Assembly (NCBI RefSeq): GCF_030013595.1
Contig: NZ_CP122768.1
Length of the DNA stretch: 64,000 bases
Source: Escherichia coli
GTDB taxonomy: Bacteria > Pseudomonadota > Gammaproteobacteria > Enterobacterales > Enterobacteriaceae
Reading direction: 5' to 3' (one strand)
Shown here: positions 1 to 64,000 of the stretch, piece after piece
Layout of the letters: each line of letters begins with the position of its first letter
Numbering within the stretch: position 1 is the first letter of the stretch
Program-made: the position numbers and the translations under genes
The notes under the pieces: model-generated
What the model was told of the DNA's origin: nothing
The model's input: the letters and a program-made list of their open reading frames with translations, nothing else
Database searches by the model: none

Positions 1-522
1 GCTATCGATTTTACTCACCAGGTAGCCAATCGACACCACGCCGATGACTTTTCCATCGTCATCAAAGATTGGCGTTTTGGCACGCATCGCCATGCCAATT
101 GACCCTTTCCCGGTGATGAAGTAGCTCTCCCCATTCTCCAGCGCGCCCGGTTTGGTGAACTGCATAGGATAACCAATTTTCTCCGGATTAGGATGGTAAA
201 GACGAATCGAGTGCCGATCGCCAATCACCACATAATCGAAATCAGTATCTCTTTGTAATTTGTTAGCGATGGTCGCCAGCCTCTTGTAGTCACGCGTTTT
301 CACTGCGCTGATGATACTGTCATTAGAAGCAATAATTTTTGCCTGATTCATTGCCATGTCGCGCACATGAAGCGTTAAATAGTCCTCAAAACTGGCCGTA
401 AAATATTGCGCCAGGGCTGCAATGACAAATATTGAGAACACCAGAATCAGCAAAAAGATACGCAGCGGAAATGCCAGTCTTTGGAAAAATGCAAACTGTT
501 TATTCTCGTTAAGCTGCAACAT
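1..522 (-). CDS. dpiB: Citrate-sensing histidine kinase CitA/DpiB, N-terminal part only (gene runs off the window start)
   Basis: Reverse-strand translation from the ATG at 520-522 reads MLQLNENKQFAFFQRLAFPLRIF..., recognised as the N-terminal membrane/periplasmic region of CitA; divergent from citC as in E. coli. Confidence 0.8.
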   Translation of the reverse strand, partial: MLQLNENKQFAFFQRLAFPLRIFLLILVFSIFVIAALAQYFTASFEDYLTLHVRDMAMNQAKIIASNDSIISAVKTRDYKRLATIANKLQRDTDFDYVVIGDRHSIRLYHPNPEKIGYPMQFTKPGALENGESYFITGKGSIGMAMRAKTPIFDDDGKVIGVVSIGYLVSKIDS

Positions 523-901
523 TGTTTTCCTTGCGGGTTGTCCCGAGCCTCTTTGACGGATGTAATTAAAATGTTGAATCAAAATACATAGATATTAAAT
601 ATAATCGTGGCAAATTTTATTCATTAAATCAATTAAATCACTTAAACCTGCGGGTCATCTCGTAATTACATTAATTAAAAAACTTAAAACCATTAAATAA
701 ATAAAAAACCACTAACTCTATGTGAAATAAATCAAAATTTCACGCTGCAATACTCCTTAGGATGTATAGCGAAAGGAGAAAAAGATATACCTCGATCGCC
801 CCCCTTTCTCCCAAGTGAAAATAAAAGGTTATCAGTTTGCAACATCGAACAACATTCGTTGCAAATCGATAACAACATGCACCTTCAGGATACTATTTAT
901 T

Positions 902-1960
902 ATGTTCGGCAATGATATTTTCACCCGTGTAAAACGTTCAGAAAATAAAAAAATGGCGGAAATCGCCCAATTCCTGCATGAAAATGATTTGAGCGTTGAC
1001 ACCACAGTCGAAGTATTTATTACCGTAACCCGCGATGAAAAGCTTATCGCGTGCGGTGGAATTGCCGGAAATATTATTAAATGCGTTGCTATCAGTGAAT
1101 CCGTTCGCGGTGAAGGACTGGCGCTGACATTAGCCACTGAATTGATAAACCTCGCCTATGAGCGGCACAGCACGCATCTGTTTATTTATACCAAAACCGA
1201 ATACGAGGCGCTGTTCCGCCAGTGCGGTTTTTCCACGCTGACCAGTGTACCCGGCGTGATGGTGCTGATGGAAAACAGCGCCACGCGACTGAAACGCTAT
1301 GCCGAATCGCTGAAAAAATTTCGTCATCCAGGGAACAAGATTGGCTGCATTGTGATGAACGCCAATCCCTTTACGAATGGTCACCGTTATCTGATTCAAC
1401 AGGCTGCAGCACAGTGCGACTGGTTGCATCTGTTTTTAGTTAAAGAAGATTCTTCACGCTTTCCCTATGAAGACCGGCTGGATCTGGTGTTAAAAGGCAC
1501 CGCCGATATTCCACGCCTGACTGTGCATCGCGGCTCCGAATACATCATCTCCCGCGCTACGTTCCCTTGCTACTTCATTAAAGAACAGAGCGTCATTAAC
1601 CATTGTTACACCGAAATTGATCTGAAGATTTTCCGTCAGTACCTCGCTCCCGCGCTGGGTGTAACTCACCGCTTTGTCGGTACTGAACCCTTTTGTCGCG
1701 TTACCGCCCAGTACAACCAGGATATGCGCTACTGGCTGGAAACGCCGACTATCTCCGCACCGCCCATCGAACTGGTTGAAATTGAGCGGCTGCGTTACCA
1801 GGAGATGCCGATATCCGCTTCCCGGGTACGTCAACTGCTGGCGAAAAACGATCTCACGGCTATCGCGCCGCTGGTCCCTGCAGTCACGCTGCATTATTTG
1901 CAGAACCTGCTTGAGCACTCCCGCCAGGACGCGGCAGCTCGTCAAAAGACCCCCGCATGA
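902..1960 (+). CDS. citC: [Citrate (pro-3S)-lyase] ligase
   Basis: ORF 815-1960; start placed at the internal Met (MFGNDIFTRV...) to give the 352 aa I recall; first gene of the cit operon. Confidence 0.85.
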   Translation: MFGNDIFTRVKRSENKKMAEIAQFLHENDLSVDTTVEVFITVTRDEKLIACGGIAGNIIKCVAISESVRGEGLALTLATELINLAYERHSTHLFIYTKTEYEALFRQCGFSTLTSVPGVMVLMENSATRLKRYAESLKKFRHPGNKIGCIVMNANPFTNGHRYLIQQAAAQCDWLHLFLVKEDSSRFPYEDRLDLVLKGTADIPRLTVHRGSEYIISRATFPCYFIKEQSVINHCYTEIDLKIFRQYLAPALGVTHRFVGTEPFCRVTAQYNQDMRYWLETPTISAPPIELVEIERLRYQEMPISASRVRQLLAKNDLTAIAPLVPAVTLHYLQNLLEHSRQDAAARQKTPA

Positions 1961-1974
1961 GAAACAGGTGAAAA

Positions 1975-2271
1975 ATGAAAATAAACCAGCCCGCCGTTGC
2001 AGGCACCCTTGAGTCTGGGGATGTGATGATACGCATCGCCCCACTCGATACGCAGGATATCGACCTGCAAATCAACAGCAGCGTTGAGAAACAGTTTGGC
2101 GATGCAATTCGCACCACCATTCTGGACGTTCTCGCCCGCTACAACGTGCGCGGCGTACAGCTGAATGTCGATGACAAAGGCGCACTGGACTGCATTTTAC
2201 GTGCACGACTGGAAGCCCTGCTGGCACGCGCCAGCGGTATCCCGGCTCTGCCATGGGAGGATTGCCAATGA
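1975..2271 (+). CDS. citD: Citrate lyase acyl carrier protein (gamma subunit)
   Basis: 98-aa [27 protein letters not shown]...; position between citC and citE. Confidence 0.9.
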
Positions 2272-3176
2272 TTTCCGCTTCGCTGCAACAACGTAAAACT
2301 CGCACCCGCCGCAGCATGTTGTTTGTACCTGGTGCCAATGCCGCGATGGTCAGCAACTCCTTCATCTACCCGGCTGATGCCCTGATGTTTGACCTCGAAG
2401 ACTCCGTGGCATTGCGTGAAAAAGACACAGCCCGCCGCATGGTTTACCACGCGCTGCAACATCCGCTGTATCGCGATATTGAAACCATTGTGCGTGTAAA
2501 CGCGCTGGATTCCGAATGGGGTGTTAACGACCTGGAAGCCGTCGTTCGCGGTGGTGCGGACGTTGTGCGTCTGCCGAAAACCGATACCGCTCAGGATGTT
2601 CTGGATATCGAAAAAGAGATCCTGCGCATCGAAAAAGCCTGTGGTCGTGAACCCGGCAGCACCGGCTTGCTGGCGGCGATTGAATCTCCGCTGGGCATTA
2701 CCCGCGCAGTGGAAATCGCTCACGCTTCCGAGCGTTTGATCGGTATCGCCCTCGGTGCAGAAGACTATGTGCGCAACCTGCGTACAGAACGCTCCCCGGA
2801 AGGAACTGAACTGCTGTTCGCACGCTGCTCCATTTTGCAGGCCGCGCGCTCTGCGGGTATTCAGGCGTTCGATACCGTCTATTCCGACGCTAACAACGAA
2901 GCCGGATTCCTGCAAGAAGCCGCCCACATCAAACAGCTGGGCTTTGACGGCAAATCGCTGATCAACCCGCGTCAGATTGATCTGCTGCACAACCTCTACG
3001 CACCGACCCAGAAAGAAGTGGATCACGCCCGCCGCGTCGTAGAAGCCGCTGAAGCCGCCGCTCGCGAAGGCCTCGGCGTGGTTTCCCTGAATGGCAAGAT
3101 GGTGGACGGTCCGGTTATCGATCGCGCCCGTCTGGTGCTCTCCCGCGCAGAACTTTCCGGCATCCGCGAAGAATAA
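2268..3176 (+). CDS. citE: Citrate lyase beta subunit (citryl-CoA lyase)
   Basis: ORF 2253-3176; start at ATG 2268 ([10 protein letters not shown]...) gives 302 aa; ATGA overlap with the citD stop. Confidence 0.9.
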
Positions 3177-3186
3177 GGCAATCAAA

Positions 3187-4719
3187 ATGACGCAGAAAAT
3201 TGAACAATCTCAACGACAAGAACGGGTAGCGGCCTGGAATCGTCGCGCTGAATGCGATCTTGCCGCTTTCCAGAACTCGCCAAAGCAAACCTACCAGGCT
3301 GAAAAAGCGTGCGATCGCAAACTGTGCGCCAACCTGGAAGAAGCGATTCGTCGCTCGGGTTTACAGGACGGTATGACGGTTTCCTTCCATCACGCTTTCC
3401 GTGGCGGTGACCTGACCGTCAATATGGTGATGGACGTCATCGCGAAAATGGGCTTTAAAAACCTGACTCTGGCCTCCAGCTCCCTGAGTGATTGCCATGC
3501 GCCGCTGGTAGAACACATTCGCCAGGGCGTGGTTACCCGCATTTATACCTCTGGCCTGCGCGGTCCACTGGCGGAAGAAATCTCCCGTGGTCTGCTGGCG
3601 GAACCGGTGCAAATCCACTCTCACGGCGGACGTGTGCATCTGGTACAGAGCGGCGAACTGAATATCGACGTGGCTTTCCTCGGCGTCCCGTCCTGTGATG
3701 AATTTGGTAATGCCAACGGCTACACCGGTAAAGCCTGCTGCGGCTCCCTCGGCTATGCAATGGTTGATGCCGACAACGCGAAACAGGTTGTGATGCTCAC
3801 TGAAGAACTGCTGCCTTATCCACATAATCCGGCAAGCATTGAGCAAGATCAGGTTGATCTGATCGTCAAAGTTGATCGCGTTGGCGATGCCGCGAAAATC
3901 GGCGCTGGCGCGACCCGTATGACCACTAACCCGCGCGAACTGCTTATTGCCCGTAGCGCTGCGGATGTGATTGTCAACTCAGGCTACTTTAAAGAAGGTT
4001 TCTCCATGCAGACCGGCACCGGCGGCGCATCGCTGGCGGTAACCCGTTTCCTGGAAGACAAAATGCGTAGCCGCGATATTCGCGCCGACTTCGCCCTTGG
4101 CGGTATTACCGCAACGATGGTTGATCTGCACGAAAAAGGTCTGATCCGCAAACTGCTGGATGTACAGAGCTTTGACAGCCACGCGGCACAATCGCTGGCC
4201 CGTAACCCCAATCACATCGAAATCAGCGCCAACCAGTACGCTAACTGGGGTTCAAAAGGCGCATCGGTTGATCGTCTCGACGTGGTGGTACTGAGCGCGC
4301 TGGAAATTGACACCCAGTTCAACGTTAACGTGCTGACCGGCTCTGACGGCGTACTGCGTGGTGCTTCCGGTGGTCACTGCGATACCGCGATTGCCTCTGC
4401 ACTTTCCATCATCGTCGCACCGCTGGTACGCGGTCGTATTCCGACTCTGGTGGATAACGTGCTGACCTGCATCACCCCGGGCTCCAGTGTCGATATTCTG
4501 GTCACAGACCACGGTATCGCAGTTAACCCGGCACGTCCGGAATTGGCAGAACGTCTGCAGGAAGCGGGGATCAAAGTGGTTTCTATTGAGTGGCTGCGTG
4601 AACGTGCGCGTCTGCTGACCGGTGAACCACAGCCGATTGAATTCACCGACCGCGTCGTTGCCGTTGTGCGTTACCGCGATGGCTCGGTGATCGATGTTGT
4701 GCATCAGGTGAAGGAATAA
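3187..4719 (+). CDS. citF: Citrate lyase alpha subunit (citrate CoA-transferase)
   Basis: ORF 3091-4719; start at ATG 3187 (MTQKIEQSQRQE...) gives 510 aa. Confidence 0.9.
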   Translation: MTQKIEQSQRQERVAAWNRRAECDLAAFQNSPKQTYQAEKACDRKLCANLEEAIRRSGLQDGMTVSFHHAFRGGDLTVNMVMDVIAKMGFKNLTLASSSLSDCHAPLVEHIRQGVVTRIYTSGLRGPLAEEISRGLLAEPVQIHSHGGRVHLVQSGELNIDVAFLGVPSCDEFGNANGYTGKACCGSLGYAMVDADNAKQVVMLTEELLPYPHNPASIEQDQVDLIVKVDRVGDAAKIGAGATRMTTNPRELLIARSAADVIVNSGYFKEGFSMQTGTGGASLAVTRFLEDKMRSRDIRADFALGGITATMVDLHEKGLIRKLLDVQSFDSHAAQSLARNPNHIEISANQYANWGSKGASVDRLDVVVLSALEIDTQFNVNVLTGSDGVLRGASGGHCDTAIASALSIIVAPLVRGRIPTLVDNVLTCITPGSSVDILVTDHGIAVNPARPELAERLQEAGIKVVSIEWLRERARLLTGEPQPIEFTDRVVAVVRYRDGSVIDVVHQVKE

Positions 4720-4722
4720 GCC

Positions 4723-6127
<1,405 letters not shown>

Positions 6128-6176
6128 TAATTTAAGCACTTGATAAAATTGGAATATTAATTGTCGGAGAACCCGT

Positions 6177-7640
6177 ATGTCTTTAGCAAAAGATAATATA
6201 TGGAAATTATTGGCGCCCCTGGTGGTGATGGGTGTCATGTTTCTTATCCCTGTACCTGACGGTATGCCGCCGCAGGCGTGGCATTACTTTGCAGTGTTTG
6301 TGGCAATGATTGTCGGCATGATCCTCGAGCCAATTCCGGCAACGGCGATCAGTTTTATTGCGGTTACTATTTGCGTTATTGGCAGTAATTACCTGCTCTT
6401 TGATGCCAAAGAATTAGCTGACCCAGCGTTTAATGCGCAAAAACAGGCGCTGAAATGGGGTCTGGCTGGTTTTTCCAGCACCACGGTATGGCTGGTATTT
6501 GGCGCATTTATTTTTGCATTAGGGTATGAAGTTTCCGGGTTAGGCCGTCGTATTGCCCTTTTCCTGGTGAAATTCATGGGCAAACGCACGCTGACGTTGG
6601 GTTATGCGATTGTCATTATCGACATTCTGCTGGCACCGTTTACACCGTCCAACACCGCGCGTACCGGGGGTACGGTTTTTCCGGTCATTAAAAACCTGCC
6701 GCCGCTGTTTAAATCATTCCCGAACGATCCGTCCGCGCGTCGTATTGGCGGCTATTTGATGTGGATGATGGTCATTAGTACCAGTCTGAGTTCGTCCATG
6801 TTTGTCACCGGTGCGGCACCAAACGTGCTGGGTCTGGAGTTCGTCAGCAAAATTGCCGGTATCCAGATTAGCTGGTTGCAGTGGTTCCTCTGCTTCCTGC
6901 CGGTTGGGGTTATCTTGCTTATCATTGCGCCGTGGCTTTCCTACGTACTGTACAAACCGGAAATCACACACAGTGAAGAAGTGGCAACCTGGGCGGGTGA
7001 TGAACTAAAAACCATGGGTGCGCTGACGCGCAGAGAGTGGACGCTGATTGGCCTTGTATTGCTCAGCTTAGGTTTGTGGGTATTTGGCAGTGAAGTCATT
7101 AATGCTACTGCGGTAGGTCTGCTGGCAGTTTCGCTGATGCTGGCGCTGCACGTTGTGCCGTGGAAAGACATTACTCGCTATAACAGCGCATGGAACACGC
7201 TGGTCAACCTGGCAACGCTGGTTGTGATGGCTAATGGCCTGACCCGTTCTGGCTTTATCGACTGGTTCGCCAACACGATGAGTACACACCTGGAAGGCTT
7301 CTCACCAAACGCAACGGTGATTGTACTGGTTCTGGTGTTCTACTTTGCACACTACCTGTTTGCTAGCCTGTCTGCGCACACCGCAACCATGCTGCCGGTT
7401 ATTCTGGCCGTCGGTAAAGGTATTCCGGGCGTACCAATGGAACAACTGTGTATTCTGCTGGTGCTGTCTATCGGTATCATGGGCTGTCTGACGCCGTATG
7501 CAACCGGTCCTGGGGTGATTATTTACGGCTGTGGCTATGTGAAATCAAAAGATTACTGGCGTCTTGGCGCAATCTTCGGGGTGATTTACATCTCTATGTT
7601 GCTGTTGGTTGGCTGGCCGATTCTCGCCATGTGGAACTAA
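6177..7640 (+). CDS. citT: Citrate/succinate antiporter
   Basis: 487-aa highly hydrophobic ORF downstream of citG. Confidence 0.9.
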   Translation: MSLAKDNIWKLLAPLVVMGVMFLIPVPDGMPPQAWHYFAVFVAMIVGMILEPIPATAISFIAVTICVIGSNYLLFDAKELADPAFNAQKQALKWGLAGFSSTTVWLVFGAFIFALGYEVSGLGRRIALFLVKFMGKRTLTLGYAIVIIDILLAPFTPSNTARTGGTVFPVIKNLPPLFKSFPNDPSARRIGGYLMWMMVISTSLSSSMFVTGAAPNVLGLEFVSKIAGIQISWLQWFLCFLPVGVILLIIAPWLSYVLYKPEITHSEEVATWAGDELKTMGALTRREWTLIGLVLLSLGLWVFGSEVINATAVGLLAVSLMLALHVVPWKDITRYNSAWNTLVNLATLVVMANGLTRSGFIDWFANTMSTHLEGFSPNATVIVLVLVFYFAHYLFASLSAHTATMLPVILAVGKGIPGVPMEQLCILLVLSIGIMGCLTPYATGPGVIIYGCGYVKSKDYWRLGAIFGVIYISMLLLVGWPILAMWN

Positions 7641-7671
7641 TACGTTCGCCAAACGCTGAATAAATCATCAC

Positions 7672-7707
7672 GCCCGCCAGGTAAGCACACCTGGCGGGCT
7701 TTTTTAT
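7672..7707 (+). terminator. Rho-independent terminator after citT
   Basis: GC-rich inverted repeat cccgccagg / cctggcggg with a 9-nt loop, followed by a T-run (cttttttat). Confidence 0.75.
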
Positions 7708-7753
7708 GATTTAATAGATAGTATTCAGTGTATGTATGAGTTCCACACCCATT

Positions 7754-8560
7754 ATGAAAGCATTCTGGCGTAACGCCGCGTTGCTCGCGGTTTCTCTGCT
7801 TCCCTTCTCTTCTGCCAACGCCGTAGCGTTGCAGGCAAAACAGTATGGCGATTTTGATCGCTATGTCCTGGCCCTCTCATGGCAAACCGGATTTTGCCAG
7901 AGTCAACACGATCGAAATCGTAACGAACGAGATGAATGTCGCCTGCAAACCGAAACGACCAACAAAGCTGATTTTCTGACCGTACATGGTCTGTGGCCAG
8001 GATTGCCTAAATCGGTTGCTGCCCGTGGTGTTGATGAACGCCGCTGGATGCGCTTCGGTTGCGCTACTCGCCCAATCCCGAATCTACCAGAAGCGCGCGC
8101 CAGCCGAATGTGTTCATCGCCGGAAACCGGGTTATCGCTGGAAACGGCCGCTAAACTAAGTGAAGTCATGCCAGGAGCTGGCGGACGTTCCTGCCTGGAA
8201 CGCTACGAATATGCCAAACACGGTGCCTGCTTTGGTTTTGATCCAGACGCATACTTCGGCACGATGGTACGCCTGAATCAAGAAATTAAAGAGAGCGAAG
8301 CCGGAAAATTCCTTGCGGATAACTACGGTAAAACAGTGAGCCGCCGTGACTTTGACGCCGCCTTTGCCAAAAGCTGGGGAAAAGAGAACGTGAAAGCAGT
8401 TAAGCTAACGTGCCAGGGTAACCCTGCGTATTTGACTGAAATTCAGATCTCGATCAAAGCTGACGCCATCAACGCTCCGCTTTCTGCCAACTCATTCTTG
8501 CCACAACCACACCCAGGCAACTGTGGCAAAACCTTTGTGATTGATAAAGCAGGTTATTAA
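7754..8560 (+). CDS. rna: Periplasmic ribonuclease I
   Basis: ORF 7736-8560; start at MKAFWRNAALLAVSLLPFSSANA (signal peptide) gives 268 aa. Confidence 0.9.
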   Translation: MKAFWRNAALLAVSLLPFSSANAVALQAKQYGDFDRYVLALSWQTGFCQSQHDRNRNERDECRLQTETTNKADFLTVHGLWPGLPKSVAARGVDERRWMRFGCATRPIPNLPEARASRMCSSPETGLSLETAAKLSEVMPGAGGRSCLERYEYAKHGACFGFDPDAYFGTMVRLNQEIKESEAGKFLADNYGKTVSRRDFDAAFAKSWGKENVKAVKLTCQGNPAYLTEIQISIKADAINAPLSANSFLPQPHPGNCGKTFVIDKAGY

Positions 8561-8789
8561 TCCTCTGATTTACAAAACACGCTAATTCGTCTTCCATAAA
8601 CCATGACGATTAAGATTTATACATAATGCGCTACATTGAGGAATTCCCTGAATGTGACGCAAATCACTTCAAAGAGTGAGCAACAGTCAGTATCATCATG
8701 TGAGTTAAACCCTCGCCGCCTGACGGTGAGGGTTTTCTTTTGGGTATGTTTATCTGCGACACTCGCAGTACCGACGACATGGAGTAAAA

Positions 8790-9200
8790 ATGTCCAGACC
8801 AACTATCATCATTAACGACCTGGATGCCGAACGCATCGATATTCTGCTGGAGCAACCCGCCTATGCTGGTTTGCCAATCGCCGACGCGTTAAACGCAGAG
8901 TTGGATCGCGCCCAAATGTGTTCGCCAGAAGAGATGCCACACGACGTGGTGACAATGAACAGCCGGGTTAAATTCCGCAATCTTAGCGATGGCGAAGTGC
9001 GTGTGCGCACGCTGGTGTATCCGGCAAAAATGACCGACAGCAATACTCAGCTTTCCGTTATGGCTCCGGTAGGTGCTGCACTGCTGGGGCTGCGCGTTGG
9101 CGATTCCATTCACTGGGAACTTCCGGGCGGCGTTGCAACCCACCTTGAAGTGCTGGAACTCGAATACCAGCCAGAAGCTGCTGGCGACTACCTGCTTTAA
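8790..9200 (+). CDS. rnk: Regulator of nucleoside diphosphate kinase (GreA/GreB-like)
   Basis: 136-aa [25 protein letters not shown]... Confidence 0.9.
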
Positions 9201-9342
9201 TCCCATCTGCACAAGCGATAACTCGCTTTGCCCAGAGGATGCACTCGCATCCTCTTTCCGCTCAAATATCAACCAGATTTATCATTTTGCTCTTAAGCGC
9301 AGCATTCTAATCTGAACTGGTTATTCATCTGCGGAACCTCAT

Positions 9343-9432
9343 ATGAGCGAAGCTCTCGGTATCACTGCATTTTATATATTCATAGCCGCAATTATTGTTG
9401 CTGCAGTGCTATACCTTGAACAACGCTGGTAG
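9343..9432 (+). other. Candidate small hydrophobic ORF (29 codons), unconfirmed
   Basis: ATG at 9343 to TAG at 9430 translates MSEALGITAFYIFIAAIIVAAVLYLEQRW, a single predicted transmembrane helix; no strong Shine-Dalgarno seen. Confidence 0.25.
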
Positions 9433-9555
9433 CGCCTGGTTTTATTTATTTTCCAGCTCAATAGCAAATTCAGATCAAATCAGCCTCGCAAATCATAGAT
9501 TCATAACCAATAATGTGCTGTTATGTATACATGCAAAAACAAGGAGAGAATGCTT

Positions 9556-9984
9556 ATGTACAAAACAATCATCATGCCAGTGGATGTTTTCGAAATGGAA
9601 TTGAGCGACAAAGCGGTTCGCCACGCTGAATTCCTCGCCCAGGATGACGGAGTTATTCATCTACTTCACGTACTACCGGGGTCAGCCAGCCTGAGCCTGC
9701 ACCGTTTTGCCGCTGATGTACGTCGTTTTGAAGAGCATCTGCAACATGAAGCAGAAGAACGTTTGCAAACGATGGTCAGCCACTTCACCATCGATCCTTC
9801 CCGCATTAAGCAACATGTCCGTTTTGGTAGTGTGCGGGATGAAGTTAACGAGTTAGCGAAAGAACTTGATGCAGATGTAGTAGTGATTGGTTCGCGTAAC
9901 CCATCAATTTCAACTCATCTGTTGGGTTCTAACGCCTCGAGCGTGATCCGCCACGCCAATTTGCCGGTGCTGGTTGTGCGTTAA
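9556..9984 (+). CDS. uspG: Universal stress protein G
   Basis: ORF 9523-9984; start at [19 protein letters not shown]... gives 142 aa. Confidence 0.9.
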
Positions 9985-9999
9985 TTGCCAGAATAAATA

Positions 10000-10037
10000 T
10001 CCCGCCCTGCCCGGAGCCATCCCGGCGGGGCTTTTTA
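10000..10037 (+). terminator. Rho-independent terminator after uspG
   Basis: cccgcc ... ggcggg hairpin followed by gcttttt. Confidence 0.65.
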
Positions 10038-10044
10038 TTGCCAT

Positions 10045-10074
10045 AAAAAAGCCGCCAGGTTTGACCCCGGCGGC
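10045..10074 (-). terminator. Rho-independent terminator after ahpF
   Basis: On the minus strand a gccgcc / ggcggc hairpin is followed by a T-run (A-run 10045-10050 on plus). Confidence 0.65.
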
Positions 10075-10104
10075 TAAGCAATTGCAGGTGAATCTTACTT
10101 CTTC

Positions 10105-11670
10105 TTATGCTGTTTTGGTGCGAATCAGGTAGTCAAAAGCACTCAGAGAGGCTTTCGCACCTTCGCCAGTGGCGATGATGATCTGCTTGTACGGAACCGT
10201 TGTACAGTCACCCGCTGCGAACACGCCTTTCACGTTGGTTTCGCATTTCGCATCAATGATAATCTCGCCCATGCGGTTACGTTCGACTGCGCCTTCGAGC
10301 CAGTTGGTGTTCGGCAGCAGACCAATCTGCACGAAAATACCGGCCAGTTCGATGTTGTGAATATCGCCGCTGACACGATCTCGATATTCCAGACCTACGA
10401 CTTTGCTACCGTCGCCTTTCACTTCCGTGGTTTGCGCATTCAGAATAATGTCGACGTTTTTCAGGCTGCGCAGTTTGTCCTGCAGAACCTGGTCGGCTTT
10501 CATTTCTGGCGCAAATTCCAGCAGCGTTACGTGCTCAACGATACCCGCCAGGTCAATTGCCGCTTCCACGCCGGAGTTACCGCCGCCGATAACCGCTACG
10601 CGTTTACCTTTAAACAGCGGGCCGTCGCAGTGCGGGCAGTAGGTCACGCCTTTGGTGCGATACTGATCTTCGCCCGGAACGTTCATGTTGCGCCATTTTG
10701 CACCGGTCGCCACGATAATGCTGCGTGCTTTCAGTACCGCGCCAGAAGCTGTTTCAATCTGATGCAGGCCACCTTCAACCGCTGCCGGGATCAGTTTGCT
10801 GGCGCTCTGGCTGTCGATCACATCAACGTCGTATTCATCAACGTGAACTTTCAGCGCACCTGCCAGTTTCTGGCCTTCGGTCTTCGGTACAGAAATGTAG
10901 TTTTCGATATCAACGGTATCGAGGATCTGACCACCAAAACGTTCGCCCATCAAACCAGTACGGATACCTTTACGTGCGGAGTAAATTGCTGCCGCTGCAC
11001 CCGCCGGGCCGGAACCGACGATTAATACGTCATAAGCATCACGCTTGTTCAGCTCTTCTGCCGCACGTTTTTCCGCGCCAGTATCAATTTTGGCGACGAT
11101 TTCAGTCAACGTCATGCGACCCTGACCAAACTCTTTCCCGTTTACGAACACTGCCGGAACGCCCATCACGTTGCGATCGGTGATTTCGTTCTGGAAGGTG
11201 CCGCCGTCAATTGCAGTGTGCTTGATGCGCGGGTTCAGTACGCTCATCAGATTCAGCGCCTGCACCACATCCGGGCAGTTGTGGCAAGAGAGCGAGTAAT
11301 AGGTTTCGAATTCAAAATCACCGTCAATATGGCGAATCTGCTCCAGCAGAGACTGCGCTTCTTTCGACGGATGACCACCGGTCCACAACAACGCCAGTAC
11401 CAGCGAGGTAAACTCGTGGCCCAGCGGGGAACCTGCAAAACGTGGCCCCTGGTTGGAACCTGGGTTAGTGATCAGGAAAGACGGCTTACGCACCGGCAAG
11501 CTGTTATCTTCTTTAAAGGTGACTTTGTCTGACAGTTCTGCGATTTCAGCCAACAGTTCCTTGATTTCTGCCGATTTAGCGCTGTCATCCAGCGTGGCAA
11601 TTAACTCAACAGGCTTGGTCAATTTCTCAAGGTAAGCCTTGAGTTGAGTTTTCATATTTGTGTCGAGCAT
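10105..11670 (-). CDS. ahpF: Alkyl hydroperoxide reductase subunit F
   Basis: ORF 10105-11700; start at [17 protein letters not shown]... gives 521 aa; FAD/NAD disulfide reductase. Confidence 0.9.
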
Positions 11671-11840
11671 GTTTATCTCCTGGGCTTTAAACATCATCAT
11701 GCAAGCGGCCTCTGCGGCTACCTGGATGCAGCTTGCATCATGGTGCGGGGAAGAAAATCGGGTGCCGCAGCACCCGAAGAATTAGGTGAATTTCCGAAGT
11801 ATTTCGCGCCGGAGTTGGTAGCGCGAAAGACGAAGGAAAT

Positions 11841-12404
11841 TTAGATTTTACCAACCAGGTCCAGAGACGGAGCCAGAGTTGCTTCACCTTCTTTCCATTT
11901 AGCCGGGCAAACTTCACCTGGGTGAGAAGCTACGTACTGTGCTGCTTTGATTTTACGCAGCAGGTCAGACGCGTCACGGCCAATGCCTTCAGCGGTAACT
12001 TCGATTGCCTGGATGATACCCTGCGGGTCAACAACGAAGGTCGCACGGTCAGCCAGACCTTCATCTTCACGCATGTTGTCGAAGTTACGGGTCAGGGCGC
12101 CAGTCGGGTCGCCGATCATCGCATATTTGATTTTAGCGATGGTTTCAGAGCTGCTGTGCCATGCTTTGTGGGTGAAGTGAGTATCGGTAGATACTGCGTA
12201 TACGTCTACGCCCAGTTTCTGCAGTTCTTCGTAGTGGTCAGCAACGTCACCCAGTTCGGTCGGGCATACGAAAGTAAAGTCAGCCGGGTAGAAGAAGAAG
12301 ACGCTCCAGCGGCCTTCGGTATCTTTTTCGGTGATTTCGATGAATTCGCCGTTTTTGAATGCCTGGTTTTTAAAAGGTTTAATTTTGGTGTTAATCAAGG
12401 ACAT
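11841..12404 (-). CDS. ahpC: Alkyl hydroperoxide reductase subunit C (peroxiredoxin)
   Basis: 187-aa [24 protein letters not shown]... with the peroxiredoxin FTFVCPTE motif. Confidence 0.95.
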
Positions 12405-12775
12405 CTATACTTCCTCCGTGTTTTCGATGAGATGTAAGGTAACCAATTTTTGCCGATTCGGCTAATGCGTTTCCATTATCAAATCGATAAGTTTTACCTT
12501 ACAACCTTCGTAAGACAACTTTGTGAACTTTGCACCGCCAGCGGCGATAAAAAGTAAAATGGCCCCCTTTCCAGGTGACCGTGTAATCTGAACTACCCTT
12601 TGGTATCTTCAGCGCCTGCCTGCAGGCTGAGGTGTTGCCCTTACAAATGCAACAACGACATGGATTACAACACCCTCATAAACAAAGGGCAATCACCTGA
12701 TCTAAGCTCTTACCTATGACAGTGATAGGTTATGCCTTTTACCCGACTTTTGCACTGACTGAAAAGGACAAATTA

Positions 12776-13522
12776 ATGTTAAAAAAGATACTTTTACTGG
12801 CTCTGCTTCCTGCAATCGCCTTCGCAGAGGAACTTCCTGATCCAGTAAAAGCGATTGAAAAACAGGGCATTACAATCATCAAAACGTTCGATGCTCCCGG
12901 AGGAATGAAAGGTTATCTCGGCAAGTATCAGGATATGGGCGTCACCATCTACCTGACTCCAGATGGTAAGCACGCTATCTCCGGTTACATGTACAACGAG
13001 AAAGGTGAAAACCTGAGTAACACACTTATCGAAAAAGAAATTTACGCACCAGCCGGGCGCGAAATGTGGCAACGGATGGAACAATCCCACTGGCTCCTCG
13101 ACGGTAAAAAAGACGCGCCGGTCATTGTCTACGTCTTCGCCGATCCGTTCTGCCCATATTGTAAACAGTTCTGGCAGCAGGCTCGCCCGTGGGTTGATTC
13201 TGGCAAAGTGCAATTAAGAACATTGTTGGTTGGCGTTATCAAGCCAGAAAGCCCGGCGACAGCAGCGGCAATTCTTGCCTCCAAAGATCCCGCAAAAACC
13301 TGGCAAGAATATGAAGCCTCTGGTGGCAAGCTTAAGCTAAACGTGCCTGCAAACGTAAGTACAGAGCAAATGAAAGTGTTAAGCGACAACGAGAAACTGA
13401 TGGACGATCTGGGGGCAAATGTCACACCAGCTATCTACTACATGAGTAAGGAAAATACGCTGCAACAGGCCGTGGGGTTGCCCGATCAGAAAACGCTTAA
13501 TATCATTATGGGGAATAAATAA
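12776..13522 (+). CDS. dsbG: Periplasmic disulfide isomerase/chaperone DsbG
   Basis: ORF 12716-13522; start at [19 protein letters not shown] (signal peptide) gives 248 aa; CPYC active site present. Confidence 0.9.
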
Positions 13523-13729
13523 AAGATAATTCATGGATGGTTGAAATATATCCCTGTTTTTCAACCATCCTAAAAAAGCATGAATTGCTCGCTCTGCCCT
13601 AAGTGGCTGTGCTATTTTAGAAAAACTTAATTCTGAGTTAAGCAAAAAAACATAATACAAATAAATACAACAGCAACATTATTGAACAAATGAATGATTT
13701 ATAGAAGAGATAATATAACGGAGTATGTT

Positions 13730-14632
13730 ATGGCGAATCTTTATGACCTAAAAAAATTTGATCTGAATTTACTGGTCATATTTGAGTGCATTTATCAACA
13801 CCTCAGCATTAGCAAAGCAGCAGAATCATTATATATAACGCCCTCTGCTGTTAGTCAGTCGTTACAACGTTTACGCGCGCAATTTAATGACCCGTTATTC
13901 ATCCGCTCAGGGAAAGGTATCGCGCCGACTACGACAGGGTTAAACCTGCATCACCATCTTGAGAAGAATCTCCGAGGCCTTGAACAAACGATCAATATTG
14001 TTAATAAGTCTGAGCTAAAGAAAAATTTTATTATCTACGGTCCTCAGCTTATTTCTTGTACTAATAACAACATGCTAATCCGCTGTCTTAGACAAGATAC
14101 TTCAATCGATATAGAATGCCATGACATACTGCTTTCAGCTGAAAATGCCGAAGAACTGTTGGTTCAACGCAAAACTGACCTGGCAATTACACTACAACCA
14201 GTAATTAGCCGCTCTGTCATCTGCATGCCGTTACATACTATTCGCAATTCTCTTATATGTAGCAATAAACATCCTCGTATTACCGATACCAGTAACTATG
14301 AACAAATTATCGCCGAAGAATTCACCTTGTTGATATCTAAATCAGCAGGGATTGACGAAATTCAAATGGACATAGATGAACGTTTTATGAACCGTAAAGT
14401 TTCATTTCGCAGTTCTTCTTTGTTGACGATAATTAATAGTATTTCTGTTACTGACTTATTGGGCATTGTGCCCACCGAACTGTACGATTTACATCGTGAT
14501 TTTTTGAAGTTACAAGAGATAAAACTGGAACGACCACTTCCTGCGGTTAAACTTTATATTTCCTATAACAAGGCTTCGTTGAACAACCTTGTCTTCTCAC
14601 GATTCATAGATCGTTTAAATGATAGCTTCTGA
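13730..14632 (+). CDS. ybdO: LysR-family transcriptional regulator
   Basis: ORF 13694-14632; start at MANLYDLKKFDLNLLVIFE... gives 300 aa; N-terminal LysR-type HTH; region looks AT-rich by eye. Confidence 0.8.
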   Translation: MANLYDLKKFDLNLLVIFECIYQHLSISKAAESLYITPSAVSQSLQRLRAQFNDPLFIRSGKGIAPTTTGLNLHHHLEKNLRGLEQTINIVNKSELKKNFIIYGPQLISCTNNNMLIRCLRQDTSIDIECHDILLSAENAEELLVQRKTDLAITLQPVISRSVICMPLHTIRNSLICSNKHPRITDTSNYEQIIAEEFTLLISKSAGIDEIQMDIDERFMNRKVSFRSSSLLTIINSISVTDLLGIVPTELYDLHRDFLKLQEIKLERPLPAVKLYISYNKASLNNLVFSRFIDRLNDSF

Positions 14633-14778
14633 TTTATTACCACGGATAAATGTTATATTACGCATCAATTAATTCATTGTGTGAATATAAAATAATGTGC
14701 TCTATCTTGCTTCGTTTACCCTATAATTAACGGATTCATCTCACGAGTCACCCCGTAACGTTCAGAGAGCGTTTTCAG

Positions 14779-15999
14779 ATGTCTATTTATAAAATCCCGC
14801 TTCCACTGAATATTCTGGAAGCTGCAAAAGAACGTATTACCTGGACACTTAACACCCTACCCCGCGTCTGCGTTTCTTTTTCGGGTGGTAAAGATTCCGG
14901 ATTAATGCTGCATCTGACCGCCGAACTTGCCCGACAAATGGGCAAAAAAATTTGTGTTTTATTTATCGACTGGGAAGCTCAGTTCTCTTGCACCATTAAC
15001 TATGTTCAGTCTCTGCGCGAGTTGTACACCGATGTCATCGAAGAGTTTTACTGGATTGCGCTCCCGCTTACAACGCAAAATTCCCTATCACAATACCAAC
15101 CCGAATGGCAGTGCTGGGAACCTGATGTCGAATGGGTACGTCAGCCCCCGCAAGATGCGATAACCGATCCTGACTTTTTCTCCTTTTACCAGCCTGGCAT
15201 GACCTTCGAACAATTTGTGCGTGAGTTTGCCGAATGGTTTTCGCAAAAACGTCCGGCGGCGATGATGATCGGCATCCGTGCGGATGAGTCCTACAACCGT
15301 TTTGTCGCCATCGCCAGTTTAAATAAACAACGTTTTGCCGATGATAAGCCCTGGACTACTGCCGCACCAGGCGGTCATAGCTGGTACATTTACCCCATCT
15401 ACGACTGGAAAGTCGCTGATATCTGGACCTGGTATGCTAGCCATCAACGCCTCTGTAACCCACTGTATAATATAATGTATCAGGCAGGCGTTCCTCTACG
15501 TCATATGCGAATTTGCGAACCTTTTGGTCCGGAACAACGGCAAGGATTATGGCTCTATCACGTTATCGAACCGGATCGCTGGGCTGCTATGTGCGCACGA
15601 GTCAGCGGGGTAAAAAGTGGCGGCATTTACGCCGGACATGACAACCATTTTTATGGTCATCGGAAAATCCTCAAGCCCGAACATTTAGACTGGCAGGAGT
15701 ATGCATTATTGCTACTCAACAGCATGCCGGAGAAAACAGCTGAGCATTATCGCAATAAAATCGCCATTTATTTGCACTGGTATCAGAAAAAAGGCATCGA
15801 GGTTCCACAAACCCAGCAAGGGGACATTGGCGCGAAAGATATCCCCTCCTGGCGGCGAATATGCAAAGTTTTACTCAATAACGATTACTGGTGTCGGGCA
15901 TTATCATTTAGCCCGACCAAAGCGAAGAACTATCAGCGTTATAACGAACGAATAAAAGGAAAACGTCAGGAATGGGGGATACTATGCAACAACGATTAA
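14779..15999 (+). CDS. ybdN: PAPS-reductase-like PP-loop ATP pyrophosphatase family protein (IbrA-like)
   Basis: 406-aa ORF with the PP-loop motif SFSGGKDS near the N-terminus. Confidence 0.8.
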   Translation: MSIYKIPLPLNILEAAKERITWTLNTLPRVCVSFSGGKDSGLMLHLTAELARQMGKKICVLFIDWEAQFSCTINYVQSLRELYTDVIEEFYWIALPLTTQNSLSQYQPEWQCWEPDVEWVRQPPQDAITDPDFFSFYQPGMTFEQFVREFAEWFSQKRPAAMMIGIRADESYNRFVAIASLNKQRFADDKPWTTAAPGGHSWYIYPIYDWKVADIWTWYASHQRLCNPLYNIMYQAGVPLRHMRICEPFGPEQRQGLWLYHVIEPDRWAAMCARVSGVKSGGIYAGHDNHFYGHRKILKPEHLDWQEYALLLLNSMPEKTAEHYRNKIAIYLHWYQKKGIEVPQTQQGDIGAKDIPSWRRICKVLLNNDYWCRALSFSPTKAKNYQRYNERIKGKRQEWGILCNND

Positions 16000-16600
16000 C
16001 GCAGGATTTAACCCAATTTCTCGCCAGCTTGCCGGAAGACGATCGCATCAAAGCGATTAATGAAATCCGCATGGCGATCCATCAGGTTAGCCCCTTTCGA
16101 GAAGAGCCAGTGGATTGCGTTCTGTGGGTTAAAACAGCCAACTTATGCCTAATGATTACAACCCAAACAACGTGGCACCACCCGAAAAAAAACTGCTGAA
16201 AAAATCCATTGAAATAGATGGTTTTACCCAACCCATTGTGGTCACGCATACGGATAAAAATGCCCTGGAAATCGTGGATGGTTTTCACCGCCATGAAATT
16301 GGTAAAGGCTCATCATCGTTAAAATTACGCTTAAAAGGTTATTTGCCGGTGACCTGTCTGGAAGGTACGCGTAATCAACGCATCGCCGCGACTATTCGTC
16401 ATAACCGCGCTCGTGGACGTCACCAAATCACTGCCATGTCAGAAATCGTCCGTGAACTCAGCCAGTTGGGATGGGACGATCATAAAATTGGCAAAGAGCT
16501 GGGAATGGACAGCGACGAAGTGCTACGCCTGAAGCAAATTAACGGCCTGCAAGAGTTGTTTGCCGACCGTCAATATTCCCGCGCCTGGACGGTTAAATAG
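15972..16600 (+). pseudogene. ybdM: ParB/sulfiredoxin-like protein (IbrB-like), apparently frameshifted
   Basis: Two overlapping ORFs in different frames (15972-16199 and 16145-16600) together span 629 nt, one short of the 630 nt expected for the ~209-aa protein; second part carries a DGFHRH ParB-like motif. Confidence 0.6.
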
Positions 16601-17761
16601 CTAAAGCTGGCGCAGGCGTTCAGCTGCTGCCAGCAACGTCGATTCCTTCTTGGCAAAACAGAGACGAATCAGTTTATGTGGGAAGGGATCGGCGCAAAAC
16701 ACCGATAGCGGAATCGCCGCTACGCCGTGCTCCTGCGTCAGCCACTGGCAAAACTCAACGTCATCCAGGGTAGATACGGCGCTGTAATCCACCAGCAAAA
16801 AGTATGTACCTTCGCACGGTAAAATCTCCAGCCGGCTTTCATTTAAGGCATTCACCAGAATATCGCGCTTCTGGCGATAAAAGTCCGGTAACGCAAGATA
16901 ATGCTCAGGTTCTGCACGTAGCATATCGGCAAGCGCCAGCTGTGCCGGGGTATTCACCGAAAAGGTCAGATACTGATGTACCTTGCGAATTTCGGCACTG
17001 ATGGGCGCTGGCGCAACGCAATAACCCACTTTCCAGCCGGTCATATGATAGGTCTTGCCAAACGATGACACCGCCACCGCCCGCTCACGCAGCTGCGGAT
17101 GCGCCTGCACGCTGGCATGGCCCTGTTGTGAAAAGTTGATGTGCTCGTAAACTTCATCGCTAATGACAAAAATCTCGTGCCCGGCAATTGCCTGCCACAA
17201 AGCGGCGAAATCAGCCTGCTGCCAGACAGTTGCACTGGGGTTATGCGGGGTGTTGAGGATCACCAGTCGGGTGCGCTCGCTTAACAATGCGGCAAATTCC
17301 TGCCAGTCCACGCGAAAATGCGGTGGTTGCAGTGCAATACGTTTCACTATTCCCCCCGAAAGCGCGATGGCGGGCGCGTAACTGTCATAGCTGGGATCAA
17401 AGCAGATCACTTCATCACCATTGCGCACCAATGCGGTAATCGCTGCATATAACGCTTCCGTCGCCCCTGCCGTTACGGTGATATCGCTATCGGCATCCGG
17501 TTGATAGCCATACAGACGTTCCGTTTTCTGAGCAATCGCCTCGCGCAAGGCCTGCACGCCAGTCATAGGCGCGTATTGGTTTGCCCCCTGGGCAACGTGG
17601 TACGCCAGCCGCTCCTGCAAATAGCGCGGACCATCAAAATCAGGAAAGCCTTGCGACAGGTTAATCGCCTGGTGTTGCTGCGCCAGCGCGCTCATCTGGG
17701 TGAAAATAGTGGTGCCAAGTTGTGGAAGTTTGCTTTGTGGAATCAGAGGGTTATTTGTCAT
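16601..17761 (-). CDS. ybdL: PLP-dependent methionine aminotransferase
   Basis: 386-aa ORF MTNNPLIPQSKLPQLGTTIF...; class I/II aminotransferase. Confidence 0.85.
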   Translation of the reverse strand: MTNNPLIPQSKLPQLGTTIFTQMSALAQQHQAINLSQGFPDFDGPRYLQERLAYHVAQGANQYAPMTGVQALREAIAQKTERLYGYQPDADSDITVTAGATEALYAAITALVRNGDEVICFDPSYDSYAPAIALSGGIVKRIALQPPHFRVDWQEFAALLSERTRLVILNTPHNPSATVWQQADFAALWQAIAGHEIFVISDEVYEHINFSQQGHASVQAHPQLRERAVAVSSFGKTYHMTGWKVGYCVAPAPISAEIRKVHQYLTFSVNTPAQLALADMLRAEPEHYLALPDFYRQKRDILVNALNESRLEILPCEGTYFLLVDYSAVSTLDDVEFCQWLTQEHGVAAIPLSVFCADPFPHKLIRLCFAKKESTLLAAAERLRQL

Positions 17762-17869
17762 TTTTATTGTACCTGACGAAGTTGCGTGTTGAAGGCACTA
17801 TAACACGATGCTAGTATTTGGCAATCAAGACGTTTAGATGTCTAAATAAAACAATAAGGACAACACAAC

Positions 17870-18958
17870 ATGCCTCACAATCCTATCCGCGTGGTCGTCG
17901 GCCCGGCTAACTACTTTTCACATCCAGGAAGTTTCAATCACCTGCACGATTTTTTCACTGATGAACAACTTTCTCGCGCGGTGTGGATCTACGGCGAACG
18001 CGCCATTGCTGCGGCGCAAACAAAACTTCCGCCAGCGTTTGAACTGCCAGGGGCAAAGCATATTTTGTTTCGCGGCCATTGCAGCGAAAGCGATGTACAA
18101 CAACTGGCGGCTGAGTCCGGTGACGATCGCAGCGTGGTGATTGGCGTCGGCGGCGGCGCACTGCTCGACACCGCGAAAGCCCTCGCCCGCCGTCTCGGTC
18201 TGCCGTTTGTTGCCGTTCCGACGATCGCCGCCACCTGCGCCGCCTGGACACCGCTCTCCGTCTGGTATAACGATGCCGGACAGGCGCTGCATTATGAGAT
18301 TTTCGACGACGCCAATTTTATGGTGCTGGTGGAACCGGAGATTATCCTCAATGCGCCGCAAGAATATCTGCTGGCGGGGATCGGTGACACGCTGGCGAAA
18401 TGGTATGAAGCGGTGGTGCTGGCTCCGCAACCAGAAACGTTGCCGCTAACCGTGCGGCTAGGGATCAATAATGCGCAGGCTATTCGCGACGTCTTGTTAA
18501 ACAGTAGCGAACAGGCGCTGAGCGATCAGCAAAATCACCAGTTAACGCAATCATTTTGCGATGTGGTGGATGCGATTATCGCCGGAGGTGGAATGGTCGG
18601 TGGTCTGGGCGATCGTTTTACGCGTGTGGCGGCGGCCCATGCCGTGCATAACGGTCTAACCGTGCTGCCGCAAACCGAGAAGTTTCTTCACGGCACCAAA
18701 GTCGCCTACGGAATTCTGGTGCAAAGCGCCTTGCTGGGTCAGGATGATGTGCTGGCGCAATTAACTGGAGCGTATCAGCGTTTTCATCTGCCGACTACGC
18801 TGGCGGAGCTGGAAGTGGATATCAATAATCAGGCGGAGATCGACAAAGTGATTGCCCACACCTTGCGTCCGGTGGAATCCATTCATTACCTGCCGGTCAC
18901 GCTGACACCGGATACGTTGCGTGCAGCGTTCGAAAAAGTGGAATCGTTTAAAGCCTGA
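17870..18958 (+). CDS. hcxA: Glycerol-dehydrogenase-like hydroxycarboxylate dehydrogenase
   Basis: 362-aa ORF with iron-containing ADH/GldA-like glycine-rich stretch (VVIGVGGGALLDTAK); ybdH position. Confidence 0.8.
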   Translation: MPHNPIRVVVGPANYFSHPGSFNHLHDFFTDEQLSRAVWIYGERAIAAAQTKLPPAFELPGAKHILFRGHCSESDVQQLAAESGDDRSVVIGVGGGALLDTAKALARRLGLPFVAVPTIAATCAAWTPLSVWYNDAGQALHYEIFDDANFMVLVEPEIILNAPQEYLLAGIGDTLAKWYEAVVLAPQPETLPLTVRLGINNAQAIRDVLLNSSEQALSDQQNHQLTQSFCDVVDAIIAGGGMVGGLGDRFTRVAAAHAVHNGLTVLPQTEKFLHGTKVAYGILVQSALLGQDDVLAQLTGAYQRFHLPTTLAELEVDINNQAEIDKVIAHTLRPVESIHYLPVTLTPDTLRAAFEKVESFKA

Positions 18959-18967
18959 CGTACACAT

Positions 18968-19165
18968 TTAGCAGCAGCGCGCGCCGCCTTTTCCACCGTA
19001 GCGCGCGTCCTGCCGCTCACGGAAAAACTCTTCGTAGGTCATCGGCGTTTGATCGGGATGGTTAACCCGCATATGTTCGACATAGTTGTCGTAATCAGGC
19101 ATACCAATCATCAGTTTCGCCGCCTGACCTAAATATTTTCCGGCTTTTGCCAGTGAATCAAACAT
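18968..19165 (-). CDS. ybdD: Small DUF466 protein, co-transcribed with cstA
   Basis: 65-aa ORF immediately downstream of cstA on the same strand. Confidence 0.8.
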
Positions 19166-19277
19166 CTAAACCTCCGGTAATACAAATGCCCTCCTGAATT
19201 AAGAGGGCTTAATTGCTATCAACACGCTCGGGCTGAGAGTAAGGGGAACGCTCAGCACATCCCCCCTCACTCTGACT

Positions 19278-21383
19278 TTAGTGCGCGCCTTTCGCCTGCG
19301 CCACGATCTCCTCGACATTTTCCGGCATCGGCTCATACGGCGTTTCTTTCGCCGTTGGCTTCGGCTCTTTCAATGCCGCCAGTGCCGTCTTAATCGAGAA
19401 CAGTGCCAGAACCACCACGACCACCATAAAGAAGATGGTTAACCCGGCATCAAGACGGTTGTTGAACACCAGTTGCGCCAGTTGTGACTCAGTATACTGC
19501 GATGGAATATTGCCGCTGTCGATCATTGCCTGGAACTTGTTAGCAATCGCCAGGAAGCCGACTTTCGCATCCGGGCTAAACGCTTTCTGCCAGCCTGCGG
19601 TCAGGGTACAAATCAGCAGCCAGGCCGTTGGTACCAGCGCCACCCAGGCGTAACGTTGACGTTTCATTTTGAACAGCACCACAGCACAGAGCATCAGCGC
19701 CATCCCTGCCAGCATCTGGTTGGCAATACCAAACAGCGGCCACAGAGTGTTAATACCGCCCAGCGGATCGACCACCCCCTGATGCAGGAAGTAGCCCCAC
19801 GCCAGTACGCACAGCGCCGTTGCCAGCAGGTTAGCAGGCAGTGAATCGGTCCGTTTCAGGCCCGGAGACACCACGCCCAGCAGATCCTGCAACATAAAGC
19901 GCGCAGCACGCGTACCCGCATCCACCGCCGTCAGAATAAACAGTGCTTCAAACAGAATGGCGAAGTGATACCAGAACGCCACATCCATCATGCCGCCCAG
20001 CGCGCCGTGCAGAATGTAGGCCATCCCCACCGCCAGCGTCGGCGCACCGCCCGCACGGGAAATGATCGACTGTTCACCCACTTCGCTGGCAATCTGGTTG
20101 AGCGTATCTGGTGTAATGCTAAATCCCCAGCTACTCACCACTTGCGCTGCAGAAGCGACCACATCCGCCGTACCTGCCGGAGCCAGCACCGCCATCGGGC
20201 TGTTCATAGCGAAGTACACACCCGGATCGATGATACAGGCGGAAACCAGCGCCATAATCGCTACGAAGGATTCCATTAACATCCCGCCGTAGCCGATAAA
20301 ACACGCCTGCCCTTCGTTCGCCAGCATCTTCGGCGTGGTGCCGGAAGAGATCAGCGCATGGAAGCCAGACACCGCGCCACAGGCGATGGTGATAAACAGG
20401 AACGGGAACAGGTTACCGGTCCATACCGGGCCAGTACCATCAACAAATTTGGTCAGCGCAGGCATGGTCAGCGTCGGGCGCATAATCAAAATGCCTACCG
20501 CCAGACCGACGATAGTCCCGATTTTCAGGAAGGTAGAGAGGTAGTCACGCGGAGCCAGCAGCAGCCACACCGGCAGCACCGCCGCCACAAAACCGTAACC
20601 CACCAGCATCCAGGTCAGCTGCACGCCGGTAAAGTCAAAGTACGGTGCCCAGGTCGGGCTTTCTGCCACCCAGCCGCCAGAGATAATGGCGAAAATCAGG
20701 AACACCAGGCCGATGACCGACACTTCGCCAATACGCCCCGGACGCAGATAGCGCAGATAGATCCCCATAAACAGCGCCAGCGGAATAGTGAACGCAACGG
20801 TATACGTTCCCCACGGGCTATGAGTCAGGGCTTTCACCACGATCATCGCCAGCACGGCAAGGATAATGACCATGATCATAAAGCAGGCCACCAGCGCAAT
20901 CACCCCGGCGGTTGGCCCCATCTCTTCTTTGACCAACTCACCCAGCGAGCGACCATCGCGGCGCGTAGAAACAAACAGCATCATGAAATCCTGCACCGCA
21001 CCGGCGAGAACCACCCCAGCGAGCAGCCAGATCATCCCAGGCAGGTAACCCATTTGCGCCGCCAGTACCGGCCCAACCAACGGACCTGCTCCGGCAATGG
21101 CCGCAAAATGGTGACCGAACAGCACTTTTTTGTCCGTCGGCACATAGTCCAGCCCGTCGTTATGGCGCACCGCTGGCGTCATACGCGTCGGGTCAACCGC
21201 CAGCACATTTTTGGCGATATACAGCCCATAAAAACGGTAAGCGATCAGATAGATACAGACCGACGCCACCACAATCCACAGCGCGTTGATCTGTTCCCCA
21301 CGATTTAAAGCAATGTATCCCAGAGCAAATGCTCCCATTACAGAGAGCACTGTCCAGACGAGGTATTTCCCTGATTTGTTCAT
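19278..21383 (-). CDS. cstA: Carbon starvation protein A (peptide/pyruvate transporter)
   Basis: 701-aa polytopic membrane ORF MNKSGKYLVWTVLSVMGAFALGY... Confidence 0.9.
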   Translation of the reverse strand: MNKSGKYLVWTVLSVMGAFALGYIALNRGEQINALWIVVASVCIYLIAYRFYGLYIAKNVLAVDPTRMTPAVRHNDGLDYVPTDKKVLFGHHFAAIAGAGPLVGPVLAAQMGYLPGMIWLLAGVVLAGAVQDFMMLFVSTRRDGRSLGELVKEEMGPTAGVIALVACFMIMVIILAVLAMIVVKALTHSPWGTYTVAFTIPLALFMGIYLRYLRPGRIGEVSVIGLVFLIFAIISGGWVAESPTWAPYFDFTGVQLTWMLVGYGFVAAVLPVWLLLAPRDYLSTFLKIGTIVGLAVGILIMRPTLTMPALTKFVDGTGPVWTGNLFPFLFITIACGAVSGFHALISSGTTPKMLANEGQACFIGYGGMLMESFVAIMALVSACIIDPGVYFAMNSPMAVLAPAGTADVVASAAQVVSSWGFSITPDTLNQIASEVGEQSIISRAGGAPTLAVGMAYILHGALGGMMDVAFWYHFAILFEALFILTAVDAGTRAARFMLQDLLGVVSPGLKRTDSLPANLLATALCVLAWGYFLHQGVVDPLGGINTLWPLFGIANQMLAGMALMLCAVVLFKMKRQRYAWVALVPTAWLLICTLTAGWQKAFSPDAKVGFLAIANKFQAMIDSGNIPSQYTESQLAQLVFNNRLDAGLTIFFMVVVVVLALFSIKTALAALKEPKPTAKETPYEPMPENVEEIVAQAKGAH

Positions 21384-21563
21384 AGTTGTTATCCGTGTGC
21401 GTGTCCATAGAGATGTTACATTTTGTTTCTATAACATCTTTGTACAATTTAACAACACGGCAACCATGTAAATCGGAGTTGAAACCAATATTTAACTTAA
21501 CAATGTTAACTCGATCACTCCGTTAACCGAGTTTTCCTGCAATCTCATTTAATTCTGTCGGGC

Positions 21564-22725
<1,162 letters not shown>

Positions 22726-22726
<1 letters not shown>

Positions 22727-23583
22727 TATTTCACCTCGCGGGAGAGTAGCTTCCACCAGGCGTCGATGGTCGGGTTTTTCGCCAGCATGACAAAGTCGAT
22801 ATCGCCATGTACTTTGCGCCAGCGCGCCGCCAGCGCCATCATCCGCACCGAATCCAGACCGTAGTCGATCAGGTTGTCGTCATCGAACGGTTCATCGGAC
22901 TCGTCCAGCAACGGCAGGATCTCCTCACGCAGCGCCGCTTTGCTGGCGGGGATAGGTGCTGGCAGTAATTCTTCGGTCATCACCACCCGGCCAGAACGTC
23001 CGGCCACATATTTCAGCGACATCAAATGCTCGTCACGGCTGAAATCGGCCAGCGCATCTGCCACCATAAACGGTTTAATATCGCGCATAAATGCGTCGGT
23101 TGCGGTGGTCATACAGCCAATGTGGGCATATACCCCGGTAATAATCAGCTGGTTACGTCCACTCTCTTTGAGCATTTGCTCCAGCGGAGAACGATGAAAC
23201 GCGCTGTAGCGCCACTTCACCAGCACCGTGTCGTCGGCATCTGGCGTCAGGCTATCCACCACCTTTTGCTGTTCCGGCGAACGGGTCAGGCCAGGCCCCC
23301 ACATATCATTCAACAGCGCCCGATCTTCATCGCTCTGCTCTTTCGGCTGGGCGGTGTAATAAACCGGGATATTGTGCTGTTTGCAGTAGTCGCGTAGTGC
23401 CGCAATATTCGCGATCACCTGCTCCATCATCGGGCAGTTCTCGCCCCAGAAGCTGACAAAATAGTCCTGCATATCATGGATTAACAACGCGGCACGTTGC
23501 GGTTCAAAGGCCCAGTCGACTTTATTCTGCGGAATATCGTGAGACTCCGGCAGTGCGTAAGCCTGTAATTTTGGAATAGCCAT
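22726..23583 (-). CDS. entB: Isochorismatase / aryl carrier protein
   Basis: 285-aa ORF MAIPKLQAYALPESHDIPQNKVDW... Confidence 0.9.
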
Positions 23584-23596
23584 CGTGTTCTCTCCT

Positions 23597-25207
23597 TCAG
23601 GCTGATGCGCGTGACGCCAGCCACTGACGTAATTGTTTTTTATCGACTTTCCCGACCGCCGTCAGCGGAAGTGAATCTACACACTCCACGCGATCCGGTA
23701 ATTTAAATTCGGCAATACCCTGTTCACGCAGGAAACGACGCACCTGCACCGCGCGCAGCGGTTCTTTTACCACCAGATAAGCGCAGCTTTTTTCGCCCAT
23801 CAGCTCATCTTCCATGCTCACCAGTGCGGCGTAGATCACCGCCGGATGGCGCAGCAGCAGGTTTTCGATCTCTTCGGCAGCGATCTTCTCGCCGCCACGG
23901 TTAATCTGATCTTTCTCGCGCCCCTGCACGGTGATGTAACCCTCTGGATCAATAGAGATCAGATCGCCGGAACAGTAAAAACCGTTGGCATCAAAGGCGC
24001 TGGCATTGTGCTGCGGGCTTTTGTAATAGCCGCGGAAGGTGTACGGCCCGCGCGTCATCAGGCGTCCAACTTCCCCTTGCGGCAGTGGATTTCCTTCAGC
24101 ATCAGCAACCCACACTTCATCGTCCGGGCACATTGGGTAGCCCTGGGTATGGATAATTTTCTCCGCGCTATCATCAAGTCGGGTGTAGTTCACCAGCCCT
24201 TCCGCCATGCCAAACACCTGCTGCAACTGACAGCCAATCTCAGCGGGAATACGCGCCGCAAGGGTGGCAGAAAGACGGGCGCCGCCGACCTGTAACAGTT
24301 TCAGCGAGGCAAGCTGCGCCCGGCTTTCGCCTTCAGCCAGTGCCTGCAACCACAGGCTGACTGCTGGCGGCACCAGCGCGGTGACGTTCACCTGATGTTT
24401 TTCAATCAATGGGAAGCAGAGCGTGGCGCTGGGGTCGGCAGCCAGAACGACAGTACCGCCAGCGAGAAATACGCCCAGCGATCCCGGCGAACTCATGGCG
24501 TAGTTATGAGCCGCCGGGATCGCGCACAGGTAGCGTGTCTGTTGTGTGAACTGACAAATCTCGACGCTACGACGCACGCTGTAGTAGTAGTCGTTATGAG
24601 TGCGCGGGATCAGTTTCGGTGTGCCGGTGGTGCCGCCGGAAAGCTGGAAATAGGCCACTTCATCAGCAGGTGACGGCGTGGCAGTAAAATCCTCAGCCGG
24701 ATGGTTAATCGCATCCTGCAAGTTATGCTCACCGCTGTCGTTGTGCAGTTGCACCACGCGAATGGAGGAATGCTCTGCAACAAATGTATTGAGGAAATCA
24801 TCTCCGCTAAACAGCGCATGCTGGCGATCGGCAATCAGTAACGCCGGTTCAATCTGGCTGGCATAGGCGTTCAGTTCACTACGCTGATGGCTGAACAGCG
24901 CCAGCACCGGCGCAACGCCCAGTTTCAGCAGCGCGAAAAAGGTAATGTAAAGTTCAGCGACGTTACCCAGTTGTACCAGCGCGGTTTCACCAGGTTTAAT
25001 GCCCTGACGGCGCAAACTACACGCGAGGTTATCCGCCGCCTGATTCAGCTCCCGGTAACTCAACTGCCGCTCGCCGTCGATGACCGCGATGCTGTCGCTT
25101 GCGGCATGACGGGTCAGAATGTCGGTCAGCGGCAAATCCTGCCAGTAGCCTTTTTCCCGATAGCGACGGGAAAACTCTTCCGGCCAGCGGGTGAATGGAA
25201 TGCTCAT
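23597..25207 (-). CDS. entE: 2,3-dihydroxybenzoate-AMP ligase
   Basis: ORF 23597-25213; start at [12 protein letters not shown]... gives 536 aa; adenylation-domain motifs (SGGTTGTPK). Confidence 0.9.
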
Positions 25208-25216
25208 CCTCACTCC

Positions 25217-26392
<1,176 letters not shown>

Positions 26393-26406
26393 ATCATCCT
26401 CCACAA

Positions 26407-26440
26407 AATGATAAAGGCTTTAATAATGATTATCATTTAT
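26407..26440. promoter_or_regulatory. Fur box in the divergent entC / fepB promoter region
   Basis: aatgataaaggctttaataatgattatcatttat matches the GATAATGATAATCATTATC-type consensus. Confidence 0.7.
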
Positions 26441-26580
26441 ATTTTCGGTCGCTAACCTAAAAGCAAACGCGCACTATGTCAACTCTTGAGGTAACGCAAT
26501 CTGCAACTCGGGGTTGCATCTGGTTGTGGTTACAATGAAAATGAGAAGCATTAACTTCATTAATAACAGGAAGCTGATTT

Positions 26581-27537
26581 GTGAGACTCGTCCCGCTCTA
26601 CCGCAACGCCCTTCTATTAACAGGACTTTTGCTTTCAGGAATAGTCGCAGTTCAGGCCGCCGACTGGCCGCGTCAGATTACTGACAGCCGTGGCACTCAT
26701 TCCCTGGAAAGCCAGCCGCAGCGTATTGTTTCCACCAGCGTCACCCTGACCGGCTCACTGCTGGCGATTGATGCTCCAGTGATTGCCAGCGGCGCGACCA
26801 CGCCAAATAACCGCGTCGCGGATGACCAGGGCTTTTTACGCCAGTGGAGCAAGGTAGCGAAAGAACGCAAATTGCAACGACTCTATATCGGTGAACCAAG
26901 TGCCGAAGCCGTTGCCGCGCAAATGCCGGATCTGATTTTAATTAGCGCGACCGGCGGCGATTCGGCGCTGGCGCTGTATGATCAGCTTTCCACCATCGCC
27001 CCGACGTTAATCATCAATTACGACGACAAAAGCTGGCAGTCGCTGTTAACGCAACTTGGCGAAATTACCGGGCATGAGAAACAAGCGGCAGAGCGGATTG
27101 CACAGTTTGATAAGCAACTGGCGGCGGCGAAAGAGCAAATCAAATTACCGCCGCAGCCGGTCACTGCCATTGTCTATACCGCCGCTGCACACAGTGCCAA
27201 TCTCTGGACGCCGGAATCAGCACAAGGGCAGATGCTGGAACAACTCGGCTTTACGTTGGCGAAATTGCCCGCAGGGTTAAATGCCAGCCAAAGCCAGGGT
27301 AAGCGTCATGACATCATTCAGCTTGGTGGGGAAAATCTGGCTGCAGGGTTAAATGGCGAGTCACTATTCCTGTTCGCCGGTGATCAGAAAGATGCCGATG
27401 CGATTTATGCTAATCCGCTGCTCGCGCACCTGCCTGCAGTACAAAACAAGCAGGTTTATGCGCTGGGAACCGAGACGTTCCGTCTGGATTACTACAGCGC
27501 CATGCAAGTGCTGGAACGGCTTAAGGCGCTGTTTTAA
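26581..27537 (+). CDS. fepB: Periplasmic ferric enterobactin binding protein
   Basis: 318-aa ORF starting at GTG with a signal peptide ([26 protein letters not shown]). Confidence 0.9.
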
Positions 27538-27540
27538 GCA

Positions 27541-28791
27541 TTAACTGTCGGACGCTGTCACCTGCGGCGGCGTCTGGCGAAAACGCCGCAACTCCACCAG
27601 CACCAGCAATAACAATACGCCGATAATCAACAAACCAAAACCGCTTGCGCTTGCGGAAGCAACCGGTGTCATCATCGCGCCCAAACCGCCCAGCAGCGCC
27701 GCGCCTATGGCATCGCCCGTCACGTTTTGTGCCGTCCACAAACCGTTAATCCGCCCTAACATCGCTTCCGGGGTTTGCGTTTGCAGCATTGTATATTGCA
27801 GCAACGAACTAACCGCGCTCAGCCAGCCGAATAGCGCCAGACAAATCACGCCTAAAATCCACATCGGCATCAGGCCAAACAGCCCAATGGCGAGGAACGA
27901 TCCCAGCGTGGAGAGCAGCATCAATAACCCTGGTCGCGCGCTATGTGCCAGCTTCCCGCTGGTTAACGCGCCAATAGCCGCGCCGAGCGGGATCGCCGCA
28001 TAGAGAAAACCAATCTGTGCCGCCGACATCTGCCAGTTGTCAGCCAGCGCCGGATACAGTACCCGCACCGCACTCGCCATCGTCAATAAACCACCCAGCA
28101 GCGCAATCCCTCCCACCAGCGGGCTGGCGAGCAGAAAACGAAATCCTGCCAGTAATGATTTCAACGGATGCTCACGCGGCTGCGGTGGCGGTGGCAACGC
28201 CGGAAGGCTTAATAACGGCAGCAAGGTAATAAACGTGCCCGCCGCCGCCAGCCCGTAGTTCCAGGCTACGCCGCCGGTCGCCAGCAATAAACCGCCAATC
28301 ATAGGCGAAATCACCGACCCCAGACGCACGGTCAACATGGTGATCGCCCCGGCCTGCATTAAGTTTTCACGCCCTACCAGTGCAGGTGTCGCCGCCAGTA
28401 GCGCCGTAACGCCAAGCGATGCGAAAAAACCATCCCATAAACCGAGTAAATAGATTGCCAATAGAGATGGCTCCGGCAGCAGCGAGTTCAGGCACAGTCC
28501 AATGAAGCCAATGCCACAGGTGCCGCGCGCCAGCAAAATCACTTTTTTGCGCTCATAGCGATCCGCCAGCACACCGCCGACCATCAGGCCAACAAACATC
28601 GCGCCGCCGGTCAGCGTCACCGAAAGCCCCACCTGCCAGGTAGAATGCGTCATCATCTGGATCTGCACTGGTACCGCGACGCCGAGCAAACCCAGAGACA
28701 CAATTGAGATAAAACGAGCGAGGAATACTGCGCGAAACGCCGGGTGCGTTTTCAACAGGCTGAGGTTAAGCAGCCAGGATTGTTTATTCAT
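27541..28791 (-). CDS. entS: Enterobactin exporter (MFS)
   Basis: 416-aa hydrophobic [30 protein letters not shown]... Confidence 0.9.
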
Positions 28792-28864
28792 TACAATGCC
28801 TTGCCATCAAATATTTTAAATACCTATTCTTAGGCTGCACATGCTAACATATCCAAATAAGATC

Positions 28865-28890
28865 GATAACGATAATTAATTTCATTATCA
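28865..28890. promoter_or_regulatory. Fur box in the divergent entS / fepD promoter region
   Basis: gataacgataattaatttcattatca. Confidence 0.7.
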
Positions 28891-28901
28891 TGGAAGTTCG
28901 T

Positions 28902-29906
28902 ATGTCTGGTTCTGTTGCCGTGACACGCGCCATTGCCGTGCCCGGATTGCTGTTATTACTGATTATCGCGACGGCATTAAGCCTGCTCATTGGGGCAAAA
29001 TCACTCCCCGCTTCCGTAGTGCTGGAGGCCCTCTCCGGCACCTGCCAGAGCGCCGACTGCACCATCGTGCTCGACGCGCGGCTGCCGCGCACCCTTGCCG
29101 GTTTACTGGCAGGCGGCGCGCTTGGGCTTGCCGGGGCGTTAATGCAAACCCTCACCCGAAACCCACTTGCCGACCCCGGCTTGCTTGGCGTGAACGCCGG
29201 AGCCAGCTTTGCCATTGTGCTGGGTGCGGCGCTGTTTGGTTACTCTTCCGCACAGGAACAACTGGCGATGGCCTTCGCCGGGGCGCTGGTGGCCTCATTG
29301 ATTGTTGCCTTTACCGGCAGCCAGGGCGGCGGGCAGTTAAGTCCGGTGCGTTTAACCCTGGCGGGCGTGGCACTGGCGGCGGTGCTGGAAGGGCTGACCA
29401 GCGGCATCGCCCTGCTTAATCCTGACGTCTACGATCAGTTGCGTTTCTGGCAAGCCGGTTCGCTGGATATTCGTAATTTACACACCTTAAAAGTAGTGCT
29501 GATCCCGGTGCTGATCGCCGGAGTAACCGCGCTATTACTGAGCCGCGCACTGAACAGTTTAAGCCTTGGCAGTGACACAGCGACGGCGCTGGGCAGTCGC
29601 GTGGCGCGCACACAGTTGATTGGTCTGCTGGCGATTACCGTGCTTTGCGGTAGTGCAACGGCGGTAGTTGGCCCGATTGCCTTTATTGGCCTGATGATGC
29701 CGCACATGGCGCGCTGGCTGGTAGGTGCCGATCATCGCTGGTCGCTGCCCGTCACGCTACTTGCCACCCCTGCCCTGCTGCTGTTTGCCGATATCATCGG
29801 GCGGGTGATTGTGCCCGGCGAGTTGCGCGTTTCTGTGGTCAGTGCCTTTATTGGCGCACCGGTGCTGATCTTCCTCGTGCGACGTAAAACGCGAGGTGGC
29901 GCATGA
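28902..29906 (+). CDS. fepD: Ferric enterobactin ABC transporter permease
   Basis: ORF 28890-29906; start at MSGSVAVTRAIAVPGLL... gives 334 aa. Confidence 0.85.
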   Translation: MSGSVAVTRAIAVPGLLLLLIIATALSLLIGAKSLPASVVLEALSGTCQSADCTIVLDARLPRTLAGLLAGGALGLAGALMQTLTRNPLADPGLLGVNAGASFAIVLGAALFGYSSAQEQLAMAFAGALVASLIVAFTGSQGGGQLSPVRLTLAGVALAAVLEGLTSGIALLNPDVYDQLRFWQAGSLDIRNLHTLKVVLIPVLIAGVTALLLSRALNSLSLGSDTATALGSRVARTQLIGLLAITVLCGSATAVVGPIAFIGLMMPHMARWLVGADHRWSLPVTLLATPALLLFADIIGRVIVPGELRVSVVSAFIGAPVLIFLVRRKTRGGA

Positions 29907-30895
29907 TTTACGTCTCTCGCCGATTAATCATCACCTGTTTGCTGCTAATTACCGCCTGTGTGGTTGCAGGTATCTGGGGATTACGCAGCGGTACCGTCAC
30001 GCTGGAAACCTCGCAGGTATTCGCCGCGCTGATGGGCGATGCGCCGCGCAGTATGACGATGGTGGTCACCGAATGGCGTTTACCACGCGTGCTGATGGCG
30101 CTGTTAATTGGCGCGGCTCTGGGCGTCAGCGGCGCGATTTTTCAGTCGCTGATGCGTAACCCGCTCGGTAGCCCTGACGTAATGGGCTTTAACACCGGGG
30201 CGTGGAGCGGCGTGCTGGTGGCGATGGTGCTGTTTGGTCAGGACCTGACGGCTATCGCGCTGGCAGCAATGGCGGGCGGCATTGTCACCTCGTTGCTGGT
30301 CTGGCTGCTCGCCTGGCGTAACGGCATCGACACCTTTCGGTTGATTATTATTGGTATCGGCGTTCGCGCCATGCTGGTGGCCTTTAATACCTGGCTGTTG
30401 CTGAAAGCGTCTTTAGAAACGGCGCTAACAGCGGGTTTGTGGAATGCCGGATCGCTCAACGGCCTGACGTGGGCAAAAACCTCGCCTTCCGCACCCATCA
30501 TTATATTGATGCTAATTGCCGCCGCCTTACTGGTACGCCGGATGCGCTTGCTGGAAATGGGCGATGATACCGCGTGTGCGCTGGGCGTCAGCGTCGAACG
30601 TTCGCGGCTGTTAATGATGCTGGTCGCCGTAGTGCTTACCGCAGCTGCCACTGCCCTGGCGGGGCCGATTTCCTTTATTGCTTTAGTCGCGCCACACATT
30701 GCCCGCCGCATTAGCGGCACCGCTCGCTGGGGGCTGACCCAGGCGGCGCTGTGCGGGGCGTTGTTATTACTGGCGGCCGATCTCTGCGCCCAACAACTGT
30801 TTATGCCGTATCAACTTCCGGTTGGCGTCGTTACCGTCAGCCTCGGCGGTATTTACCTTATCGTCTTGTTAATTCAGGAGTCTCGCAAAAAATGA
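29903..30895 (+). CDS. fepG: Ferric enterobactin ABC transporter permease
   Basis: 330-aa ORF overlapping the fepD stop by 4 nt. Confidence 0.9.
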   Translation: MIYVSRRLIITCLLLITACVVAGIWGLRSGTVTLETSQVFAALMGDAPRSMTMVVTEWRLPRVLMALLIGAALGVSGAIFQSLMRNPLGSPDVMGFNTGAWSGVLVAMVLFGQDLTAIALAAMAGGIVTSLLVWLLAWRNGIDTFRLIIIGIGVRAMLVAFNTWLLLKASLETALTAGLWNAGSLNGLTWAKTSPSAPIIILMLIAAALLVRRMRLLEMGDDTACALGVSVERSRLLMMLVAVVLTAAATALAGPISFIALVAPHIARRISGTARWGLTQAALCGALLLLAADLCAQQLFMPYQLPVGVVTVSLGGIYLIVLLIQESRKK

Positions 30896-31707
30896 CCGAA
30901 TCAGTAGCCCGTTTGCGTGGCGAACAGTTAACCCTCGGATATGGCAAATATACCGTTGCGGAAAATCTGACTGTAGAAATACCTGATGGTCACTTCACGG
31001 CAATTATCGGGCCAAATGGCTGCGGTAAATCCACGTTACTGCGTACCTTAAGCCGCCTGATGACGCCTGCTCACGGGCATGTCTGGCTGGATGGTGAGCA
31101 CATTCAACATTACGCCAGTAAAGAGGTTGCACGCCGGATTGGCCTGTTGGCGCAAAATGCCACCACGCCGGGCGATATCACCGTGCAGGAGCTGGTGGCG
31201 CGTGGACGTTACCCACATCAACCGCTGTTTACCCGCTGGCGGAAAGAAGATGAAGAGGCAGTCACAAAAGCGATGCAGGCCACGGGAATAACTCATCTGG
31301 CAGATCAAAGCGTGGATACCCTTTCTGGCGGACAACGCCAGCGAGCGTGGATCGCGATGGTGCTGGCCCAGGAAACGGCAATTATGCTGCTCGACGAACC
31401 CACGACCTGGCTGGATATCAGTCATCAGATTGATCTACTGGAACTGCTAAGCGAACTGAACCGCGAGAAAGGCTATACCCTGGCGGCAGTGCTGCACGAT
31501 CTTAATCAGGCCTGTCGTTACGCCAGTCATTTGATTGCATTGCGGGAAGGGAAAATTGTTGCTCAGGGAGCGCCGAAGGAGATTGTCACTGCTGAATTGA
31601 TCGAGCGCATTTATGGTCTGCGCTGCATGATTATTGACGATCCGGTAGCCGGAACGCCGCTTGTGGTGCCGCTCGGACGAACGGCACCTTCAACTGCCAA
31701 GATTTAA
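30892..31707 (+). CDS. fepC: Ferric enterobactin ABC transporter ATPase
   Basis: ORF 30751-31707; start at MTESVARLRGEQLTLGY... gives 271 aa; Walker A GPNGCGKST; ATGA overlap with fepG. Confidence 0.9.
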   Translation: MTESVARLRGEQLTLGYGKYTVAENLTVEIPDGHFTAIIGPNGCGKSTLLRTLSRLMTPAHGHVWLDGEHIQHYASKEVARRIGLLAQNATTPGDITVQELVARGRYPHQPLFTRWRKEDEEAVTKAMQATGITHLADQSVDTLSGGQRQRAWIAMVLAQETAIMLLDEPTTWLDISHQIDLLELLSELNREKGYTLAAVLHDLNQACRYASHLIALREGKIVAQGAPKEIVTAELIERIYGLRCMIIDDPVAGTPLVVPLGRTAPSTAKI

Positions 31708-32837
31708 ACTAAGTGCTCTTCCACCACGGCATCCTGTTTTCTGGATGCCATCGCATGGCGCAACAGCACGCCACCACAAGCCACCATCCCGCCGATCATC
31801 GCAGAAAGGATCACAATAATCGCCTTACCCGGACCGTCTTTTTTCACTGGCAATGACGGGCTTAACTGATATTTAAACGGCGTAAAATTCACATCGTTGA
31901 TATTTGCTTTTGTTAGCTGCTCAACAAGATACTGACGATTACGTAATTCACCGTTCAGTTCCGCAACGTCAGTAACCGCTTTTTCAATTTCCAGTTTGCG
32001 TTCAATACCGTCTGCGCCGAGAGAAATAGAGAAATCGGGGTCATCTTTAACGGCCTGACCATTACTGTAAACGGGCTTTTTAATTCCTGCCGCGTTAGCA
32101 ATGTCGAGTGAATAATTGAGGCGCTGAATGTTTGCATCAAGTTGATTTTTCGTTTTAATGCGGTCCTGAGCCAGTTTTTCTTTTTCAAACTGGGTTTTGA
32201 TCTCCAGTTTATTACGGACGTTTTCTATCGACTCTTTCACCACCAACGCAGAGATATAATCGATATACCCGCTCAAAACGGTCTGCGCCTCTTCACTGGT
32301 TGGCGCGGTAAAACTTAGCGTCCAGGAGGTATACAGTGACGGTTCATCTTTTTTCTTACTGGCATTGTCATCAACCGCTTTCATTTTTTCGCTCAATGCG
32401 ACAATTGCGCGATGCAAATCCAGTTCGTCGATTTTCGCCTCTTTTAATTGGTCCATCACATAAGGTGTTGAGCGCAGGTACTCTTCCAGCAAGCTAACTG
32501 ACTGAAACTTCTTGATAAACAGGTTAAATGCTTCTGTACGATCAATTTTGATATCCAGATCCAGCACACGAAGCTTAGTGAATGTTTTCTCAAGCGCCTG
32601 CCACTGAACAGGTTCTGGAGGCGTGACAACCGCCGCGCTGGTCCATTTTTGCGGCAGGATGAAAGAGATCAGTAAACCTGCGCAGGCAAACGCAAAAACG
32701 ACCGCCATGACCGTTTTTTTGGCCCGCCATAAAACTTCAATTAGATTAAGTAAATCAATTTCATTATTACTGGGCGACGCCAGAGGATACTCGGGAAAAT
32801 GAGCGTCACTTCCCTGTTTAATATTCAGTGATGACAT
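31704..32837 (-). CDS. fepE: Polysaccharide co-polymerase-like protein FepE
   Basis: 377-aa ORF MSSLNIKQGSDAHFPEYPLASPSNNEIDLLNLIEVLWRAKK... Confidence 0.85.
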   Translation of the reverse strand: MSSLNIKQGSDAHFPEYPLASPSNNEIDLLNLIEVLWRAKKTVMAVVFAFACAGLLISFILPQKWTSAAVVTPPEPVQWQALEKTFTKLRVLDLDIKIDRTEAFNLFIKKFQSVSLLEEYLRSTPYVMDQLKEAKIDELDLHRAIVALSEKMKAVDDNASKKKDEPSLYTSWTLSFTAPTSEEAQTVLSGYIDYISALVVKESIENVRNKLEIKTQFEKEKLAQDRIKTKNQLDANIQRLNYSLDIANAAGIKKPVYSNGQAVKDDPDFSISLGADGIERKLEIEKAVTDVAELNGELRNRQYLVEQLTKANINDVNFTPFKYQLSPSLPVKKDGPGKAIIVILSAMIGGMVACGGVLLRHAMASRKQDAVVEEHLV

Positions 32838-33052
32838 GGGGTATAACCTGAAAATGAGTCCAATAGGGGGAAATCTCCACGGCGCTCACTTTACCAGTTG
32901 GTGAGAATTATCCGAAGCTGAAGTTTGTAAATTCCTTCCACTGAATGCAACATTCACTCTATTTAAGAGAAATATCCACCAAACTTATAAATTAAATAAA
33001 TGATAAACCCATAATTATTTCCTGTAATTATGGGTTTATCGATAATATTAAT

Positions 33053-36000
33053 TTACCTGTTTAGCGTAGCGCGAATAATCGGCCCAATTTTTTCAAACGC
33101 CCCTGGAGAGATAATATCCACATGCGCACAATCCTGACGATAGATATCCAGCTCCGCAATCCACGGCGACCAGGCGCGTTCGGGACTCATACCTTGCTGA
33201 AGCGTGCGTTCAGCAACAAACAGCGTCGCTTTACCGTCAAACGGTACGCTATGAGCAGTCGTCAGCAGGCGCACAGCATCAGCGTAGTTGCCTTCAATGG
33301 TGGTAAACAACTCCGTTGAAGTACTTCCCTGCTGTGCCGCCAGGAAGGCCTCGCGCTCGCGGTTAATCTCCGCCAGCACTTCCGGATCCAGACCATTAGC
33401 TTCTTTTTCCTGCCAGTTTTGCGTTTCTGGCGGCCAGGTATCCAGCAAGCCAAGAAATGCCACCTGTTCGCCACGGGCACGCAGTCGCGCCGCAATGCCC
33501 TGCGCCAGCGTACCGCCAAGTGAATAACCCAGCAGGTAATATGGGCCGTGCGGTTGTTGTTCAAGTAACGTTGCCAGATGCGCTTCGCAGACTTCATCCA
33601 GATTTGCCGCCGTCTGCATGGGGCCACTGGGGCGCGGCGACTGAATGCCGATAATCGACCATTGTGGATCGAGATAACGCGAGAGCACGCTGAACTGCCA
33701 GGCAAAACCGGAGGCCGGATGGAAACAAAACAGCGTCGGGCCATTACCTTCACGCAACGGCAGAATGGTTTCGAATCCCATGCGCCGGGAGCTGTCTTCT
33801 TCCCCATCAATAATCGTTGCCAGTTTAGCGACGGTTGACGCAACCATCACCTGCCCCGGCGTCACCTGACGGGCAAACTGCCGACTTAACTGCGCTGCCA
33901 GTTTCATTGCCAGTAGTGAATGACCGCCAAGCGCGAAGAAATCAGCATCGGCATCCTGCACGTCACAACCCAGCAACGACGAGAATGCCGCGGCGATAAT
34001 CGTTTCACTGCCCGCTTTCGGCGTACGCCCCGGTGCTTGTGCCTTCAGTTCAGGCAACGGTAAGGCTTTGCGATCCAGCTTGCCGTTGGCGCTAAGCGGC
34101 AACTGCGGAAGTTGCAGCAGAACCACGGGCACCATATGCGGTGGCAATGTTTCGCGCAACTGCGCCTGCAATGCAGTGGTATCCAGCGGCAGGCCTGATT
34201 GCGACACCAGATACCCAACCAACTGACGCGCATCGCCTCCCGTTGCGGCAGCCTGGTTAATGACGCAGGCGTGGGTCACGGCCTGTTCAACGTCCGGCAG
34301 CGCCTGCATCACGCGATCGATTTCGCCCAGTTCGATACGCTGCCCGCGAATTTTTAGCTGATCGTCACTGCGCCCGAGGTACTCCACCGCGCCGTTATCC
34401 AGCCAGCGGGCAACGTCTCCGGTACGGTACATCCGTTCACCAGGGGCAAAAGGATCGGCAATAAAGCGACTGGCGGTCAGATCGGGTCGTCCAAGATACC
34501 CCTGCGCCAGTTGAATACCGGTGAGATAGAGATCACCTGCCACACCCGGCGGCACCGGATGCATCATCGCATCAAGAATACGCAGGCCCGTATTCCACAC
34601 CGGATAACCAATCGGCACACTGCTGCCGCGCACCTGTGCCAGTTCCTCGCCAAAAGCCGGATACCAGCTGACATCTACCGCCGCTTCCGTCGGGCCATAT
34701 AGATTATGCAACGGCACGCTGGTTAACTGTTGCCATTCGCGGCATAAATCAGCGGGTAAGGCCTCACCACTACAGAAAACCTGTTTCAACGTCGCGCAAT
34801 TCTGACGAGCGGTTTGCGGAGTCAGCGGTGCAACAAATGCCGCCAGCATCGACGGCACAAAGTGCGTGGTCGTTACGCCATATTCGGCAAAGAATTGCTG
34901 CATAGCGAGCGGGTCGCGGTGCGCTTCCGGTTCAGCCATCACCAGTTTAGCCCCGGCAATAAACGGCCAGAAAAACTCCCACACCGAGACATCAAAACTG
35001 CACGGCGTTTTTTGGGCAACGATATCATCGCCTGTAAGCGGGTAGTGGTTTTGCATCCAAAGCAAGCGGTTAACGATAGCCGTCTGCCCGACCATTACCC
35101 CTTTTGGTCTGCCGGTGGAACCGGAGGTAAAGATGATATAAGCCGTGTGGTGCGGTTGTGAAAGTTGCAGCGGCGCACTGCCCTGCGGTGTAAGCGGGGC
35201 GTTATAGCAAAGGCTGGTTAAATCTGGAACATCGGCAAAGCGCGGCAGTTGATCGTCGGTGGTGATTAACAGCGACGGACGCGCATCTTCCAGCATCATT
35301 TTCAGGCGATCGTCCGGATAGCCGGTATCCAGCGGTAACCAGGCCGCACCTGTTTCAACAATCGCATGTAGTGCCAGAGTCAAAAAGACCGAGCGCGGTA
35401 GCGCCACCGCCACGCTGTCGCCTGGTTTAACGCCGCGCTCACGCAGCAGATTCGCCAGCGCCACCACCTGCTCGCGCATTTCCCGATAGCTGAACAGATA
35501 ACGCGCATCTGCCAGCGCCGGAGCATCCGGTGTTTTTGCCGCTTGTTCTGCCACCAGCGCGCTCAGCGTGGTTTCTGGAATCTCAACCTGAGTGGCGTTG
35601 ATCTGCGCCAGCTGCACATATTCACCTGGCAGCATAATATCGACATCGCCGCACAACAGCGCCGGATCCGCGGCGAACTGGGCAATCAGCATTTTCAGGC
35701 GTTCAGCATGTTGAATTAACGTTGGCTCATCGTAACGCTGTTTATTGGCGAGGATCTCAATACTCAAATCACCGTGTTCATCCGGGAACAGGGCCAGTTC
35801 AAGGTCATTAACCGGACCGGTTGCCAGGGTATGGGTTTGCGTCTGAACACCAGGAATATCCAGTTGGTAATCAAATACCTTGATATTGAGTACCGGACCG
35901 AACAGCGGTTCCTCTCCTGCCGCTCGCCCGCTGTCACGGACAATTTGTTCGGCATCGTAACGTTGATGGCGGCGCATTTTTTTCAGTTGTGCTGCCAGTC

Positions 36001-36934
36001 GGGTTGCCAGTTCAGGCAGCGTTTCTTGCTCCGCAATATGAATACCCAGCGGCAAAACGTTGAGCACGGGTCCGGTAGCCGTCAGCGCCGCCGAGCCCAG
36101 TCGACGCATAAAGATAAATCCGGCGGCGTAGTCCATGCGATTGCACAATCGCCCCAGCCATAAGGCCGTCAGCGCAAGGGCTAAATCGGTACGCTGCACA
36201 CCTGAAAGTTGCGTAGCCAGCTGGCGGAATTCCCCGTCGGTAAATTCCAGTTTCAGGCGCAAAATATCTGCCGAAGCGCTGCGCCCCGGTAAAGGTGCCG
36301 GAGAAAGTGACGCGGGCGGCGGCAGTTGACGACGCTGTTCCGCCCAGAATGCCGCATCACGCTGCCAGGCTTCGCTTTCGCGGTATTGCTGGTACTCCTC
36401 CACTACATCAGCGAAAGGCGTAAACGGCGAAGCAGGCGTTGGTTCGCCACGCAGCCATGCGCAGTAAATATTGGCGATCTGGCGAGTAATGGCCGGGAAA
36501 CTGAAGCCATCGACCAGCAAATGGTGATAACGCTGATACCAGTACCAGCGGTTATCCGCCACCTGATTGAGCTGATGAAAGACCAGCGGTTTGCCGCTGT
36601 CGGCACGTAGATTTTGCTGTAAATCCGCCTGCATTAATGCCTGCGCAGTACCGTGCGGATCAATGTTGGTTCGCAGGTCGATAATTTCTGGTAGTTCAAA
36701 CGTCAGCGCATCATCGACCCATTGCCAGACTTCGCCGTTATCTTCCGTAAAACGCATCCGCAGCGTATCTGCTTGCGCTAATCCGGCAACCACCGCGCGG
36801 GCCAGTAATGGCGCATCAACCTCTCCGGTTAACTCAACGTAATGCGCCACGCTCCAGGCGGAGGGTAAATCCGACAGTTTTTCTGCCATCCAGATGCCGG
36901 GCTGTGCGGCGACCAATGGTAAATGCTGGCTCAT
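33053..36934 (-). CDS. entF: Enterobactin synthase component F (NRPS: C-A-PCP-TE, serine-activating)
   Basis: ORF 33053-37072; start at MSQHLPLVAAQPGIWMAEK... gives 1293 aa; adenylation (FTSGSTGRPKG), PCP (GGHSLLAMK) and thioesterase (GYSLGG) motifs. Confidence 0.9.
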   Translation of the reverse strand: MSQHLPLVAAQPGIWMAEKLSDLPSAWSVAHYVELTGEVDAPLLARAVVAGLAQADTLRMRFTEDNGEVWQWVDDALTFELPEIIDLRTNIDPHGTAQALMQADLQQNLRADSGKPLVFHQLNQVADNRWYWYQRYHHLLVDGFSFPAITRQIANIYCAWLRGEPTPASPFTPFADVVEEYQQYRESEAWQRDAAFWAEQRRQLPPPASLSPAPLPGRSASADILRLKLEFTDGEFRQLATQLSGVQRTDLALALTALWLGRLCNRMDYAAGFIFMRRLGSAALTATGPVLNVLPLGIHIAEQETLPELATRLAAQLKKMRRHQRYDAEQIVRDSGRAAGEEPLFGPVLNIKVFDYQLDIPGVQTQTHTLATGPVNDLELALFPDEHGDLSIEILANKQRYDEPTLIQHAERLKMLIAQFAADPALLCGDVDIMLPGEYVQLAQINATQVEIPETTLSALVAEQAAKTPDAPALADARYLFSYREMREQVVALANLLRERGVKPGDSVAVALPRSVFLTLALHAIVETGAAWLPLDTGYPDDRLKMMLEDARPSLLITTDDQLPRFADVPDLTSLCYNAPLTPQGSAPLQLSQPHHTAYIIFTSGSTGRPKGVMVGQTAIVNRLLWMQNHYPLTGDDIVAQKTPCSFDVSVWEFFWPFIAGAKLVMAEPEAHRDPLAMQQFFAEYGVTTTHFVPSMLAAFVAPLTPQTARQNCATLKQVFCSGEALPADLCREWQQLTSVPLHNLYGPTEAAVDVSWYPAFGEELAQVRGSSVPIGYPVWNTGLRILDAMMHPVPPGVAGDLYLTGIQLAQGYLGRPDLTASRFIADPFAPGERMYRTGDVARWLDNGAVEYLGRSDDQLKIRGQRIELGEIDRVMQALPDVEQAVTHACVINQAAATGGDARQLVGYLVSQSGLPLDTTALQAQLRETLPPHMVPVVLLQLPQLPLSANGKLDRKALPLPELKAQAPGRTPKAGSETIIAAAFSSLLGCDVQDADADFFALGGHSLLAMKLAAQLSRQFARQVTPGQVMVASTVAKLATIIDGEEDSSRRMGFETILPLREGNGPTLFCFHPASGFAWQFSVLSRYLDPQWSIIGIQSPRPSGPMQTAANLDEVCEAHLATLLEQQPHGPYYLLGYSLGGTLAQGIAARLRARGEQVAFLGLLDTWPPETQNWQEKEANGLDPEVLAEINREREAFLAAQQGSTSTELFTTIEGNYADAVRLLTTAHSVPFDGKATLFVAERTLQQGMSPERAWSPWIAELDIYRQDCAHVDIISPGAFEKIGPIIRATLNR

Positions 36935-37149
36935 TGCGCCTCCTGCAACTGGGTGAAATTCGACGGTGTCAGAGTACGCCAGTGGGCTTCCAGCCACTGC
37001 TGGCAGGACGCCTGTGACTGCGGCTGACACACAACGTCCCAGCCTGCCGGTAAGGCGCATTGTTGCGGCCACAGACTGAATTGCCCCTGCGCATTGCGCA
37101 AAATGTAAAACGCTCCCTGCGGATCATCGAAGGGATTACTGAATGCCAT
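36931..37149 (-). CDS. ybdZ: MbtH-like protein
   Basis: ORF 36931-37155; start at MAFSNPFDDPQGAFYILRN... gives 72 aa with conserved Trp residues; overlaps the entF start. Confidence 0.85.
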   Translation of the reverse strand: MAFSNPFDDPQGAFYILRNAQGQFSLWPQQCALPAGWDVVCQPQSQASCQQWLEAHWRTLTPSNFTQLQEAQ

Positions 37150-37151
37150 AT

Positions 37152-38354
37152 TCAACTCCTGTCATGGAAAAGTGGTTGCCAGAGGTCGATTAGCCCCTGC
37201 ATCAAGCCACCGCGCCAACAAAGCGCATCATGTCCGCCGTCAACCTGACGCCAGAAAATGGATTCTTTTATAGGGTGTAATTGCGCATACAGCGCCTGAT
37301 TGGCCCGCATGATCATCGGCTCGCGAATACCCGCTTCCAGCACAATGCGCAGACCTTCGGCGCTAACTTCACCAGTTTTTAGCTGTTCAAGTAACACGCC
37401 CTCTTGCTGCCCGCCCCGATGCGGCCACCAGTATGATCCTGACTGGCTTAATACACAGCCAAAGCGTTCAGGCCAGTTTAGTCCGGCATACAGCGCGGAA
37501 AGCCCACCAAAACTCTGCCCGGCGACCACGGTGCGATCGGCGCGATCGCTAAAAGGGGCAATAGCTTTCACCAGGGGTAATAACTCTTGCTGTACTGCCA
37601 GCCAGAAATCCGCATTACACGGCAGTTCGTAAGCGCGGTGCGTGGTGTCGATAGCGTCGATCAACACATACACGGCGGGAGGAAGTTGCCGACGATGGGT
37701 CAACGAAGTCAGCACAGGCCAGACGGGCATACTCTGCGCCCAAAATTCACCATCAAGCAAAACTGCCAGCGGGCGTTCTTCTGCTGTTGCATCGCCGGTG
37801 GTAAAAATCCATACACGGCGTGAATTTTTCAACCGTTCACTTTTCCAGATAATTTCTTTGGCAGGCGTTTCTGGCGCTTGCGGACAATCCCATCCCGGTT
37901 GCAGAGGCGCTTGCGGCATTTCGAGTGCAGAAACAGCGTGCCCTCGCCCGCCTTTCCAGCTTTGTGGATTCAGCGGATCGGCTATCGCCTGGGGTAATAG
38001 TTTTCGCCAGCCTTCACGTAATTCGAGGCGATCGGGGGATGGTGCAGAAAAAATGTCATCGCGTTCGGTGGGAATAAAGCAGTAGCTGCCGCGCCAGTTG
38101 GCATTGAGCTGTGTCGTCCACTGCCAGACGTTGGTGCCTGCAATTCGCTGCATCGACTGGGGCTGGCTGTTCTGATGGTGATCGGTCACACCAGTGATGT
38201 AGACCCATACGCGCTTTATCGTCGAGTATTCTTCAGAACCTTGGGGATCACGCCACCAGAAAGTAACCTCAAACATTTCGTCATTCAGACGCTGCCATTC
38301 CGGGCCATGTTTCGACTGCCACCAGCTCTCACTTCCTACTTTTAACGCCGTCAC
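37152..38354 (-). CDS. fes: Enterochelin (ferric enterobactin) esterase
   Basis: 400-aa ORF MTALKVGSESWWQSKHGPEWQRL... with esterase GQSFGG motif. Confidence 0.9.
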   Translation of the reverse strand: MTALKVGSESWWQSKHGPEWQRLNDEMFEVTFWWRDPQGSEEYSTIKRVWVYITGVTDHHQNSQPQSMQRIAGTNVWQWTTQLNANWRGSYCFIPTERDDIFSAPSPDRLELREGWRKLLPQAIADPLNPQSWKGGRGHAVSALEMPQAPLQPGWDCPQAPETPAKEIIWKSERLKNSRRVWIFTTGDATAEERPLAVLLDGEFWAQSMPVWPVLTSLTHRRQLPPAVYVLIDAIDTTHRAYELPCNADFWLAVQQELLPLVKAIAPFSDRADRTVVAGQSFGGLSALYAGLNWPERFGCVLSQSGSYWWPHRGGQQEGVLLEQLKTGEVSAEGLRIVLEAGIREPMIMRANQALYAQLHPIKESIFWRQVDGGHDALCWRGGLMQGLIDLWQPLFHDRS

Positions 38355-38406
38355 ACCATAACCCCATGTTTACTGTGCAATTTTTCATTGATTGCAGAAA
38401 TATATT

Positions 38407-38440
38407 GATAATATTATTGATAACTATTTGCATTTGCAAT
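38407..38440. promoter_or_regulatory. Fur box(es) in the divergent fes / fepA promoter region
   Basis: gataatattattgataactatttgcatttgc. Confidence 0.7.
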
Positions 38441-38596
38441 AGCGTAATGGCGCGCCGTGGGAAGCGCGGACATTAATTAACCAACTGCACTGAGTGTCTT
38501 TCAGGATCAAAGGTTTTCGCGGTAGCGGGATGCGTCGTGTTGATGACGACCATGCCCGACAGTTGCAATTCGTGGCAAAAATGCAGGAATAAAACA

Positions 38597-40837
38597 ATGA
38601 ACAAGAAGATTCATTCCCTGGCCTTGTTGGTCAATCTGGGGATTTATGGGGTAGCACAGGCACAAGAGCCAACCGATACTCCTGTTTCACATGACGATAC
38701 CATTGTCGTTACCGCCGCCGAGCAGAACTTGCAGGCGCCTGGCGTTTCGACCATCACCGCAGATGAAATCCGCAAAAACCCGGTTGCCCGCGATGTGTCG
38801 GAGATCATCCGTACCATGCCAGGCGTTAACCTGATCGGTAACTCCACCAGTGGTCAGCGTGGGAATAACCGACAGATTGATATTCGCGGCATGGGTCCGG
38901 AAAACACGCTGATTTTGATTGACGGCAAGCCGGTAAGCAGCCGTAACTCGGTGCGTCAGGGCTGGCGTGGCGAGCGCGATACCCGTGGTGATACCTCCTG
39001 GGTGCCACCTGAAATGATTGAACGTATTGAAGTTCTGCGTGGTCCGGCGGCTGCGCGTTATGGCAACGGCGCGGCGGGCGGCGTGGTTAACATCATTACC
39101 AAAAAAGGCAGTGGTGAGTGGCACGGCTCCTGGGACGCATATTTCAATGCGCCAGAACATAAAGAGGAAGGTGCCACCAAACGCACTAACTTTAGCCTCA
39201 CCGGTCCGCTGGGCGACGAATTCAGCTTTCGCTTGTATGGCAACCTCGACAAAACTCAGGCTGACGCGTGGGATATCAACCAGGGCCATCAGTCCGCGCG
39301 TGCCGGAACCTATGCCACGACGTTACCAGCCGGGCGCGAAGGGGTGATCAATAAAGATATTAACGGCGTGGTGCGCTGGGACTTCGCACCATTGCAATCG
39401 CTGGAACTGGAAGCGGGTTACAGCCGCCAGGGTAACCTGTATGCGGGCGATACCCAGAACACCAACTCTGACGCTTACACTCGCTCGAAATATGGCGATG
39501 AAACCAACCGTCTGTATCGCCAGAACTACTCGCTGACATGGAACGGCGGCTGGGATAACGGCGTGACCACCAGCAACTGGGTGCAGTACGAACATACCCG
39601 TAACTCGCGTATTCCGGAAGGTCTGGCGGGCGGCACAGAAGGGAAATTTAACGAAAAAGCGACACAGGATTTCGTCGATATCGATCTCGATGACGTGATG
39701 CTGCACAGCGAAGTTAACCTGCCGATTGATTTCCTCGTTAACCAGACGCTGACGCTGGGTACGGAGTGGAATCAGCAGCGGATGAAGGACTTGAGTTCCA
39801 ACACCCAGGCGCTCACCGGGACGAATACCGGCGGCGCTATTGATGGCGTGAGTGCGACAGACCGTAGCCCATATTCAAAAGCAGAAATTTTCTCGCTGTT
39901 TGCCGAAAACAATATGGAGCTGACTGACAGCACCATCGTAACGCCGGGGCTGCGTTTCGATCATCACAGCATTGTTGGCAATAACTGGAGTCCGGCTCTA
40001 AACATATCGCAAGGTTTAGGCGATGACTTCACGCTGAAAATGGGCATTGCCCGTGCTTATAAAGCGCCGAGTCTGTACCAGACTAACCCAAACTACATTC
40101 TCTACAGTAAAGGTCAGGGCTGCTATGCCAGCGCGGGCGGCTGCTATCTGCAAGGTAATGATGACCTGAAAGCGGAAACCAGCATCAACAAAGAGATTGG
40201 TCTGGAGTTCAAACGCGACGGCTGGCTGGCGGGCGTCACCTGGTTCCGTAACGATTATCGCAATAAGATTGAAGCGGGCTATGTGGCTGTAGGGCAAAAC
40301 GCAGTCGGCACCGATCTCTATCAGTGGGATAACGTACCGAAAGCGGTGGTTGAAGGTCTGGAAGGATCGTTAAACGTACCGGTTAGCGAAACGGTGATGT
40401 GGACCAATAACATCACTTATATGCTGAAGAGTGAAAACAAAACCACGGGCGACCGTTTGTCGATCATCCCGGAGTATACGTTGAACTCAACGCTGAGCTG
40501 GCAGGCACGGGAAGATTTGTCGATGCAAACGACCTTCACCTGGTACGGCAAGCAGCAGCCGAAGAAGTACAACTATAAAGGTCAGCCAGCGGTTGGACCG
40601 GAAACCAAAGAAATCAGCCCGTACAGCATTGTTGGCCTGAGCGCGACCTGGGATGTAACGAAGAATGTCAGTCTGACCGGCGGCGTGGACAACCTGTTCG
40701 ACAAACGTTTGTGGCGTGCGGGTAATGCCCAGACCACAGGCGATCTGGCAGGAGCCAACTATATCGCCGGTGCCGGGGCATATACCTATAACGAGCCGGG
40801 ACGTACGTGGTATATGAGCATTAATACTCACTTCTGA
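38597..40837 (+). CDS. fepA: TonB-dependent ferric enterobactin outer membrane receptor
   Basis: ORF 38537-40837; start at MNKKIHSLALLVNLGIYGVAQA gives 746 aa; TonB box DTIVVTA; C-terminal aromatic residue. Confidence 0.9.
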   Translation: MNKKIHSLALLVNLGIYGVAQAQEPTDTPVSHDDTIVVTAAEQNLQAPGVSTITADEIRKNPVARDVSEIIRTMPGVNLIGNSTSGQRGNNRQIDIRGMGPENTLILIDGKPVSSRNSVRQGWRGERDTRGDTSWVPPEMIERIEVLRGPAAARYGNGAAGGVVNIITKKGSGEWHGSWDAYFNAPEHKEEGATKRTNFSLTGPLGDEFSFRLYGNLDKTQADAWDINQGHQSARAGTYATTLPAGREGVINKDINGVVRWDFAPLQSLELEAGYSRQGNLYAGDTQNTNSDAYTRSKYGDETNRLYRQNYSLTWNGGWDNGVTTSNWVQYEHTRNSRIPEGLAGGTEGKFNEKATQDFVDIDLDDVMLHSEVNLPIDFLVNQTLTLGTEWNQQRMKDLSSNTQALTGTNTGGAIDGVSATDRSPYSKAEIFSLFAENNMELTDSTIVTPGLRFDHHSIVGNNWSPALNISQGLGDDFTLKMGIARAYKAPSLYQTNPNYILYSKGQGCYASAGGCYLQGNDDLKAETSINKEIGLEFKRDGWLAGVTWFRNDYRNKIEAGYVAVGQNAVGTDLYQWDNVPKAVVEGLEGSLNVPVSETVMWTNNITYMLKSENKTTGDRLSIIPEYTLNSTLSWQAREDLSMQTTFTWYGKQQPKKYNYKGQPAVGPETKEISPYSIVGLSATWDVTKNVSLTGGVDNLFDKRLWRAGNAQTTGDLAGANYIAGAGAYTYNEPGRTWYMSINTHF

Positions 40838-40875
40838 TGCTAACGTCAGATTGTTGACAAAGTGCGCGTAGTTCA

Positions 40876-40975
40876 TGCCGGATGCGGCGTGAACGCCTTA
40901 TCCGGCCTACAAAAATCTTGCCAATTCAATATATTGCAGGACCACGTAGGCCTGATAAGCGTAGCGCATCAGGCA
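40876..40975. repeat. REP / BIME-like palindromic units between fepA and entD
   Basis: gccggatgcggcgtgaacgccttatccggcctac, then an inverted partner gtaggcctgataagcgtagcgcatcaggc. Confidence 0.7.
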
Positions 40976-41011
40976 GTTTTGCGTTTGTCATCAGTCTCTA
41001 ATATGGTCGAC

Positions 41012-41632
41012 ATGAAAACTACGCATACCGCCCTCCCCTTTGCCGGAAATACGCTGCATTTTGTTAAGTTCGATCCGGCGAGTTTTCGCGAGCAGGATTT
41101 ACTCTGGCTGCCACACTACGCACAACTGCAACACGCTGGACGTAAACGTAAAACAGAGCATTTAGCTGGACGAATCGCTGCTGTTTATGCCTTGCGGGAA
41201 TATGGCTATAAATATGTGCCCGCTATCGGCGAGCTACGCCAACCTGTGTGGCCTGCGGAGGTATACGGCAGTATTAGCCACTGCGGGACTACGGCATTAG
41301 CCGTGGTATCTCGTCAACCGATTGGCATTGATATCGAAGAGATTTTCTCTGTACAAACCGCAAGAGAATTGACAGACAACATTATTACACCAGCAGAACA
41401 CGAGCGACTCGCAGAATGCGGTTTAACCTTTTCTCTGGCGCTAACACTGGCATTTTCCGCCAAAGAGAGCGCATTTAAGGCAAGCAAGATACAGGCCGCT
41501 CAAGGTTTTCTGGATTATCAGATAATTAGCTGGAATAAACAGCAGATCATCATTCGACTAGAGGATGAGCAGTTTGCTGTGCACTGGCAGATAAAAGAAA
41601 AAATAGTCATAACGCTGTGCCAACACGATTAA
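41012..41632 (+). CDS. entD: Enterobactin synthase phosphopantetheinyl transferase
   Basis: Within ORF 40862-41632; start at MKTTHTALPFAGNTLHF... gives 206 aa. Confidence 0.85.
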   Translation: MKTTHTALPFAGNTLHFVKFDPASFREQDLLWLPHYAQLQHAGRKRKTEHLAGRIAAVYALREYGYKYVPAIGELRQPVWPAEVYGSISHCGTTALAVVSRQPIGIDIEEIFSVQTARELTDNIITPAEHERLAECGLTFSLALTLAFSAKESAFKASKIQAAQGFLDYQIISWNKQQIIIRLEDEQFAVHWQIKEKIVITLCQHD

Positions 41633-41742
41633 TTGACAACATCTGGTACGATTCGCCCGCAGCCATTGCTGACCGCGGGCGAAAGTGTAAAACAGGTGCC
41701 TTACCACCCTGACCTGACAACCGGATATGCGGGGATTACTCC

Positions 41743-43080
41743 CATAAGCGCTAACTTAAGGGTTGTGGTATTACGCCTGATATGATTTAACGTGCCGATG
41801 AATTACTCTCACGATAACTGGTCAGCAATTCTGGCCCATATTGGTAAGCCCGAAGAACTGGATACTTCGGCACGTAATGCCGGGGCTCTAACCCGCCGCC
41901 GCGAAATTCGTGATGCTGCAACTCTGCTACGTCTGGGGCTGGCTTACGGCCCCGGGGGGATGTCATTACGTGAAGTCACTGCATGGGCTCAGCTCCATGA
42001 CGTTGCAACATTATCTGACGTGGCTCTCCTGAAGCGGCTGCGGAATGCCGCCGACTGGTTTGGCATACTTGCCGCACAAACACTTGCTGTACGCGCCGCA
42101 GTTACGGGTTGTACAAGCGGAAAGAGATTGCGTCTTGTCGATGGAACAGCAATCAGTGCGCCCGGGGGCGGCAGCGCTGAATGGCGACTACATATGGGAT
42201 ATGATCCTCATACCTGTCAGTTCACTGATTTTGAGCTAACCGACAGCAGAGACGCTGAACGGCTGGACCGATTTGCGCAAACGGCAGACGAGATACGCAT
42301 TGCTGACCGGGGATTCGGTTCGCGTCCCGAATGTATCCGCTCACTTGCTTTTGGAGAAGCTGATTATATCGTCCGGGTTCACTGGCGAGGATTGCGCTGG
42401 TTAACTGCAGAAGGAATGCGCTTTGACATGATGGGTTTTCTGCGCGGGCTGGATTGCGGTAAGAACGGTGAAACCACTGTAATGATAGGCAATTCAGGTA
42501 ATAAAAAAGCCGGAGCTCCCTTTCCGGCACGTCTCATTGCCGTATCACTTCCTCCCGAAAAAGCATTAATCAGTAAAACCCGACTGCTCAGCGAGAATCG
42601 TCGAAAAGGACGAGTAGTTCAGGCGGAAACGCTGGAAGCAGCGGGCCATGTGCTATTGCTAACATCATTACCGGAAGATGAATATTCAGCAGAGCAAGTG
42701 GCTGATTGTTACCGTCTGCGATGGCAAATTGAACTGGCTTTTAAGCGGCTCAAAAGTTTGCTGCACCTGGATGCTTTGCGTGCAAAGGAACCTGAACTCG
42801 CGAAAGCGTGGATATTTGCTAATCTACTCGCCGCATTTTTAATTGACGACATAATCCAGCCATCGCTGGATTTCCCCCCAGAAGTGCCGGATCCGAAAAG
42901 AAGAACTAACTCGTTGTGGAGAATAACAAAAATGGTCATCTGGAGCTTACAGGTGGCCATTCGTGGGACAGTATCCCTGACAGCCTACAAAACGCAATTG
43001 AAGAACGCGAGGCATCGTCTTAACGAGGCACCGAGGCGTCGCATTCTTCAGATGGTTCAACCCTTAAGTTAGCGCTTATG
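41743..43080 (+). mobile_element. IS186 insertion sequence (IS4 family), complete, 1338 bp
   Basis: 23-bp terminal inverted repeats cataagcgctaacttaagggttg (41743-41765) and caacccttaagttagcgcttatg (43058-43080); identical 10-bp direct repeats ggattactcc at 41733-41742 and 43081-43090. Confidence 0.9.
41960..43072 (+). CDS. insL: IS186 transposase (DDE)
   Basis: ORF 41792-43072; start placed at MSLREVTAWAQL... to give the ~370 aa I recall for InsL; start uncertain. Confidence 0.75.
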   Translation: MSLREVTAWAQLHDVATLSDVALLKRLRNAADWFGILAAQTLAVRAAVTGCTSGKRLRLVDGTAISAPGGGSAEWRLHMGYDPHTCQFTDFELTDSRDAERLDRFAQTADEIRIADRGFGSRPECIRSLAFGEADYIVRVHWRGLRWLTAEGMRFDMMGFLRGLDCGKNGETTVMIGNSGNKKAGAPFPARLIAVSLPPEKALISKTRLLSENRRKGRVVQAETLEAAGHVLLLTSLPEDEYSAEQVADCYRLRWQIELAFKRLKSLLHLDALRAKEPELAKAWIFANLLAAFLIDDIIQPSLDFPPEVPDPKRRTNSLWRITKMVIWSLQVAIRGTVSLTAYKTQLKNARHRLNEAPRRRILQMVQPLS

Positions 43081-43101
43081 GGATTACTCCCCGCACAACG
43101 G

Positions 43102-43254
43102 CTACTTCTTCGGTTCGTAAGCGAGAACAGCCTTAAACTCAATATTACGTTCCTTCACCGTAAACTCACACAGCGAGTCTCCGACCAGAAGCGTAAATCC
43201 CAGTACCGTCAAACACAGCACTATGACTGCCACAAGGGCATATTTCGTCAGCAT
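43102..43254 (-). CDS. hokE: Hok-family small toxic membrane peptide (type I toxin)
   Basis: Minus-strand 50-codon [53 protein letters not shown], typical Hok; stop codon lies 21 bp from the IS186 target duplication. Confidence 0.85.
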
Positions 43255-43680
43255 GTTTATATTGCCTCCATGCGAAGAAGGGACTACCATCCAAATTGTC
43301 TGGTTTGGAGTGGCAGCCCCAGGGTTGATAGAAATATCTCCTGGGGCTTCATCTTTCCAGACCTCAGAGTAAACCTGAAACCGGAAAGCTTCAGGCACCC
43401 GCCGTTATCTTACCCTTCCTCAGCAAAATAGCTGTTTATTTATACAGTGAGTCCTGTTTCGGACTTCTCACTCCTCATTTGATCAACTGAAGCTGAACCC
43501 GTTTTTTTCTGCATGCCTCAATCGTCAAAATTCTTCGCCACCAGCCAGCTCTGCCATAACTTGTCACATTGCAGAAGTAGCCAAACTTCTTCAGTCACAA
43601 TCAGTTCACCATCACCAAAAAAAGAAACATTCCAGAACTTCCGCATCTCGCCCAGTCGCTCCCACTTCTATACTGAATAG

Positions 43681-44823
<1,143 letters not shown>

Positions 44824-44888
44824 GTCGGGAATTGCCTTACAGAAGAATATCCCTGACAATGGTGTTTTAACTTACATTTAACAATGTT

Positions 44889-45137
44889 ATGAAACACCCT
44901 TTAGAAACCTTGACCACCGCAGCAGGCATTTTGCTGATGGCTTTCCTCTCTTGCCTGCTGCTTCCCGCCCCCGCATTGGGGCTGACGCTGGCACAAAAAC
45001 TGGTGACCACGTTCCATCTGATGGATCTTAGCCAGCTTTACACTTTATTGTTTTGTCTGTGGTTTTTAGTGCTGGGCGCTATTGAGTATTTTGTTCTGCG
45101 CTTTATCTGGCGACGCTGGTTCTCGCTGGCGGATTAA
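44889..45137 (+). CDS. ybdJ: Small inner membrane protein (DUF1158)
   Basis: 82-aa hydrophobic ORF. Confidence 0.7.
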
Positions 45138-45201
45138 ACGTCGATTATCGCCGAACTTCGCGGCATACTTTGCTTATTCTCCTTCGCCTAAAGGAACGTT
45201 T

Positions 45202-45585
45202 ATGGATAAGCAATCACTGCACGAAACGGCGAAACGCCTGGCCCTTGAGTTACCCTTTGTCGAGCTTTGCTGGCCTTTTGGCCCGGAGTTCGATGTTTTT
45301 AAAATTGGCGGCAAGATTTTTATGCTGTCGTCGGAGCTGCGCGGCGTCCCCTTTATCAATCTGAAGTCCGATCCACAAAAATCCCTGCTAAATCAGCAAA
45401 TATACCCAAGCATCAAGCCAGGGTATCACATGAATAAAAAGCACTGGATTTCGGTGTATCCCGGCGAGGAAATCTCCGAAGCGTTACTTCGCGATCTGAT
45501 CAACGATTCGTGGAATCTGGTGGTTGATGGTCTGGCTAAACGCGATCAAAAACGACTGCGTCCTTACTCAACCGTAAATCAATAG
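45202..45585 (+). CDS. ybdF: Conserved protein of unknown function
   Basis: In ORF 45082-45585; start placed at [19 protein letters not shown]...; exact start uncertain. Confidence 0.65.
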
Positions 45586-45663
45586 CGCATTTTTCTCGCT
45601 TACCATTTCATCTCGATCCTTGTAATCTGCTGGCACGCAAAATTACTTTCACATGGAGTCTTT

Positions 45664-46317
45664 ATGGATATCATTTCTGTCGCCTTAAAGCGTCATTCCA
45701 CTAAGGCATTTGATGCCAGCAAAAAACTAACCCCGGAACAGGCCGAGCAGATCAAAACTCTCCTGCAATACAGCCCATCCAGCACCAACTCCCAGCCGTG
45801 GCATTTTATTGTTGCCAGCACGGAAGAAGGTAAAGCGCGTGTTGCCAAATCCGCTGCCGGTAATTACGTGTTCAACGAGCGTAAAATGCTTGATGCCTCG
45901 CACGTTGTGGTGTTCTGTGCAAAAACCGCGATGGACGATGCCTGGCTGAAGCTGGTTGTTGACCAGGAAGATGCCGATGGCCGCTTTGCCACGCCGGAAG
46001 CGAAAGCCGCGAACGATAAAGGTCGCAAGTTCTTCGCCGATATGCACCGTAAAGATCTGCATGATGATGCAGAGTGGATGGCAAAACAGGTTTATCTCAA
46101 CGTCGGCAACTTCCTGCTCGGCGTGGCGGCGCTGGGTCTGGACGCGGTACCCATCGAAGGTTTTGACGCCGCAATCCTCGATGCAGAATTTGGTCTGAAA
46201 GAGAAAGGCTACACCAGTCTGGTAGTTGTTCCGGTGGGTCATCACAGCGTTGAAGATTTTAACGCTACGCTGCCGAAATCTCGTCTGCCGCAAAACATCA
46301 CCTTAACCGAAGTGTAA
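45664..46317 (+). CDS. nfsB: Oxygen-insensitive NAD(P)H nitroreductase
   Basis: 217-aa [56 protein letters not shown]... Confidence 0.95.
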
Positions 46318-46376
46318 TTCTCTCTTGCCGGGCATCTGCCCGGCTATTTCCCCTCAGATTCTCCTGATTTGCATAA

Positions 46377-47672
<1,296 letters not shown>

Positions 47673-47673
47673 T

Positions 47674-47712
47674 TAAAAAAACCGCTCTTATCGAATGGAT
47701 GAGAGCGGTTTC
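47674..47712. terminator. Bidirectional rho-independent terminator between convergent ybdG and pheP
   Basis: A-run, hairpin accgctct / agagcggt, then T-run. Confidence 0.7.
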
Positions 47713-47752
47713 GGATGGTTGACATCATTTTGTCGGATACGGCGTGAATGCC

Positions 47753-49129
47753 TTATTTCCGACGCAGCGTTTTAAACGCTACAAACAGGAATACAATCCA
47801 CACTGGCAGCAGAATCGCTGACAAGCGCATATCATCCATCGTGCACATCAGCAGCAAAATCATGCCGAGGAAGGCGATGCAGAGATAGTTGCCGAACGGA
47901 TAGAGCAGCGCCTTAAACTGTGTTTCACGCCCCTGACGACGCATCGCTGCACGAAAACGCAGATGCGCCAGGCAGATCATAATCCAGTTCAACAGCAGCG
48001 TTGCTACCACCAGCGCCATCAGCAGACCAAACGCTTTTTGCGGCAGCAGATAGTTGATTAACACCACCAGCGAAGTGATCGCTCCGGAAAGCATCAGCGA
48101 GTTAATCGGCACACCGCGACGGCTGACGCGAGTCAAAAACTTTGGCGCATTACCCTGCACTGAAAGGCCAAACAGCATCCGACTGTTAGAATAAACCCCG
48201 CTGTTATACACCGATAACGATGCCACCAGAATGACGAAGTTCAGCGCAGAAGCTACCACGTTGCTGTCGAGATTATGGAAAATCATCACAAACGGGCTAC
48301 TGTTGGATTTCACTTCCACCCACGGATAGAGTGCCAGTAAAACCACCAGTGAGCCGATATAAAACAGCAGGATGCGATACACCACCTGATTCACTGCTTT
48401 AGGGATGCTTTTTTCCGGATCGCGCGCTTCAGCGGCAGTAATCCCAATCAACTCCAGACCGCCGAAAGAGAACATAATTACCGCCAGCGACAAAATCAGC
48501 CCATTCCAGCCGGTGGCAAAAAAACCACCGTAGCGCCAGAGGTTGTCGATACTGGCTTTCTCGCCGCCGTGACCAGAAAACAGCAGCCACAGACCAAAGC
48601 CGATCATACCGATGATCGCCAGCACTTTAATCAGCGCAAACCAGAACTCGGTTTCGCCATATAAGCGCACGTTCACCAGGTTAACGGCGTTGATGATAAT
48701 AAAGAAGGCGGCAGCCCAAATCCACGTTGGAACATCCGGGAACCAGTACTGCATATAGATGCCCGCAGCGGTCAACTCTGCCATTCCCACCAGCACGAAC
48801 ATCACCCAGTAGTTCCAGCCAGAGAGGAAGCCCGCAAACGGTCCCCAGTATTTATAGGCAAAGTGGGCAAATGAACCGGATACCGGCTCTTCGACCACCA
48901 TCTCGCCGAGCTGGCGCATAATCAGGAAAGCGATGATCCCAGCGACGCCGTAGCCCAGCAATACAGCCGGACCCGCCATCTGAATCGCCGGGCCAATGCC
49001 AAGAAACAGACCAGTACCAATTGCGCCACCCAGCGCAATCAGTTGAATATGACGGTTATGTAATCCGCGATGAAGCGTCGGCTCTTGATTCGACGCAGTA
49101 TCTTCCGATACGGTTGACGCGTTTTTCAC
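47753..49129 (-). CDS. pheP: Phenylalanine-specific permease (APC family)
   Basis: ORF 47753-49165; start placed at the GTG (49127-49129) giving MKNASTVSEDTASNQEP... and 458 aa. Confidence 0.85.
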   Translation of the reverse strand: MKNASTVSEDTASNQEPTLHRGLHNRHIQLIALGGAIGTGLFLGIGPAIQMAGPAVLLGYGVAGIIAFLIMRQLGEMVVEEPVSGSFAHFAYKYWGPFAGFLSGWNYWVMFVLVGMAELTAAGIYMQYWFPDVPTWIWAAAFFIIINAVNLVNVRLYGETEFWFALIKVLAIIGMIGFGLWLLFSGHGGEKASIDNLWRYGGFFATGWNGLILSLAVIMFSFGGLELIGITAAEARDPEKSIPKAVNQVVYRILLFYIGSLVVLLALYPWVEVKSNSSPFVMIFHNLDSNVVASALNFVILVASLSVYNSGVYSNSRMLFGLSVQGNAPKFLTRVSRRGVPINSLMLSGAITSLVVLINYLLPQKAFGLLMALVVATLLLNWIMICLAHLRFRAAMRRQGRETQFKALLYPFGNYLCIAFLGMILLLMCTMDDMRLSAILLPVWIVFLFVAFKTLRRK

Positions 49130-49230
49130 GCCTTTCCCCTGTGTGTCTTTTTTGTTGAGGGGCACCTTTTAACATTTAGTGCCCATCGTCGCAAGACACA
49201 ATCCACACGGTTAAACCGGGTATCCTGCTT

Positions 49231-52200
49231 TTATTTCCGTACCCGATGTCGGTGCAGCCACATCAGCTTATACGCCGCCGGGATAATAAACAGCGACAGC
49301 AAAGGCGCGGTGATCATGCCGCCAATCATCGGCGCGGCAATCCGGCTCATCACCTCTGAACCTGCTCCCGTTCCCCACAGAATCGGCAGCAGACCAGCGA
49401 TAATCACCGCCACCGTCATCGCTTTCGGGCGCACGCGCAGGACCGCGCCGTGATACAACGCCTCATCCAGCTTCTGCTCGCTGAATGTTTGCGGATTATT
49501 CAACGACGGCTCGGCCTCTATGGCGTGACGTAAATACATCAGCATCACCACGCCAAATTCGGCGGCGACCCCGGCAAGGGCAATAAAACCGGTGCCCGTC
49601 GCCACGGAAAGATGAAAGCCCATCCACCACAGCAACCAGATGCCACCCACCAGCGCAAACGGTACGCTGCTGATAATCAGCAACGCTTCGCCCACCCGAC
49701 GGAACGCCAAATACAACAGCACGAAGATGATCATCAACGTCATCGGCACCATGAGTTTCAGCTTATGGTTGGCGCGTTCCAGTAGCTCGAACTGCCCGGA
49801 GAATGCCACGCTGGTGCCCGGTTTTAACTGTACTTTTTCAGCTATCGCTTTTTGCAGATCGTGAACCACCGACACTATGTCACGATCGCGGGCATCGATA
49901 TAAATCCAGCTCGTCGGGCGCGCATTCTCGGTTTTCAGCATCGACGGTCCGGTAGAGACTTTAACGTCAGCCACGTCTGCCAGGGTGATTTGCTGCTTCA
50001 TCGGCGTCAGAATCGGCAACTGGCGCAGCGCCTGCGGACTATCGCGCCAGCTTTGCGGATAACGCAGATTAATTGGATAACGGGCAATCCCTTCCACCGT
50101 TTCGCCAACCATCGCCCCGCCCACCGCAGATGTCACAAACAATTGCACATCCGCCACCGTCATACCGTAACGCGCGGCTTTTTCACGGTTAATCTCAACG
50201 TTGATATAGCGCCCACCTTCCAGACGCTCGGCAAGCGCAGAAGCTACGCCTGGCACCGTTCGCGCCACTTCTTCAATTTGCTCCGCCATCGCGTCGATAT
50301 CCGCCAGCACAGTGCCGGAAACTTTAATGCCGATGGGGCTTTTAATGCCGGTTGAGAGCATATCGATACGGTTACGAATTGGCGGCACCCACAGATTCGC
50401 CAGCCCCGGCAGACGCACGGTGTTATCCAGTTCCTCAATGATTTTGTCCATCGTCATGCCTGGCCGCCACTGATCTTGTGGCTTAAGCTGGATGGTCGTT
50501 TCTACCATCTCCAGCGGAGCAGAATCGGTGGCGGTTTCCGCTTTCCCGGTTTTGCCAAATACCCGCGCCACTTCAGGTACGCTCATAATCAGCTTGTCGG
50601 TTTTTTGCAGCATACTCGCCGCCTCTGCTGCGGAAATCCCCGGCAGCGTCGATGGCATATACAACAAGTCGCCTTCATTGATCTGCGGTAAAAATTCCCC
50701 GCCAACTTTATTGAGCGGCCAGAGAACCGTCAGCACCGAAAGCGCTGCCACCAGCAGCGTGGTTTTTGGCCAGTGCAGTACTTTCAGCAACAGCGGATGA
50801 TAAGCACGAATCAAAAAGCGATTGAGCGGGTTACTGCTTTCTGGCGGAATTTTGCCACGGATCCAGTAACCCATCAGGATAGGGATCACTATGATCGCCA
50901 GCAGCGCCGCACCCGCCATCGCATACGTTTTGGTGAACGCCAGCGGGCCAAACAGACGCCCTTCCTGCCCTTCCAGGGTGAAGATCGGGATAAACGACAA
51001 CGTGATAATCAGCAGACTGATAAACAACGCCGGACCCACTTCAACAGACGCATCGGTGATCACCTGCCAGCGCGTTTTATTATCCAGCGTGGCGTCAGGA
51101 TGCTGGTGCTGCCACTCTTCCAGCCGTTTATGCGCATTCTCGATCATGACGATAGCGGCATCGACCATCGCCCCGACGGCAATCGCAATGCCGCCCAGCG
51201 ACATAATATTGGCGTTCAGTCCCTGAAATTGCATGACAATAAAAGCAATACACAACCCCAGCGGCAACGAAATAATCGCCACCAGCGCCGAGCGCACATG
51301 CCAGAGAAACAGCGCACAGACTACCGCCACCACAATAAACTCTTCCAGCAACTTGCCGCTGAGGTTGTCGATGGCGCGGTCAATGAGCTGGCTGCGATCG
51401 TATGTTGTAACTATCTCCACGCCTTCCGGCAGACTACTTTTCAGCGTTTCCAGTTTGTCTTTCACGGCGGCGATCACTTCTCGGGCGTTTTTGCCGGAGC
51501 GCAGGATCACCACCCCGCCCGCCACTTCGCCTTCGCCGTTCAGTTCGGCAATGCCCCGGCGCATCTCCGGGCCAATCTGGACCTTCGCAACATCGCGCAG
51601 ATAAACGGGCACGCCATTTTCACTGGCTTTTAAAACGATGTGATTAAAGTCGTCGAGCGTTTGCAGATAGCCGCTGGCGCGCACCATATATTCCGCTTCC
51701 GCCAGTTCGATCGACGAACCGCCCGCTTCCTGGTTTGAAGCATCCAGCGCGCTTTTTACTTCGGCGAGACTGATGCCATATTGCGCCAGGCGCTGAGGAT
51801 CGATAACCACCTGATACTCTTTCACCACACCGCCTACCGACGCCACTTCCGCAACGTCAGGAATGGTTTTCAGCTCATATTTGAGAAACCAGTCCTGCAA
51901 TGAGCGTAAATCGGCAAGATCGTGCTTACCGCTGCGATCCACCAGTGCATATTCATAGATCCAGCCAACACCCGTGGCATCTGGCCCCAGCTCGGCGCTG
52001 ACTCCCGCAGGGAGCTTACCCTGTACCTGGTTGAGGTACTCCAGCACCCGCGAACGCGCCCAGTACGGATCGGTGCCATCTTCGAAAATGACATACACAT
52101 AAGAGTCGCCAAACTGCGAGAAACCGCGCACAGTCTTCGCGCCAGGCACCGACAACATGGTGGTGGTTAGCGGATAAGTCACCTGATTTTCAACGATTTG

Positions 52201-52374
52201 CGGTGCCTGACCGGGATAGCTGGTTTTAATAATCACCTGCACATCGGAGAGATCCGGCAGCGCATCCACTGGCGTGTTAATGATGGTCCAGGTGCCCCAG
52301 ATACTCAGAAACAACGCGCCCATCAGTACCAGAAAACGGTTCGCCACCGAGCGACGAATAATCCATTCAATCAT
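49231..52374 (-). CDS. cusA: Cu(I)/Ag(I) efflux RND inner membrane pump
   Basis: 1047-aa [30 protein letters not shown]... Confidence 0.95.
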
Positions 52375-52385
52375 TGGTTATTCCC

Positions 52386-53609
52386 TCAATGCGCATGGGT
52401 AGCACTTTCAGAGCGAATCCGCTCCAGTGCGCCAGAAATATTGGCTTCGGAATCAATCAGGAACAGGCCGCTGGAAACCACCTTTTCACCTTCCGCCAGA
52501 CCAGAGCGTAACGCGGTGACGCCTTGCGATGCCTGGAAAACGGCAACGCGTTTCGGTACAAAGCGCCCGTCGGCATCAACGGTAATCACCCGCTGTTCGC
52601 TGCCGGTATCAATCAGCGCTTGTGACGGAATGAGCAGCATCGGTTCGCTGGCGGTGTTGAGTTGCAACCAGGCGTTCATTCCCGGCTTTAGCGCCTCGTC
52701 GGTGTTGTCGACTTCCAGGCGCAACTGCAGCGTGCGGGTCGCGGCATCCACGCCAGGTAGTAGCGTCCATTTGCGAATGGTGAGTGTTTTATCCGGTCGC
52801 GCCGGAACGGTGAGCGTAAACTGCGAGGCATCTTTCACCAGCCAGGCGATGGACTCCGGGATCGCAGCAGTGACCCACACCGGATCCATACCCTGAATTT
52901 TCGCTACCACGTTATCTTTGGCGATATTCATTCCCGCGCGCAGATCAAACGCGGTGATCACGCCATCAATGGGTGCTTTGAGCGTAAAGCGAGTCTGGAT
53001 TTTTTGCGTGGCAATCAGGCGGCGAATATCCGCCTCCGGCATTCCCGCCAGTCGCAGTCGCTCAAGAATGCCTTCAGTCTGGGTCGCCGTACCGCCGGTT
53101 TCGCGCAGCAGTAAATACTCACTCTGCGCTTCCACCCAGTCAGGAATGGTCAGGTCGAGAAGCGGCGCGCCCTTTTGTACTTTATCGCCCACGGTAAGCG
53201 GATACACCTTGTCGATAAACCCGGCGGCGCGGGCCTGCACAATGGCATACTGATACTCGTTGTAACTGACATTCGCCGGGAAACTCTGGGAAAAAGTCAG
53301 CGGCCCGCGCGTGACGGTAGCCGTTTTCACCCCCAGATTCTGCGTCTGAGTCGGGTCAATGCGCACACCAGACGCAGAACTCTCTTCATCGGCATATTTC
53401 GGCACCAGATCCATATCCATAAACGGCGATTTACCTGGTTTATCGAACCGCGTATTGGGATACATCGGGTCGTACCAGAATAATATTTTACGTTCTGCGG
53501 TCGACGTTTTTTCTGCGGGCGGTTCCGCCTTTGCAAACCAGGTAAAACCTGCCGCAGAAATAATACCGCCCGCGATCATGCTGCCGATAATAAGCGCGAT
53601 TTTTTTCAT
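52386..53609 (-). CDS. cusB: Cu(I)/Ag(I) efflux membrane fusion protein
   Basis: 407-aa ORF upstream of cusA. Confidence 0.9.
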   Translation of the reverse strand: MKKIALIIGSMIAGGIISAAGFTWFAKAEPPAEKTSTAERKILFWYDPMYPNTRFDKPGKSPFMDMDLVPKYADEESSASGVRIDPTQTQNLGVKTATVTRGPLTFSQSFPANVSYNEYQYAIVQARAAGFIDKVYPLTVGDKVQKGAPLLDLTIPDWVEAQSEYLLLRETGGTATQTEGILERLRLAGMPEADIRRLIATQKIQTRFTLKAPIDGVITAFDLRAGMNIAKDNVVAKIQGMDPVWVTAAIPESIAWLVKDASQFTLTVPARPDKTLTIRKWTLLPGVDAATRTLQLRLEVDNTDEALKPGMNAWLQLNTASEPMLLIPSQALIDTGSEQRVITVDADGRFVPKRVAVFQASQGVTALRSGLAEGEKVVSSGLFLIDSEANISGALERIRSESATHAH

Positions 53610-53624
53610 CTCATTAAACCTGGG

Positions 53625-53957
53625 TTACTGGCTGACTTTAATATCCTGTAATAAAGAAAGGTTGCCCTGCTGGACAAAATTAAACGCCACTTTGTCGCCG
53701 GTTTTAATTTCACTCATTTTCGTCTGCGGGGTGATGGTAAAGCGCATGGTCATCTCCGGCCAGTTCACGGCTGCAATCGGATCGTGATGGATGGTGATTT
53801 TTTTGCTTTCCAGATCAACACCTTTTACCACGCCAGTGGCGCTAATAACCTGTTGTTGTGCTTCGCTCATGGTTTCATGATGATGTTCGTTAGCCTGGGC
53901 ATTAAAGCCAATAACGGTAAACAGACTAAACATTGCGACTTGCAGTGCTTTTTTCAT
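53625..53957 (-). CDS. cusF: Periplasmic copper/silver metallochaperone
   Basis: 110-aa ORF with signal peptide. Confidence 0.9.
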   Translation of the reverse strand: MKKALQVAMFSLFTVIGFNAQANEHHHETMSEAQQQVISATGVVKGVDLESKKITIHHDPIAAVNWPEMTMRFTITPQTKMSEIKTGDKVAFNFVQQGNLSLLQDIKVSQ

Positions 53958-53980
53958 TTATTCTCTCCTGGAGTTAAAAA

Positions 53981-55363
53981 TTATTGCTGCCAACCGCCCC
54001 CTAAGGCGGTATATAAAGAAATTTCGTTAACCTGACGGGCATAATTCAGGTCAAGTAAAGTTTGTCGGGTTGCAAATAAAGAACGCTCAGCATCCAGCAC
54101 TTCCAGATAGCTTACTGCGCCGTGCTGATATAATGCCCGCGCCCGTTGCAGGGTAATTTGCAGCGACGCCAGATAACGCTGCTGGGCGCTGATTTGATCG
54201 TTCAGGCTTTGACGTAATGCCAGCGCATCTGCCACTTCTTTAAAGGCGTTCTGGATTTTCTGTTCATAATTCACCACCGACTGCTGCTGGCGAATTTCGG
54301 CGATATCCAGATTGGCCTGGTTACGTTCGGCATTAAAAATGGGGATCTCAATTTTGGGTATAAAATTCCACATCCCGCTGCTGGCGTTAAATAATGACGA
54401 CAGATCGCTGCTGGCGGTTGATATTCCGCTGGTCAGGCTGATAGACGGGAAAAATGCCGCGCGTGCAGCACCAATATTGGCATTAGCCGCCATTAACGCA
54501 TGTTCAGCTTCCATAATATCCGGGCGCTGCAATAAGATTTGCGACGACAAGCCCGCCGGTAATTTAACGCTTTGCAGGCTGTCGCTGTTTACTGTCTGCG
54601 CTTGCGGCAGCTTGCCGTAGCTTCCCAATAACAGTTGCAATGCATTATTCGCCTGCGCCAGTTCCCCCTGACGTTTAGCGATGTCGCTACGGGTACTTTC
54701 AATCACCCCGCGAGCCTGTTCCAGCGCCAGAACATTACTGCTACCTGTCAACAGTTGTTTTTCAACAAACGCATATGACTGCTGATAATTACGCAGCGTT
54801 TCTTCGGCTATTTGTAATTGTGCATAAGCCAGTTGCTGATTGAAATAGCTTTGTGCGACATTAGAAACCAGCAGAATATGCACCGCGCGCTGGGCTTCCT
54901 CAGTGGCTAAATAATTTTGGCGCTCGGCTTCGCTCATGTTCTTTAAGCGACCGAAAAAATCGAGATCAAAGCTGGCGTTAAGGCCAGTCGAGAACTCCCG
55001 CGTCGAGGCTGAATCGCCTTTAAGATTGCCGCTCCAGCTGCCGCTGCCCTCGCCATTGAGCTGTGGGTAGCGGTCGGCATCGGTCAGACGATATTGCGCC
55101 CGCGCTTCCTGCACTTTCAGCGTCGCCATGCGCAAATCCCGGTTATTCACCAGCGCCTCGCTAATCAGCGTCTTCACCTGATTATCAACAAAAAAGGTGC
55201 GCCAGCCCGCGTTCTGGTAGTTATCTGCTGCGTTAACCAGGCCGTTCTGGTTGAGTGAGAACTGCTGCGGCACGGGCATTGCCGGGCGCTGATAATCCGG
55301 TGCCAGTGAACAACCGGTTAGCGCAAGGGCCACACAAAATGGCAGAAGTTTACAAGGAGACAT
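53981..55363 (-). CDS. cusC: Cu(I)/Ag(I) efflux outer membrane factor (lipoprotein)
   Basis: 460-aa ORF with lipobox LTGCS; exact start uncertain by a few codons. Confidence 0.9.
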   Translation of the reverse strand: MSPCKLLPFCVALALTGCSLAPDYQRPAMPVPQQFSLNQNGLVNAADNYQNAGWRTFFVDNQVKTLISEALVNNRDLRMATLKVQEARAQYRLTDADRYPQLNGEGSGSWSGNLKGDSASTREFSTGLNASFDLDFFGRLKNMSEAERQNYLATEEAQRAVHILLVSNVAQSYFNQQLAYAQLQIAEETLRNYQQSYAFVEKQLLTGSSNVLALEQARGVIESTRSDIAKRQGELAQANNALQLLLGSYGKLPQAQTVNSDSLQSVKLPAGLSSQILLQRPDIMEAEHALMAANANIGAARAAFFPSISLTSGISTASSDLSSLFNASSGMWNFIPKIEIPIFNAERNQANLDIAEIRQQQSVVNYEQKIQNAFKEVADALALRQSLNDQISAQQRYLASLQITLQRARALYQHGAVSYLEVLDAERSLFATRQTLLDLNYARQVNEISLYTALGGGWQQ

Positions 55364-55432
55364 AGGCTCATAATTTCTGGTGATTTTATGCCGCCAACTT
55401 TACTCGCCAGGCTCTGATTTTCCGGTGACAGG

Positions 55433-55454
55433 AAAATGACAAAATTGTCATTTT
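55433..55454. promoter_or_regulatory. CusR box in the divergent cusC / cusR promoter region
   Basis: Perfect palindrome aaaatgacaaaattgtcatttt. Confidence 0.8.
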
Positions 55455-55519
55455 GCCAATAAGCGATTGCCATCTGATCCCGCTACTCTAGAATTGCCCG
55501 GGCAACATGCGGAGGAAAT

Positions 55520-56203
55520 ATGAAACTGTTGATTGTCGAAGATGAAAAGAAAACCGGAGAATACTTGACCAAAGGGTTAACCGAAGCCGGTTTTGTGGTC
55601 GATTTGGCCGACAACGGGCTGAATGGCTACCATCTGGCGATGACCGGTGATTATGACCTGATAATCCTCGATATTATGCTGCCAGACGTGAACGGCTGGG
55701 ATATCGTGCGTATGTTGCGTTCCGCCAATAAAGGGATGCCGATTCTGTTGCTTACCGCGCTTGGCACCATTGAACATCGCGTCAAGGGGCTGGAGTTGGG
55801 GGCCGATGACTATCTGGTGAAGCCGTTCGCTTTTGCTGAACTGCTGGCGCGGGTGCGCACTCTCCTGCGGCGCGGGGCGGCGGTGATTATCGAAAGTCAG
55901 TTTCAGGTTGCCGATCTGATGGTCGATCTCGTCAGCCGCAAAGTCACCCGCAGCGGCACGCGCATCACTTTGACCAGTAAAGAATTTACTTTGCTGGAGT
56001 TTTTCCTCCGCCATCAGGGTGAAGTGCTGCCCCGCTCGCTTATCGCCTCGCAGGTGTGGGACATGAATTTCGACAGCGATACCAACGCCATTGATGTGGC
56101 GGTGAAGCGGCTGCGCGGCAAAATCGACAACGACTTTGAGCCGAAGCTGATTCAAACCGTGCGCGGCGTGGGCTACATGCTTGAGGTGCCGGATGGTCAG
56201 TAA
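55520..56203 (+). CDS. cusR: Copper-responsive response regulator (OmpR family)
   Basis: 227-aa [28 protein letters not shown]... Confidence 0.95.
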
Positions 56204-57635
56204 GCCATTTCAGCGCCCGTTTTCGCTGGCAACCCGCCTGACCTTTTTTATCAGCCTCGCCACCATCGCGGCGTTTTTCGCCTTTGCATGGATCATGATC
56301 CACTCGGTAAAAGTGCATTTTGCCGAGCAGGATATTAATGATTTAAAAGAGATTAGCGCCACCCTTGAACGGGTACTTAATCACCCTGACGAAACGCAAG
56401 CCCGACGCTTAATGACGCTGGAAGATATCGTCAGTGGTTATTCCAATGTGTTGATCTCCCTGGCAGATAGCCACGGTAAAACGGTATATCACTCCCCCGG
56501 TGCGCCCGATATCCGCGAGTTTGCACGTGATGCCATACCCGATACAGACGCGCGGGGTGGCGAGGTGTATCTCCTTTCCGGCCCGACAATTATGATGCCG
56601 GGCCACGGTCACGGGCATATGGAACACAGCAACTGGCGGATGATTAACTTGCCGGTTGGCCCGTTGGTGGACGGCAAACCGATTTATACGCTCTACATTG
56701 CGCTTTCGATCGATTTTCATCTTCATTACATAAATGATTTGATGAATAAACTTGTAATGACCGCATCGATCATTAGCATCCTGATCGTCTTTATCGTGCT
56801 GTTGGCGGTACATAAAGGTCACGCGCCGATCCGCAGCGTCAGCCGTCAAATCCAGAACATTACCTCGAAAGATCTCGACGTTCGCCTTGACCCGCAGACC
56901 GTGCCGATTGAGCTGGAACAGTTGGTACTGTCGTTCAACCATATGATCGAGCGTATTGAGGATGTCTTTACCCGCCAGTCCAATTTCTCAGCGGATATCG
57001 CCCACGAAATTCGTACACCGATTACGAATCTCATAACGCAAACCGAAATCGCCCTCAGCCAGTCGCGCAGCCAGAAGGAGCTTGAAGATGTGCTCTACTC
57101 TAATCTCGAAGAGCTGACGCGAATGGCGAAAATGGTCAGCGATATGTTGTTTCTCGCCCAGGCCGATAACAACCAGTTAATCCCCGAAAAGAAAATGCTC
57201 AACCTGGCGGATGAAGTCGGCAAAGTGTTCGATTTTTTCGAGGCGTTAGCGGAAGATCGCGGCGTGGAGTTGCAGTTTGTTGGTGACGAGTGTCAGGTTG
57301 CGGGCGATCCGCTGATGTTGCGTCGGGCGTTAAGCAACCTGCTTTCGAACGCCCTGCGTTATACGCCAACCGGAGAGACAATTGTAGTGCGCTGTCAAAT
57401 GGTCGATCACCAGGTGCAAGTTTCCGTCGAAAACCCCGGTACGCCCATTGCGCCCGAACACTTACCGCGATTGTTTGACCGTTTCTATCGCGTTGACCCC
57501 TCCCGTCAGCGAAAAGGCGAAGGTAGCGGCATTGGTCTGGCGATAGTGAAATCGATAGTTGTCGCGCATAAAGGCACGGTTGCAGTAACGTCAGATGCTC
57601 GGGGGACAAGGTTTGTTATCACATTACCCGCTTAA
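56193..57635 (+). CDS. cusS: Copper-sensing histidine kinase
   Basis: ORF 56181-57635; start at [16 protein letters not shown]... gives 480 aa; overlaps the cusR stop. Confidence 0.9.
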
Positions 57636-57784
57636 TTATTCAGCAAACGGCAACTTTTATAACCAGTGTAAAAATAACGTGCCGCAATAGTCATACCTAT
57701 TAATGGTAAAAAGCTGTCACAATTCATAAAAAACCTTAATATACGCCACCCTAAACATAACCAGCGTTAATGTAAGGTTTTTGT

Positions 57785-60022
57785 GTGGACTGGCTTCTTG
57801 ATGTTTTTGCTACCTGGCTCTACGGCTTAAAAGTAATCGCGATAACGTTAGCGGTCATCATGTTCATCAGCGGGCTGGACGATTTTTTTATTGATGTCGT
57901 CTACTGGGTACACCGCATTAAACGCAAGTTGAGTGTTTATCGCCGCTACCCGCGAATGAGTTACCGCGAACTGTATAAACCAGATGAAAAACCGTTAGCG
58001 ATCATGGTTCCGGCGTGGAATGAAACGGGCGTCATCGGCAATATGGCCGAGCTGGCGGCGACCACGCTCGACTATGAAAACTATCATATCTTTGTTGGCA
58101 CCTACCCCAACGACCCCGATACTCAGCGTGATGTTGATGAAGTGTGCGCTCGCTTCCCAAACGTGCATAAGGTAGTCTGCGCGCGTCCTGGCCCCACCAG
58201 CAAAGCCGACTGCCTGAACAACGTGCTGGACGCCATCACCCAGTTTGAGCGTAGCGCCAATTTCGCTTTTGCTGGTTTTATTCTGCATGACGCCGAAGAC
58301 GTAATTTCACCGATGGAATTGCGTCTGTTCAACTATCTGGTCGAGCGTAAAGATCTGATTCAGATCCCGGTATACCCATTCGAACGCGAATGGACGCACT
58401 TCACCAGCATGACTTACATTGATGAGTTTTCAGAACTGCATGGCAAAGATGTTCCGGTGCGTGAAGCCCTCGCCGGACAGGTGCCCAGCGCAGGCGTCGG
58501 TACTTGTTTCAGCCGCCGCGCCGTGACCGCACTGTGAGCTGACGGTGACGGTATTGCTTTCGACGTGCAGAGTCTTACTGAAGATTACGACATTGGTTTC
58601 CGCCTGAAAGAAAAAGGTATGACGGAAATTTTTGTCCGTTTTCCGGTGGTGGACGAAGCCAAAGAACGCGAGCAGCGTAAATTTTTACAGCACGCACGGA
58701 CGTCAAACATGATCTGCGTGCGCGAATATTTCCCCGATACCTTTTCGACTGCGGTTCGACAAAAATCTCGCTGGATCATCGGCATTGTTTTCCAGGGCTT
58801 TAAAACCCACAAATGGACCTCCAGCCTGACGCTGAACTACTTTCTCTGGCGCGACCGCAAAGGGGCAATCAGTAACTTTGTCAGCTTCCTCGCGATGCTG
58901 GTGATGATCCAGCTTTTGCTGTTACTGGCGTATGAAAGTTTGTGGCCCGATGCCTGGCATTTCCTTTCTATTTTCAGCGGCAGCGCATGGTTAATGACCC
59001 TGCTGTGGCTAAACTTTGGTTTGATGGTTAACCGCATCGTGCAGCGGGTGATTTTTGTCACTGGCTACTACGGTCTGACGCAGGGGCTGCTATCTGTCCT
59101 GCGTCTTTTCTGGGGCAACCTGATTAACTTCATGGCCAACTGGCGCGCGTTAAAACAGGTACTTCAACACGGCGATCCACGTCGCGTCGCGTGGGATAAA
59201 ACAACGCATGACTTCCCCAGCGTGACTGGCGATACCCGCTCGTTGCGCCCGTTAGGCCAAATTCTGCTGGAAAATCAGGTCATCACTGAAGAACAACTCG
59301 ATACAGCACTGCGTAATCGCGTCGAAGGTCTACGCCTGGGCGGTTCAATGCTGATGCAGGGGCTGATTAGCGCCGAACAGCTGGCACAGGCGCTGGCAGA
59401 GCAAAACGGCGTGGCGTGGGAGTCGATCGACGCCTGGCAGATCCCTTCATCACTGATTGCCGAAATGCCGGCCTCCGTGGCGCTGCATTATGCAGTACTG
59501 CCGCTGCGTCTGGAAAATGATGAGTTAATTGTCGGCAGTGAAGATGGTATTGACCCGGTTTCGCTGGCGGCCCTGACGCGTAAAGTCGGACGCAAAGTGC
59601 GTTACGTCATTGTTCTGCGGGGACAAATTGTCACGGGGTTACGCCACTGGTATGCGCGCCGACGCGGTCACGATCCGCGGGCAATGTTGTACAATGCGGT
59701 TCAGCATCAGTGGCTCACGGAACAGCAGGCCGGTGAAATCTGGCGGCAATATGTGCCGCATCAGTTCCTGTTCGCCGAAATACTGACCACGCTCGGTCAT
59801 ATTAATCGTTCAGCAATTAACGTGTTGTTATTGCGCCATGAACGTAGTTCTCTGCCGCTCGGCAAGTTTTTGGTCACCGAAGGCGTTATCAGCCAGGAAA
59901 CGTTGGATCGCGTCCTGACAATTCAACGCGAATTACAAGTTTCGATGCAATCACTATTACTCAAAGCAGGTTTAAACACAGAACAGGTTGCGCAACTGGA
60001 GTCCGAAAATGAAGGAGAATAA
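57785..60022 (+). pseudogene. nfrB: Phage N4 adsorption protein B (inner membrane glycosyltransferase-like) interrupted by an in-frame TGA
   Basis: ORFs 57785-58537 and 58565-60022 are in the same frame, separated only by TGA at 58535-58537; total 745 sense codons plus stop, matching full-length NfrB as I recall it. Confidence 0.7.
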
Positions 60023-62981
60023 CCTTAATCGCGTCATCGGATGGTCTGGTTTACTGCTGACGTCTTTATTGAGTACCAGCGCACTCGCAGACAATATCGG
60101 CACCAGCGCAGAAGAGCTGGGGCTGAGCGATTATCGCCATTTTGTTATTTATCCCCGTCTCGACAAGGCGCTGAAGGCACAGAAAAATAACGACGAAGCA
60201 ACCGCCATCCGCGAATTTGAATATATACACCAGCAGGTGCCGGATAATATTCCGCTAACTTTATACCTTGCGGAAGCCTATCGCCATTTTGGTCATGATG
60301 ACCGGGCGCGGCTGTTACTTGAGGATCAACTGAAACGTCACCCAGGAGATGCCCGACTTGAGCGCAGTCTGGCGGCTATTCCAGTTGAAGTGAAAAGCGT
60401 TACGACTGTTGAAGAACTGCTTGCCCAGCAAAAAGCGTGCGATGCTGCGCCGACCCTGCGTTGTCGCAGTGAAGTTGGGCAGAATGCCCTGCGGCTGGCA
60501 CAATTACCTGTCGCCAGAGCGCAACTGAACGATGCGACGTTTGCTGCATCGCCGGAAGGAAAAACGCTGCGAACCGATCTGCTGCAACGGGCAATCTACC
60601 TGAAGCAATGGTCCCAGGCAGATACGCTATACAATGAAGCACGCCAGCAGAACACATTAAGCGCGGCAGAACGCCGCCAGTGGTTTGATGTGCTTCTTGC
60701 CGGGCAGCTGGACGATCGGATCCTGACGCTGCAATCACAGGGGATCTTCACCGATCCGCAGTCATATATTACTTACGCGACCGCGCTGGCTTATCGTGAC
60801 GAAAAAGCACGCCTCCAGCGTTATCTCATTGAAAATACTCCGCTATTTACCACGGACGCCCAAGAGAAAAGTTGGCTCTATCTGTTATCTAAATACAGCG
60901 CCAACCCCGTTCTGGCGTTGGCGAATTATACGGTACAGTTTGCCGATAACCGCCAGTATGTTGTTGGCGCGACGCTACCGGTGCTGTTAAAAGAAGGTCA
61001 GTACGACGCAGCGCAAAAACTGCTCGCCACCCTCCCCGCCAATGAAATGCTTGAGGAGCGTTATACCGTTAGCGTGGCGACCCGTAACAAGGCTGAAGCT
61101 CTGCGTCTGGCACGATTGCTGTATCAGCAAGAACCGGCAAATCTTACCCGCCTGGATCAACTGACCTGGCAACTGATGCAGAACGAGCAGTCACGTGAAG
61201 CTGCCGATTTATTGCTGCAACGCTATCCTTTCCAGGGCGATGCGCGTGTCAGCCAGACTTTAATGGCGCGACTGGCGTCTCTGCTGGAAAGTCATCCTTA
61301 CCTGGCAACTCCGGCGAAGGTGGCGATTTTATCGAAACCCTTACCGCTGGCGGAGCAACGTCAGTGGCAAAGTCAGTTGCCGGGTATTGCAGATAATTGC
61401 CCGGCAATAGTTCGCTTGCTGGGCGATATGTCGCCTTCCTACGATGCCGCCGCCTGGAACCGTCTGGCAAAGTGTTATCGGGACACGCTACCCGGTGTGG
61501 CGTTGTATGCATGGCTTCAGGCCGAACAACGACAACCGAACGCCTGGCAACATCGTGCGGTAGCCTATCAGGCGTATCAGGTTGAGGACTACGCCACCGC
61601 ACTGGCGGCCTGGCAGAAAATCAGTCTTCACGACATGAGCAATGAGGATCTGCTTGCTGCTGCCAATACCGCCCAGGCGGCAGGAAATGGTGCGGCTCGC
61701 GATCGCTGGCTTCAGCAGGCAGAACAACGTGGGCTGGGAAACAATGCCCTCTACTGGTGGCTGCATGCGCAACGTTACATTCCTGGTCAGCCGGAACTCG
61801 CACTGAACGATCTCACGCGCTCAATCAATATTGCGCCTTCTGCCAACGCTTACGTTGCGCGGGCGACAATTTATCGCCAACGTCATAATGTCCCGGCGGC
61901 GGTGAGTGATTTGCGCGCCGCGCTGGAACTGGAACCGAATAATAGCAACACCCAGGCAGCGCTCGGTTACGCCTTGTGGGATAGCGGTGATATCGCACAG
62001 TCGCGGGAAATGCTCGAACAGGCGCATAAAGGGCTACCGGACGATCCGGCACTTATCCGACAACTGGCCTACGTGAACCAGCGTCTGGATGACATGCCTG
62101 CGACGCAGCACTACGCCCGGCTGGTGATTGATGACATTGATAATCAGGCGCTGATAACCCCACTGACCCCAGAGCAAAATCAGCAACGCTTCAATTTCCG
62201 CCGTCTGCATGAGGAGGTCGGTCGCCGCTGGACGTTCAGTTTCGATTCTTCCATCGGCTTGCGTTCCGGCGCGATGAGTACCGCTAACAATAATGTCGGC
62301 GGCGCAGCGCCAGGGAAAAGCTATCGTAGCTACGGGCAACTGGAAGCCGAGTACCGCATCGGACGCAATATGCTGCTGGAAGGCGACCTGCTCTCAGTTT
62401 ATAGCCGCGTCTTTGCCGATACCGGAGAAAACGGGGTGATGATGCCGGTGAAAAATCCGATGTCCGGCACCGGTCTGCGCTGGAAGCCGCTGCGCGATCA
62501 GATCGTTTTCCTCGCCGTCGAACAGCAGTTGCCGCTGAACGGGCAAAATGGCGCATCCGATACCATGCTGCGCGCCAGCGCCTCATTCTTTAATGGCGGC
62601 AAATACAGCGACGAATGGCACCCGAACGGTTCAGGCTGGTTTGCCCAAAACCTGTACCTCGATGCGGCGCAATATATCCGCCAGGATATTCAGGCGTGGA
62701 CGGCAGATTATCGCGTAAGCTGGCATCAGAAGGTAGCTAACGGACAGACTATTGAGCCTTACGCTCACGTTCAGGACAACGGCTATCGTGATAAAGGCAC
62801 TCAGGGCGCGCAGCTTGGCGGTGTCGGGGTCCGCTGGAATATCTGGACCGGCGAGACGCACTACGACGCCTGGCCGCACAAAGTCAGTCTCGGCGTCGAG
62901 TATCAACATACCTTTAAGGCGATTAATCAACGTAACGGAGAGCGCAACAACGCGTTTCTCACCATTGGAGTGCACTGGTAA
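60009..62981 (+). CDS. nfrA: Phage N4 adsorption protein A (outer membrane, TPR-containing)
   Basis: ORF 59988-62981; start at MKENNLNRVIGWSGLLLTSLLSTSALA gives 990 aa; overlaps the nfrB 3' end. Confidence 0.85.
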   Translation: MKENNLNRVIGWSGLLLTSLLSTSALADNIGTSAEELGLSDYRHFVIYPRLDKALKAQKNNDEATAIREFEYIHQQVPDNIPLTLYLAEAYRHFGHDDRARLLLEDQLKRHPGDARLERSLAAIPVEVKSVTTVEELLAQQKACDAAPTLRCRSEVGQNALRLAQLPVARAQLNDATFAASPEGKTLRTDLLQRAIYLKQWSQADTLYNEARQQNTLSAAERRQWFDVLLAGQLDDRILTLQSQGIFTDPQSYITYATALAYRDEKARLQRYLIENTPLFTTDAQEKSWLYLLSKYSANPVLALANYTVQFADNRQYVVGATLPVLLKEGQYDAAQKLLATLPANEMLEERYTVSVATRNKAEALRLARLLYQQEPANLTRLDQLTWQLMQNEQSREAADLLLQRYPFQGDARVSQTLMARLASLLESHPYLATPAKVAILSKPLPLAEQRQWQSQLPGIADNCPAIVRLLGDMSPSYDAAAWNRLAKCYRDTLPGVALYAWLQAEQRQPNAWQHRAVAYQAYQVEDYATALAAWQKISLHDMSNEDLLAAANTAQAAGNGAARDRWLQQAEQRGLGNNALYWWLHAQRYIPGQPELALNDLTRSINIAPSANAYVARATIYRQRHNVPAAVSDLRAALELEPNNSNTQAALGYALWDSGDIAQSREMLEQAHKGLPDDPALIRQLAYVNQRLDDMPATQHYARLVIDDIDNQALITPLTPEQNQQRFNFRRLHEEVGRRWTFSFDSSIGLRSGAMSTANNNVGGAAPGKSYRSYGQLEAEYRIGRNMLLEGDLLSVYSRVFADTGENGVMMPVKNPMSGTGLRWKPLRDQIVFLAVEQQLPLNGQNGASDTMLRASASFFNGGKYSDEWHPNGSGWFAQNLYLDAAQYIRQDIQAWTADYRVSWHQKVANGQTIEPYAHVQDNGYRDKGTQGAQLGGVGVRWNIWTGETHYDAWPHKVSLGVEYQHTFKAINQRNGERNNAFLTIGVHW

Positions 62982-63872
62982 ATGCGTAAGTTCATTTTCG
63001 TATTGCTGACACTGCTTTTGGTCAGCCCTTTTTCCTTTGCGATGAAAGGTATTATCTGGCAACCACAAAACCGTGATAGTCAGGTTACCGATACCCAGTG
63101 GCAGGGGCTGATGAGTCAGTTACGTTTGCAAGGCTTCGATACCCTGGTTTTGCAATGGACTCGTTACGGCGATGCATTCACCCAGCCAGAACAGCGCGCG
63201 TTATTGTTTAAGCGTGCAGCAGCTGCGCAACAGGCTGGCCTGAAGCTGATTGTCGGGCTGAATGCCGATCCGGAATTTTTTATGCACCAGAAACAGTCAT
63301 CCGCGGCGCTGGAAAGCTATCTTAATCGCCTGCTGGCTGCCGATCTCCAGCAAGACAGATTATGGAGCGCCGCGCCTGGCGTAACGCCGGATGGCTGGTA
63401 CATCAGCGCGGAAATTGACGACCTGAACTGGCGCAGCGAAGCCGCCCGTCAACCGTTGCTGACATGGTTAAACAACGCGCAGCGGTTGATTAGCGATGTT
63501 TCAGCAAAACCGGTTTATATCAGTAGTTTTTTCGCCGGAAACATGTCGCCCGATGGCTATCGCCAACTGCTGGAACAAGTTAAAACAACCGGCGTTAATG
63601 TCTGGGTGCAGGATGGCAGCGGCGTGAATAAACTTACCGCTGAACAGCGTGAACGTTATCTACAGGCCAGCGCCGATTGCCAGAGTTCCGCCCCAGCAAG
63701 CGGCATTGTTTATGAACTGTTTGTCGCCGGCAAAGGCAAAACCTTTACAGCGAAACCGAAACCGGATGCAGAGATCGCCTCGCTGTTAGCGAAACGTTCC
63801 TCTTGCGGTAAAGACACGCTCTATTTCTCTCTGCGCTATTTGCCCATCGCACACGGCATTCTCGAGTATTAA
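62982..63872 (+). CDS. ybcH: Conserved protein of unknown function downstream of nfrA
   Basis: 296-aa ORF with N-terminal signal-like sequence MRKFIFVLLTLLLVSPFSFA, starting immediately at the nfrA stop. Confidence 0.75.
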   Translation: MRKFIFVLLTLLLVSPFSFAMKGIIWQPQNRDSQVTDTQWQGLMSQLRLQGFDTLVLQWTRYGDAFTQPEQRALLFKRAAAAQQAGLKLIVGLNADPEFFMHQKQSSAALESYLNRLLAADLQQDRLWSAAPGVTPDGWYISAEIDDLNWRSEAARQPLLTWLNNAQRLISDVSAKPVYISSFFAGNMSPDGYRQLLEQVKTTGVNVWVQDGSGVNKLTAEQRERYLQASADCQSSAPASGIVYELFVAGKGKTFTAKPKPDAEIASLLAKRSSCGKDTLYFSLRYLPIAHGILEY

Positions 63873-64000
63873 ATCCCCTCCAGGTAAGTCGGGTACGACC
63901 TGACTTACCACTTTCGCTCTCGTCAGAATTCCATCAAGATTAATTGCTAAAAAGCATGCTAAAGAAAGAAGATCGTTATCGGCGAACGGGCCGATCACTC

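Follow-up and report, generated by a model that had tools for sequence, protein, structure and literature searches.

Control of cit promoters by CRP has already been published and, for Klebsiella, has been on record since 2001. At the cit promoters of K. pneumoniae, CRP-cAMP binds and acts together with phospho-CitB (PMC2735749; PMC5521740). The E. coli region described here resembles the citS-citC region of K. pneumoniae in serving the same pathway, in having citC as the first gene and in combining, within an AT-rich region, CitB/DpiA-type sites with a CRP-type site. Meyer, Dimroth and Bott reportedly found, in 2001, that the Klebsiella CRP sites are centred at -41.5, which is also the position predicted here for E. 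coli citC. The two regions differ in the divergent partner and in the number of sites: in Klebsiella the partner is citS-oadGAB-citAB and each promoter has its own CRP site, whereas E. coli has dpiBA in that place and a single conserved CRP-type site. This comparison concerns gene order and arrangement.

The E. coli region can also be set beside class II CRP promoters (galP1 and melR-type CC(-41.5)), with which it shares a predicted centre near -41.5, a missing -35 element and a recognisable -10 element, and from which it differs in that the stronger half-site of E. coli citC is the promoter-distal one. With co-dependent class II promoters it would share a second activator immediately upstream, the citC start and the dependence on CRP being predictions. 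The CRP site of colE1, TTTTGTGAAAACGATCAAAAAA, and the sites of malT and araBAD have xCAAA as the second half, with A in place of C at position 18; the TCAAA half at citC is common to this group, and no significant difference from these sites was seen.

The window, that is, the whole stretch of E. coli DNA that was analysed, is 64,000 nucleotides long and carries the dpiB(citA)–citC divergent region in its first 2 kb. The dpiB–citC spacer extends from 523 to 901; it measures 379 bp with 32.5% GC, in agreement with the initial annotation, which had described a very AT-rich intergenic region of ~380 bp at citA/citC. The spacer was matched by 5,419 of 5,426 complete E. coli genomes, dpiB and citC are its flanks in RefSeq, and the region is ~98% identical within the species. 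The features referred to below are as follows.

1–522, minus strand: 5' part of dpiB (citA), sensor kinase; ATG at 522, divergent from citC.
613–706, no strand assigned: AT-rich direct repeats, four copies of a 34-nt family (D1) with TTAAAT/CTTAAA units; candidate DpiA/DcuR binding region.
691–710, no strand assigned: CATTAAA-N3-ATTTAAA-N-CA block, standing out in the footprint just upstream of the CRP-type site.
718–739, no strand assigned: CRP-type 22-mer CTATGTGAAATAAATCAAAATT, with TGTGA at 721–725, spacer AATAAA at 726–731, TCAAA at 732–736 and the centre at 728.5.
721–744, no strand assigned: palindrome, GTGAAAT (722–728), 8 nt, ATTTCAC (737–743) (repeat finder; 7 nt, 100% complementary).
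751–766, no strand assigned: NarL/NarP-like 7-2-7 heptamers TACTCCT-TA-GGATGTA, a 12/14 match to TACYYMT-NN-AKRRGTA, overlapping the predicted -10.
758–763, plus strand: predicted -10, TAGGAT (TAnnAT in orthologues), at a fixed distance from the CRP-type site.
769–771, plus strand: predicted citC transcription start, placed from the position of the -10; leader of ~132 nt.
902–1960, plus strand: citC, [citrate (pro-3S)-lyase] ligase; ATG at 902, first gene of citCDEFXGT.
8650–8671, no strand assigned: second-best CRP match, GAATGTGACGCAAATCACTTCA, in the rna-rnk spacer, 12.4 bits, ~130 bp upstream of rnk.

The segment 721–736 (22-mer 718–739) is likely to be a cAMP-CRP site of the normal TGTGA-N6-TCAxA form, situated ~41.5 bp upstream of the predicted citC start. 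With TGTGA-AATAAA-TCAAA it matches nine of the ten core CRP positions, and it is the only exact TGTGA-N6-TCAMA in the 64 kb. The likeness of TGTGA to one half of a CRP site had been noticed in the initial annotation, and this was borne out, as the motif belongs to TGTGA-N6-TCAAA. The accompanying statement, that the canonical 6-bp spacing is absent, was wrong, since the second half-site (732–736) had been counted as spacer; the suggestion of a CRP/FNR-family protein with unusual spacing is not supported, the canonical CRP spacing being both present and conserved.

A symmetrised CRP matrix was built on 22 classical sites of the Stormo–Hartzell / Berg–von Hippel compilation, and its consensus, AAATGTGATCTAGATCACATTT, is the published CRP consensus. 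In the scan, 718–739 scored 16.4 bits and ranked first of 63,979 window positions; the median score of real CRP sites was 13.0 bits, and the next match in the window reached 12.4 bits. When the similar colE1 site was omitted from the matrix, the score was 16.2 bits. Of the shuffled spacers, 0.13% scored as high as 718–739; when the background was set AT-rich, the site fell to 10.8 bits, a value reached by 2.5% of shuffled spacers. The core of the second-best match, TGTGACGCAAATCACT, appears among the CRP SELEX-chip sites, where its coordinate of 643,320 is equivalent to window position 8660 (Shimada 2011), so the matrix finds genuine sites; rnk is also present in the Crp ChIP-exo list. An identical CRP-type site is found in K-12. 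A full-text literature search with the site sequence returned no match.

Conservation was followed in 80 loci encoding CitC relatives, one genome per species, ~50 of them with a divergent citA. The Klebsiella citS-citC region was not among the 80; in L067 (K. spallanzanii) and in L029 a same-strand transporter gene lies upstream, not a divergent citS. When spacers of Escherichia, Salmonella and Citrobacter were aligned, TGTGAAATAAATCAAAA was invariant in 16 of 16 sequences, and in Hafnia, Buttiauxella, Atlantibacter, Serratia, Edwardsiella, Pantoea, Erwinia and others the block stood equally far from citC. In this wider search the variation fell in the middle of the block (AATAAA, AATATA, AATAGG, AACAGT). 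For all 67 Enterobacterales citC loci scanned, the orthologous site came first among the CRP matches across the entire 5–6 kb.

For the footprint, 33 non-redundant sequences (<80% identity) were anchored on the site and the information per column was calculated. T721, G722, T723, G724, A725 and A726 were conserved in 88–100% of the loci, T732, C733 and A734 in all of them and A735 in 88%; the CRP half-sites were thus conserved and the bases between them varied. The promoter-proximal half was TCAAA rather than TCACA in 88% of lineages, with C at 735 in two of the 33. Such a 'hybrid' half-site lies within normal CRP variation, because the colE1, malT and araBAD sites have xCAAA. Two positions where the CRP matrix holds almost no information, A726 (97%) and A729 (91%), were also conserved; an additional constraint, overlapping the site, may act on 726, 729 and 735, which are conserved beyond the prediction of the matrix.

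In five citC loci without a divergent citA (L029, L031, L033, L024 and L038), TGTGAA-N5-TCA and a TTACGAT-type -10 were kept, at a distance of only 78–91 bp from the ATG; the promoter module is thus linked to citC and not to the adjacent gene. The gene upstream of citC in L029 encodes, on the same strand, a 459-aa membrane protein with the look of a DcuC-type transporter.

The predicted -10 was conserved at T758 (79%), A759 (91%), A762 (76%) and T763 (85%) in the 33 non-redundant loci, with TACGAT, TAATAT and TAACAT as orthologous variants, and the distance from TAnnAT to the centre of the CRP-type site was constant at 29.5 ± 1 bp. A -10 at this place would put the start near 770 and the CRP-type site at about -41.5, a class II position. 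No match to a -35 hexamer was found, 735–740 reading AAATTT, and a consensus scan of 480–960 detected neither a self-sufficient consensus sigma-70 promoter nor a terminator; the lack of a consensus promoter and of a -35 fits a promoter that depends on an activator. A class II promoter was also looked for on the dpiB side, where the 33-locus footprint profile had no conserved TAnnnT at the mirror distance.

The match, its conservation and its constant distance from the -10 are observations; that CRP would occupy the site in E. coli and would act there as an activator is inferred, as are the transcription start and the assignments to DpiA and NarL. A CRP dimer at this class II position would cover the -35 region, touch RNA polymerase directly and act jointly with phospho-DpiA (CitB), for which the AT-rich repeats next upstream would be the binding sites. 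The citrate-lyase genes would thereby respond to carbon status and to citrate, and the NarL-like 7-2-7 element over the -10 could account for repression by nitrate.

The assignment of the upstream elements to DpiA draws on conservation and on a published truncation. The repeat blocks TTAAATCAATTAA and TAATTAAAAAACTTAAAACCAT were invariant in the Escherichia/Salmonella/Citrobacter alignment, and the block at 691–710 is probably the promoter-proximal DpiA (CitB) site. In the truncation DTR305 of the C. rodentium PcitC promoter, 'DpiA operator sites', located by EcoCyc alignment to E. coli, were removed and citrate induction was lost (PMC12405535). The start of the DTR305 primer, CATCTAACTCTTTGTGAAATAAATCAAA, aligns to 709–736 of the window, which places the cut 12 nt upstream of TGTGA. 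The AT-rich repeats at 613–710, strongly conserved across genera, are probably the DpiA/CitB operator region that was cut from this non-inducible construct. DTR305 keeps the CRP-type site and the promoter and is not inducible; hence the site alone is insufficient, the DpiA sites lie upstream and the two activators would be co-dependent, in agreement with the joint action of CRP-cAMP and phospho-CitB in Klebsiella. The same result speaks, indirectly, against DpiA as the binder of the palindrome, since the truncation retains that site yet loses induction.

Inhibition of PcitC by nitrate has been reported (PMC12405535), and the element at 751–766 is a plausible basis for it. AATACYCCTTAsGATGTA was invariant in Escherichia, Salmonella and Citrobacter. 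Matches of this grade to TACYYMT-NN-AKRRGTA numbered 2 in the 64 kb against 2.3 expected, so that the match is not significant alone. No NarL site was found in 721–744 itself, the NarL-like element at 751–766 being the nearest.

Genome-scale data on CRP bear on occupancy. Neither the CRP genomic SELEX-chip list nor the Crp ChIP-exo transcription-unit list contains the citC/dpiB spacer, although both contain the weaker rna-rnk site. AT-rich DNA may be poorly recovered by SELEX, and an uninduced promoter may give no ChIP-exo signal; according to the abstract of the ChIP-exo paper, Crp protects its own motif little. Both absences stand as real negatives despite these blind spots of the methods. 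In the CRPBSFinder main text, citC does not appear. For the PcitC sensor of C. rodentium placed in E. coli, cross-regulation by DpiAB, NarL and cAMP-CRP of the host has been described, and the same work describes induction of PcitC with glucose present, a point against CRP as an activator (PMC12405535).

The assignment of the conserved 16-bp core at 721–736 to CRP matters chiefly for correct annotation. Read towards citC, the working map of the control region would begin with the DpiA repeats, followed by the CRP site, a -10 under a NarL-like element and a start near 770, and it could guide users of PcitC as a biosensor of citrate, anaerobiosis or nitrate.

Several other readings were weighed against the cAMP-CRP site. 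The conserved block might instead be bound by another cit regulator (DpiA/CitB, DcuR or an uncharacterised factor), its likeness to CRP sites being fortuitous or due to overlapping sites. The conservation of A726 (97%) and A729 (91%), for which the CRP matrix has almost no information, would fit this reading; the block also borders on a conserved AT-rich stretch, a probable DpiA site, and CRP binding at the locus went undetected in the two genome-scale data sets. However, the conserved positions are two CRP half-sites at exactly 6-bp spacing with a variable middle, the upstream repeats carry a different motif (TTAAAT/CTTAAA), and the cut that removed the DpiA operator was placed just upstream of the block, which when retained gave no citrate induction. 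We regard another regulator as an unlikely explanation.

FNR sites (TTGAT-N4-ATCAA) belong to a protein of the same family as CRP and have a related geometry, and the right half of the citC site is FNR-like: ATCAA at 731–735 is a perfect FNR half-site, and GTGAAATAAATCAA fits TTGAT-N4-ATCAA at eight of ten positions. An FNR site, or a dual CRP/FNR site, at -41.5 could give anaerobic induction of citC, and the operon is expressed anaerobically (PMC4683798; PMC12405535). In keeping with FNR, A735, which makes the half TCAA (FNR type) and not TCAC (CRP type), was kept in 88% of the 33 lineages, and in one of them (Moellerella, L052) the left side reads CTTGA. Against it, matches at eight or more of ten positions occur at 49 places in the window, and the left half has retained a G specific to CRP (GTGA, 88%) at the position for which FNR requires T. 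Anaerobic control in the cit system is attributed to CitA itself, which also counts against FNR. In Tables S5, S6 and S7 of Myers et al. 2013 (ChIP, predicted sites and Δhns/ΔstpA, from cells in glucose minimal medium) the spacer has no entry, and for citC/dpiB or coordinates 650,9xx–651,8xx its binding tables have no entries except sigma-70 peaks inside genes. FNR, one of the binders considered in the initial annotation, is consequently improbable here: its 8/10 match is unspecific, and the locus has neither an FNR ChIP peak nor a predicted FNR site.

A related possibility is a hybrid element, in which TGTGA would be a half of CRP type and ATCAA a half of FNR type, the asymmetry being kept throughout Enterobacterales. 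CRP together with FNR, or a third protein of the CRP/FNR family with a specificity of its own, would then combine carbon and oxygen signals at -41.5. This reading keeps a slim chance, because A735 is apparently under selection, two spacer positions are over-conserved and CRP was unseen in the two data sets.

The palindrome that first drew attention to the region requires separate comment. At 721–744 the DNA reads TGTGAAATAAATCAAAATTTCACG, identical to the sequence quoted in the initial annotation. The inverted repeat with 8-bp arms described there does exist, with seven perfect pairs around N8; its eighth pair, T721/G744, is mismatched. Perfect 7-bp inverted repeats with gaps of 0–20 nt were counted in dinucleotide-preserving shuffles of the spacer, which held 1.0 on average and at least one in 52% of shuffles. 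A spacer this rich in AT is expected to contain about one such repeat, so that the one at 721–744 does not exceed chance.

The palindrome is invariant in E. coli, 712–745 being nearly unchanged in 5,373 of 5,426 complete genomes, which is uninformative because the region as a whole varies so little within the species. Both arms were invariant also in four other Escherichia species. In the Escherichia/Salmonella/Citrobacter spacer alignment the right arm, TTTCACG, occurred in Escherichia only, the other genera having TTTACCT, TTCATCT, ATTACCT and the like. The information content of right-arm TCAC (740–743) was at most 0.25 bit in the 33 non-redundant Enterobacterales loci, and among the 67 Enterobacterales loci the left arm had a palindromic partner in five, all of Escherichia. 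In orthologous cit regions, then, the left arm is conserved and the palindrome as a whole is not; a symmetric operator with an 8-bp gap, as initially proposed, does not agree with a right arm that is unconserved outside Escherichia.

Judged by these alignments, the palindrome appears to be mostly coincidental, a by-product and not a functional unit. Its left arm would consist of the strong CRP half-site and three spacer bases; the right arm (737–743) would lie in an unconserved stretch at about -33 to -27 and be complementary by accident, in Escherichia only. That GTGAAAT-N8-ATTTCAC functions by itself, as an operator for a dimer with unusual spacing or as an RNA or DNA hairpin, is highly improbable: its arms are invariant in the 5,373 E. 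coli genomes and the four other Escherichia species and the plus-strand hairpin has -6.1 kcal/mol (z = -3.3), but such a repeat is expected by chance in the spacer, Salmonella, Citrobacter and every genus further removed lack the right arm but retain the left one together with the inner TCAA, and the hairpin is weak and would fall outside the citC transcript if the predicted start at ~770 holds. The sole Rfam match was a spurious eukaryotic scaRNA (18 bits), and a known RNA family was rejected.

A larger inverted repeat is also present in the spacer, at 828–843 / 858–873. It has 16-nt arms, 88% complementary and 14 nt apart, and lies in the predicted citC leader just before the ATG. GTTATCA in its left arm is conserved across genera, the right arm is Escherichia-specific, and the repeat overlaps the 3' end of an antisense ORF at 832–1137. 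This ORF (minus strand, 101 aa, GTG start) is antisense to citC and corresponds to nog1, which has been described in EHEC (PMC4683798). The reported nog1 start is 40 bp upstream of the GTG, at ~1177, and a sigma-70 ChIP-seq peak (Myers 2013, v2 650,810) is located beside it, at about window position 1170.

On the dpiB side, ATGTAATTAAAATGTT (559–576) was invariant in 16 Escherichia, Salmonella and Citrobacter spacers and lies 37–54 bp upstream of the dpiB ATG. It resembles the ArcA direct repeat TGTAA-N6-TGTTG, a pattern found 51 times in the window against 38 expected. The ArcA-like repeat at 561–576 accordingly fits the pattern at chance frequency, which does not support ArcA, another candidate for the region, and no entry for citC/dpiB was found in the supplements of Park et al. 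2013. The segment 559–576 could be part of the dpiB promoter or of the DcuR site that precedes citAB.

A strong anaerobic sigma-70 ChIP-seq peak, recorded as 'within dpiB' (Myers 2013 Tables S1/S2, v2 651,823), corresponds to window position ~157, ~365 bp inside dpiB. Its occupancy differs between aerobic and anaerobic cells, and it may mark an internal or antisense promoter. Expression of citC, citD, citE, citF, citX and citT changed in an O2-dependent manner only in delta-hns/delta-stpA (Myers 2013 Table S11), which suggests silencing of the AT-rich cit control region by H-NS in glucose medium.

Follow-up and report, generated by a model that had tools for sequence, protein, structure and literature searches.

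The overlapping gene pairs in the window, a stretch of 64,000 nucleotides of Escherichia coli (contig NZ_CP122768.1), are ordinary annotated junctions of familiar E. coli operons and were already known as such. What sets this strain apart is limited to two private mutations, a stop codon in nfrB and a frameshift in ybdM. The preferred explanation, which is very likely to be correct, is that these are ordinary junctions at which the short overlaps are most likely sites of termination-reinitiation and the long overlaps most likely sites of Shine-Dalgarno-driven initiation, and that the nfrB stop probably lowers the output of nfrA and ybcH. Coordinates, motifs, conservation and the private nature of the two mutations are observed directly, and coupling and polarity are inferred.

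Overlaps in seven E. coli operons

Gene coordinates were obtained by transferring the PGAP annotation of the nearest complete genome, NZ_CM149870.1, and the open reading frames of the window were checked for start codons, stop codons and internal stops. Direct inspection of coordinates and flanking reading frames bore out all eight overlaps listed in an earlier note on this DNA, at the lengths it gave. The list was incomplete, as it omitted a ninth co-directional overlap, the 4 nt common to ybdZ and entF. All nine pairs are co-directional and overlap by their gene coordinates (Table 1). The members of each pair would share a transcript, as they lie on one strand with no space for a terminator or promoter between them. 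The junctions belong to seven E. coli units: citCDEFXGT, ybdNM, entCEBAH, fepDGC, fes-ybdZ-entF, cusRS and nfrBA-ybcH. The operon status of the overlapping pairs other than nfrBA-ybcH is established knowledge of E. coli, and that of nfrBA-ybcH is published (PMC8669469).

Table 1. Overlap junctions and related features of the window
Feature	Position	Strand	Remark
citD stop / citE start overlap, ATGA, 4 nt	2268..2271	+	Shine-Dalgarno motif GGGAGGA upstream, -10.2 kcal/mol
citX 3' end / citG start overlap, 26 nt	5249..5274	+	identical in K-12
ybdN 3' end / ybdM start overlap, 28 nt	15972..15999	+	
ybdM A4 run (A5 in relatives), one-base deletion	16127..16130	+	frameshift past about codon 53
entB stop / entA start, one base in common, TAATG	22726	-	-1 geometry in 57/70 enterobacterial loci
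fepD stop / fepG start overlap, ATGA, 4 nt	29903..29906	+	-4 in 77/79 loci
fepG stop / fepC start overlap, ATGA, 4 nt	30892..30895	+	-4 in 78/80 loci
fepC/fepE convergent stops, common TTAA	31704..31707	.	no coupling junction; identical in K-12
ybdZ stop / entF start overlap, ATGA, 4 nt	36931..36934	-	Shine-Dalgarno motif -10.3 kcal/mol; -4 in 30/63 loci
cusR 3' end / cusS start overlap, 11 nt	56193..56203	+	identical in K-12
nfrB premature TGA, codon 251 of 745 (TTA Leu elsewhere)	58535..58537	+	
nfrB 3' end / nfrA start overlap, 14 nt	60009..60022	+	identical in K-12; published (PMC8669469)
nfrA stop TAA directly abutting ybcH ATG, 0-nt gap (62981/62982)	62979..62984	+	

The junctions had been called normal for tightly coupled operons, and they are indeed normal operon junctions. 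The annotation of E. coli K-12 MG1655 shows the same overlaps. In the corresponding region of that genome (b0568-b0617), the nine overlap lengths, the convergent fepC/fepE overlap and the abutment of nfrA and ybcH are all the same, although the window represents another lineage (about 94-98% identical), carries nfrB L251*, the ybdM frameshift and an inverted IS186, and lacks ybdR. The window is also typical for E. coli in how frequently neighbouring genes overlap. Nine of its 38 co-directional pairs (24%) do so, and nine pairs fall at -8 to +6 nt, the same share as has been published for that interval in K-12 (707 of 2,987 pairs, or 24%; PMC10666635). The count of overlaps is not above chance.

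Start sites and ribosome binding at the junctions

The Shine-Dalgarno signal at the overlaps, on the other hand, is above chance. For each of the nine downstream starts, the upstream gene contains a motif of -5.6 to -10.3 kcal/mol in its 3' end. The mean over these starts is -7.7 kcal/mol, versus -2.6 kcal/mol for a control set of 1,445 intragenic start triplets that are out of frame (P<1e-5); the mean over all annotated starts in the window is -5.9 kcal/mol. The motif is kept in 76-100% of orthologous junctions. All nine motifs are strong enough for independent initiation, an observation that counts against coupling.

At every overlap junction, the annotated start ranks first among the candidates, alone or jointly. 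The first overlap-free start would remove 7 to 49 residues and lacks a Shine-Dalgarno motif in every pair, and use of such starts would cost NfrA its signal peptide, CusS and FepG their first membrane helices, and EntA its GxGxxG motif. The statement that the overlaps constrain start-site choice is correct, and no alternative start that abolishes an overlap is credible, as each lacks the motif and deletes conserved N-terminal features. It is highly improbable that some of the overlaps are annotation artefacts, with the real downstream starts lying further 3' and the genes concerned not overlapping at all. Two pairs do have a nearby second in-frame ATG, at 5255 in citG and at 15984 in ybdM; the ybdM alternative has a stronger Shine-Dalgarno motif than the annotated start (-8.4 versus -5.6 kcal/mol), and plasmid homologues of ybdN and ybdM overlap by 16 nt. 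However, an overlap with the upstream gene would persist at either alternative (20 nt for citG, 16 nt for ybdM), and start codons homologous to those of the window have been retained by silS, by nfrA of Plesiomonas and by 63-80 enterobacterial loci. The annotated starts at the nine junctions are sound, with ambiguity confined to two codons in citG and four in ybdM.

Around the nine starts, local folding of the mRNA does not exceed that of shuffled sequence (z -0.87 to +1.42). The idea that a downstream ribosome binding site is hidden by mRNA structure, forcing dependence on upstream translation, was rejected because no junction folds better than its shuffled counterparts. The nfrA initiation region is notably open, with a mean unpaired probability of 0.68, so nfrA could still be translated without translation of nfrB.

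Possible coupling at short and long overlaps

Coupling is steeply distance-dependent, and stop-start distances of about -8 to +10 nt are treated as predictive of it (PMC10666635), with reinitiation nearly lost at +38 nt (PMC6728339; PMC10666635). The pairs citD/citE, entB/entA, fepD/fepG, fepG/fepC and ybdZ/entF, at -4 or -1, lie within this range, and cusR/cusS (-11), nfrB/nfrA (-14), citX/citG (-26) and ybdN/ybdM (-28) lie outside it. The earlier note had taken overlapping start and stop codons to suggest translational coupling throughout. That suggestion is partly supported, by indirect evidence of unequal strength from pair to pair. The evidence is better for the -4 and -1 junctions, which fall in the published coupled range and include the conserved fep and entBA geometry, and weaker for the overlaps of 11-28 nt, which fall outside the range and change in length. 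The literature searched yielded no coupling experiment on any of the nine pairs and nothing relevant on coupling at fepDGC or citXG. The junctions described here resemble the coupled pairs of Huber et al. 2019/2023 in their ATGA or TAATG geometry, in a Shine-Dalgarno motif inside the upstream gene and in products that are often complex subunits. They differ in that the published set includes none of the window's pairs, and in that four of the overlaps here are 11-28 nt long.

The short overlaps were surveyed at 80 loci from about 20 genera of the Enterobacteriaceae. The geometry of fepD/fepG, fepG/fepC and entB/entA is steady across these loci, while the start and stop codons vary. The fepD/fepG junctions with the -4 spacing comprise 46 ATGA, 29 GTGA and 2 TTGA, and the one-base entB/entA overlap occurs as TAATG, TGATG or TAGTG. 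Neighbouring non-overlapping junctions are far more variable, with the commonest spacing present in only 17-68% of the same loci. Constant geometry with changing codons is compatible with coupling by termination-reinitiation. The geometry may also be conserved in part without selection for coupling, because indels at a junction harm one of the two genes.

At the short overlaps, it seems likely that a ribosome ending the upstream gene would restart at the adjacent start codon, aided by the intragenic Shine-Dalgarno motif. Such reinitiation would link the output of partner proteins, namely FepD, FepG and FepC (ABC transporter), CitD and CitE (citrate lyase subunits), YbdZ and EntF (MbtH-like protein and synthetase), and EntB and EntA. 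At the long overlaps, initiation would be driven by the Shine-Dalgarno motif on a densely packed polycistronic mRNA, with possibly weaker coupling, and the length of the overlap looks incidental, drifting with the position of the upstream stop codon.

Indeed, the lengths of the long overlaps differ among relatives. The nfrB/nfrA overlap of 14 nt is 0 or 1 nt in relatives; a search for NfrA homologues returned mostly fragments and gave two informative gene contexts. Cross-taxon junctions obtained by plasmid BLAST gave 8 nt for citX/citG in E. faecium, versus 26 nt here, and 16 nt for PAPS-reductase/ParB-N pairs on plasmids, versus 28 nt for ybdN/ybdM. The cit junctions that overlap in E. coli are also not the same set as in E. 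faecium. The plasmid-borne two-component system silRS is a homologous regulator/kinase pair in which, as in cusRS, the kinase ATG is embedded in a CCG-GAT-G that is conserved close to the 3' end of the regulator gene. As the silR stop codon comes one codon earlier, the two sil genes share 8 nt (ATGCATAG) where the cus genes share 11 nt. This variation among relatives indicates that tight packing alone is conserved at the long overlaps, and that coupling is less certain there.

Drift of this kind is also what favours a reading in which all overlaps are by-products of start and stop turnover, with independent Shine-Dalgarno initiation and no functional coupling. This reading is rather unlikely, though it gains from the differing cit junctions, from the -4 spacing of ybdZ/entF in fewer than half of the loci, and from the presence of a usable Shine-Dalgarno motif at all starts, none of them buried in unusually stable structure. 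Against it stand the fepD/fepG, fepG/fepC and entB/entA geometries, retained in 81-98% of loci from some 20 genera despite codon substitution, and the five window pairs of the fep, cit and ent systems that encode known physical partners. Experiments on native E. coli pairs at -4 point both ways, as strict coupling was found in four of five, while bioBF, the exception among the five native pairs of Huber et al., initiates independently despite its -4 overlap (PMC6728339). E. coli pairs at -8 to +10 nt are 4.5-fold enriched for complex subunits (PMC10666635), which again argues against purely neutral overlaps. Termination-reinitiation at the short junctions is the preferred explanation.

Private mutations in nfrB and ybdM

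The nfrB allele of the window is null because of a private TTA-to-TGA change at codon 251 (L251*). No full-length exact match was found in 5,037 genomes, where the codon is TTA, and the stop precedes D267 and W330. Selenocysteine insertion or other recoding at the TGA was rejected, as all other genomes compared have a leucine codon. There is no SECIS-like hairpin in the 66 nt after the TGA, whose folding does not surpass that of shuffled sequence (z +0.98), and an Rfam search at this site gave no match.

Between the TGA and the nfrA start, 1,471 nt of mRNA are left untranslated. The in-frame restart codons near the TGA include no good candidate (best Shine-Dalgarno motif, -3.6 kcal/mol). Two segments 3' of the stop, 58658-58858 and 59058-59298, are modestly richer in C than in G (C/G up to 1.47). 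Neither an internal nfrA promoter nor an intrinsic terminator inside nfrB is indicated, as consensus matches occur at chance level. Over about 1.47 kb of untranslated mRNA, coupling to nfrA should vanish and the transcript would be exposed to Rho termination and decay; as a result, the output of nfrA and ybcH is probably reduced. The polar effect on nfrA that the earlier note had raised is plausible. The nfrBA-ybcH operon is reported to have been described by Kiino et al. 1993 ('Two overlapping genes...'). The nfrBA-ybcH operon of Junkermeier and Hengge 2021 has the same 14-nt overlap and the same gene order, whereas the window's nfrB is interrupted at codon 251; in that study, an epitope tag was positioned so as to spare nfrA initiation from polar effects (PMC8669469). 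Nfr function is lost when either nfrB or nfrA is deleted singly (PMC8669469), so polarity on nfrA carries little phenotypic weight in a strain whose nfrB is already null.

The second private mutation, a deletion that reduces A5 to A4 in ybdM, is absent from all 4,986 complete E. coli genomes compared. The ybdM frameshift was absent from the earlier note. Since ybdM is frameshifted, the ybdN/ybdM overlap leads into a disrupted gene, and ybdM in this strain may be a pseudogene. The window differs from NZ_CM149870.1 by 18 SNPs, two one-base indels and an IS, and the SNPs are mostly nonsynonymous. Besides the one-base deletion in ybdM there is a second near 43616, where A8 has become A7.

It is unlikely that the nfrB TGA and the ybdM deletion are sequencing or assembly errors and that both genes are intact. 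In favour of error, both variants are private among about 5,000 complete genomes, the ybdM deletion and that near 43616 lie in A-runs, a classic setting for homopolymer error, and the SNPs relative to the nearest genome are mostly nonsynonymous. However, no homopolymer surrounds the nfrB change, a T-to-G substitution, and Sellner et al. 2021 describe, in general terms, premature stops, IS insertions and deletions in nfrB of natural E. coli (PMC8669472). Moreover, the nearest relatives have an nfrB lesion of their own.

That lesion, shared by the two nearest sequenced relatives, is loss of the nfrB start codon (GTG to GTA), whereas nfrB of the window carries L251* together with R43H. In all, nfrB, which makes up 3.5% of the window, holds three of the 18 SNPs that separate the two lineages (post-hoc binomial P about 0.02). 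Repeated selection for inactivation of the nfr locus in this E. coli lineage is a possibility, though a doubtful one. If true, it would be a natural case of lineages escaping N4-like phages in parallel, or shedding the cost that the Nfr exopolysaccharide imposes on motility, and the 14-nt nfrB/nfrA junction would make any upstream nonsense mutation a likely knock-down of the whole operon.

Finally, the overlaps as such are of little importance beyond annotation quality. For this strain, the prediction is that the Nfr system, with its exopolysaccharide and phage-N4 receptor, does not function. For the Enterobacteriaceae, the retention of fepDGC and entBA geometry across the family fits stoichiometric co-production of partner proteins.

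Overlapping gene pairs and their start codons

All eight gene overlaps that the earlier note had listed are present in the window at exactly the claimed lengths, as coordinates and open reading frames confirm (table below). Gene coordinates are the PGAP calls of the nearest relative, strain HCP5S3_I2 (NZ_CM149870.1), carried onto the window, with each open reading frame examined for start, stop and internal stops. The description of these junctions as normal for operons holds as well; the same overlaps, with the same lengths, are all annotated in E. coli K-12 MG1655. The nfrB/nfrA overlap is reportedly what Kiino et al. 1993 refer to in their title, "Two overlapping genes...". Its 14-nt length is given explicitly by Junkermeier & Hengge 2021 (PMC8669469). 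The overlap feature of these operons is already known and ordinary.

Coordinates of gene junctions and Rfam matches (above gathering score) in the window
Feature	Position	Strand	Junction	Remark
citD/citE	2268-2271		ATGA	4 nt
citX/citG	5249-5274			26 nt
rnk leader	8636-8744			Rfam match
STnc70	12549-12642	-		Rfam match
ybdN/ybdM	15972-15999			28 nt
entB/entA	22726	-	TAATG	1 nt
fepD/fepG	29903-29906			4 nt
fepG/fepC	30892-30895			4 nt
fepC/fepE	31704-31707		TTAA	convergent stop-stop overlap; palindrome common to both stops; same in K-12; unlisted in the earlier note
ybdZ/entF	36931-36934	-	ATGA	ninth co-directional overlap; same in K-12; missed in the earlier note
ES036	40912-40953			Rfam match
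sok antitoxin RNA of hokE	43246-43400	-		Rfam match
cusR/cusS	56193-56203			11 nt
nfrB/nfrA	60009-60022			14 nt
nfrA/ybcH				zero gap; same in K-12; unlisted in the earlier note

Overlaps occur in 9 of the 38 co-directional neighbour pairs of the window (24%). Expressed as nucleotides between the upstream stop and the downstream start, with negative values denoting overlap, nine pairs lie at -8 to +6 nt and three at +9 to +12 nt. In E. coli K-12 the respective numbers are 707 of 2,987 pairs (24%) and 203 pairs (7%), and the commonest distance is -4, followed by -1 and -8 (Huber et al. 2023, PMC10666635). The window is typical in overlap frequency, since its rates match those published for K-12.

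The overlapped starts carry a strong Shine-Dalgarno signal. Pairing of the 20 nt upstream with the anti-Shine-Dalgarno sequence of 16S rRNA averages -7.7 kcal/mol at the nine starts, compared with -5.9 for all annotated starts and -2.6 for 1,445 out-of-frame ATG, GTG or TTG codons within window genes. In 100,000 random draws of nine the observed mean was never reached; this Shine-Dalgarno signal clearly sets the junctions apart from random sequence.

In-frame start codons of each pair were enumerated between the upstream in-frame stop and +150 nt, and at every overlapping pair no candidate is better than the annotated start. A second ATG at 5255 would shorten the citX/citG overlap to 20 nt, and one at 15984, with a Shine-Dalgarno motif of -8.4 rather than -5.6 kcal/mol, would shorten ybdN/ybdM to 16 nt; both still overlap the upstream gene. 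In no pair does the first overlap-free start within this range have a Shine-Dalgarno motif. Use of such starts would cost NfrA its signal peptide, CusS or FepG their first membrane helices, EntA its GxGxxG motif, and the remaining proteins 7-28 N-terminal residues. The possibility that the overlaps are annotation artefacts was therefore ruled out, because no alternative start credibly removes one.

Conservation of spacing and possible translational coupling

A FepG search of species-representative genomes yielded 80 loci from approximately 20 enterobacterial genera, in which orthologous stops and homology-projected starts of fep/ent genes were placed by a custom script. The fepD/fepG spacing is -4 in 77 of 79 loci (ATGA in 46, GTGA in 29, TTGA in 2) and the fepG/fepC spacing is -4 in 78 of 80. 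The entB/entA spacing is -1 in 57 of 70 loci (TAATG in 30, TGATG in 23, TAGTG in 4) and -4 in nine. Non-overlapping neighbours drift more, the modal spacing accounting for 42% of loci at entE/entB, 68% at entC/entE, 41% at entA/entH and 17% at fes/ybdZ. At fepDGC and entBA the spacing stays constant while the codons change, an argument for maintenance of the geometry as such. The ybdZ/entF spacing is -4 in only 30 of 63 loci and +10 in 14. One record, CACSKA010000002.1, titled Chryseobacterium sp. 18061, holds an enterobacterial-type fep locus (FepG identity 83%), probably because the assembly is contaminated or mislabelled.

The long overlaps differ among organisms. The nfrB/nfrA overlap measures 14 nt in E. 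coli, 1 nt (TGATG) in Plesiomonas and 0 nt in an Escherichia-like contig of 91% identity. The contig clearly keeps the nfrA ATG; in Plesiomonas the alignment at the junction is too poor to show whether it is kept. The silR/silS paralogue of cusR/cusS overlaps by 8 nt at the homologous ATG instead of 11 nt, and the plasmid relatives of ybdN/ybdM, PAPS-reductase/ParB-N pairs, share 16 nt. In one cit cluster of Enterococcus faecium, citX/citG (8 nt), citE/citF (-8) and citF/citX (-4) overlap, whereas citD/citE does not. Sequence comparison indicates that tight packing, not a particular overlap, is conserved in these four long-overlap pairs. The Escherichia-like contig (L086, 4001-6972) also has nfrA broken into open reading frames of 384 and 601 aa, a further case of natural damage to the nfr operon.

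The pairs at the -4 and -1 junctions code for proteins that bind each other or act in succession in one pathway: the ABC transporter FepD-FepG-FepC, the citrate lyase subunits CitD and CitE, the MbtH-like YbdZ with EntF, and EntB with EntA. Subunits of heteromeric complexes are enriched 4.5-fold among pairs at -8 to +10 nt (PMC6728339; PMC10666635). In four of five native E. coli pairs that overlap by 4 nt, translation of the downstream gene depended on that of the upstream gene (PMC6728339). Removal of the Shine-Dalgarno motif usually lowers reinitiation by 60-100%, and moving the stop approximately 38 nt away leaves nearly none (PMC6728339; PMC10666635). Termination-reinitiation is the best-supported mechanism at -4 and -1 junctions, and we infer that it operates at such pairs in the window.

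The downstream genes may be initiated independently at their own Shine-Dalgarno motifs, since at no junction is there blocking mRNA structure stronger than in shuffled sequence (z -0.87 to +1.42). This applies especially to the 11-28-nt overlaps, which lie outside the experimentally supported distance range. None of the Rfam matches of the window falls at an overlap junction. The proposal in the earlier note that the overlaps reflect translational coupling within operons is reasonable but, at the level of sequence, only partly supported.

Differences from related genomes

The segment is E. coli chromosome, with the gene order dpiB, citCDEFXGT, ahpCF, ybdNM, the ent/fep enterobactin cluster, IS186/hokE, cusCFBA-cusRS and nfrBA-ybcH; its first 20 kb are present in 5,408 of 5,426 complete E. 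coli genomes. It differs from HCP5S3_I2, the nearest complete genome, by 18 SNPs, two one-base deletions and a 1.3-kb IS186 insertion. Ten of the 13 coding SNPs alter the protein (nine amino-acid changes and one nonsense change) or, once, the start codon; three are synonymous. This share of non-synonymous SNPs is unusually high, as expected under very recent divergence or residual sequence errors.

The IS186 copy (41744-43079, between entD and hokE) is absent from the nearest relative. It occupies the site of K-12 IS186B but is inverted with respect to the genes on either side, which points to a hotspot that was hit independently. At 9262-9537, approximately 1.6 kb of K-12 sequence is reduced to approximately 276 bp, and ybdR, found between uspG and yldA in K-12, is missing.

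One deletion, unmentioned in the earlier note, shortens A5 to A4 at 16127-16130 in ybdM, with a frameshift after about codon 53 and a stop at 16197. It has no counterpart among 4,986 complete E. coli genomes. The deletion may have made ybdM a true pseudogene or, since it lies in a homopolymer like the other private deletion (A8 to A7 at 43610-43616, intergenic, upstream of ybdK), may be an assembly error.

The nfrB nonsense codon and its possible consequences

Codon 251 of nfrB (58535-58537) is TGA in the window and TTA (Leu) in the nearest relative and K-12; the 61-mer around it has no full-length exact match in 5,037 genomes. To judge from its sequence the allele is null, because the stop precedes the TED (D267) and QxxRW (W330) motifs, the membrane helices and the MshEN c-di-GMP domain, all required for function. 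Programmed recoding at the TGA was ruled out, with no downstream hairpin and no Rfam match.

The earlier note had raised possible polarity on nfrA. Lowered expression of nfrA and ybcH is plausible, because 1,471 nt, far over any reinitiation distance, would be untranslated between the stop and nfrA, the in-frame restart codons (GTG 58565 and ATG 58619) have poor Shine-Dalgarno motifs, and the nfrB region contains no convincing candidate for an internal nfrA promoter. Long untranslated stretches make E. coli transcripts unstable (PMC6728339); C-rich, G-poor segments downstream of the stop are modest. Some independent nfrA translation may persist, since the nfrA initiation region is unusually open in predicted mRNA folding (unpaired probability 0.68). 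Polarity would add little phenotypically, because loss of nfrB alone abolishes Nfr function: once either nfrB or nfrA is deleted, phage N4 no longer infects and the motility effect is gone (PMC8669469).

The nfrB gene holds three of the 18 SNPs that distinguish the window from its nearest relatives, namely R43H (57912) and L251* (58536) in the window (57785-58537 being the 5' part of nfrB) and, in HCP5S3_I2, a change of the start GTG to GTA (window position 57787; 21441 in comparison sequence L002), where PGAP annotates an ATC start. The start lesion was observed in HCP5S3_I2, whose sibling LCP30S3_I5 is an equal match to the first 20 kb of the window. In natural E. coli, nfrB is already known to be disrupted by premature stops, deletions or IS elements (PMC8669472). 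That sister lineages carry independent lesions hints that the Nfr system is selected against, and nfrB may have been inactivated recurrently in this lineage, which, if true, would be a modest addition to the known pattern.

Follow-up and report, generated by a model that had tools for sequence, protein, structure and literature searches.

Why is ybdR absent between rnk and uspG in some E. coli genomes, and what is the small hydrophobic open reading frame (ORF) found there? Both questions arose from an earlier note on a stretch of 64,000 nucleotides of E. coli DNA (hereafter, the window), made from its sequence alone. The note placed the K-12 ybdR gene between uspG and rnk, and the annotated order in MG1655 is indeed uspG, ybdR, yldA, rnk and rna. 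Its reading of the window also agrees with the ORF list: the last base of rnk is 9200 and the first of uspG is 9556, which leaves a gap of 355 bp without a long ORF. We found no ybdR and no remnant of it in this interval by blastn or tblastn.

The gene order in the window, taken from the sequence and the ORF list, is citT (6177–7640), rna (7736–8560), rnk (8790–9200) and uspG (9556–9984), with ahpF and ahpC beyond uspG, both on the minus strand. The uspG start at 9556 is the one annotated by RefSeq in strain AR_0013, which is 100% identical to the window in the interval. According to the ORF list, none of the ORFs above 31 aa is confined to the 355 bp; those that touch the interval all enter from rnk or uspG, or are antisense to these two genes. 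The sole hydrophobic 29-codon ORF of the interval is located at 9343–9432 on the plus strand and encodes MSEALGITAFYIFIAAIIVAAVLYLEQRW, identical to the sequence given in the earlier note. The features on which the analysis relies are as follows.

8790–9200, plus strand: rnk (regulator of nucleoside diphosphate kinase), the left flank; DNA 99.8% identical to K-12
9234–9255, plus strand: rnk 3' hairpin, AGAGGATGC-ACTC-GCATCCTCT, with a 9-bp stem
9262–9537, no strand assigned: haplotype-specific segment of 276 bp, the counterpart of 1611 bp in K-12
9333–9336, plus strand: putative Shine-Dalgarno-like GGAA, weak, 6 nt 5' of the yldA ATG
9343–9432, plus strand: yldA, predicted to encode a 29-aa single-helix small membrane protein; CFT073 allele, WP_001287361.1
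9433–9555, plus strand: yldA–uspG spacer, 123 bp, without homology to the sequence preceding uspG in K-12
9556–9984, plus strand: uspG (universal stress protein G), the right flank; 91.8% DNA identity to K-12

By homology, the 29-codon ORF at 9343–9432 is yldA, a small membrane protein gene that is already annotated. Its product matches the NCBIfam equivalog NF041476 ("small membrane protein YldA") over the full length of the model (1–29 of 29) with 59 bits and an E value of 3.2e-16, above the curated cut-off of 45 bits. With the Pfam family PF23689 (YldA-like) the window allele obtains 22.9 bits (E 9e-5), below the gathering score of 27 bits, so that one of the two curated models formally does not include it; the K-12 allele scores 73.6 bits, and the model appears to be centred on K-12-type sequences. 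RefSeq places yldA at exactly this ORF in both AR_0013 and CFT073, with the same protein accession, and each of the sampled full-length megablast matches of the 355 bp is annotated "yldA: small membrane protein YldA". The K-12 gene (b4734, product MAEAFYILIGFLIMAAIIVMAVLYLENHS) is located between ybdR and rnk, and VanOrsdel et al. (2018; PMC6001520, Table 1) detected its protein by immunoblot, using a chromosomal SPA tag. Two suggestions of the earlier note therefore fall. The small ORF does not stand in place of ybdR, because K-12 has its own yldA allele directly beside ybdR, and it is not an uncharacterised candidate, given the NCBIfam and Pfam families, the RefSeq annotation and the immunoblot of the K-12 allele. 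Both the gene and the ybdR-less variant are already known, and are visible in a comparison of the K-12 and CFT073 reference genomes.

The two alleles are nevertheless far apart. Each encodes a product of 29 aa that has a single hydrophobic helix, each follows rnk on the same strand at a distance of about 140 nt, and they have in common the motif AAIIVxAVLYLE together with the invariant residues E3, A21, V22, L25 and E26. Yet the window allele is only 52% identical to that of K-12 (15/29 residues), its C-terminal end is QRW instead of NHS, and nearly all of the codons conserved between the two alleles differ at a synonymous site. The gene that follows also differs: in K-12 it is the convergent ybdR, with 3 nt between the stop codons, whereas in the window it is the co-directional uspG, 123 bp away.

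To define the replaced segment, the window was aligned to K-12 by blastn. The two sequences are 97.7% identical as far as 9261 and 97.2% identical again from 9538, which sets the boundaries of the indel: homology is lost at 9262 and returns at 9538. The 276 bp in between (9262–9537) stand opposite 1611 bp of K-12 that comprise the K-12 yldA allele, ybdR and the divergent control region of ybdR and uspG. Low-stringency blastn detected no DNA similarity between the two segments, and sensitive blastn and tblastn detected no ybdR remnant in 9262–9537 (best E 0.46 and 2.4). Short collinear matches to the 5' end of ybdR in a MAFFT alignment were rejected as an alignment artefact, the blast hits being insignificant and out of order. 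The left edge of the divergent block is sharp and directly follows the rnk 3' hairpin, which is the last stretch common with K-12. The right edge is mosaic, and the region upstream of uspG is non-homologous between K-12 and the window up to 18 nt before the ATG. DNA identity to K-12 is 99.8% for rnk, 98.3% for rna and 98.5% for ahpF, and 91.8% for uspG. The divergence of uspG (8.2%, vs 0.2–1.7% for the other three) is concentrated at 9538–9600 and 9800–9925, a mosaic that suggests old recombination tracts.

Further along, the ahpC–ahpF gap also varies in length: K-12 has 244 bp, CFT073 has 170 bp, as does the window, and AR_0013 has 128 bp. K-12 has about 74–80 extra bases there (window ~11815–11820; L001 3530–3609), which are GC-rich and resemble a palindromic repeat (…CTCACCCCGGTCACTTACTTGTGTAAGCTCCCGGGGATTCAC…).

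The earlier note had left a choice between a strain-specific deletion and ancestral absence. A megablast search with the 355 bp gave full-length matches in 1816 of 5426 complete E. coli genomes, which are thereby of the window type; 3598 are of the K-12 type. CFT073, a phylogroup B2 reference strain, is of the window type, and K-12 and O157:H7 Sakai carry ybdR. ybdR is also absent from E. albertii, from Escherichia sp. MOD1-EC7003 and from "E. coli" SCPM-O-B-8794, a divergent strain; all of them encode a window-type YldA, with a single I-to-M change in one of the three. The 355-bp spacer is 87% identical to the window in E. albertii, and 93% and 95% identical in the two other lineages; this divergence is in line with that of the flanking genes and thus consistent with vertical descent. 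A true deletion of ybdR has a different appearance. In strain HH97 the flanks are of the K-12 type and a 192-bp pseudogene fragment is left of ybdR; this internal deletion (L085 2577–2921) is a rare third state, in which yldA is annotated with 141 nt rather than 90. In the window, neither K-12-type DNA on both sides of a junction nor a ybdR remnant, the marks of a recent deletion, was found.

That a K-12-like ancestor recently lost ybdR in this strain, the small ORF being a chance product of the junction, is thus exceedingly improbable. Such a loss would fit the position of ybdR between uspG and rnk in K-12, and HH97 demonstrates that real ybdR deletions are known in E. coli; it would have to explain an arrangement common to a third of the complete genomes and three further species or lineages of Escherichia, a 276-bp segment that neither resembles its K-12 counterpart nor holds a trace of ybdR, and an ORF that is under purifying selection (see below) and has a K-12 counterpart, which it would not have as a junction artefact. 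The dissimilar segments, the lack of a remnant, YldA alleles only 52% identical, the diverged uspG and the contrast with HH97 together point to an old alternative haplotype and not to a recent deletion. The deletion proposed in the earlier note can therefore be set aside in favour of an old ybdR-less haplotype. We conclude, with a probability of about 0.9, that E. coli has two major haplotypes at this locus, in one of which rnk–yldA–uspG is the normal order, and that the ORF is a divergent allele of yldA.

In several respects this resembles an ordinary gene-content polymorphism of E. coli, with two alternative blocks (33% and 66%), near-identical flanks, a sharp left edge and a mosaic right edge. 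It differs in that both blocks contain a homologous yldA, at 52% identity, while the adjacent rnk is 99.8% identical. Under the two-haplotype reading, ybdR would be an accessory gene that, when present, lies convergent to yldA, between yldA and uspG, and it would never have been part of the window haplotype in recent history. The K-12-type block (the other yldA allele, ybdR, the uspG upstream region and the diverged uspG) would represent the alternative allele, likewise old, which homologous recombination in the flanking DNA has maintained or transferred.

To place the two haplotypes in the family, we used a Rnk-anchored search of genome contigs, which yielded 80 enterobacterial loci that were checked for ybdR, uspG and small hydrophobic ORFs. 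All four combinations occur: yldA without ybdR (the window, some Citrobacter, Lelliottia, Phytobacter), yldA with ybdR (K-12, C. sedlakii, many Enterobacter), ybdR without yldA (Salmonella, Silvania) and neither gene (Kluyvera, most Kosakonia, the C. freundii complex). Even within E. asburiae, ybdR status differs between two loci (L026 and L056). The four states and the change within E. asburiae indicate that ybdR is an accessory gene here, one that has been gained or lost repeatedly. The C. freundii complex and its relatives (L006, L007, L009–L011, L015–L017, L020, L038) lack the rnk hairpin as well as both genes, and their rnk–uspG gap is only about 190–205 bp. At several loci of this type ahpF is not within 4 kb, so that the neighbourhood is rearranged.

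Which haplotype is the older is a separate question. Parsimony over four Escherichia lineages makes the ybdR-less state the probable ancestral condition of the genus Escherichia. Our confidence is held at this level because E. fergusonii is absent from the sample, several outgroups have ybdR, and the distance between the K-12 and Salmonella copies of ybdR is like that of the neighbouring genes. These last two points belong to the opposite polarity, in which the haplotype with ybdR is ancestral for Escherichia and E. coli, and B2-type E. coli acquired the ybdR-less block (yldA allele, spacer and uspG allele) from a different species of the genus through recombination. Salmonella, C. sedlakii and many Enterobacter have ybdR at the same site; the K-12 gene is about 79.5% identical to those of Salmonella (79.4%) and C. 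sedlakii, and its neighbours are similarly distant (rnk 81–82%, uspG 78–79%, ahpF 84%), which fits vertical descent. Sharp or mosaic edges such as those of the block are, moreover, typical of recombination. We consider this polarity rather unlikely: all non-coli Escherichia lineages recovered lack ybdR, and the spacer differs from each of them about as the flanks do, so that no recent donor is visible. As ybdR flips within genera and species, its presence in outgroups is also weak evidence. An ancestral ybdR-less state accordingly remains our preferred polarity.

Taken by itself, a 29-codon ORF is no more than expected by chance, since the list for the window contains dozens of similar size. 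What places yldA above chance is its conservation, always with 29 codons and about 140 nt 3' of rnk, in many enterobacterial genera. The gene was found in 34 of the 80 rnk loci, as well as in AR_0013 and K-12, immediately downstream of rnk and on the same strand. Every locus has 29 codons from the aligned ATG, two of them with an additional in-frame ATG upstream. The genera represented are Escherichia, Citrobacter, Enterobacter, Lelliottia, Leclercia, Pseudenterobacter and Phytobacter, with one species of Kosakonia. Alignment of the surveyed loci gives the consensus MxExLxITLxFLIxxAIIVxAVLYLERHW, in which M1, E3, A21, V22, L25 and E26 are invariant. Between the window and the three other Escherichia lineages there are 5, 3 and 7 nucleotide differences in yldA; 15/15 are at third codon positions, 14 being synonymous and one nonsynonymous. 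For the window and E. albertii, dN is 0 and dS is 0.46. Over the whole set of sequences, third positions are about twice as diverse as first and second positions. Differences confined to third positions, a dN of 0 and the family-wide codon pattern point clearly to strong purifying selection on yldA at the protein level. The conservation check proposed in the earlier note thus came out in favour of the ORF, which is kept across enterobacterial genera.

It might still be argued that the ORF is untranslated in the window haplotype, the interval consisting only of the uspG promoter and 5' leader. The Shine-Dalgarno match (GGAA) is weak, no promoter was called in the interval, and 55% of the small ORFs tested in the tagging study yielded no protein (PMC6001520). 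A noncoding leader, though, would not hold 15/15 substitutions to third codon positions, nor would the 29-codon frame and six invariant residues be kept across genera, and K-12 does produce the protein from its homologous allele. We regard a noncoding interval as very unlikely, and the 29-codon ORF as a genuine, strongly constrained small-protein gene.

The sequences around yldA give some indications of how it may be expressed. The rnk 3' hairpin at 9234–9255 has a folding energy of -15.5 kcal/mol (z -4.25), and none of 200 shuffled sequences folds as well. Its stem sequence is kept in 65 of 81 enterobacterial loci, with or without yldA or ybdR; the stem is almost unchanged and the loop freely variable, so that it is the sequence that is conserved and not just the pairing. 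The hairpin probably serves to terminate rnk transcription or to stabilise the 3' end, and the conservation of its stem exceeds the need of a plain terminator. Just three Ts follow it, which makes some read-through into yldA possible. A consensus scan of 9201–9555 found no sigma-70-like promoter for yldA or uspG and no terminator-like site, and no stable hairpin was found between yldA and uspG, where the folding of 9415–9470 is no better than that of shuffled sequences (z 0.36). The cross-genus alignment of yldA upstream regions contains the conserved rnk hairpin, a short TCA-C block and, at the position of the GGAA before the ATG, a purine-rich GGRR motif in other genera; it contains no convincing -35/-10 pair. 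A search for structured RNA in 9100–9650 returned a sole Rfam hit, to the eukaryotic snoRNA snoZ223, which at 27 bits against a gathering score of 45 was dismissed as chance (9255–9337, minus strand, E 0.0047).

The two haplotypes place these elements in different settings. For K-12, ybdR–yldA is listed among the convergent excludons (PMC12288877), and there yldA would face ybdR in a convergent, overlapping transcript pair. The window haplotype lacks this antisense partner and has uspG next on the same strand. Since yldA is co-directional with uspG and no convincing terminator lies between them, its transcription may run into uspG, and the yldA–uspG spacer must hold the uspG control region of the window haplotype. 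With both the whole uspG upstream region and the partner of yldA differing by haplotype, the regulation of yldA and uspG is likely to be haplotype-specific.

To obtain clues to what YldA does, we compared it with the small membrane protein YoaI. All of the 33 distinct YldA sequences match the NCBIfam YoaI model NF041475, an equivalog with a curated cut-off of 45 bits, and all remain below that cut-off (best E 1.2e-8); the window YldA scores 30 bits (E 4e-7), figures to be read with the caution that both proteins consist mostly of one hydrophobic helix, where composition can inflate scores. By score YldA is not a member of the YoaI family but a relative. In the converse comparison, K-12 YoaI (b1788; L083 8079–8183) hits the YldA model without gaps and in an identical register, in which YldA residue n corresponds to YoaI residue n+5. 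The matching positions are E3/E8, I7-T8/I12-T13, F11/F16, V19/V24, V22/V27, L23/L28, E26/E31 and R27/R32. The invariant V22 and E26 of YldA thereby fall on V27 and E31 of YoaI, and the position of YoaI Ser26 is occupied by the invariant Ala21. In YoaI, S26, V27 and E31 are invariant and E31 is located in the cytoplasmic tail (Vellappan et al., PMC11429745, section 12); the substitutions E31A and E31Q abolish both EnvZ binding and omrB activation (PMC11429745, section 12).

The resemblance extends to the overall architecture. YldA has one hydrophobic helix with a 21-residue core (residues 5–25) and a polar tip at each end, from which, together with the family name, we infer that it is a membrane protein. 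YoaI is likewise a single-pass small membrane protein, as YldA is predicted to be, and exactly three residues follow the conserved Glu in both. YldA differs from YoaI in lacking its five N-terminal residues, in having Ala where YoaI has the invariant Ser26, and in its genomic location; PhoB control, EnvZ binding and EnvZ–OmpR activation are established for YoaI alone (PMC11429745 for EnvZ). The matches to the YoaI model, the fixed register and the superposition of E26 on E31 suggest that YldA may be a paralogue of YoaI.

On this basis a role for YldA can be sketched, tentatively and by analogy. YldA would have a single transmembrane helix (about residues 5–25) and a short C-terminal tail L-E-(R/Q/N)-(H/R)-W, with the N-out/C-in topology of YoaI. 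As a small protein it could then modulate a larger protein of the inner membrane, plausibly a sensor kinase, by way of Glu26, which is juxtamembrane and invariant. We hold this picture of an inner-membrane YoaI paralogue acting on a membrane partner via E26 to be possible but doubtful. Likewise doubtful, and offered as speculation, is the fuller version in which a shortened YoaI paralogue tunes EnvZ or another kinase through E26 and is wired differently in the two haplotypes: in K-12-type strains yldA would be opposed by convergent ybdR transcription, and in B2-type strains it would be co-directional, and possibly co-transcribed, with the stress gene uspG, the upstream region of which is replaced as well. 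We found no literature linking YldA to YoaI: the YoaI paper is not among the full-text matches to "YldA", and a 2025 review of small membrane proteins does not mention such a link. The relationship between YldA and YoaI and the haplotype-specific wiring to uspG might be the sole new part of these results.

For the biology of E. coli, the locus means that what lies upstream or downstream of yldA and uspG is non-homologous between the two major haplotypes, and that expression data obtained for uspG and yldA in K-12 should not be transferred to B2-type strains. For the role of YldA itself, the match to YoaI, which includes the EnvZ-binding residue, provides a concrete and cheap hypothesis.

What the first reader, a model, noticed from the sequence alone, without database searches (positions are those of the whole stretch)
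13530..16600. ybdO-ybdN-ybdM: PP-loop ATP-pyrophosphatase-like plus ParB-like pair behind a LysR regulator
YbdN carries a PP-loop (SFSGGKDS) of the PAPS reductase / ATP sulfurylase-like family; YbdM carries a ParB/sulfiredoxin-like DGFHRH motif. The same domain pairing forms the core of DNA-modification systems (DndC with DndB in phosphorothioation) and of IbrA/IbrB, which regulate immunoglobulin-binding genes. The pair overlaps by about 28 nt, sits behind a LysR regulator (ybdO), and the segment looks AT-rich by eye, suggesting a horizontally acquired, possibly H-NS-silenced module. Its biochemical function is, to my knowledge, unresolved. The apparent frameshift in ybdM would mean the module is inactive in this strain.
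Basis: partly seen in the sequence, partly recalled or inferred. Interest (0 to 1): 0.55.

Follow-up and report, generated by a model that had tools for sequence, protein, structure and literature searches.

The report
E. coli citR-ybdN-ybdM gene cluster
This is the known E. coli citR(ybdO)-ybdN-ybdM cluster: a repressor gene followed by a conserved, phage-type pair (an ATP-splitting enzyme and a ParB-like DNA-binding protein) whose regulation is published but whose chemistry is still unknown, and whose ybdM copy here carries a one-base deletion seen in no other complete E. coli genome.

Summary
The window is E. coli, and 13730-16600 carries citR/ybdO, ybdN and ybdM with the stated motifs, a 28-nt overlap and a real frameshift.

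The frameshift is a 1-bp loss in an A5 run. It occurs in 0 of 5,426 complete genomes, so it is either a private mutation or a sequencing error.

AT-richness is confined to citR and the intergenic DNA (35-38% GC). ybdN and ybdM are about 47% GC.

The cluster is not a recent import. It is in 5,422 of 5,426 genomes and is syntenic in Salmonella and Klebsiella. ybdN and ybdM are under strong purifying selection (dN/dS 0.03-0.10).

Published work already shows H-NS silencing of ybdO and CitR repression of ybdNM. I found no paper on the biochemistry.

YbdN is a PP-loop ATP pyrophosphatase of the PAPS-reductase/FAD-synthase clade and has no invariant cysteine. It fails the tests for CysH and for DndC. 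YbdM has a ParB/sulfiredoxin core followed by a sigma-4-like HTH, the same layout as KorB.

The pair is an obligate module in phages (77 of 80 loci), often with extra small proteins. A mobile ibrAB-like paralogue sits in 39% of E. coli genomes.

Best reading: a DNA-targeted, ATP-dependent (adenylylating) module of phage origin, kept repressed. Known locus, open chemistry, moderate interest.

The parts
13523..13729 (+). dsbG-citR intergenic region: citR promoter and upstream H-NS-dependent regulatory region
   Evidence: GC is 0.36-0.40 here. Higashi 2016 mapped the ybdO transcription start 107 bp upstream of the start codon, and H-NS-dependent elements at -250..-176 and +27..+164 (PMC4720273). 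The positions are transferred to this window by homology and were not measured here.
13730..14632 (+). citR (ybdO), a LysR-type repressor of ybdNM. This is the non-K-12 allele class.
   Evidence: NCBIfam CitR equivalog scores 452.8 bits against a cut-off of 400. RefSeq annotates the same coordinates in the near-identical strain. GC is 0.381. Against the K-12 allele, nucleotide identity is 70-80%, dS is 2.0-2.6 and dN/dS is 0.03.
14672..14686 (.). Candidate LysR (T-N11-A) box ATTCAttgtgTGAAT in the citR-ybdN spacer
   Evidence: The palindromic arms are conserved in both E. coli allele classes while the centre varies. Equivalent ATTT-N7-AAAT (Salmonella) and TTC-N11-GAA (Klebsiella) sequences occupy the same place. 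Assigning it as a CitR site is inference.
14722..14727 (+). Perfect TATAAT -10 hexamer upstream of ybdN (candidate ybdNM promoter)
   Evidence: Conserved in window, K-12 and E2348/69. The consensus scanner did not call it because the -35 is poor. Its function as a promoter is inferred.
14779..15999 (+). ybdN: PP-loop ATP pyrophosphatase domain of the PAPS-reductase clade (about residues 1-235) plus helical DUF3440 domain (237-383). PP-loop SFSGGKDS is at 14875-14898.
15972..16199 (+). ybdM 5' fragment: the first 53 native codons (N-terminal helical hairpin), then 22 out-of-frame codons and a stop
   Evidence: The native N-terminus is part of the conserved family profile.
16131..16134 (+). A4 run that is A5 in every other complete E. 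coli genome: the frameshift site in ybdM
   Evidence: Alignment to H1, K-12 and E2348/69. Of 5,426 genomes, 0 carry the exact 76-bp window sequence, and the best matches are all 98.7%, meaning one gap. One of only two indels in 62.7 kb against strain HCP5S3_I2, both A-run contractions.
16145..16600 (+). ybdM 3' part in the native frame (native residues 59-209): most of the ParB/sulfiredoxin core (DGFHRH at 16277-16294) and the C-terminal HTH

Best explanation
The region is the chromosomal citR(ybdO)-ybdN-ybdM cluster of Enterobacteriaceae. ybdN-ybdM is an anciently domesticated copy of a two-protein module that is otherwise carried mainly by phages and prophages (the IbrA/IbrB family).

Proposed mechanism, with each step marked shown or inferred:
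1. H-NS silences citR, and CitR represses the ybdNM operon from the spacer promoter. Shown in the literature.
2. YbdN and YbdM are made together from overlapping reading frames and act as a complex. Inferred from obligate adjacency and from fusions of accessory proteins to either partner.
3. YbdM binds DNA through its sigma-4-like HTH and uses its ParB/sulfiredoxin-type nucleotide-binding core as a switch or phosphotransfer site. Fold shown; activity inferred.
4. YbdN uses its intact PP-loop to split ATP into AMP and PPi and to adenylylate an oxyanion. The target would be on DNA or on a DNA-bound partner, as its closest structural relatives do with FMN phosphate or sulfate. Fold and motif shown; substrate inferred.
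5. The output is a covalent, nucleotide-dependent mark or remodelling of target DNA that changes the expression or fate of mobile DNA. This would fit the reported activation of prophage eib genes by IbrAB. Inferred.

It is not a sulfate-assimilation PAPS reductase, whatever the RefSeq product name says. It is not a Dnd phosphorothioation system. In this particular sequence ybdM is broken by a 1-bp deletion, so the module would be inactive here if that deletion is real.
For: Identity and regulation:
- Locus identity.
- The CitR ChIP-exo peak lies at the locus, and ybdN rises by 5.5 log2 and ybdM by 2.5 log2 in a citR deletion (PMC9068703).
- H-NS represses ybdO in three strains (PMC4720273).

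YbdN:
- Pfam PAPS_reduct plus DUF3440.
- The PP-loop SGGKDS is invariant in 49 diverse homologues.

YbdM:
- The family profile hits ParB, Noc and Spo0J, with DGFHR aligned on GERR.

Coupling of the two genes:
- A 28-nt overlap here and in Salmonella, and 16 nt in Klebsiella.
- A YbdM homologue lies within 1.35 kb on the same strand in 77 of 80 IMG/VR loci. The three exceptions have the ybdN homologue within about 450 nt of a contig end, so an upstream partner could be cut off.
- The same gene order occurs in Streptococcus, Pseudoalteromonas, Arthrobacter and Fusobacterium phages.
- Accessory protein X is fused to the YbdM homologue, and X2 to the YbdN homologue, in some loci.

Selection and spread:
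- dN/dS is 0.03-0.10, and the cluster is present in 5,422 of 5,426 genomes.
- Strong PHROG families match both proteins (1e-77 and 4.5e-69).
- An ibrAB-like paralogue is in 2,093 of 5,426 E. coli genomes. In the one prophage inspected it sits in the nin region.
Against: - No biochemical activity, DNA binding, complex formation or modified nucleotide has been shown for any member. I could not run a complex prediction or inspect model coordinates.
- YbdM lacks the GERRxR arginine patch of ParB CTPases, so its nucleotide chemistry is unclear.
- The content of the IbrAB phenotype paper (J Bacteriol 2002) comes from my own knowledge. The paper is not in the held library.
- Nothing in the Enterobacteriaceae neighbourhood points to a DNA 'reader' partner.
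- The cys regulon goes up in the citR mutant. This hints at a sulfur link that the model does not explain.
Confidence: 0.4

Rival explanations
1. Pure transcription-factor pair with no covalent chemistry on DNA. YbdM would be a KorB/VirB-like ParB-family DNA-binding regulator, possibly a counter-silencer of H-NS-bound genes. YbdN would be a nucleotide-sensing co-activator whose ATP hydrolysis loads or resets YbdM.
For: - IbrAB is reported as a co-activator of prophage eib genes (reference listed; the content is from my own knowledge).
- The locus is itself embedded in H-NS-controlled DNA.
- UniProt predicts YbdM as a transcription factor, according to PMC9068703.
Against: - A full, invariant PP-loop catalytic motif and 20 or more invariant or near-invariant residues across a 400-aa enzyme are more than a sensor needs.
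- Phage loci often add a GNAT-like acyltransferase and other small partners next to the pair. That looks like a modification pathway.
- The GERRxR CTP motif is absent.
Confidence: 0.25
2. A Dnd-like sulfur-insertion system: phosphorothioation or another thiolation of nucleic acid. YbdN would play the DndC role and YbdM the DndB role, with sulfur supplied in trans by IscS.
For: - The domain pairing is the same as DndB/DndC, and the D-G-x-H-R signature resembles DndB's DGQHR.
- There are weak DndC hits (TIGR03183 at 8e-5; PADLOC DndC at 2e-5).
- E. coli YbdN has Cys at 246, 362 and 372. Each is present in 84-96% of the closer subfamily, and all three together in 57 of 83 sequences.
- The cys regulon is induced when ybdNM is derepressed in the citR mutant.
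Against: - The DndC model scores 21.7 bits against a cut-off of 290.4, and no DndB model matches.
- No cysteine is invariant. The three commonest Cys positions are replaced independently by Ala, Val or Gly across the family, which is not the all-or-none pattern of an Fe-S site. There is no Cys dyad. DndC's defining features are taken from PMC10853773.
- No DndA, DndD or DndE genes lie nearby.
- Structurally YbdN is closest to FMN adenylyltransferase, APS reductase and CysD.
Confidence: 0.1
3. An anti-phage, anti-plasmid or superinfection-exclusion module (or a phage counter-defence) whose DNA-directed activity discriminates foreign from self DNA.
For: - The pair is mostly phage- or prophage-borne (at least 589 IMG/VR loci; 224 GenBank phage records).
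- In one STEC prophage it lies on the opposite strand in the nin region, like a moron.
- There are up to 4 copies per genome, and 71 places on plasmids.
- Neighbours in phage loci include DNA methyltransferases and nucleases.
- YbdM protein rose 29-fold in a plasmid-carrying strain, and deleting ybdM raised the plasmid's cost slightly.
Against: - PADLOC gives only marginal hits.
- The chromosomal copy is a fixed core gene pair at a conserved non-island site across genera, which is unlike defence islands.
- No conserved effector or nuclease partner was found among the 80 loci.
Confidence: 0.12
4. YbdN is what RefSeq calls it, a PAPS reductase or sulfate-assimilation enzyme, and the ParB-like gene is incidental.
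For: - The RefSeq product name.
- The fold is closest to APS/PAPS reductases and CysD.
- The cys regulon is up in the citR mutant.
Against: - CysH models score 34 bits against cut-offs of 154-254, and CysD models 24 against 195.
- The catalytic C-terminal cysteine of CysH has no invariant counterpart.
- YbdN keeps a canonical ATP-type PP-loop.
- The obligate pairing with a ParB-like HTH protein in phages has no place in sulfate assimilation.
- From established knowledge, E. coli has its own cysH and cysDN.
Confidence: 0.03
5. The frameshift is a sequencing or assembly error at a homopolymer, so the module is intact in the real strain.
For: - The deletion is in an A5 run and occurs in none of 5,426 complete genomes.
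- The only other indel in 62.7 kb against the nearest genome is also an A-run contraction (A8 to A7 at 43616, intergenic).
- The gene is otherwise under strong purifying selection.
Against: - There are only two indels in 62.7 kb, so the assembly is not generally error-prone.
- A-run slippage is also a common real mutation.
- Truncated ybdM products are on record in Shigella and E. coli clusters (P0151, P0181).
Confidence: 0.45

Closest known systems
IbrA/IbrB of the E. coli ECOR-9 IbrAB island (co-activators of prophage eib genes)
   Same: The two-gene architecture is the same: PAPS_reduct plus DUF3440 followed by an overlapping ParB_N/HTH gene. RefSeq names YbdM 'IbrB-like domain-containing protein'. 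A mobile pair with about 57% identity to YbdN, carrying the same RefSeq product names, is in 2,093 of 5,426 E. coli genomes. I did not compare that pair directly with the ECOR-9 IbrA/IbrB sequences.
   Different: ybdNM is a fixed chromosomal pair behind its own LysR repressor, syntenic across genera. The ibrAB-like pair is accessory; the one copy I inspected lies in a prophage nin region, and 71 places are on plasmids. The mechanism of IbrAB is itself unknown.
DndB-DndC of the DndABCDE DNA phosphorothioation system
   Same: A ParB/Srx-superfamily protein with a D-G-x-H-R motif is paired with a PP-loop ATP pyrophosphatase of the PAPS-reductase clade. DndB is reported to be an ATP-responsive regulator.
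   Different: No DndA, DndD or DndE. Model scores are far below cut-off. No invariant Cys, Fe-S triad or Cys dyad. YbdN carries DUF3440 instead.
KorB / ParB / Noc / VirB: ParB-family NTP-switch DNA-binding proteins
   Different: DGFHRH replaces GERRxR. There is no C-terminal dimerisation domain, since the protein ends after the HTH. An extra N-terminal helical hairpin is present. The protein depends on a PP-loop enzyme partner.
FMN adenylyltransferase (FAD synthase PAPS domain), CysD ATP sulfurylase, CysH APS/PAPS reductase
   Different: YbdN has a 45-residue Trp-rich insertion (W110, W113, W119, R121), a 170-residue DUF3440 helical domain, no catalytic Cys, and an obligate DNA-binding partner.
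Sulfiredoxin, free serine kinase SerK, SbnI (ParB/Srx-fold kinases)
   Different: YbdM has an HTH domain and lacks the catalytic Cys of sulfiredoxin. The adjacency to ahpC and dsbG is conserved in the three genera examined, but I found no functional evidence linking them.

Membership tests
CitR (YbdO) LysR-type regulator | Full-length match to the NCBIfam equivalog NF047710 at or above the curated cut-off | tested here: met
   452.8 bits against a cut-off of 400, covering residues 1-294 of 295 model positions.
CitR (YbdO) LysR-type regulator | Lies immediately upstream of ybdNM on the same strand, at the dsbG-ybdL site | tested here: met
   The same arrangement holds in Salmonella and Klebsiella.
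PP-loop ATP pyrophosphatase superfamily (YbdN) | SGGxDS PP-loop at the end of beta-1 of a Rossmann-like alpha-hydrolase fold | tested here: met
PP-loop ATP pyrophosphatase superfamily (YbdN) | ATP to AMP + PPi activity | not testable with these tools
   Needs an enzyme assay.
CysH PAPS/APS reductase | Model score above cut-off, and a conserved C-terminal catalytic cysteine (ECG[LI]H) | tested here: not met
   TIGR02057 scores 34 against 254.2, and NF002537 scores 33.2 against 154. No cysteine is invariant in the family.
DndC (DNA phosphorothioation) | TIGR03183 or PADLOC DndC match at family level | tested here: not met
   21.7 bits against a cut-off of 290.4, and the match covers only residues 145-222.
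DndC (DNA phosphorothioation) | 4Fe-4S centre held by three conserved Cys, plus a Cys dyad (definition from PMC10853773) | tested here: not met
   At family level no Cys is invariant. C246, C362 and C372 are replaced independently by Ala, Val or Gly. E. coli YbdN and 57 of 83 closer relatives do carry all three, so a subfamily-specific metal site cannot be excluded without coordinates or biochemistry.
DndC (DNA phosphorothioation) | Operon partners DndA/IscS, DndD and DndE | tested here: not met
   The neighbours are dsbG, citR and ybdL.
DndB (DGQHR-domain protein) | Match to DndB or DGQHR models | tested here: not met
   No DndB model is hit in NCBIfam or PADLOC at E <= 0.01. Only the D-G-x-H-R signature is shared.
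ParB/Srx superfamily (YbdM) | ParB N-terminal/sulfiredoxin fold | tested here: met
ParB-type CTPase clamps (ParB, Noc, KorB) | GERRxR arginine patch (box II) for CTP binding | tested here: not met
   The aligned segment is D-G-F-H-R-H/N, which keeps only one of the arginines.
ParB-type CTPase clamps (ParB, Noc, KorB) | HTH DNA-binding domain after the N-domain, a C-terminal dimerisation domain, and a parS-like site | tested here: inconclusive
   The HTH is present (H153-198). No domain follows it, and the last 11 residues are disordered but conserved. No parS-like site was searched for.
IbrA/IbrB family | PAPS_reduct+DUF3440 gene and ParB_N/HTH gene adjacent on one strand | tested here: met
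   The same holds in 77 of 80 viral loci, and in a prophage-borne E. coli paralogue that RefSeq labels 'IbrB-like'.
IbrA/IbrB family | Trans-activation of prophage eib expression | not testable with these tools
   Genetic phenotype only. The original paper is not held.
Known anti-phage defence systems (PADLOC-DB v2) | Significant match of any component | tested here: not met
   Only marginal hits: DndC at 2.1e-5, BrxP at 1.7e-4 and a type II MTase at 8.4e-4.

The most novel reading that the evidence does not exclude
YbdN-YbdM would be the core of a so-far uncharacterised, very widespread phage-derived system. In phages it is joined by the unannotated small proteins X or X2 and sometimes by a GNAT-like protein. 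The system would perform an ATP-dependent, adenylylation-based covalent modification of DNA, or of a DNA-bound protein, with chemistry distinct from phosphorothioation. Enterobacteriaceae would have domesticated one copy under H-NS/CitR control.
Probability: 0.3. Interest if true: 0.8.

Novelty: already known. Interest (0 to 1): 0.4.

Why it matters
ybdN and ybdM are among the E. coli K-12 genes that still lack a biochemical function. They are nevertheless core genes under strong selection and tight double repression. Relatives sit in hundreds of phage genomes and in 39% of E. coli genomes as a second, mobile copy. If the pair modifies DNA or remodels silenced DNA, that would explain how IbrAB switches on prophage virulence-associated genes. 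It would also add a new ParB-plus-PP-loop chemistry to the list of phage and host DNA transactions. For annotation, the RefSeq name 'phosphoadenosine phosphosulfate reductase' for YbdN fails the CysH membership tests applied here. The phage literature repeats it as an 'auxiliary metabolic gene' for sulfur metabolism.

Tried and rejected
- Literature searches for ybdN/ybdM, IbrA/IbrB, DUF3440, ParB plus PAPS reductase, and DndB/DndC/PP-loop found regulation and phenotype fragments only, with no biochemistry. Many IbrB hits were the blood-retinal barrier. The two key older papers (Sandt 2002; Maindola 2014) are not held.
- Sequence searches of the PDB with either protein gave nothing useful. Only the YbdM family profile reached ParB.
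- The single-sequence viral locus search found one close relative only, so an alignment was needed.
- Natural YbdN-YbdM fusions were not found among 149 cluster representatives. The only protein there that also matches YbdM, P0364 (281 aa), looks like a miscalled gene junction.
- Rfam and the promoter/terminator scans of the region gave nothing relevant.
- My first statement that YbdN has no conserved cysteine was re-examined. Three Cys positions are common in the closer subfamily but vary independently across the family. I kept 'no Fe-S site at family level', with a stated caveat.
- Protein X has no Pfam, PHROG or PDB match, and only a chance-level Brig1 hit (E 0.075).
- I considered a sulfiredoxin-peroxiredoxin link because ahpC is nearby. 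I dropped it: YbdM lacks the Srx catalytic Cys, carries an HTH, and pairs with YbdN in phages that have no ahpC.
- A complex prediction was not possible.


Full report
WHAT IS THERE

The window is E. coli chromosome, in the order uspG-ahpFC-dsbG-citR(ybdO)-ybdN-ybdM-ybdL-hcxA. The 3,071-bp stretch 13530-16600 matches 5,422 of 5,426 complete RefSeq E. coli genomes. Its best match is strain HCP5S3_I2, where RefSeq annotates citR, ybdN and ybdM at the corresponding positions.

In window coordinates:
- citR is 13730-14632. It scores 452.8 bits against the NCBIfam CitR equivalog cut-off of 400.
- ybdN is 14779-15999, 406 aa.
- ybdM starts at 15972 and overlaps ybdN by 28 nt. The overlap would be 16 nt if translation starts at the second ATG (15984), as in the Citrobacter orthologues.

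The PP-loop SFSGGKDS (14875-14898) and the DGFHRH motif (16277-16294) are present.

THE FRAMESHIFT

ybdM is split into a 75-aa ORF and a 151-aa ORF because an A5 run has become A4 (16131-16134). HCP5S3_I2, K-12 and E2348/69 all have A5 and an intact 209-aa protein.

None of the 5,426 genomes carries the exact 76-bp sequence around the site. All best matches are 98.7%, which corresponds to one gap.

Against HCP5S3_I2 over 62.7 kb, the window has 18 substitutions and only two indels. Both indels are A-run contractions. The other is A8 to A7 at 43616, which is intergenic.

The lesion is therefore private. It is either a slippage mutation or a homopolymer sequencing error, and I cannot tell which. 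If it is real, any product restarted at M59 would lack the conserved N-terminal hairpin, the invariant residues P46, V47 and W52, and the first beta-strand of the ParB fold. That product is probably inactive.

COMPOSITION AND AGE

Low GC is confined to citR (38.1%) and the flanking spacers (34.9% for citR-ybdN). ybdN and ybdM are 47.2% and 47.4%, similar to dsbG and ahpC.

The same gene order, ahpC-dsbG-LysR-ybdN-ybdM-ybdL, is found in Salmonella and Klebsiella. In both, the regulator gene has lower GC than its neighbours. The cluster therefore predates the split of these genera. The low GC of citR is a maintained feature, not a sign of recent arrival.

ybdN and ybdM are under strong purifying selection. 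dN/dS is 0.03-0.05 for ybdN and 0.045-0.10 for ybdM, within E. coli and, for ybdM, against Salmonella.

PUBLISHED KNOWLEDGE

- Higashi et al. 2016 (PMC4720273) showed that H-NS binds and represses ybdO in K-12, SE11 and SE15. They also showed that ybdO is among the most substitution-rich H-NS-bound genes.
- Rodionova et al. 2022 (PMC9068703) renamed YbdO as CitR. They found a ChIP-exo peak at the locus. In a citR deletion, ybdN rose by 5.5 log2 and ybdM by 2.5 log2.
- A 2022 mBio paper calls YbdM 'completely uncharacterized'. It reports a 29-fold rise in the protein in a strain carrying a blaCTX-M-15 plasmid (PMC8764527).
- I found nothing on the biochemistry of YbdN/YbdM or IbrA/IbrB.

YbdN

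Pfam gives a split PAPS_reduct domain plus DUF3440.

In an alignment of 49 homologues down to 26% identity:
- The PP-loop (S35 G36 G37 K38 D39 S40) is invariant or nearly so, together with D64/E66, G165-R167-x-x-E170-S171-x-x-R174, the YPIYDW..DIW block, and N227/Y230.
- A family-specific Trp-rich insertion (W110, W113, W119, R121, P124) is equally conserved.

ahead of TilS, TtuA and GMP synthetase.

The DUF3440 half found no relative in that list.

CysH, CysD and DndC models all score far below their cut-offs. No cysteine is invariant. C246, C362 and C372 are each present in 84-96% of the closer subfamily, and all three together in 57 of 83 sequences. Across the family they are swapped independently for Ala, Val or Gly, which is how buried residues behave, not a metal site.

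YbdN is therefore an ATP-type PP-loop enzyme of the adenylyl-transfer clade. It is neither a PAPS reductase nor a DndC.

YbdM

The family is very conserved, with a mean column identity of 57%. The invariant residues include N61, N64-P65-N66, E72, D103-G104-F105-H106-R107, T141, R143, N145-R146-A147 and H151.

The family profile matches H. pylori ParB (5.5e-7), Noc and Spo0J. DGFHR falls on the GERR box of those proteins.

The model (pLDDT 85) shows, in order:
- an N-terminal helical hairpin,
- a ParB/sulfiredoxin core,
- a C-terminal HTH,
- a disordered but conserved tail (FSxAW).

The layout is that of KorB or ParB without the dimerisation domain and without the CTP arginine patch.

THE PAIR IS A MOBILE MODULE

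Both proteins hit phage families strongly: phrog_2302 at 1e-77, phrog_15645 at 9e-86 and phrog_2159 at 4.5e-69.

tblastn finds YbdN relatives in 224 GenBank phage records. Annotated Streptococcus, Pseudoalteromonas, Arthrobacter and Fusobacterium phages all show the PAPS-reductase-like gene with an adjacent ParB-like gene.

IMG/VR holds at least 589 loci. In the 80 best:
- 77 have a YbdM homologue within 1.35 kb on the same strand.
- In the 3 exceptions the ybdN homologue lies within about 450 nt of a contig end, so an upstream partner could be cut off.
- Nothing else in the neighbourhood is conserved. The surrounding genes are replication and recombination genes, methyltransferases and, further on, terminase.

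Many loci add a small partner:
- Protein X (about 130 aa, no Pfam, PHROG or PDB match) is in 53 of 80 loci. It is usually immediately upstream of the YbdN homologue, or fused to the C-terminus of the YbdM homologue in 11 loci.
- An unrelated protein X2 is in 15 of 80 loci, and is fused to the N-terminus of the YbdN homologue in P0243.
- A GNAT-like protein is in 12 of 80 loci.

None of the three is encoded in the window.

E. coli itself often carries a second, ibrAB-like copy with about 57% identity to YbdN. It is in 2,093 of 5,426 genomes, with up to 4 places per genome and 71 places on plasmids. In one STEC prophage it lies in the nin region, between the replication genes and rusA-Q, on the opposite strand.

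HOW IT MOST LIKELY WORKS

- Shown: the regulation (H-NS on citR; CitR on ybdNM), the two folds, the intact PP-loop, the obligate pairing, and purifying selection.
- Inferred: the two proteins form a complex. YbdM brings it to DNA through the HTH and uses its ParB/Srx site as a nucleotide switch or phosphotransfer site. YbdN splits ATP at the alpha-beta bond to adenylylate an oxyanion on DNA or on a DNA-bound partner. The result changes the expression or fate of mobile DNA, in line with IbrAB activating prophage eib genes. That phenotype is cited from my own knowledge of Sandt et al. 2002; the reference is listed.

I put this at 0.40.

The main rival is a non-covalent KorB/VirB-like regulator pair (0.25). 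Defence or exclusion follows at 0.12, and Dnd-like sulfur insertion at 0.10. A genuine PAPS reductase is at 0.03.

One observation does not fit the model. The cys regulon rises by 2-2.8 log2 in the citR mutant alongside ybdNM. This may be indirect, since the flagellar regulon also rises by 4-5 log2. It keeps a sulfur link alive.

VERDICT

Three of its inferences need trimming:
- Recent horizontal acquisition: the acquisition is ancient.
- Dnd-like chemistry: membership fails.
- Inactivity of the module in this strain: this rests on one private A-run deletion.

The locus and its regulation are already known. Its chemistry is an open question, and the phage context found here makes that question more tractable.

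Noticed in passing
window 13656-14854 (citR, the citR-ybdN spacer and the first ~75 nt of ybdN): E. coli has two deeply diverged allele classes here. The window and E2348/69 differ from K-12 by 20-30% in nucleotide sequence, while the flanks are 96-100% identical. citR dS is 2.0-2.6 (saturated) against 0.1-0.3 in the neighbours, with dN/dS of only 0.03. About 1,800 genomes carry the window-type allele and about 3,500 the K-12-type. Purifying selection with saturated dS fits ancient balanced or imported alleles better than relaxed drift under H-NS silencing, which is the reading in PMC4720273.
   Followed up: partly
L018:4610-5002 and 52 other IMG/VR loci (e.g. L088:3826-4965 as a fusion): An unannotated ~130-aa protein family ('X') accompanies the YbdN/YbdM-type pair in 53 of 80 phage loci, usually directly upstream of the YbdN homologue. 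Its consensus includes HPYxxWExYxxGMY and NRxAWLGQAA. In 11 loci it is fused to the C-terminus of the ParB-like protein. It has no Pfam, PHROG or PDB match and is absent from the E. coli window.
   Followed up: partly
L016:3521-3928 and 14 other loci; protein P0243 residues 1-141: A second, unrelated small family ('X2'; phrog_26647, unknown function) is present in 15 of 80 loci, directly upstream of the YbdN homologue in at least 11. It is fused to the N-terminus of the YbdN homologue in P0243.
   Followed up: partly
L012:6176-6589, L048:4297-4710 and 10 other loci: A ~135-aa GNAT-like acetyltransferase lies next to the YbdN homologue in 12 of 80 phage loci, directly between it and the ParB-like gene in at least four. 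The GNAT hits are weak but consistent. This hints that some versions of the module include an acyl-transfer step.
   Followed up: partly
L091:7001-8856 (E. coli STEC2018-607 prophage) and 2,093 of 5,426 E. coli genomes: A second, ibrAB-like YbdN/YbdM-type pair (about 57% aa identity to YbdN) is common in E. coli, with up to 4 places per genome and 71 places on plasmids. In this lambdoid prophage it sits in the nin region between the replication genes and rusA-Q, on the opposite strand, like a moron.
   Followed up: partly
window 41744-43079: A 1,336-bp insertion relative to strain HCP5S3_I2, next to hokE. It encodes an IS4-family transposase ORF beginning ...MNYSHDNWSAILAHIGKPEELD.... I recognise this from memory as IS186 and did not test it here.
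   Followed up: partly
window 43616: The only other indel against HCP5S3_I2 in 62.7 kb is also an A-run contraction (A8 to A7). It is intergenic, upstream of ybdK. This bears on whether the ybdM frameshift is a sequencing artefact.
   Followed up: no
window 12549-12642 (- strand), between ahpC and dsbG: An Rfam match to the enterobacterial sRNA STnc70 (RF02069): 44.1 bits against a gathering score of 40, E 1.2e-6.
   Followed up: no
NZ_CP098854.1 (E. coli CUVET21-147), hit H29: In this canine isolate citR is interrupted by an IS1 element. That should derepress ybdNM, making it a natural citR-null strain that could be used to look for ybdNM-dependent phenotypes.
   Followed up: no
PMC9068703 Table 1 (K-12 citR deletion transcriptome): The sulfate-assimilation regulon (cysD, N, C, J, I, A, W, U) rises by 2-2.8 log2 together with ybdN and ybdM when citR is deleted. 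It is unexplained. It may be indirect, or a hint that derepressed YbdN perturbs sulfur or adenylyl-sulfate metabolism.
   Followed up: no
proteins P0151 and P0181 (Shigella/E. coli clusters, 163-167 aa): N-terminally shortened YbdM products are on record in more than 280 member sequences, including Shigella dysenteriae. Independent truncations of ybdM therefore exist in some lineages.
   Followed up: no

Follow-up and report, generated by a model that had tools for sequence, protein, structure and literature searches.

A single-adenine deletion in ybdM, most likely a null allele, in a clone of Escherichia coli

Introduction

The ybdM gene of Escherichia coli appears in the sequence analysed here as two pieces that lie in different reading frames. 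This raises the question of whether the gene has been broken by mutation, whether a base was missed when the DNA was sequenced, or whether a working protein could still be made from the divided frame. The original prediction, which was made from the letters of the window (the whole stretch of 64,000 nucleotides under analysis), proposed a single-base deletion that would be either a pseudogene or a sequencing error.

YbdM is a protein of uncharacterised function (PMC8764527). Its gene is part of the ybdNM operon, which is repressed by CitR (YbdO) and gives low base-mean counts in RNA-seq (20 for ybdM and 36 for ybdN) that go up in a citR mutant (PMC9068703). MG1655 gains 1-2% in fitness when ybdM is deleted, and overexpression of the gene costs about 10% of the growth rate (PMC8764527). 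The fitness gain on deletion (PMC8764527), taken together with the low expression and the repression by CitR (PMC9068703), fits a dispensable gene.

The ybdM locus and its lesion

The closest relatives of this DNA are two isolates from pig faeces in the UK, HCP5S3_I2 and LCP30S3_I5, to which a 25-kb stretch is about 100% identical, the next-best genome standing at 98.9%. The neighbourhood of ybdM consists of citR, ybdN, ybdM, the convergent ybdL (16601-17761) and hcxA, and both this order and the overlaps between the genes are the same in HCP5S3_I2 and in K-12. The features on which the argument depends are as follows.

14779..15999, + strand: ybdN, a PAPS-reductase-like / DUF3440 protein of 406 aa (ORF list and RefSeq annotation)
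15972..16600, + strand: ybdM pseudogene, 629 nt (alignment, RefSeq orthologues, Pfam ParB_N and AlphaFold/Foldseek)
16131..16134, + strand: the lesion, a deletion of 1 nt behind codon K54 that turns the A5 of intact ybdM into A4
15972..16199, + strand: N-terminal remnant ORF of 75 aa, with native residues 1-54 and 21 out-of-frame residues, ending at TGA 16197-16199
16145..16600, + strand: C-terminal remnant ORF of 151 aa, which corresponds to residues 59-209 of the native protein and stops at TAG 16598-16600
16185..16192, + strand: A8 tract in ybdM, intact in the window and the main frameshift hot spot in other E. coli

The upstream operon partner ybdN is intact, overlaps the start of ybdM by 28 nt and has 0 differences from the ybdN of HCP5S3_I2. 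The division of ybdM itself was described well by the original prediction: both the sequence and the ORF list place the part that begins at ATG 15972 and the part that begins at ATG 16145 in different frames, and the second frame is visibly closed upstream by TAG 16088 and TAA 16130, the latter being created by the A5 to A4 deletion in the frame of the downstream ORF. The span 15972-16600 is indeed 629 nt, one below the reference, and the length of about 209 aa (630 nt) that had been given for the protein matches RefSeq ybdM. In its intact form the orthologue has 630 nt and 209 aa and is annotated in RefSeq as "IbrB-like domain-containing protein". One such orthologue is K-12 YbdM (b0601, YBDM_ECOLI), where the gene is intact.

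When positions 15950-16620 were used as a megablast query against 5,426 complete E. coli genomes, the locus was found in 5,419 of them, with a best match that is 99.9% identical and one base longer. Alignment of the same interval to reference ybdM, the check that had been proposed at the outset, reveals one missing A in an A run. The three-way alignment with HCP5S3_I2 and K-12 has one gap, with GGGTTAAAAACAG in the references against GGGTTAAAACAG in the window (in short form, GTTAAAAACAG becomes GTTAAAACAG). Both HCP5S3_I2 and K-12 carry A5, and over 671 nt the change from A5 to A4 is the sole difference from HCP5S3_I2. The single-base deletion was thus predicted correctly, whereas its site was not: instead of 16140-16150, it lies at 16131-16134, about 10 nt upstream, which is still inside the broader interval of 16130-16200 first given. 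The DNA identity of the ybdM of the window is 99.9% to HCP5S3_I2 and 97.6% to K-12, and once the A is restored it encodes a 209-aa protein that differs from K-12 YbdM in 3 residues.

The indel is not a multiple of 3 and brings a premature stop after 75 codons, as in a frameshift pseudogene. The 75-aa ORF reads MGDTMQQRL...VLWVKTANLCLMITTQTTWHHPKKNC and the 151-aa ORF reads MPNDYNPNNVAPPEKK...DGFHRH...TVK, with the native-frame coding remnant beginning at 16133. Further observations concern the start of the gene and its other tracts. The annotated start is ATG 15972 (MGDTMQQ...), with a Shine-Dalgarno energy of -5.6 kcal/mol compared with -8.4 kcal/mol at the in-frame ATG 15984 (MQQRL...), which some gene callers take as the ybdM start. 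Like the A8 tract, the A6 tract at 16199-16204 is intact in the window.

The lesion most plausibly arose when strand slippage in replication removed one A from the A5 run. Ribosomes that begin at the normal start would then leave the frame after Lys54 and stop after 75 residues, and what is left is a 151-codon ORF that appears to have no credible ribosome-binding site, so that the function of ybdM would be lost next to an intact ybdN.

A real allele or a missed base

Homopolymers are where a missing base calls for the question of whether it was ever missing from the cell. The reading that the A was under-called in this record and that the gene is truly intact draws on noisy long-read assemblies, GCA_013422965.1 and GCA_009217905.1 among them, in which A5 does turn into A4 by artefact. 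The STE... protein accessions under which the products are deposited presumably also point to a long-read culture-collection assembly, and the A4 allele is absent from the complete RefSeq genomes. These noisy assemblies served as a control, as 71-aa versions of the frameshift product come from GCA_013422965.1, GCA_009217905.1 and similar records. In these two, the A4 artefact is accompanied by every neighbouring gene in fragments.

The picture in the window is a different one. Over its 64 kb it differs from HCP5S3_I2 (NZ_CM149870.1) by 18 SNPs, two 1-nt homopolymer deletions and one 1.3-kb insertion, and with just these two 1-nt indels in 64 kb the assembly cannot be called indel-ridden. In the public assembly index the exact products of 75 aa and 151 aa are found in 92 and 74 blocks, respectively, on 64 and 52 contigs, and GenBank already holds both of them as STE74273.1 (75 aa) and STE74274.1 (151 aa). 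Two run assemblies, ERR4421131 and SRR12505102, match the window at 100% identity across 5.6-5.9 kb, the site of the deletion included, while ERR5386556 and SRR19716107 are 1 SNP away; all four of these clone-mates have full-length neighbouring genes. The independence of the public runs is judged here from their differing accession series and their small SNP differences. A nonsense codon in nfrB, which is another private lesion, recurs on 36 contigs, and the record therefore reproduces real clone markers.

One argument against an artefact was tried and discarded, namely that an intact A8 tract speaks against any homopolymer error: it is weak, as noisy assemblies can combine A4 with an intact A8. 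The valid signs of a real allele are intact neighbours and reproduction in independent runs, and both are present here, together with just two 1-nt indels in 64 kb, where an artefact would be expected to fail them. Because the same sequence occurs in independent run assemblies with intact neighbours, while the noisy assemblies show shattered ones, the A4 deletion is, as judged from assemblies, real and inherited in a clone. An under-call that hides an intact gene is accordingly highly unlikely, and the alternative left standing by the original prediction is settled in favour of a real pseudogene allele, given a sequence shared by many separately sequenced isolates and a clean window.

The allele is also rare. 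A 70-nt probe across the site, run by megablast on the 5,426-genome set, found A4 in 0 of the 4,987 matched complete RefSeq genomes, and the allele is confined mainly to one clone. We conclude with high confidence that ybdM in the window is a genuine and recently formed frameshift pseudogene, inherited in an often-sampled clone and most likely null.

Predicted fold and the effect of the break

What the deletion would do to the protein can be seen from the intact form of YbdM. In the repaired protein, residues 54-109 match Pfam ParB_N (PF02195) with an E-value of 2.8e-4, and residues 50-107 align to Noc (7ol9), with VLWVKNSQLMPNDYNPNN equivalent to the first strand and the "PN..QPR" box, and DGFHR equivalent to GERR. 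The AlphaFold model of intact YbdM (pLDDT 92.6, pTM 0.84) begins with helices at 3-19 and 22-39 and a strand at 51-54 (pLDDT about 98), after which come the remainder of the ParB-like domain and a C-terminal part made of helices. Its best Foldseek matches are Noc, ParB and KorB (E about 1e-7, probability 1.0). The description of the gene as a "ParB-like partner of ybdN" was therefore apt at the level of the fold, on the evidence of the Pfam match, the Noc alignment and Foldseek.

The likeness, one of predicted fold, has clear bounds. Noc, ParB and KorB share the predicted fold with YbdM at an identity of merely 14-21%, the GERRxR arginine box of the ParB type has DGFHRH as its counterpart in YbdM, and YbdM, unlike all three, has an extra N-terminal helical hairpin. 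YbdM is paired with a PAPS-reductase-like protein, whereas ParB is paired with the ATPase ParA. Searches with NCBIfam and PADLOC led to no defence-system assignment and gave only weak, sub-threshold matches, to Noc/ParB and, for YbdN, to PAPS-reductase and DndC/BrxP-like proteins. Presumably the pair resembles its paralogues IbrA/IbrB of ECOR-9 and, at a greater distance, the pairing of DndC with DndB. Sandt, Hopper and Hill reportedly found in 2002 (J Bacteriol 184:3640) that the ECOR-9 IbrA/IbrB activate prophage eib genes.

Among 1.84 billion representative proteins, 1,931 relatives of YbdM were found, and an alignment of 52 of them has the conserved block SPF..EPVD.V.WV....V..NDYNPN.VAPPE. 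The frameshift falls within this block, between the first β-strand of the ParB/Srx-like fold (residues 51-54) and the invariant motif NDYNPN, directly behind the strand. The 151-aa product consequently has neither helix 3-19 nor helix 22-39, nor strand 51-54, nor the conserved PVDxVxWV segment. Even the naturally short homologues in the alignment begin just before the PV..V..V strand, and 0 of 51 aligned homologues start at the NDYNPN motif.

Could the downstream part nevertheless function when started at ATG 16145? Such a 151-aa protein would hold the DGFHR motif and the C-terminal helices. Its ORF is open and is reported by gene callers, it keeps residues 59-109 of the ParB_N match at 54-109, and the truncated protein still has a weak Noc-like match. 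Against this stands the start itself, with a Shine-Dalgarno energy of only -3.1 kcal/mol that 30% of the ATGs on the + strand of the window equal or better, and with no promoter-like site near it. Coupling by termination and reinitiation is unlikely as well, as the stop of the 75-aa ORF lies 52 nt downstream of ATG 16145. The product would also be without the confidently modelled N-terminal elements, in a shape that none of the 51 homologues has adopted by starting at NDYNPN. A split or truncated gene that still functions is for these reasons very unlikely. The sequence and the model together point to a null allele as the most likely state of the frameshifted ybdM, although the 151-aa product may still be made in small amounts or keep some function.

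A second way to rescue the protein would be to bypass the frameshift, either by -1 ribosomal frameshifting or by transcriptional slippage at A8, or to regard the allele as a reversible homopolymer switch caught in its OFF state. The out-of-frame stretch does cross the A8 tract at 16185-16192, where the frame would be regained with one extra A, whether from RNA polymerase or from a mutation, and both longer and shorter forms of A8 are common among E. coli. The zero frame, G GTT AAA ACA, contains no X XXY YYZ slippery heptamer, and transcriptional slippage would need a longer run than A4. A product restored at A8 would have 19 wrong residues in place of the invariant NDYNPN motif, and there is no record of the compensated A4+A9 allele. 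Almost all E. coli carry the in-frame A5, which implies that nothing has evolved around a frameshift at this site. The chance that the frameshift is bypassed or reversible in this manner is close to nil. Programmed frameshifting or recoding was rejected as a candidate on the lack of a slippery heptamer and on the absence of the shifted arrangement from all 4,987 matched complete genomes.

Recurrence of ybdM frameshifts

Clean assemblies with other ybdM backgrounds carry the A4-type product as well, namely SRR26406120, ERR4035441, SRR19547025, SRR10272417 (site form GTAAAAAC) and GCA_002519005.1. In the last of these (locus L006) the A deletion is found with 9 differences within ybdM, and at loci L007, L009 and L010 it comes with 12-16 differences and a K-12-like 5' half, which makes at least three further ybdM haplotypes with this deletion. 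Locus L008, with 12 differences, reads GGGTAAAAACAG and has lost a T from GTT, not an A, which makes it a distinct event that gives the same protein. There have thus been at least two independent events and probably four or more, with the caveat that the A-deletion haplotypes other than L008 may reflect recombinational transfer instead of recurrent mutation.

Each homopolymer of ybdM was changed by ±1 in silico and the exact product was looked up in the public assembly index, with the following counts.

A5(160), deletion: 64 contigs
A5(160), insertion: 9 contigs
A8, deletion: at least 1000 contigs on each of the two haplotypes tested
A8, insertion: 319 and 191 contigs
A6, deletion: 53 contigs
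A6, insertion: 26 contigs
A5(286), deletion: 2 contigs

Frameshift decay of ybdM is therefore common and roughly follows tract length, and the lesion in the window represents a rarer site of this well-known process. In the complete RefSeq genomes the A8 to A7 allele is present in 105 of 5,426 (68 + 37, on two haplotypes). About 2% of complete E. coli genomes already have an annotated allele of the same class as that of the window. Strain E2855 provides an example, with a 629-nt A8 to A7 ybdM that RefSeq annotates as a pseudogene (MCREHEC_RS03085, 'IbrB-like domain-containing protein, frameshifted'). It is the same gene, lying between intact ybdN and ybdL, and it shares with the window the loss of a single A from a homopolymer as well as an N-terminal remnant of 75 aa; unlike in the window, the lesion is in the A8 tract, 54 nt downstream of the A5 to A4 site. 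Across E. coli, ybdM is recurrently frameshifted while ybdN stays intact.

This pattern allows a more far-reaching reading, in which the A5, A8 and A6 tracts, all within 74 nt in the first third of ybdM, would form a mutational ON/OFF switch of the YbdN/YbdM pair, with frameshifts that are selected and possibly reversible OFF states. Independent frameshifts in many lineages and the small fitness gain on deletion (PMC8764527) fit such a switch, and two different nfrB-damaging mutations in sister strains hint at ongoing selection on accessory functions, which would fit it too. In the nearby A8 tract the -1 and +1 alleles are found on hundreds to more than 1000 contigs; the run mutated here went from A5 to A4, below the length of 7 or more that is typical of phase-variable tracts. 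We consider a switch of this kind unlikely. For the preferred reading, that of plain pseudogene formation, the loss of ybdM may be neutral or slightly beneficial, and in a dispensable and slightly costly gene with several short A tracts this kind of lesion is to be expected.

Other differences in the window

The comparison with HCP5S3_I2 brought up further differences outside ybdM. An IS4-family insertion sequence of 1,336 bp, absent from HCP5S3_I2, occupies positions 41744-43079 between entD and hokE. It has the terminal inverted repeats CATAAGCGCTAACTTAAGGGTTG and is flanked by a 12-bp direct duplication, GGGATTACTCCC (41732-41743 and 43080-43091), of a GGGG...CCCC target. Its transposase ORF at 41792-43072 matches the NCBIfam IS4 transposase with an E-value of 1.6e-38. 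The element looks like IS186, of which K-12 presumably has a copy at the same place between entD and hokE.

In nfrB (57785-60022) a SNP at 58536 changes TTA to TGA, and the resulting stop at 58535-58537 divides the gene into ORFs of 250 aa and 485 aa. Both products (STE74310.1/STE74311.1) occur on the 36 public contigs referred to above, which identifies the nonsense codon as a real clone marker. NfrB is a c-di-GMP-activated glycosyltransferase needed for the adsorption of phage N4. In HCP5S3_I2 the nfrB gene has a different change, with the GTG start turned into GTA (57787), and two different damaging changes in close relatives suggest selection for loss, for example for phage resistance.

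The second of the 1-nt indels is an A7 run at 43617-43623 where HCP5S3_I2 has A8. It is intergenic, upstream of ybdK and beside a hokE-associated pseudogene. An 81-nt probe across this run was uninformative on which state is ancestral or an error, the region being too variable among E. coli. Of the 18 SNPs against NZ_CM149870.1, 13 are coding, with 10 non-synonymous (including the nfrB stop) and 3 synonymous changes, and transitions and transversions number 9 each. At codon 212 of ybdL the allele of the window is the common one and that of HCP5S3_I2 is derived, which implies that both branches have changed. The excess of amino-acid replacements would be expected if the split is very recent and purifying selection has had little effect yet.

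Implications

What is described here is a known gene turned into an ordinary frameshift pseudogene. The specific allele is already deposited, and nothing about it is new in kind. The locus would be better annotated as a frameshifted ybdM pseudogene than as the two small "ParB-like nuclease" genes in the record of STE74273.1/STE74274.1, and the A4 allele can be used as a clone marker. The repeated loss of ybdM with ybdN kept is in line with published work in which ybdM proves dispensable and a slight burden, and the repeated inactivation of ybdM at short A tracts may be of help in assigning a function to YbdNM/IbrAB.

Follow-up and report, generated by a model that had tools for sequence, protein, structure and literature searches.

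Compact convergent gene ends at ybdM/ybdL and hcxA/ybdD in Escherichia coli and the overlap of their transcripts

Gene order and stop codons at the two junctions

The window analysed here, a stretch of 64,000 nucleotides of Escherichia coli DNA, contains two pairs of adjacent protein-coding genes that lie tail to tail on opposite strands, which is the geometry of a convergent excludon. In the regional order, ybdO (citR), ybdN and ybdM run towards ybdL, and hcxA runs towards ybdD and cstA. The first pair consists of ybdM (15972..16600, plus strand), a gene for a ParB-like/IbrB-like protein, and ybdL (16601..17761, minus strand), which encodes a methionine aminotransferase, both assigned from the ORF ends, the RefSeq annotation and Pfam. 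The terminal TAG of ybdM (16598-16600), the native stop of its C-terminal frame, is immediately followed by the TAG of ybdL (16601-16603, CTA on the plus strand), the junction reading ...ACG GTT AAA TAG/CTA AAG CTG... with 0 bases between the stops, which together form the palindrome TAGCTA. In the second pair, hcxA (formerly ybdH; 17870..18958, plus strand), the gene of a hydroxycarboxylate dehydrogenase of the Fe-ADH family, ends with ...AAA GCC TGA (stop at 18956-18958) and is separated by the 9-bp spacer CGTACACAT (18959..18967) from the TTA that represents, on the plus strand, the TAA stop (18968-18970) of ybdD (18968..19165, minus strand). The latter encodes a 65-aa protein of the YbdD/YjiX family (PF04328), and YbdD and CstA are both needed for pyruvate uptake.

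The abutting stops of ybdM and ybdL and the 9-bp gap between hcxA and ybdD, both put forward in the original prediction, were confirmed by direct reading of the sequence, by the ends in the ORF list (16600/16601 and 18958/18968) and by RefSeq annotation, since the gene ends match those of K-12 MG1655 (ybdL 634746 and ybdM 634747; ybdD 632379 and hcxA 632389) and those annotated in HCP5S3_I2, a 99.9%-identical strain, are as in the window. The protein identities were confirmed with Pfam and the matches of YbdL and YbdD extend to the ends of the profiles, implying that neither C-terminus is an artefactual extension.

The ybdM copy of the window carries a 1-bp deletion, with A4 instead of A5 at 16131-16134, and its native frame closes early at a stop in 16197-16199; consequently, the TAG at 16598 is the stop of a downstream 151-codon fragment only. 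This frameshift is shared by 0 of 4987 matching genomes, whereby a lineage trait was rejected, and a homopolymer error or a private mutation is its probable origin from the sequence comparison. Such a flaw lends some weight to the idea that a mis-called stop or an assembly error lies behind the tight spacing as well. Nevertheless, K-12 and thousands of independent assemblies have identical junction sequences, in-frame stop codons fix the ORF ends, YbdL and YbdD align with their Pfam profiles up to the C-terminal end, and other genera show the zero gap as well, with different stop codons. An artefact was therefore rejected on the population and cross-genus comparisons, its probability being close to nil.

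Frequency and conservation of the layout

To place both junctions among other convergent ends, an annotated E. coli sample of 250 kb was used, in which 16 of the 39 convergent CDS pairs (41%) have a gap of 10 bp or less or overlap, five of them by 4 bp, and a single pair has a gap of exactly 0. The same window holds two further tight pairs, fepB/entS (3 bp) and fepC/fepE (4-bp overlap), and the same geometry is seen with 4-bp overlaps at zapC/ycbX, yccX/tusE, yfeH/ypeB and yrbL/mtgA, the gap of 0 at ybdL/ybdM being one value among many. The arrangement is neither unusual nor new and does not go beyond what chance or custom gives.

The two junctions are collinear in 5313 and 5419, respectively, of 5426 complete E. 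coli genomes (about 98-99.9%). Among other ybdM-carrying loci, from at least 11 genera, the zero gap between ybdL and ybdM is kept in 45 of 47 despite stop-codon turnover (47 of 49 loci when K-12 and HCP5S3_I2 are counted), a degree of sequence conservation that hints at some constraint not required by a purely neutral reading. Between hcxA and ybdD, a gap of 8-9 bp is confined to Escherichia, compared with 35 bp in Salmonella, 11-191 bp in Citrobacter, where REP elements often occupy it, and 859 bp in Pseudocitrobacter.

Termination signals and transcript overlap

No canonical intrinsic terminator, made of a hairpin and a U-tract, was found after any of the four stops with a consensus scan or with our own lenient scan for hairpins and U-tracts. 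The consensus scan for terminators and promoters (threshold of at least 5 T in 8) returned nothing at the junctions, and its terminator-like sites numbered 7 against 9.5 expected from shuffles; the lenient scan gave stable hairpins but only weak U-tracts, and a canonical intrinsic terminator was rejected on this basis. In an Rfam scan of 13-22 kb (E <= 1), a chance sub-threshold plastid match was the only hit.

Overlap of the transcripts of both pairs is already documented. ybdL-ybdM and ybdD-hcxA both appear in Table 1 of the ExcludonFinder study (Sanmartin et al., NAR 2025, PMC12288877) among the 165 convergent excludons of MG1655, which are adjacent genes on opposite strands, as here, defined by strand-specific RNA-seq coverage overlapping in at least 50% of 58 samples. 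Furthermore, two Rho termination regions were published by Adams et al. (2021, eLife, PMC7815308, Supplementary file 2). One, at K-12 position 632836(+) (Rho score 8.4, p = 1.3e-17), is antisense to ybdH and lies some 457 nt downstream of the ybdD stop; the other, at 631994(-) (Rho score 4.5, p = 7.9e-6), is antisense to cstA and lies some 395 nt downstream of the hcxA stop. These regions are bicyclomycin-sensitive and located only to within a few hundred nt (PMC7815308), and they could partly represent antisense transcripts starting inside the genes and not read-through.

The sequence composition past the ybdD and hcxA stops is that expected of a Rho terminator, with untranslated C-rich and G-poor RNA upstream of the termination zone, the antisense strand not being translated in frame. 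In the ybdD sense, a C-rich, G-poor stretch (18542..18642, minus strand, C/G 2.0-2.3) lies 325-425 nt past the ybdD stop, inside hcxA antisense and just upstream of about 18511, the window equivalent of K-12 632836(+), and past the hcxA stop C/G reaches 2.2 at +300..+375. The other pair is less enriched, with a ratio of at most 1.65 in the first 500 nt after the ybdM stop (1.86 at +800) and of 1.9 at +75 after the ybdL stop. The ybdL/ybdM pair is absent, by gene name and by coordinate, from the tables of Adams et al. (PMC7815308), probably owing to low expression; no Term-seq 3' end is reported in that study at either junction, and the supplements of Yan 2018 and TERMITe 2025 do not mention 3' ends of ybdL/ybdM.

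Taken together, the lack of a canonical terminator after the four stops, the listing of both pairs as excludons and the Rho regions past ybdD and hcxA support the view that the stops lie too close together for an intergenic terminator and that the transcripts enter the opposite gene. The further proposal that 3' UTRs are embedded in the coding sequence of the neighbour holds for the hcxA/ybdD pair, as judged from the Rho regions of Adams et al. (PMC7815308). Signals for termination or for 3' ends can nonetheless sit in coding sequence, whereby the overlap of the mature RNAs could be short.

Hairpins at the ends of ybdL and ybdD

A GC-rich hairpin lies within the last 10 codons of ybdL (16606..16634, both strands, dG about -16 to -19 kcal/mol) and has directly 3' of it, in the ybdL sense, UUUAGCUAUUUAA, which spans both stops and the terminal Lys codon of ybdM. 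As an intrinsic terminator the hairpin falls below the threshold of a hand-computed score of the d'Aubenton-Carafa type, and its stability does not exceed that predicted from composition (z = -0.7 and -1.1); it may be a stem-loop that forms or protects the 3' end. A second ybdL-sense hairpin (16538..16574, minus strand, dG -16.1), 27-63 nt past the ybdL stop and followed by UUGCUUCAG, is antisense to the ybdM codons ...INGLQELFADRQ... and its helix is present in most ybdM-carrying genera. In the alignment, 92.5% of the cells of its 8-bp core are paired on the ybdL-sense strand versus 72% on the other, and the G-U pairs it contains are specific to the ybdL-sense strand. A very stable hairpin (18971..19013, both strands, dG -21.6 to -28.6), with no U-tract after it, lies within the final 14 codons of ybdD; its arms are two Ala-Arg dipeptides encoded GCGCGC, and it may serve as a protective 3' stem-loop in a transcript terminated by Rho. 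All three are GC-rich stem-loops lacking a run of 7-8 U, their tails being UUUAGCUAU (16606-16634), UUGCUUCAG (16538-16574) and UAAAUGUGU (18971-19013), none of which passes the consensus scan. The junction palindromes of both pairs fold on both strands, as expected of the hairpin of a bidirectional terminator.

Compared with dinucleotide shuffles, the stability of the hairpins is not significant on the sense strands (z = -0.7 to -1.4), and selection for structure was not accepted as shown on these values. RNAalifold with 45 genera-spanning sequences (ybdL end and the +16..+85 region, both strands) gave no conserved consensus structure. With weak shuffle scores and no single aligned structure across genera, a role of the hairpins as protectors of 3' ends is therefore conjectural. 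For the helix at +27..+63, pairing amounts to 74.7% versus 73.5% in column shuffles, with one covarying pair only (CG<->UA), suggesting that conserved codons account for most of the pairing.

Probable Rho termination in the opposite gene and alternative explanations

Both junctions are probably ordinary compact convergent ends, which genome compaction produces by default and at which Rho serves as the terminator, and not a dedicated regulatory device. RNA polymerase leaving each gene would transcribe the antisense strand of the neighbour, since there is no intergenic spacer, and Rho could load on the C-rich stretches of the tail, because this antisense RNA would not be translated, and terminate transcription a few hundred nt in. 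In the case of ybdD and hcxA, termination of this kind has been demonstrated in K-12; for ybdL and ybdM it is inferred. By analogy with the model of Dar & Sorek (2018, NAR, PMC6061677), 3'-5' exonucleases probably trim the long tails back to the stable GC-rich stem-loops with which the coding sequences of ybdL and ybdD end, in which case the overlap would be long during transcription and short in the mature RNAs. The likeness to the Rho-dependent 3' ends with protective stem-loops described by these authors and by Adams et al. (PMC7815308) lies in the Rho regions some 400-460 nt past the ybdD and hcxA stops, in the stretch with C>G upstream of one of them and in the U-tract-less stem-loop that ends ybdD, and also ybdL. 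In contrast to the 3' ends of Dar & Sorek (PMC6061677), the stem-loops are located in the last codons of the genes themselves, and the rut/termination zone lies in opposing coding sequence and not in an intergenic 3' UTR.

The three stem-loops in and next to the terminal codons of ybdL and ybdD might instead be real termination elements, either intrinsic terminators of low strength or hairpins that cause pausing in a collision-driven overlapping bidirectional terminator, in which case the majority of transcripts would finish about 10-65 nt past the stop with minimal overlap. Overlapping bidirectional terminators between convergent genes are reportedly a finding of Ju, Li and Liu in 2019, made by SEnd-seq. 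The junctions resemble those of Wang et al. (2022, bioRxiv 10.1101/2022.10.23.513370; e.g. ynaJ-uspE) in being convergent pairs that lack a canonical U-tract and have a junction palindrome capable of folding on either strand, and the collision model indeed requires a hairpin in the overlap and no U-tract; on the other hand, the published elements are intergenic and efficient mainly in highly expressed pairs, while the palindromes here are coding and the genes weakly expressed, with low counts, a situation in which collision termination is inefficient. The hairpins are strong in absolute terms, ranking in the top 5% (ybdL) and the top 0.2% (ybdD) of the 48-nt windows of the 64-kb window, and overlapping terminators were predicted by TransTermHP for 146 of the 165 convergent excludons (PMC12288877). 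Moreover, the last 48 nt of ybdL are more structured, relative to their own gene, where ybdM abuts (median percentile 0.22 versus 0.42 without ybdM; Mann-Whitney p = 7e-4, not corrected for phylogeny), the sequence UUUAGCUAUUUAA directly follows the ybdL hairpin, and the +27..+63 helix, with its ybdL-sense G-U pairs and the covarying CG<->UA pair, is kept across genera. Against this stand the poor U-tracts, the sub-threshold score of the ybdL hairpin, the weak shuffle and RNAalifold results, the near-shuffle pairing of the named helix and the fact that the two GCGCGC arms at the end of ybdD are simply Ala-Arg codons, as well as the data of Adams et al. (PMC7815308), with no Term-seq 3' end at either junction and bicyclomycin-sensitive read-through hundreds of nt further on for ybdD and hcxA. 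Termination by these stem-loops is consequently unlikely, and a more elaborate version is doubted still more strongly, namely that the abutment of the ybdL and ybdM stops is under selection and the 3'-end signal of ybdL a composite of both coding sequences. The parts of such a composite, as proposed from sequence, may be the hairpin at the ybdL end, the U-rich complement of the ybdM AAA-Lys codon and stop, and the second conserved hairpin antisense to the ybdM codons INGL...DR. This reading builds on the zero gap kept in 45 of the 47 other loci, in contrast to an hcxA/ybdD gap that ranges from 8 to 859 bp.

The overlap could also have been selected for mutually exclusive expression, of ybdL versus ybdNM and of hcxA versus cstA-ybdD, for which the mechanism would be collision of RNA polymerases, cutting of the sense/antisense duplex by RNase III, or both. 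Both pairs belong to the published excludome, in which excludon pairs are more syntenic than other neighbouring pairs (PMC12288877), the ybdL/ybdM zero gap is kept across genera as described above, and hcxA, encoding an enzyme of 2-oxo/hydroxy acids, and cstA-ybdD, for pyruvate import, are plausibly linked in function. In our own sample, however, 13 of the 16 convergent pairs with a gap of 10 bp or less are listed as excludons versus 1 of the 23 wider ones, so that the listing is a near-geometric consequence of a short gap and not evidence of regulation, and validation of double-stranded RNA with p19 was not possible for convergent excludons (PMC12288877). The gap between hcxA and ybdD also varies, with its short form confined to Escherichia. 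As for expression, in ΔcitR ybdN rises 45-fold (log2 5.5) and ybdM, which is overlapped by ybdL read-through, only 6-fold (log2 2.5), a difference in the direction expected of interference, but ybdL is absent from the list of differentially expressed genes (PMC9068703). In ΔyneJ, ybdL rises 12-fold (log2 3.6) and ybdH 6-fold (log2 2.6), and the list is without b0598, b0601 and b0602 (cstA, ybdM and ybdN), the low counts of these genes limiting the statistical power of both tables (PMC9068703). Antisense interference between the partners, offered in the original prediction only as a possibility, is thus unsupported, no reciprocal change being listed in either mutant. The original excludon concept, from Listeria, implies reciprocal regulation, of which these two published perturbations give no sign for the ybd pairs. 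Selection for mutually exclusive expression is rather improbable, somewhat more so than termination by the stem-loops themselves.

Read as ordinary compact ends with Rho termination, the two junctions illustrate a general and already described property of E. coli and matter little by themselves. Many of its convergent genes have no spacer and their transcription is ended by Rho inside the neighbour, hence antisense 3' tails; such tight junctions are not anomalies, and regulation does not follow from an excludon listing. With its deeply conserved zero gap, the ybdL/ybdM pair is a small testable case of whether two coding sequences can share termination signals.

In the hcxA sense, read-through reaches, after crossing all of ybdD antisense, a region (19166..19283, plus strand) made of the spacer between cstA and ybdD and the bases with which the 3' end of cstA begins, position 19283 being approximately the equivalent of K-12 631994(-). 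The spacer carries a hairpin, GCCCTC...GAGGGC (19188..19208, both strands, z = -2.8 and -2.4), which resembles a terminator on the minus strand, with AUUUGUAUUA as its tail, the plus-strand tail UUAAUUGCU being weaker. At the equivalent position, K-12 has a REP element and another palindromic repeat instead.

Convergent gene ends in the window and in E. coli

Direct reading of the sequence gives ...ACG GTT AAA TAG|CTA AAG CTG GCG... at the ybdM/ybdL junction (16598-16603), in which the contiguous stop codons of both genes form the palindrome TAGCTA, and ...AAA GCC TGA CGTACACAT TTA GCA GCA... at the junction of hcxA (formerly ybdH) and ybdD (18956-18970). The ORF listing places the corresponding ends at 16600 (+) and 16601 (-) for the first pair and at 18958 (+) and 18968 (-) for the second, confirming the original observation that the ybdM and ybdL stops abut and that those of hcxA and ybdD are 9 bp apart. 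In both K-12 MG1655 and the closest genome (HCP5S3_I2, 99.9% identity), citR (ybdO)-ybdN-ybdM converges on ybdL and hcxA on ybdD-cstA, with annotated gene ends exactly as in the window (ybdL 634746/ybdM 634747 and ybdD 632379/hcxA 632389 in K-12; the window is the K-12 reverse complement, with window = 651347 - K-12 coordinate across the region). The 3.4-kb stretch was matched in 5,420 of 5,426 complete E. coli genomes, and junction queries of 100 and 105 bases aligned end to end in 5,313 and 5,419 of them respectively, no length change being seen among the matches listed.

Pfam matches extend to profile position 361 of 361 for YbdL (class I/II aminotransferase) and to 61 of 61 for YbdD (PF04328 'Sel_put', putative selenoprotein family), indicating that these C-termini are native and carry no extensions. 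HcxA belongs to the Fe-ADH family, PAPS_reduct and DUF3440 domains were identified in YbdN, and the ParB_N match of YbdM falls just under threshold. The C-terminus of YbdD (18968-19165) reads ...GGARCC.

To see how common such spacing is, all neighbouring CDS pairs in which a + gene is followed by a - gene were taken from the RefSeq annotation of the 50 kb corresponding to the window and of four arbitrary 50-kb K-12 segments. Convergent gaps (in bp, overlaps being negative) were 120, 0, 9, 3, -4, 121 and 80 in the window equivalent; -4, 69, 75, -38, 31, 44, -4 and 114 at 1.00-1.05 Mb; 52, 40, 3, 257, -41, 8, -35 and 116 at 1.80-1.85 Mb; 2, 140, 199, 51, 38, -4, 42, 188 and 239 at 2.50-2.55 Mb; and -14, 117, 7, 155, 185, 47 and -4 at 3.30-3.35 Mb. 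A spacer of 10 bp or less, or an overlap, was thus found in 16/39 pairs (41%), and in 12/32 outside the region of the finding itself; the same window holds a 3-bp gap at fepB/entS (27537/27541), a pair likewise listed among published excludons, and a 4-bp overlap at fepC/fepE (31704-31707). Tight convergent geometry is therefore common in E. coli and not unusual.

Transcript overlap and termination

Published data support the convergent transcript overlap proposed for both pairs. ExcludonFinder, which draws transcript boundaries from strand-specific RNA-seq coverage, reports 165 convergent excludons (opposite-strand gene pairs with overlapping transcripts) in at least 50% of 58 MG1655 samples, and ybdL-ybdM, ybdD-hcxA and entS-fepB are all among them (Sanmartin et al., NAR 2025, PMC12288877). 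Such listing applied to 13/16 of the tight sampled pairs vs 1/23 of the wider ones, suggesting that it is nearly a geometric consequence of a short gap; p19 dsRNA capture could not validate convergent excludons (PMC12288877).

For hcxA/ybdD, a strand-specific check has in effect already been done and agrees with overlap, as DirectRNA-seq with and without bicyclomycin mapped Rho termination to two regions of this locus (Adams et al., eLife 2021, PMC7815308, Supplementary file 2). The one at K-12 632836(+), antisense to ybdH, had upstream/downstream reads of 121/18 untreated and 115/143 with bicyclomycin (Rho score 8.36, p = 1.3e-17) and lies about 457 nt past the ybdD stop (window ~18511, - strand). 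The other, at K-12 631994(-) and antisense to cstA, had reads of 78/10 and 120/69 respectively (Rho score 4.49, p = 7.9e-6) and lies about 395 nt past the hcxA stop (window ~19283, + strand), all of ybdD being crossed antisense first. Beyond the ybdD stop, the C/G ratio climbs to 2.0-2.3 between +325 and +425 nt; beyond that of hcxA, it reaches 2.2 between about +300 and +375. The tables of Adams et al. have no entry for ybdL/ybdM by gene name or by coordinate, and the 3'-end data of Yan 2018 and TERMITe 2025 do not mention this pair. The arrangement and the transcript overlap are already on record and, as far as documented, transcripts end by Rho acting inside the opposing gene.

A consensus scan detected no terminator at the four stops or downstream of them, and terminator-like sites in 13.5-21.6 kb were fewer than expected (7 vs 9.5 in shuffles). 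A more lenient scan found stable hairpins within the terminal codons of both - strand genes: at the ybdL end (16634..16606, -), GCUGGCAGCAGCUGAACGCCUGCGCCAGC with a dG of -15.8 followed by UUUAGCUAUUUAA, spanning both stop codons, and at the ybdD end (19013..18971, -), a hairpin with a dG of -21.6 (-28.6 with flanks) followed by UAAAUGUGU. They rank in the top 5% (ybdL) and top 0.2% (ybdD) among all 48-nt windows of the 64 kb, yet sense-strand hairpins were unremarkable vs dinucleotide shuffles of the same stretch (z = -0.72 and -1.43 respectively) and the ybdD stem consists of two Ala-Arg dipeptides, each encoded GCGCGC, so these hairpins are physically strong without sign of selection. They would suit a hairpin-plus-collision model of bidirectional terminators, a mode of termination reported to be inefficient for weakly expressed pairs (Wang et al. 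2022, bioRxiv 10.1101/2022.10.23.513370).

Conservation of the ybdL/ybdM junction

A YbdL-based scan with one genome per species gave 80 loci, whose gene ends were obtained by tblastn and in-frame extension to the stop codon. ybdM adjoins ybdL in 47 sequences including the window (49 with K-12 and HCP5S3_I2), and in 45 of those 47 the stops abut with no base between them, as in K-12 and HCP5S3_I2. Zero-gap loci span at least 11 genera (Escherichia, Citrobacter, Salmonella, Enterobacter, Kluyvera, Raoultella, a Klebsiella MAG, Lelliottia, Superficieibacter, Pseudocitrobacter and Huaxiibacter); two Citrobacter loci (L015 and L047) carry a 13-nt insertion at the junction. ybdM is missing from the 33 remaining loci, several of which carry a clear terminator 30-60 nt downstream of ybdL. 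Only Escherichia has an hcxA/ybdD gap of 8-9 bp; it measures 35 bp in Salmonella, 859 bp in Pseudocitrobacter and 11-191 bp, often REP-filled, in Citrobacter. Among the 47 sequences, ybdL stops were TAG 25, TGA 13 and TAA 9, and ybdM stops TAA 27, TAG 20 and TGA 0; TAG, generally the least used stop in E. coli, is frequent at both ends (25/47 and 20/47).

Constraint may account for the conservation of the zero gap; alternatively, the gap may persist since it can be widened without protein damage only by an insertion at a single specific phosphodiester bond. RNAalifold found no conserved RNA structure at the ybdL end. The last 48 nt of ybdL were modestly more structured relative to their own gene in loci with ybdM than in those without (median percentile 0.22 vs 0.42; p = 7e-4, phylogeny uncorrected). 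A second helix (16574..16538, - strand, ybdL-sense, 27-63 nt past the ybdL stop; alignment columns 12-48), antisense to the ybdM C-terminal codons INGLQELFADRQ, recurs in most genera. Over all cells, its pairing was 74.7% on the ybdL-sense strand vs 68.7% on the other, and 92.5% vs 72% for the core 8 bp by a tally of per-pair tables; its G-U pairs would become A-C mismatches on the ybdM-sense strand. Its one covarying pair (CG<->UA) joins the third position of an Ile codon to the second position of a Gln/Arg codon, pairing was only marginally above column shuffles (74.7% vs 73.5%) and RNAalifold does not recover it. This helix is a lead rather than a finding, and a sharing of 3'-end signals between the ybdL and ybdM coding sequences is a possibility; together with the deep conservation of the zero gap, it forms the sole, mildly novel thread of this analysis.

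Regulatory consequences

Excludons in the original sense imply mutually exclusive expression. CitR represses ybdNM, and its deletion raises ybdN by log2 5.5 and ybdM by log2 2.5 (ΔcitR; base means 36 and 20; Rodionova et al. 2022, PMC9068703 Table 1), the table of differentially expressed genes being without ybdL (b0600). In ΔyneJ, ybdL (log2 3.6, 12-fold) and ybdH (log2 2.56, 6-fold) are up alongside met/his/cys biosynthesis genes (Supplementary file 2), and b0598 (cstA), b0601 and b0602 are absent from the b-number-ordered sheet. The predicted anticorrelation was thus seen in neither ΔcitR nor ΔyneJ, at low statistical power. That ybdM is induced less strongly than ybdN fits interference from ybdL read-through, and fits polarity, or a fold change diluted by antisense reads, just as well. 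Regulatory interference between partners is unproven; the limited data do not speak for it.

The co-induced ybdL and hcxA (b0600/b0599, 16601-18958) diverge from a 108-bp region (17762-17869) with a promoter-like extended -10 site (TTGCCA-16-TATAGT) at 17824-17797 (-) upstream of ybdL, and the ybdNM operon genes (b0601/b0602; 14779-16600) respond very differently from each other in ΔcitR.

In the window, ybdM (15972-16600) has A4 for A5 at 16131-16134, a 1-bp deletion that leaves ORFs of 75 and 151 codons, the native frame stopping at 16197-16199 and the second ORF restarting at 16145. As 0/4,987 complete E. coli genomes matching the 76-nt stretch share it, it is either a private mutation (pseudogene) or an error in sequencing the homopolymer. 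If real, the ribosome stop at 16197-16199 would leave some 400 nt of the ybdM RNA untranslated, inviting Rho-dependent polarity, and less ybdNM read-through into ybdL would be expected in this strain.

Other features of the window

The cstA-ybdD spacer is polymorphic, with 112 bp here (19166-19277) vs 182 bp in K-12 (632000-632181). In K-12 it contains a REP element (GCCGGATG...CTTATCCGGCCTAC), a second palindromic repeat (CCCCTCGCCCCACCGGGGAGAGGG) and a Term-seq 3' end at 632098 (Adams et al., PMC7815308); in place of these repeats, the window has a terminator-like hairpin, GCCCTC-N9-GAGGGC (19188-19208; z about -2.8). Elsewhere, the type I toxin gene hokE is annotated as overlapping a frameshifted hypothetical pseudogene in the nearest strain (L083, 41755-42143; window ~41754-42142).
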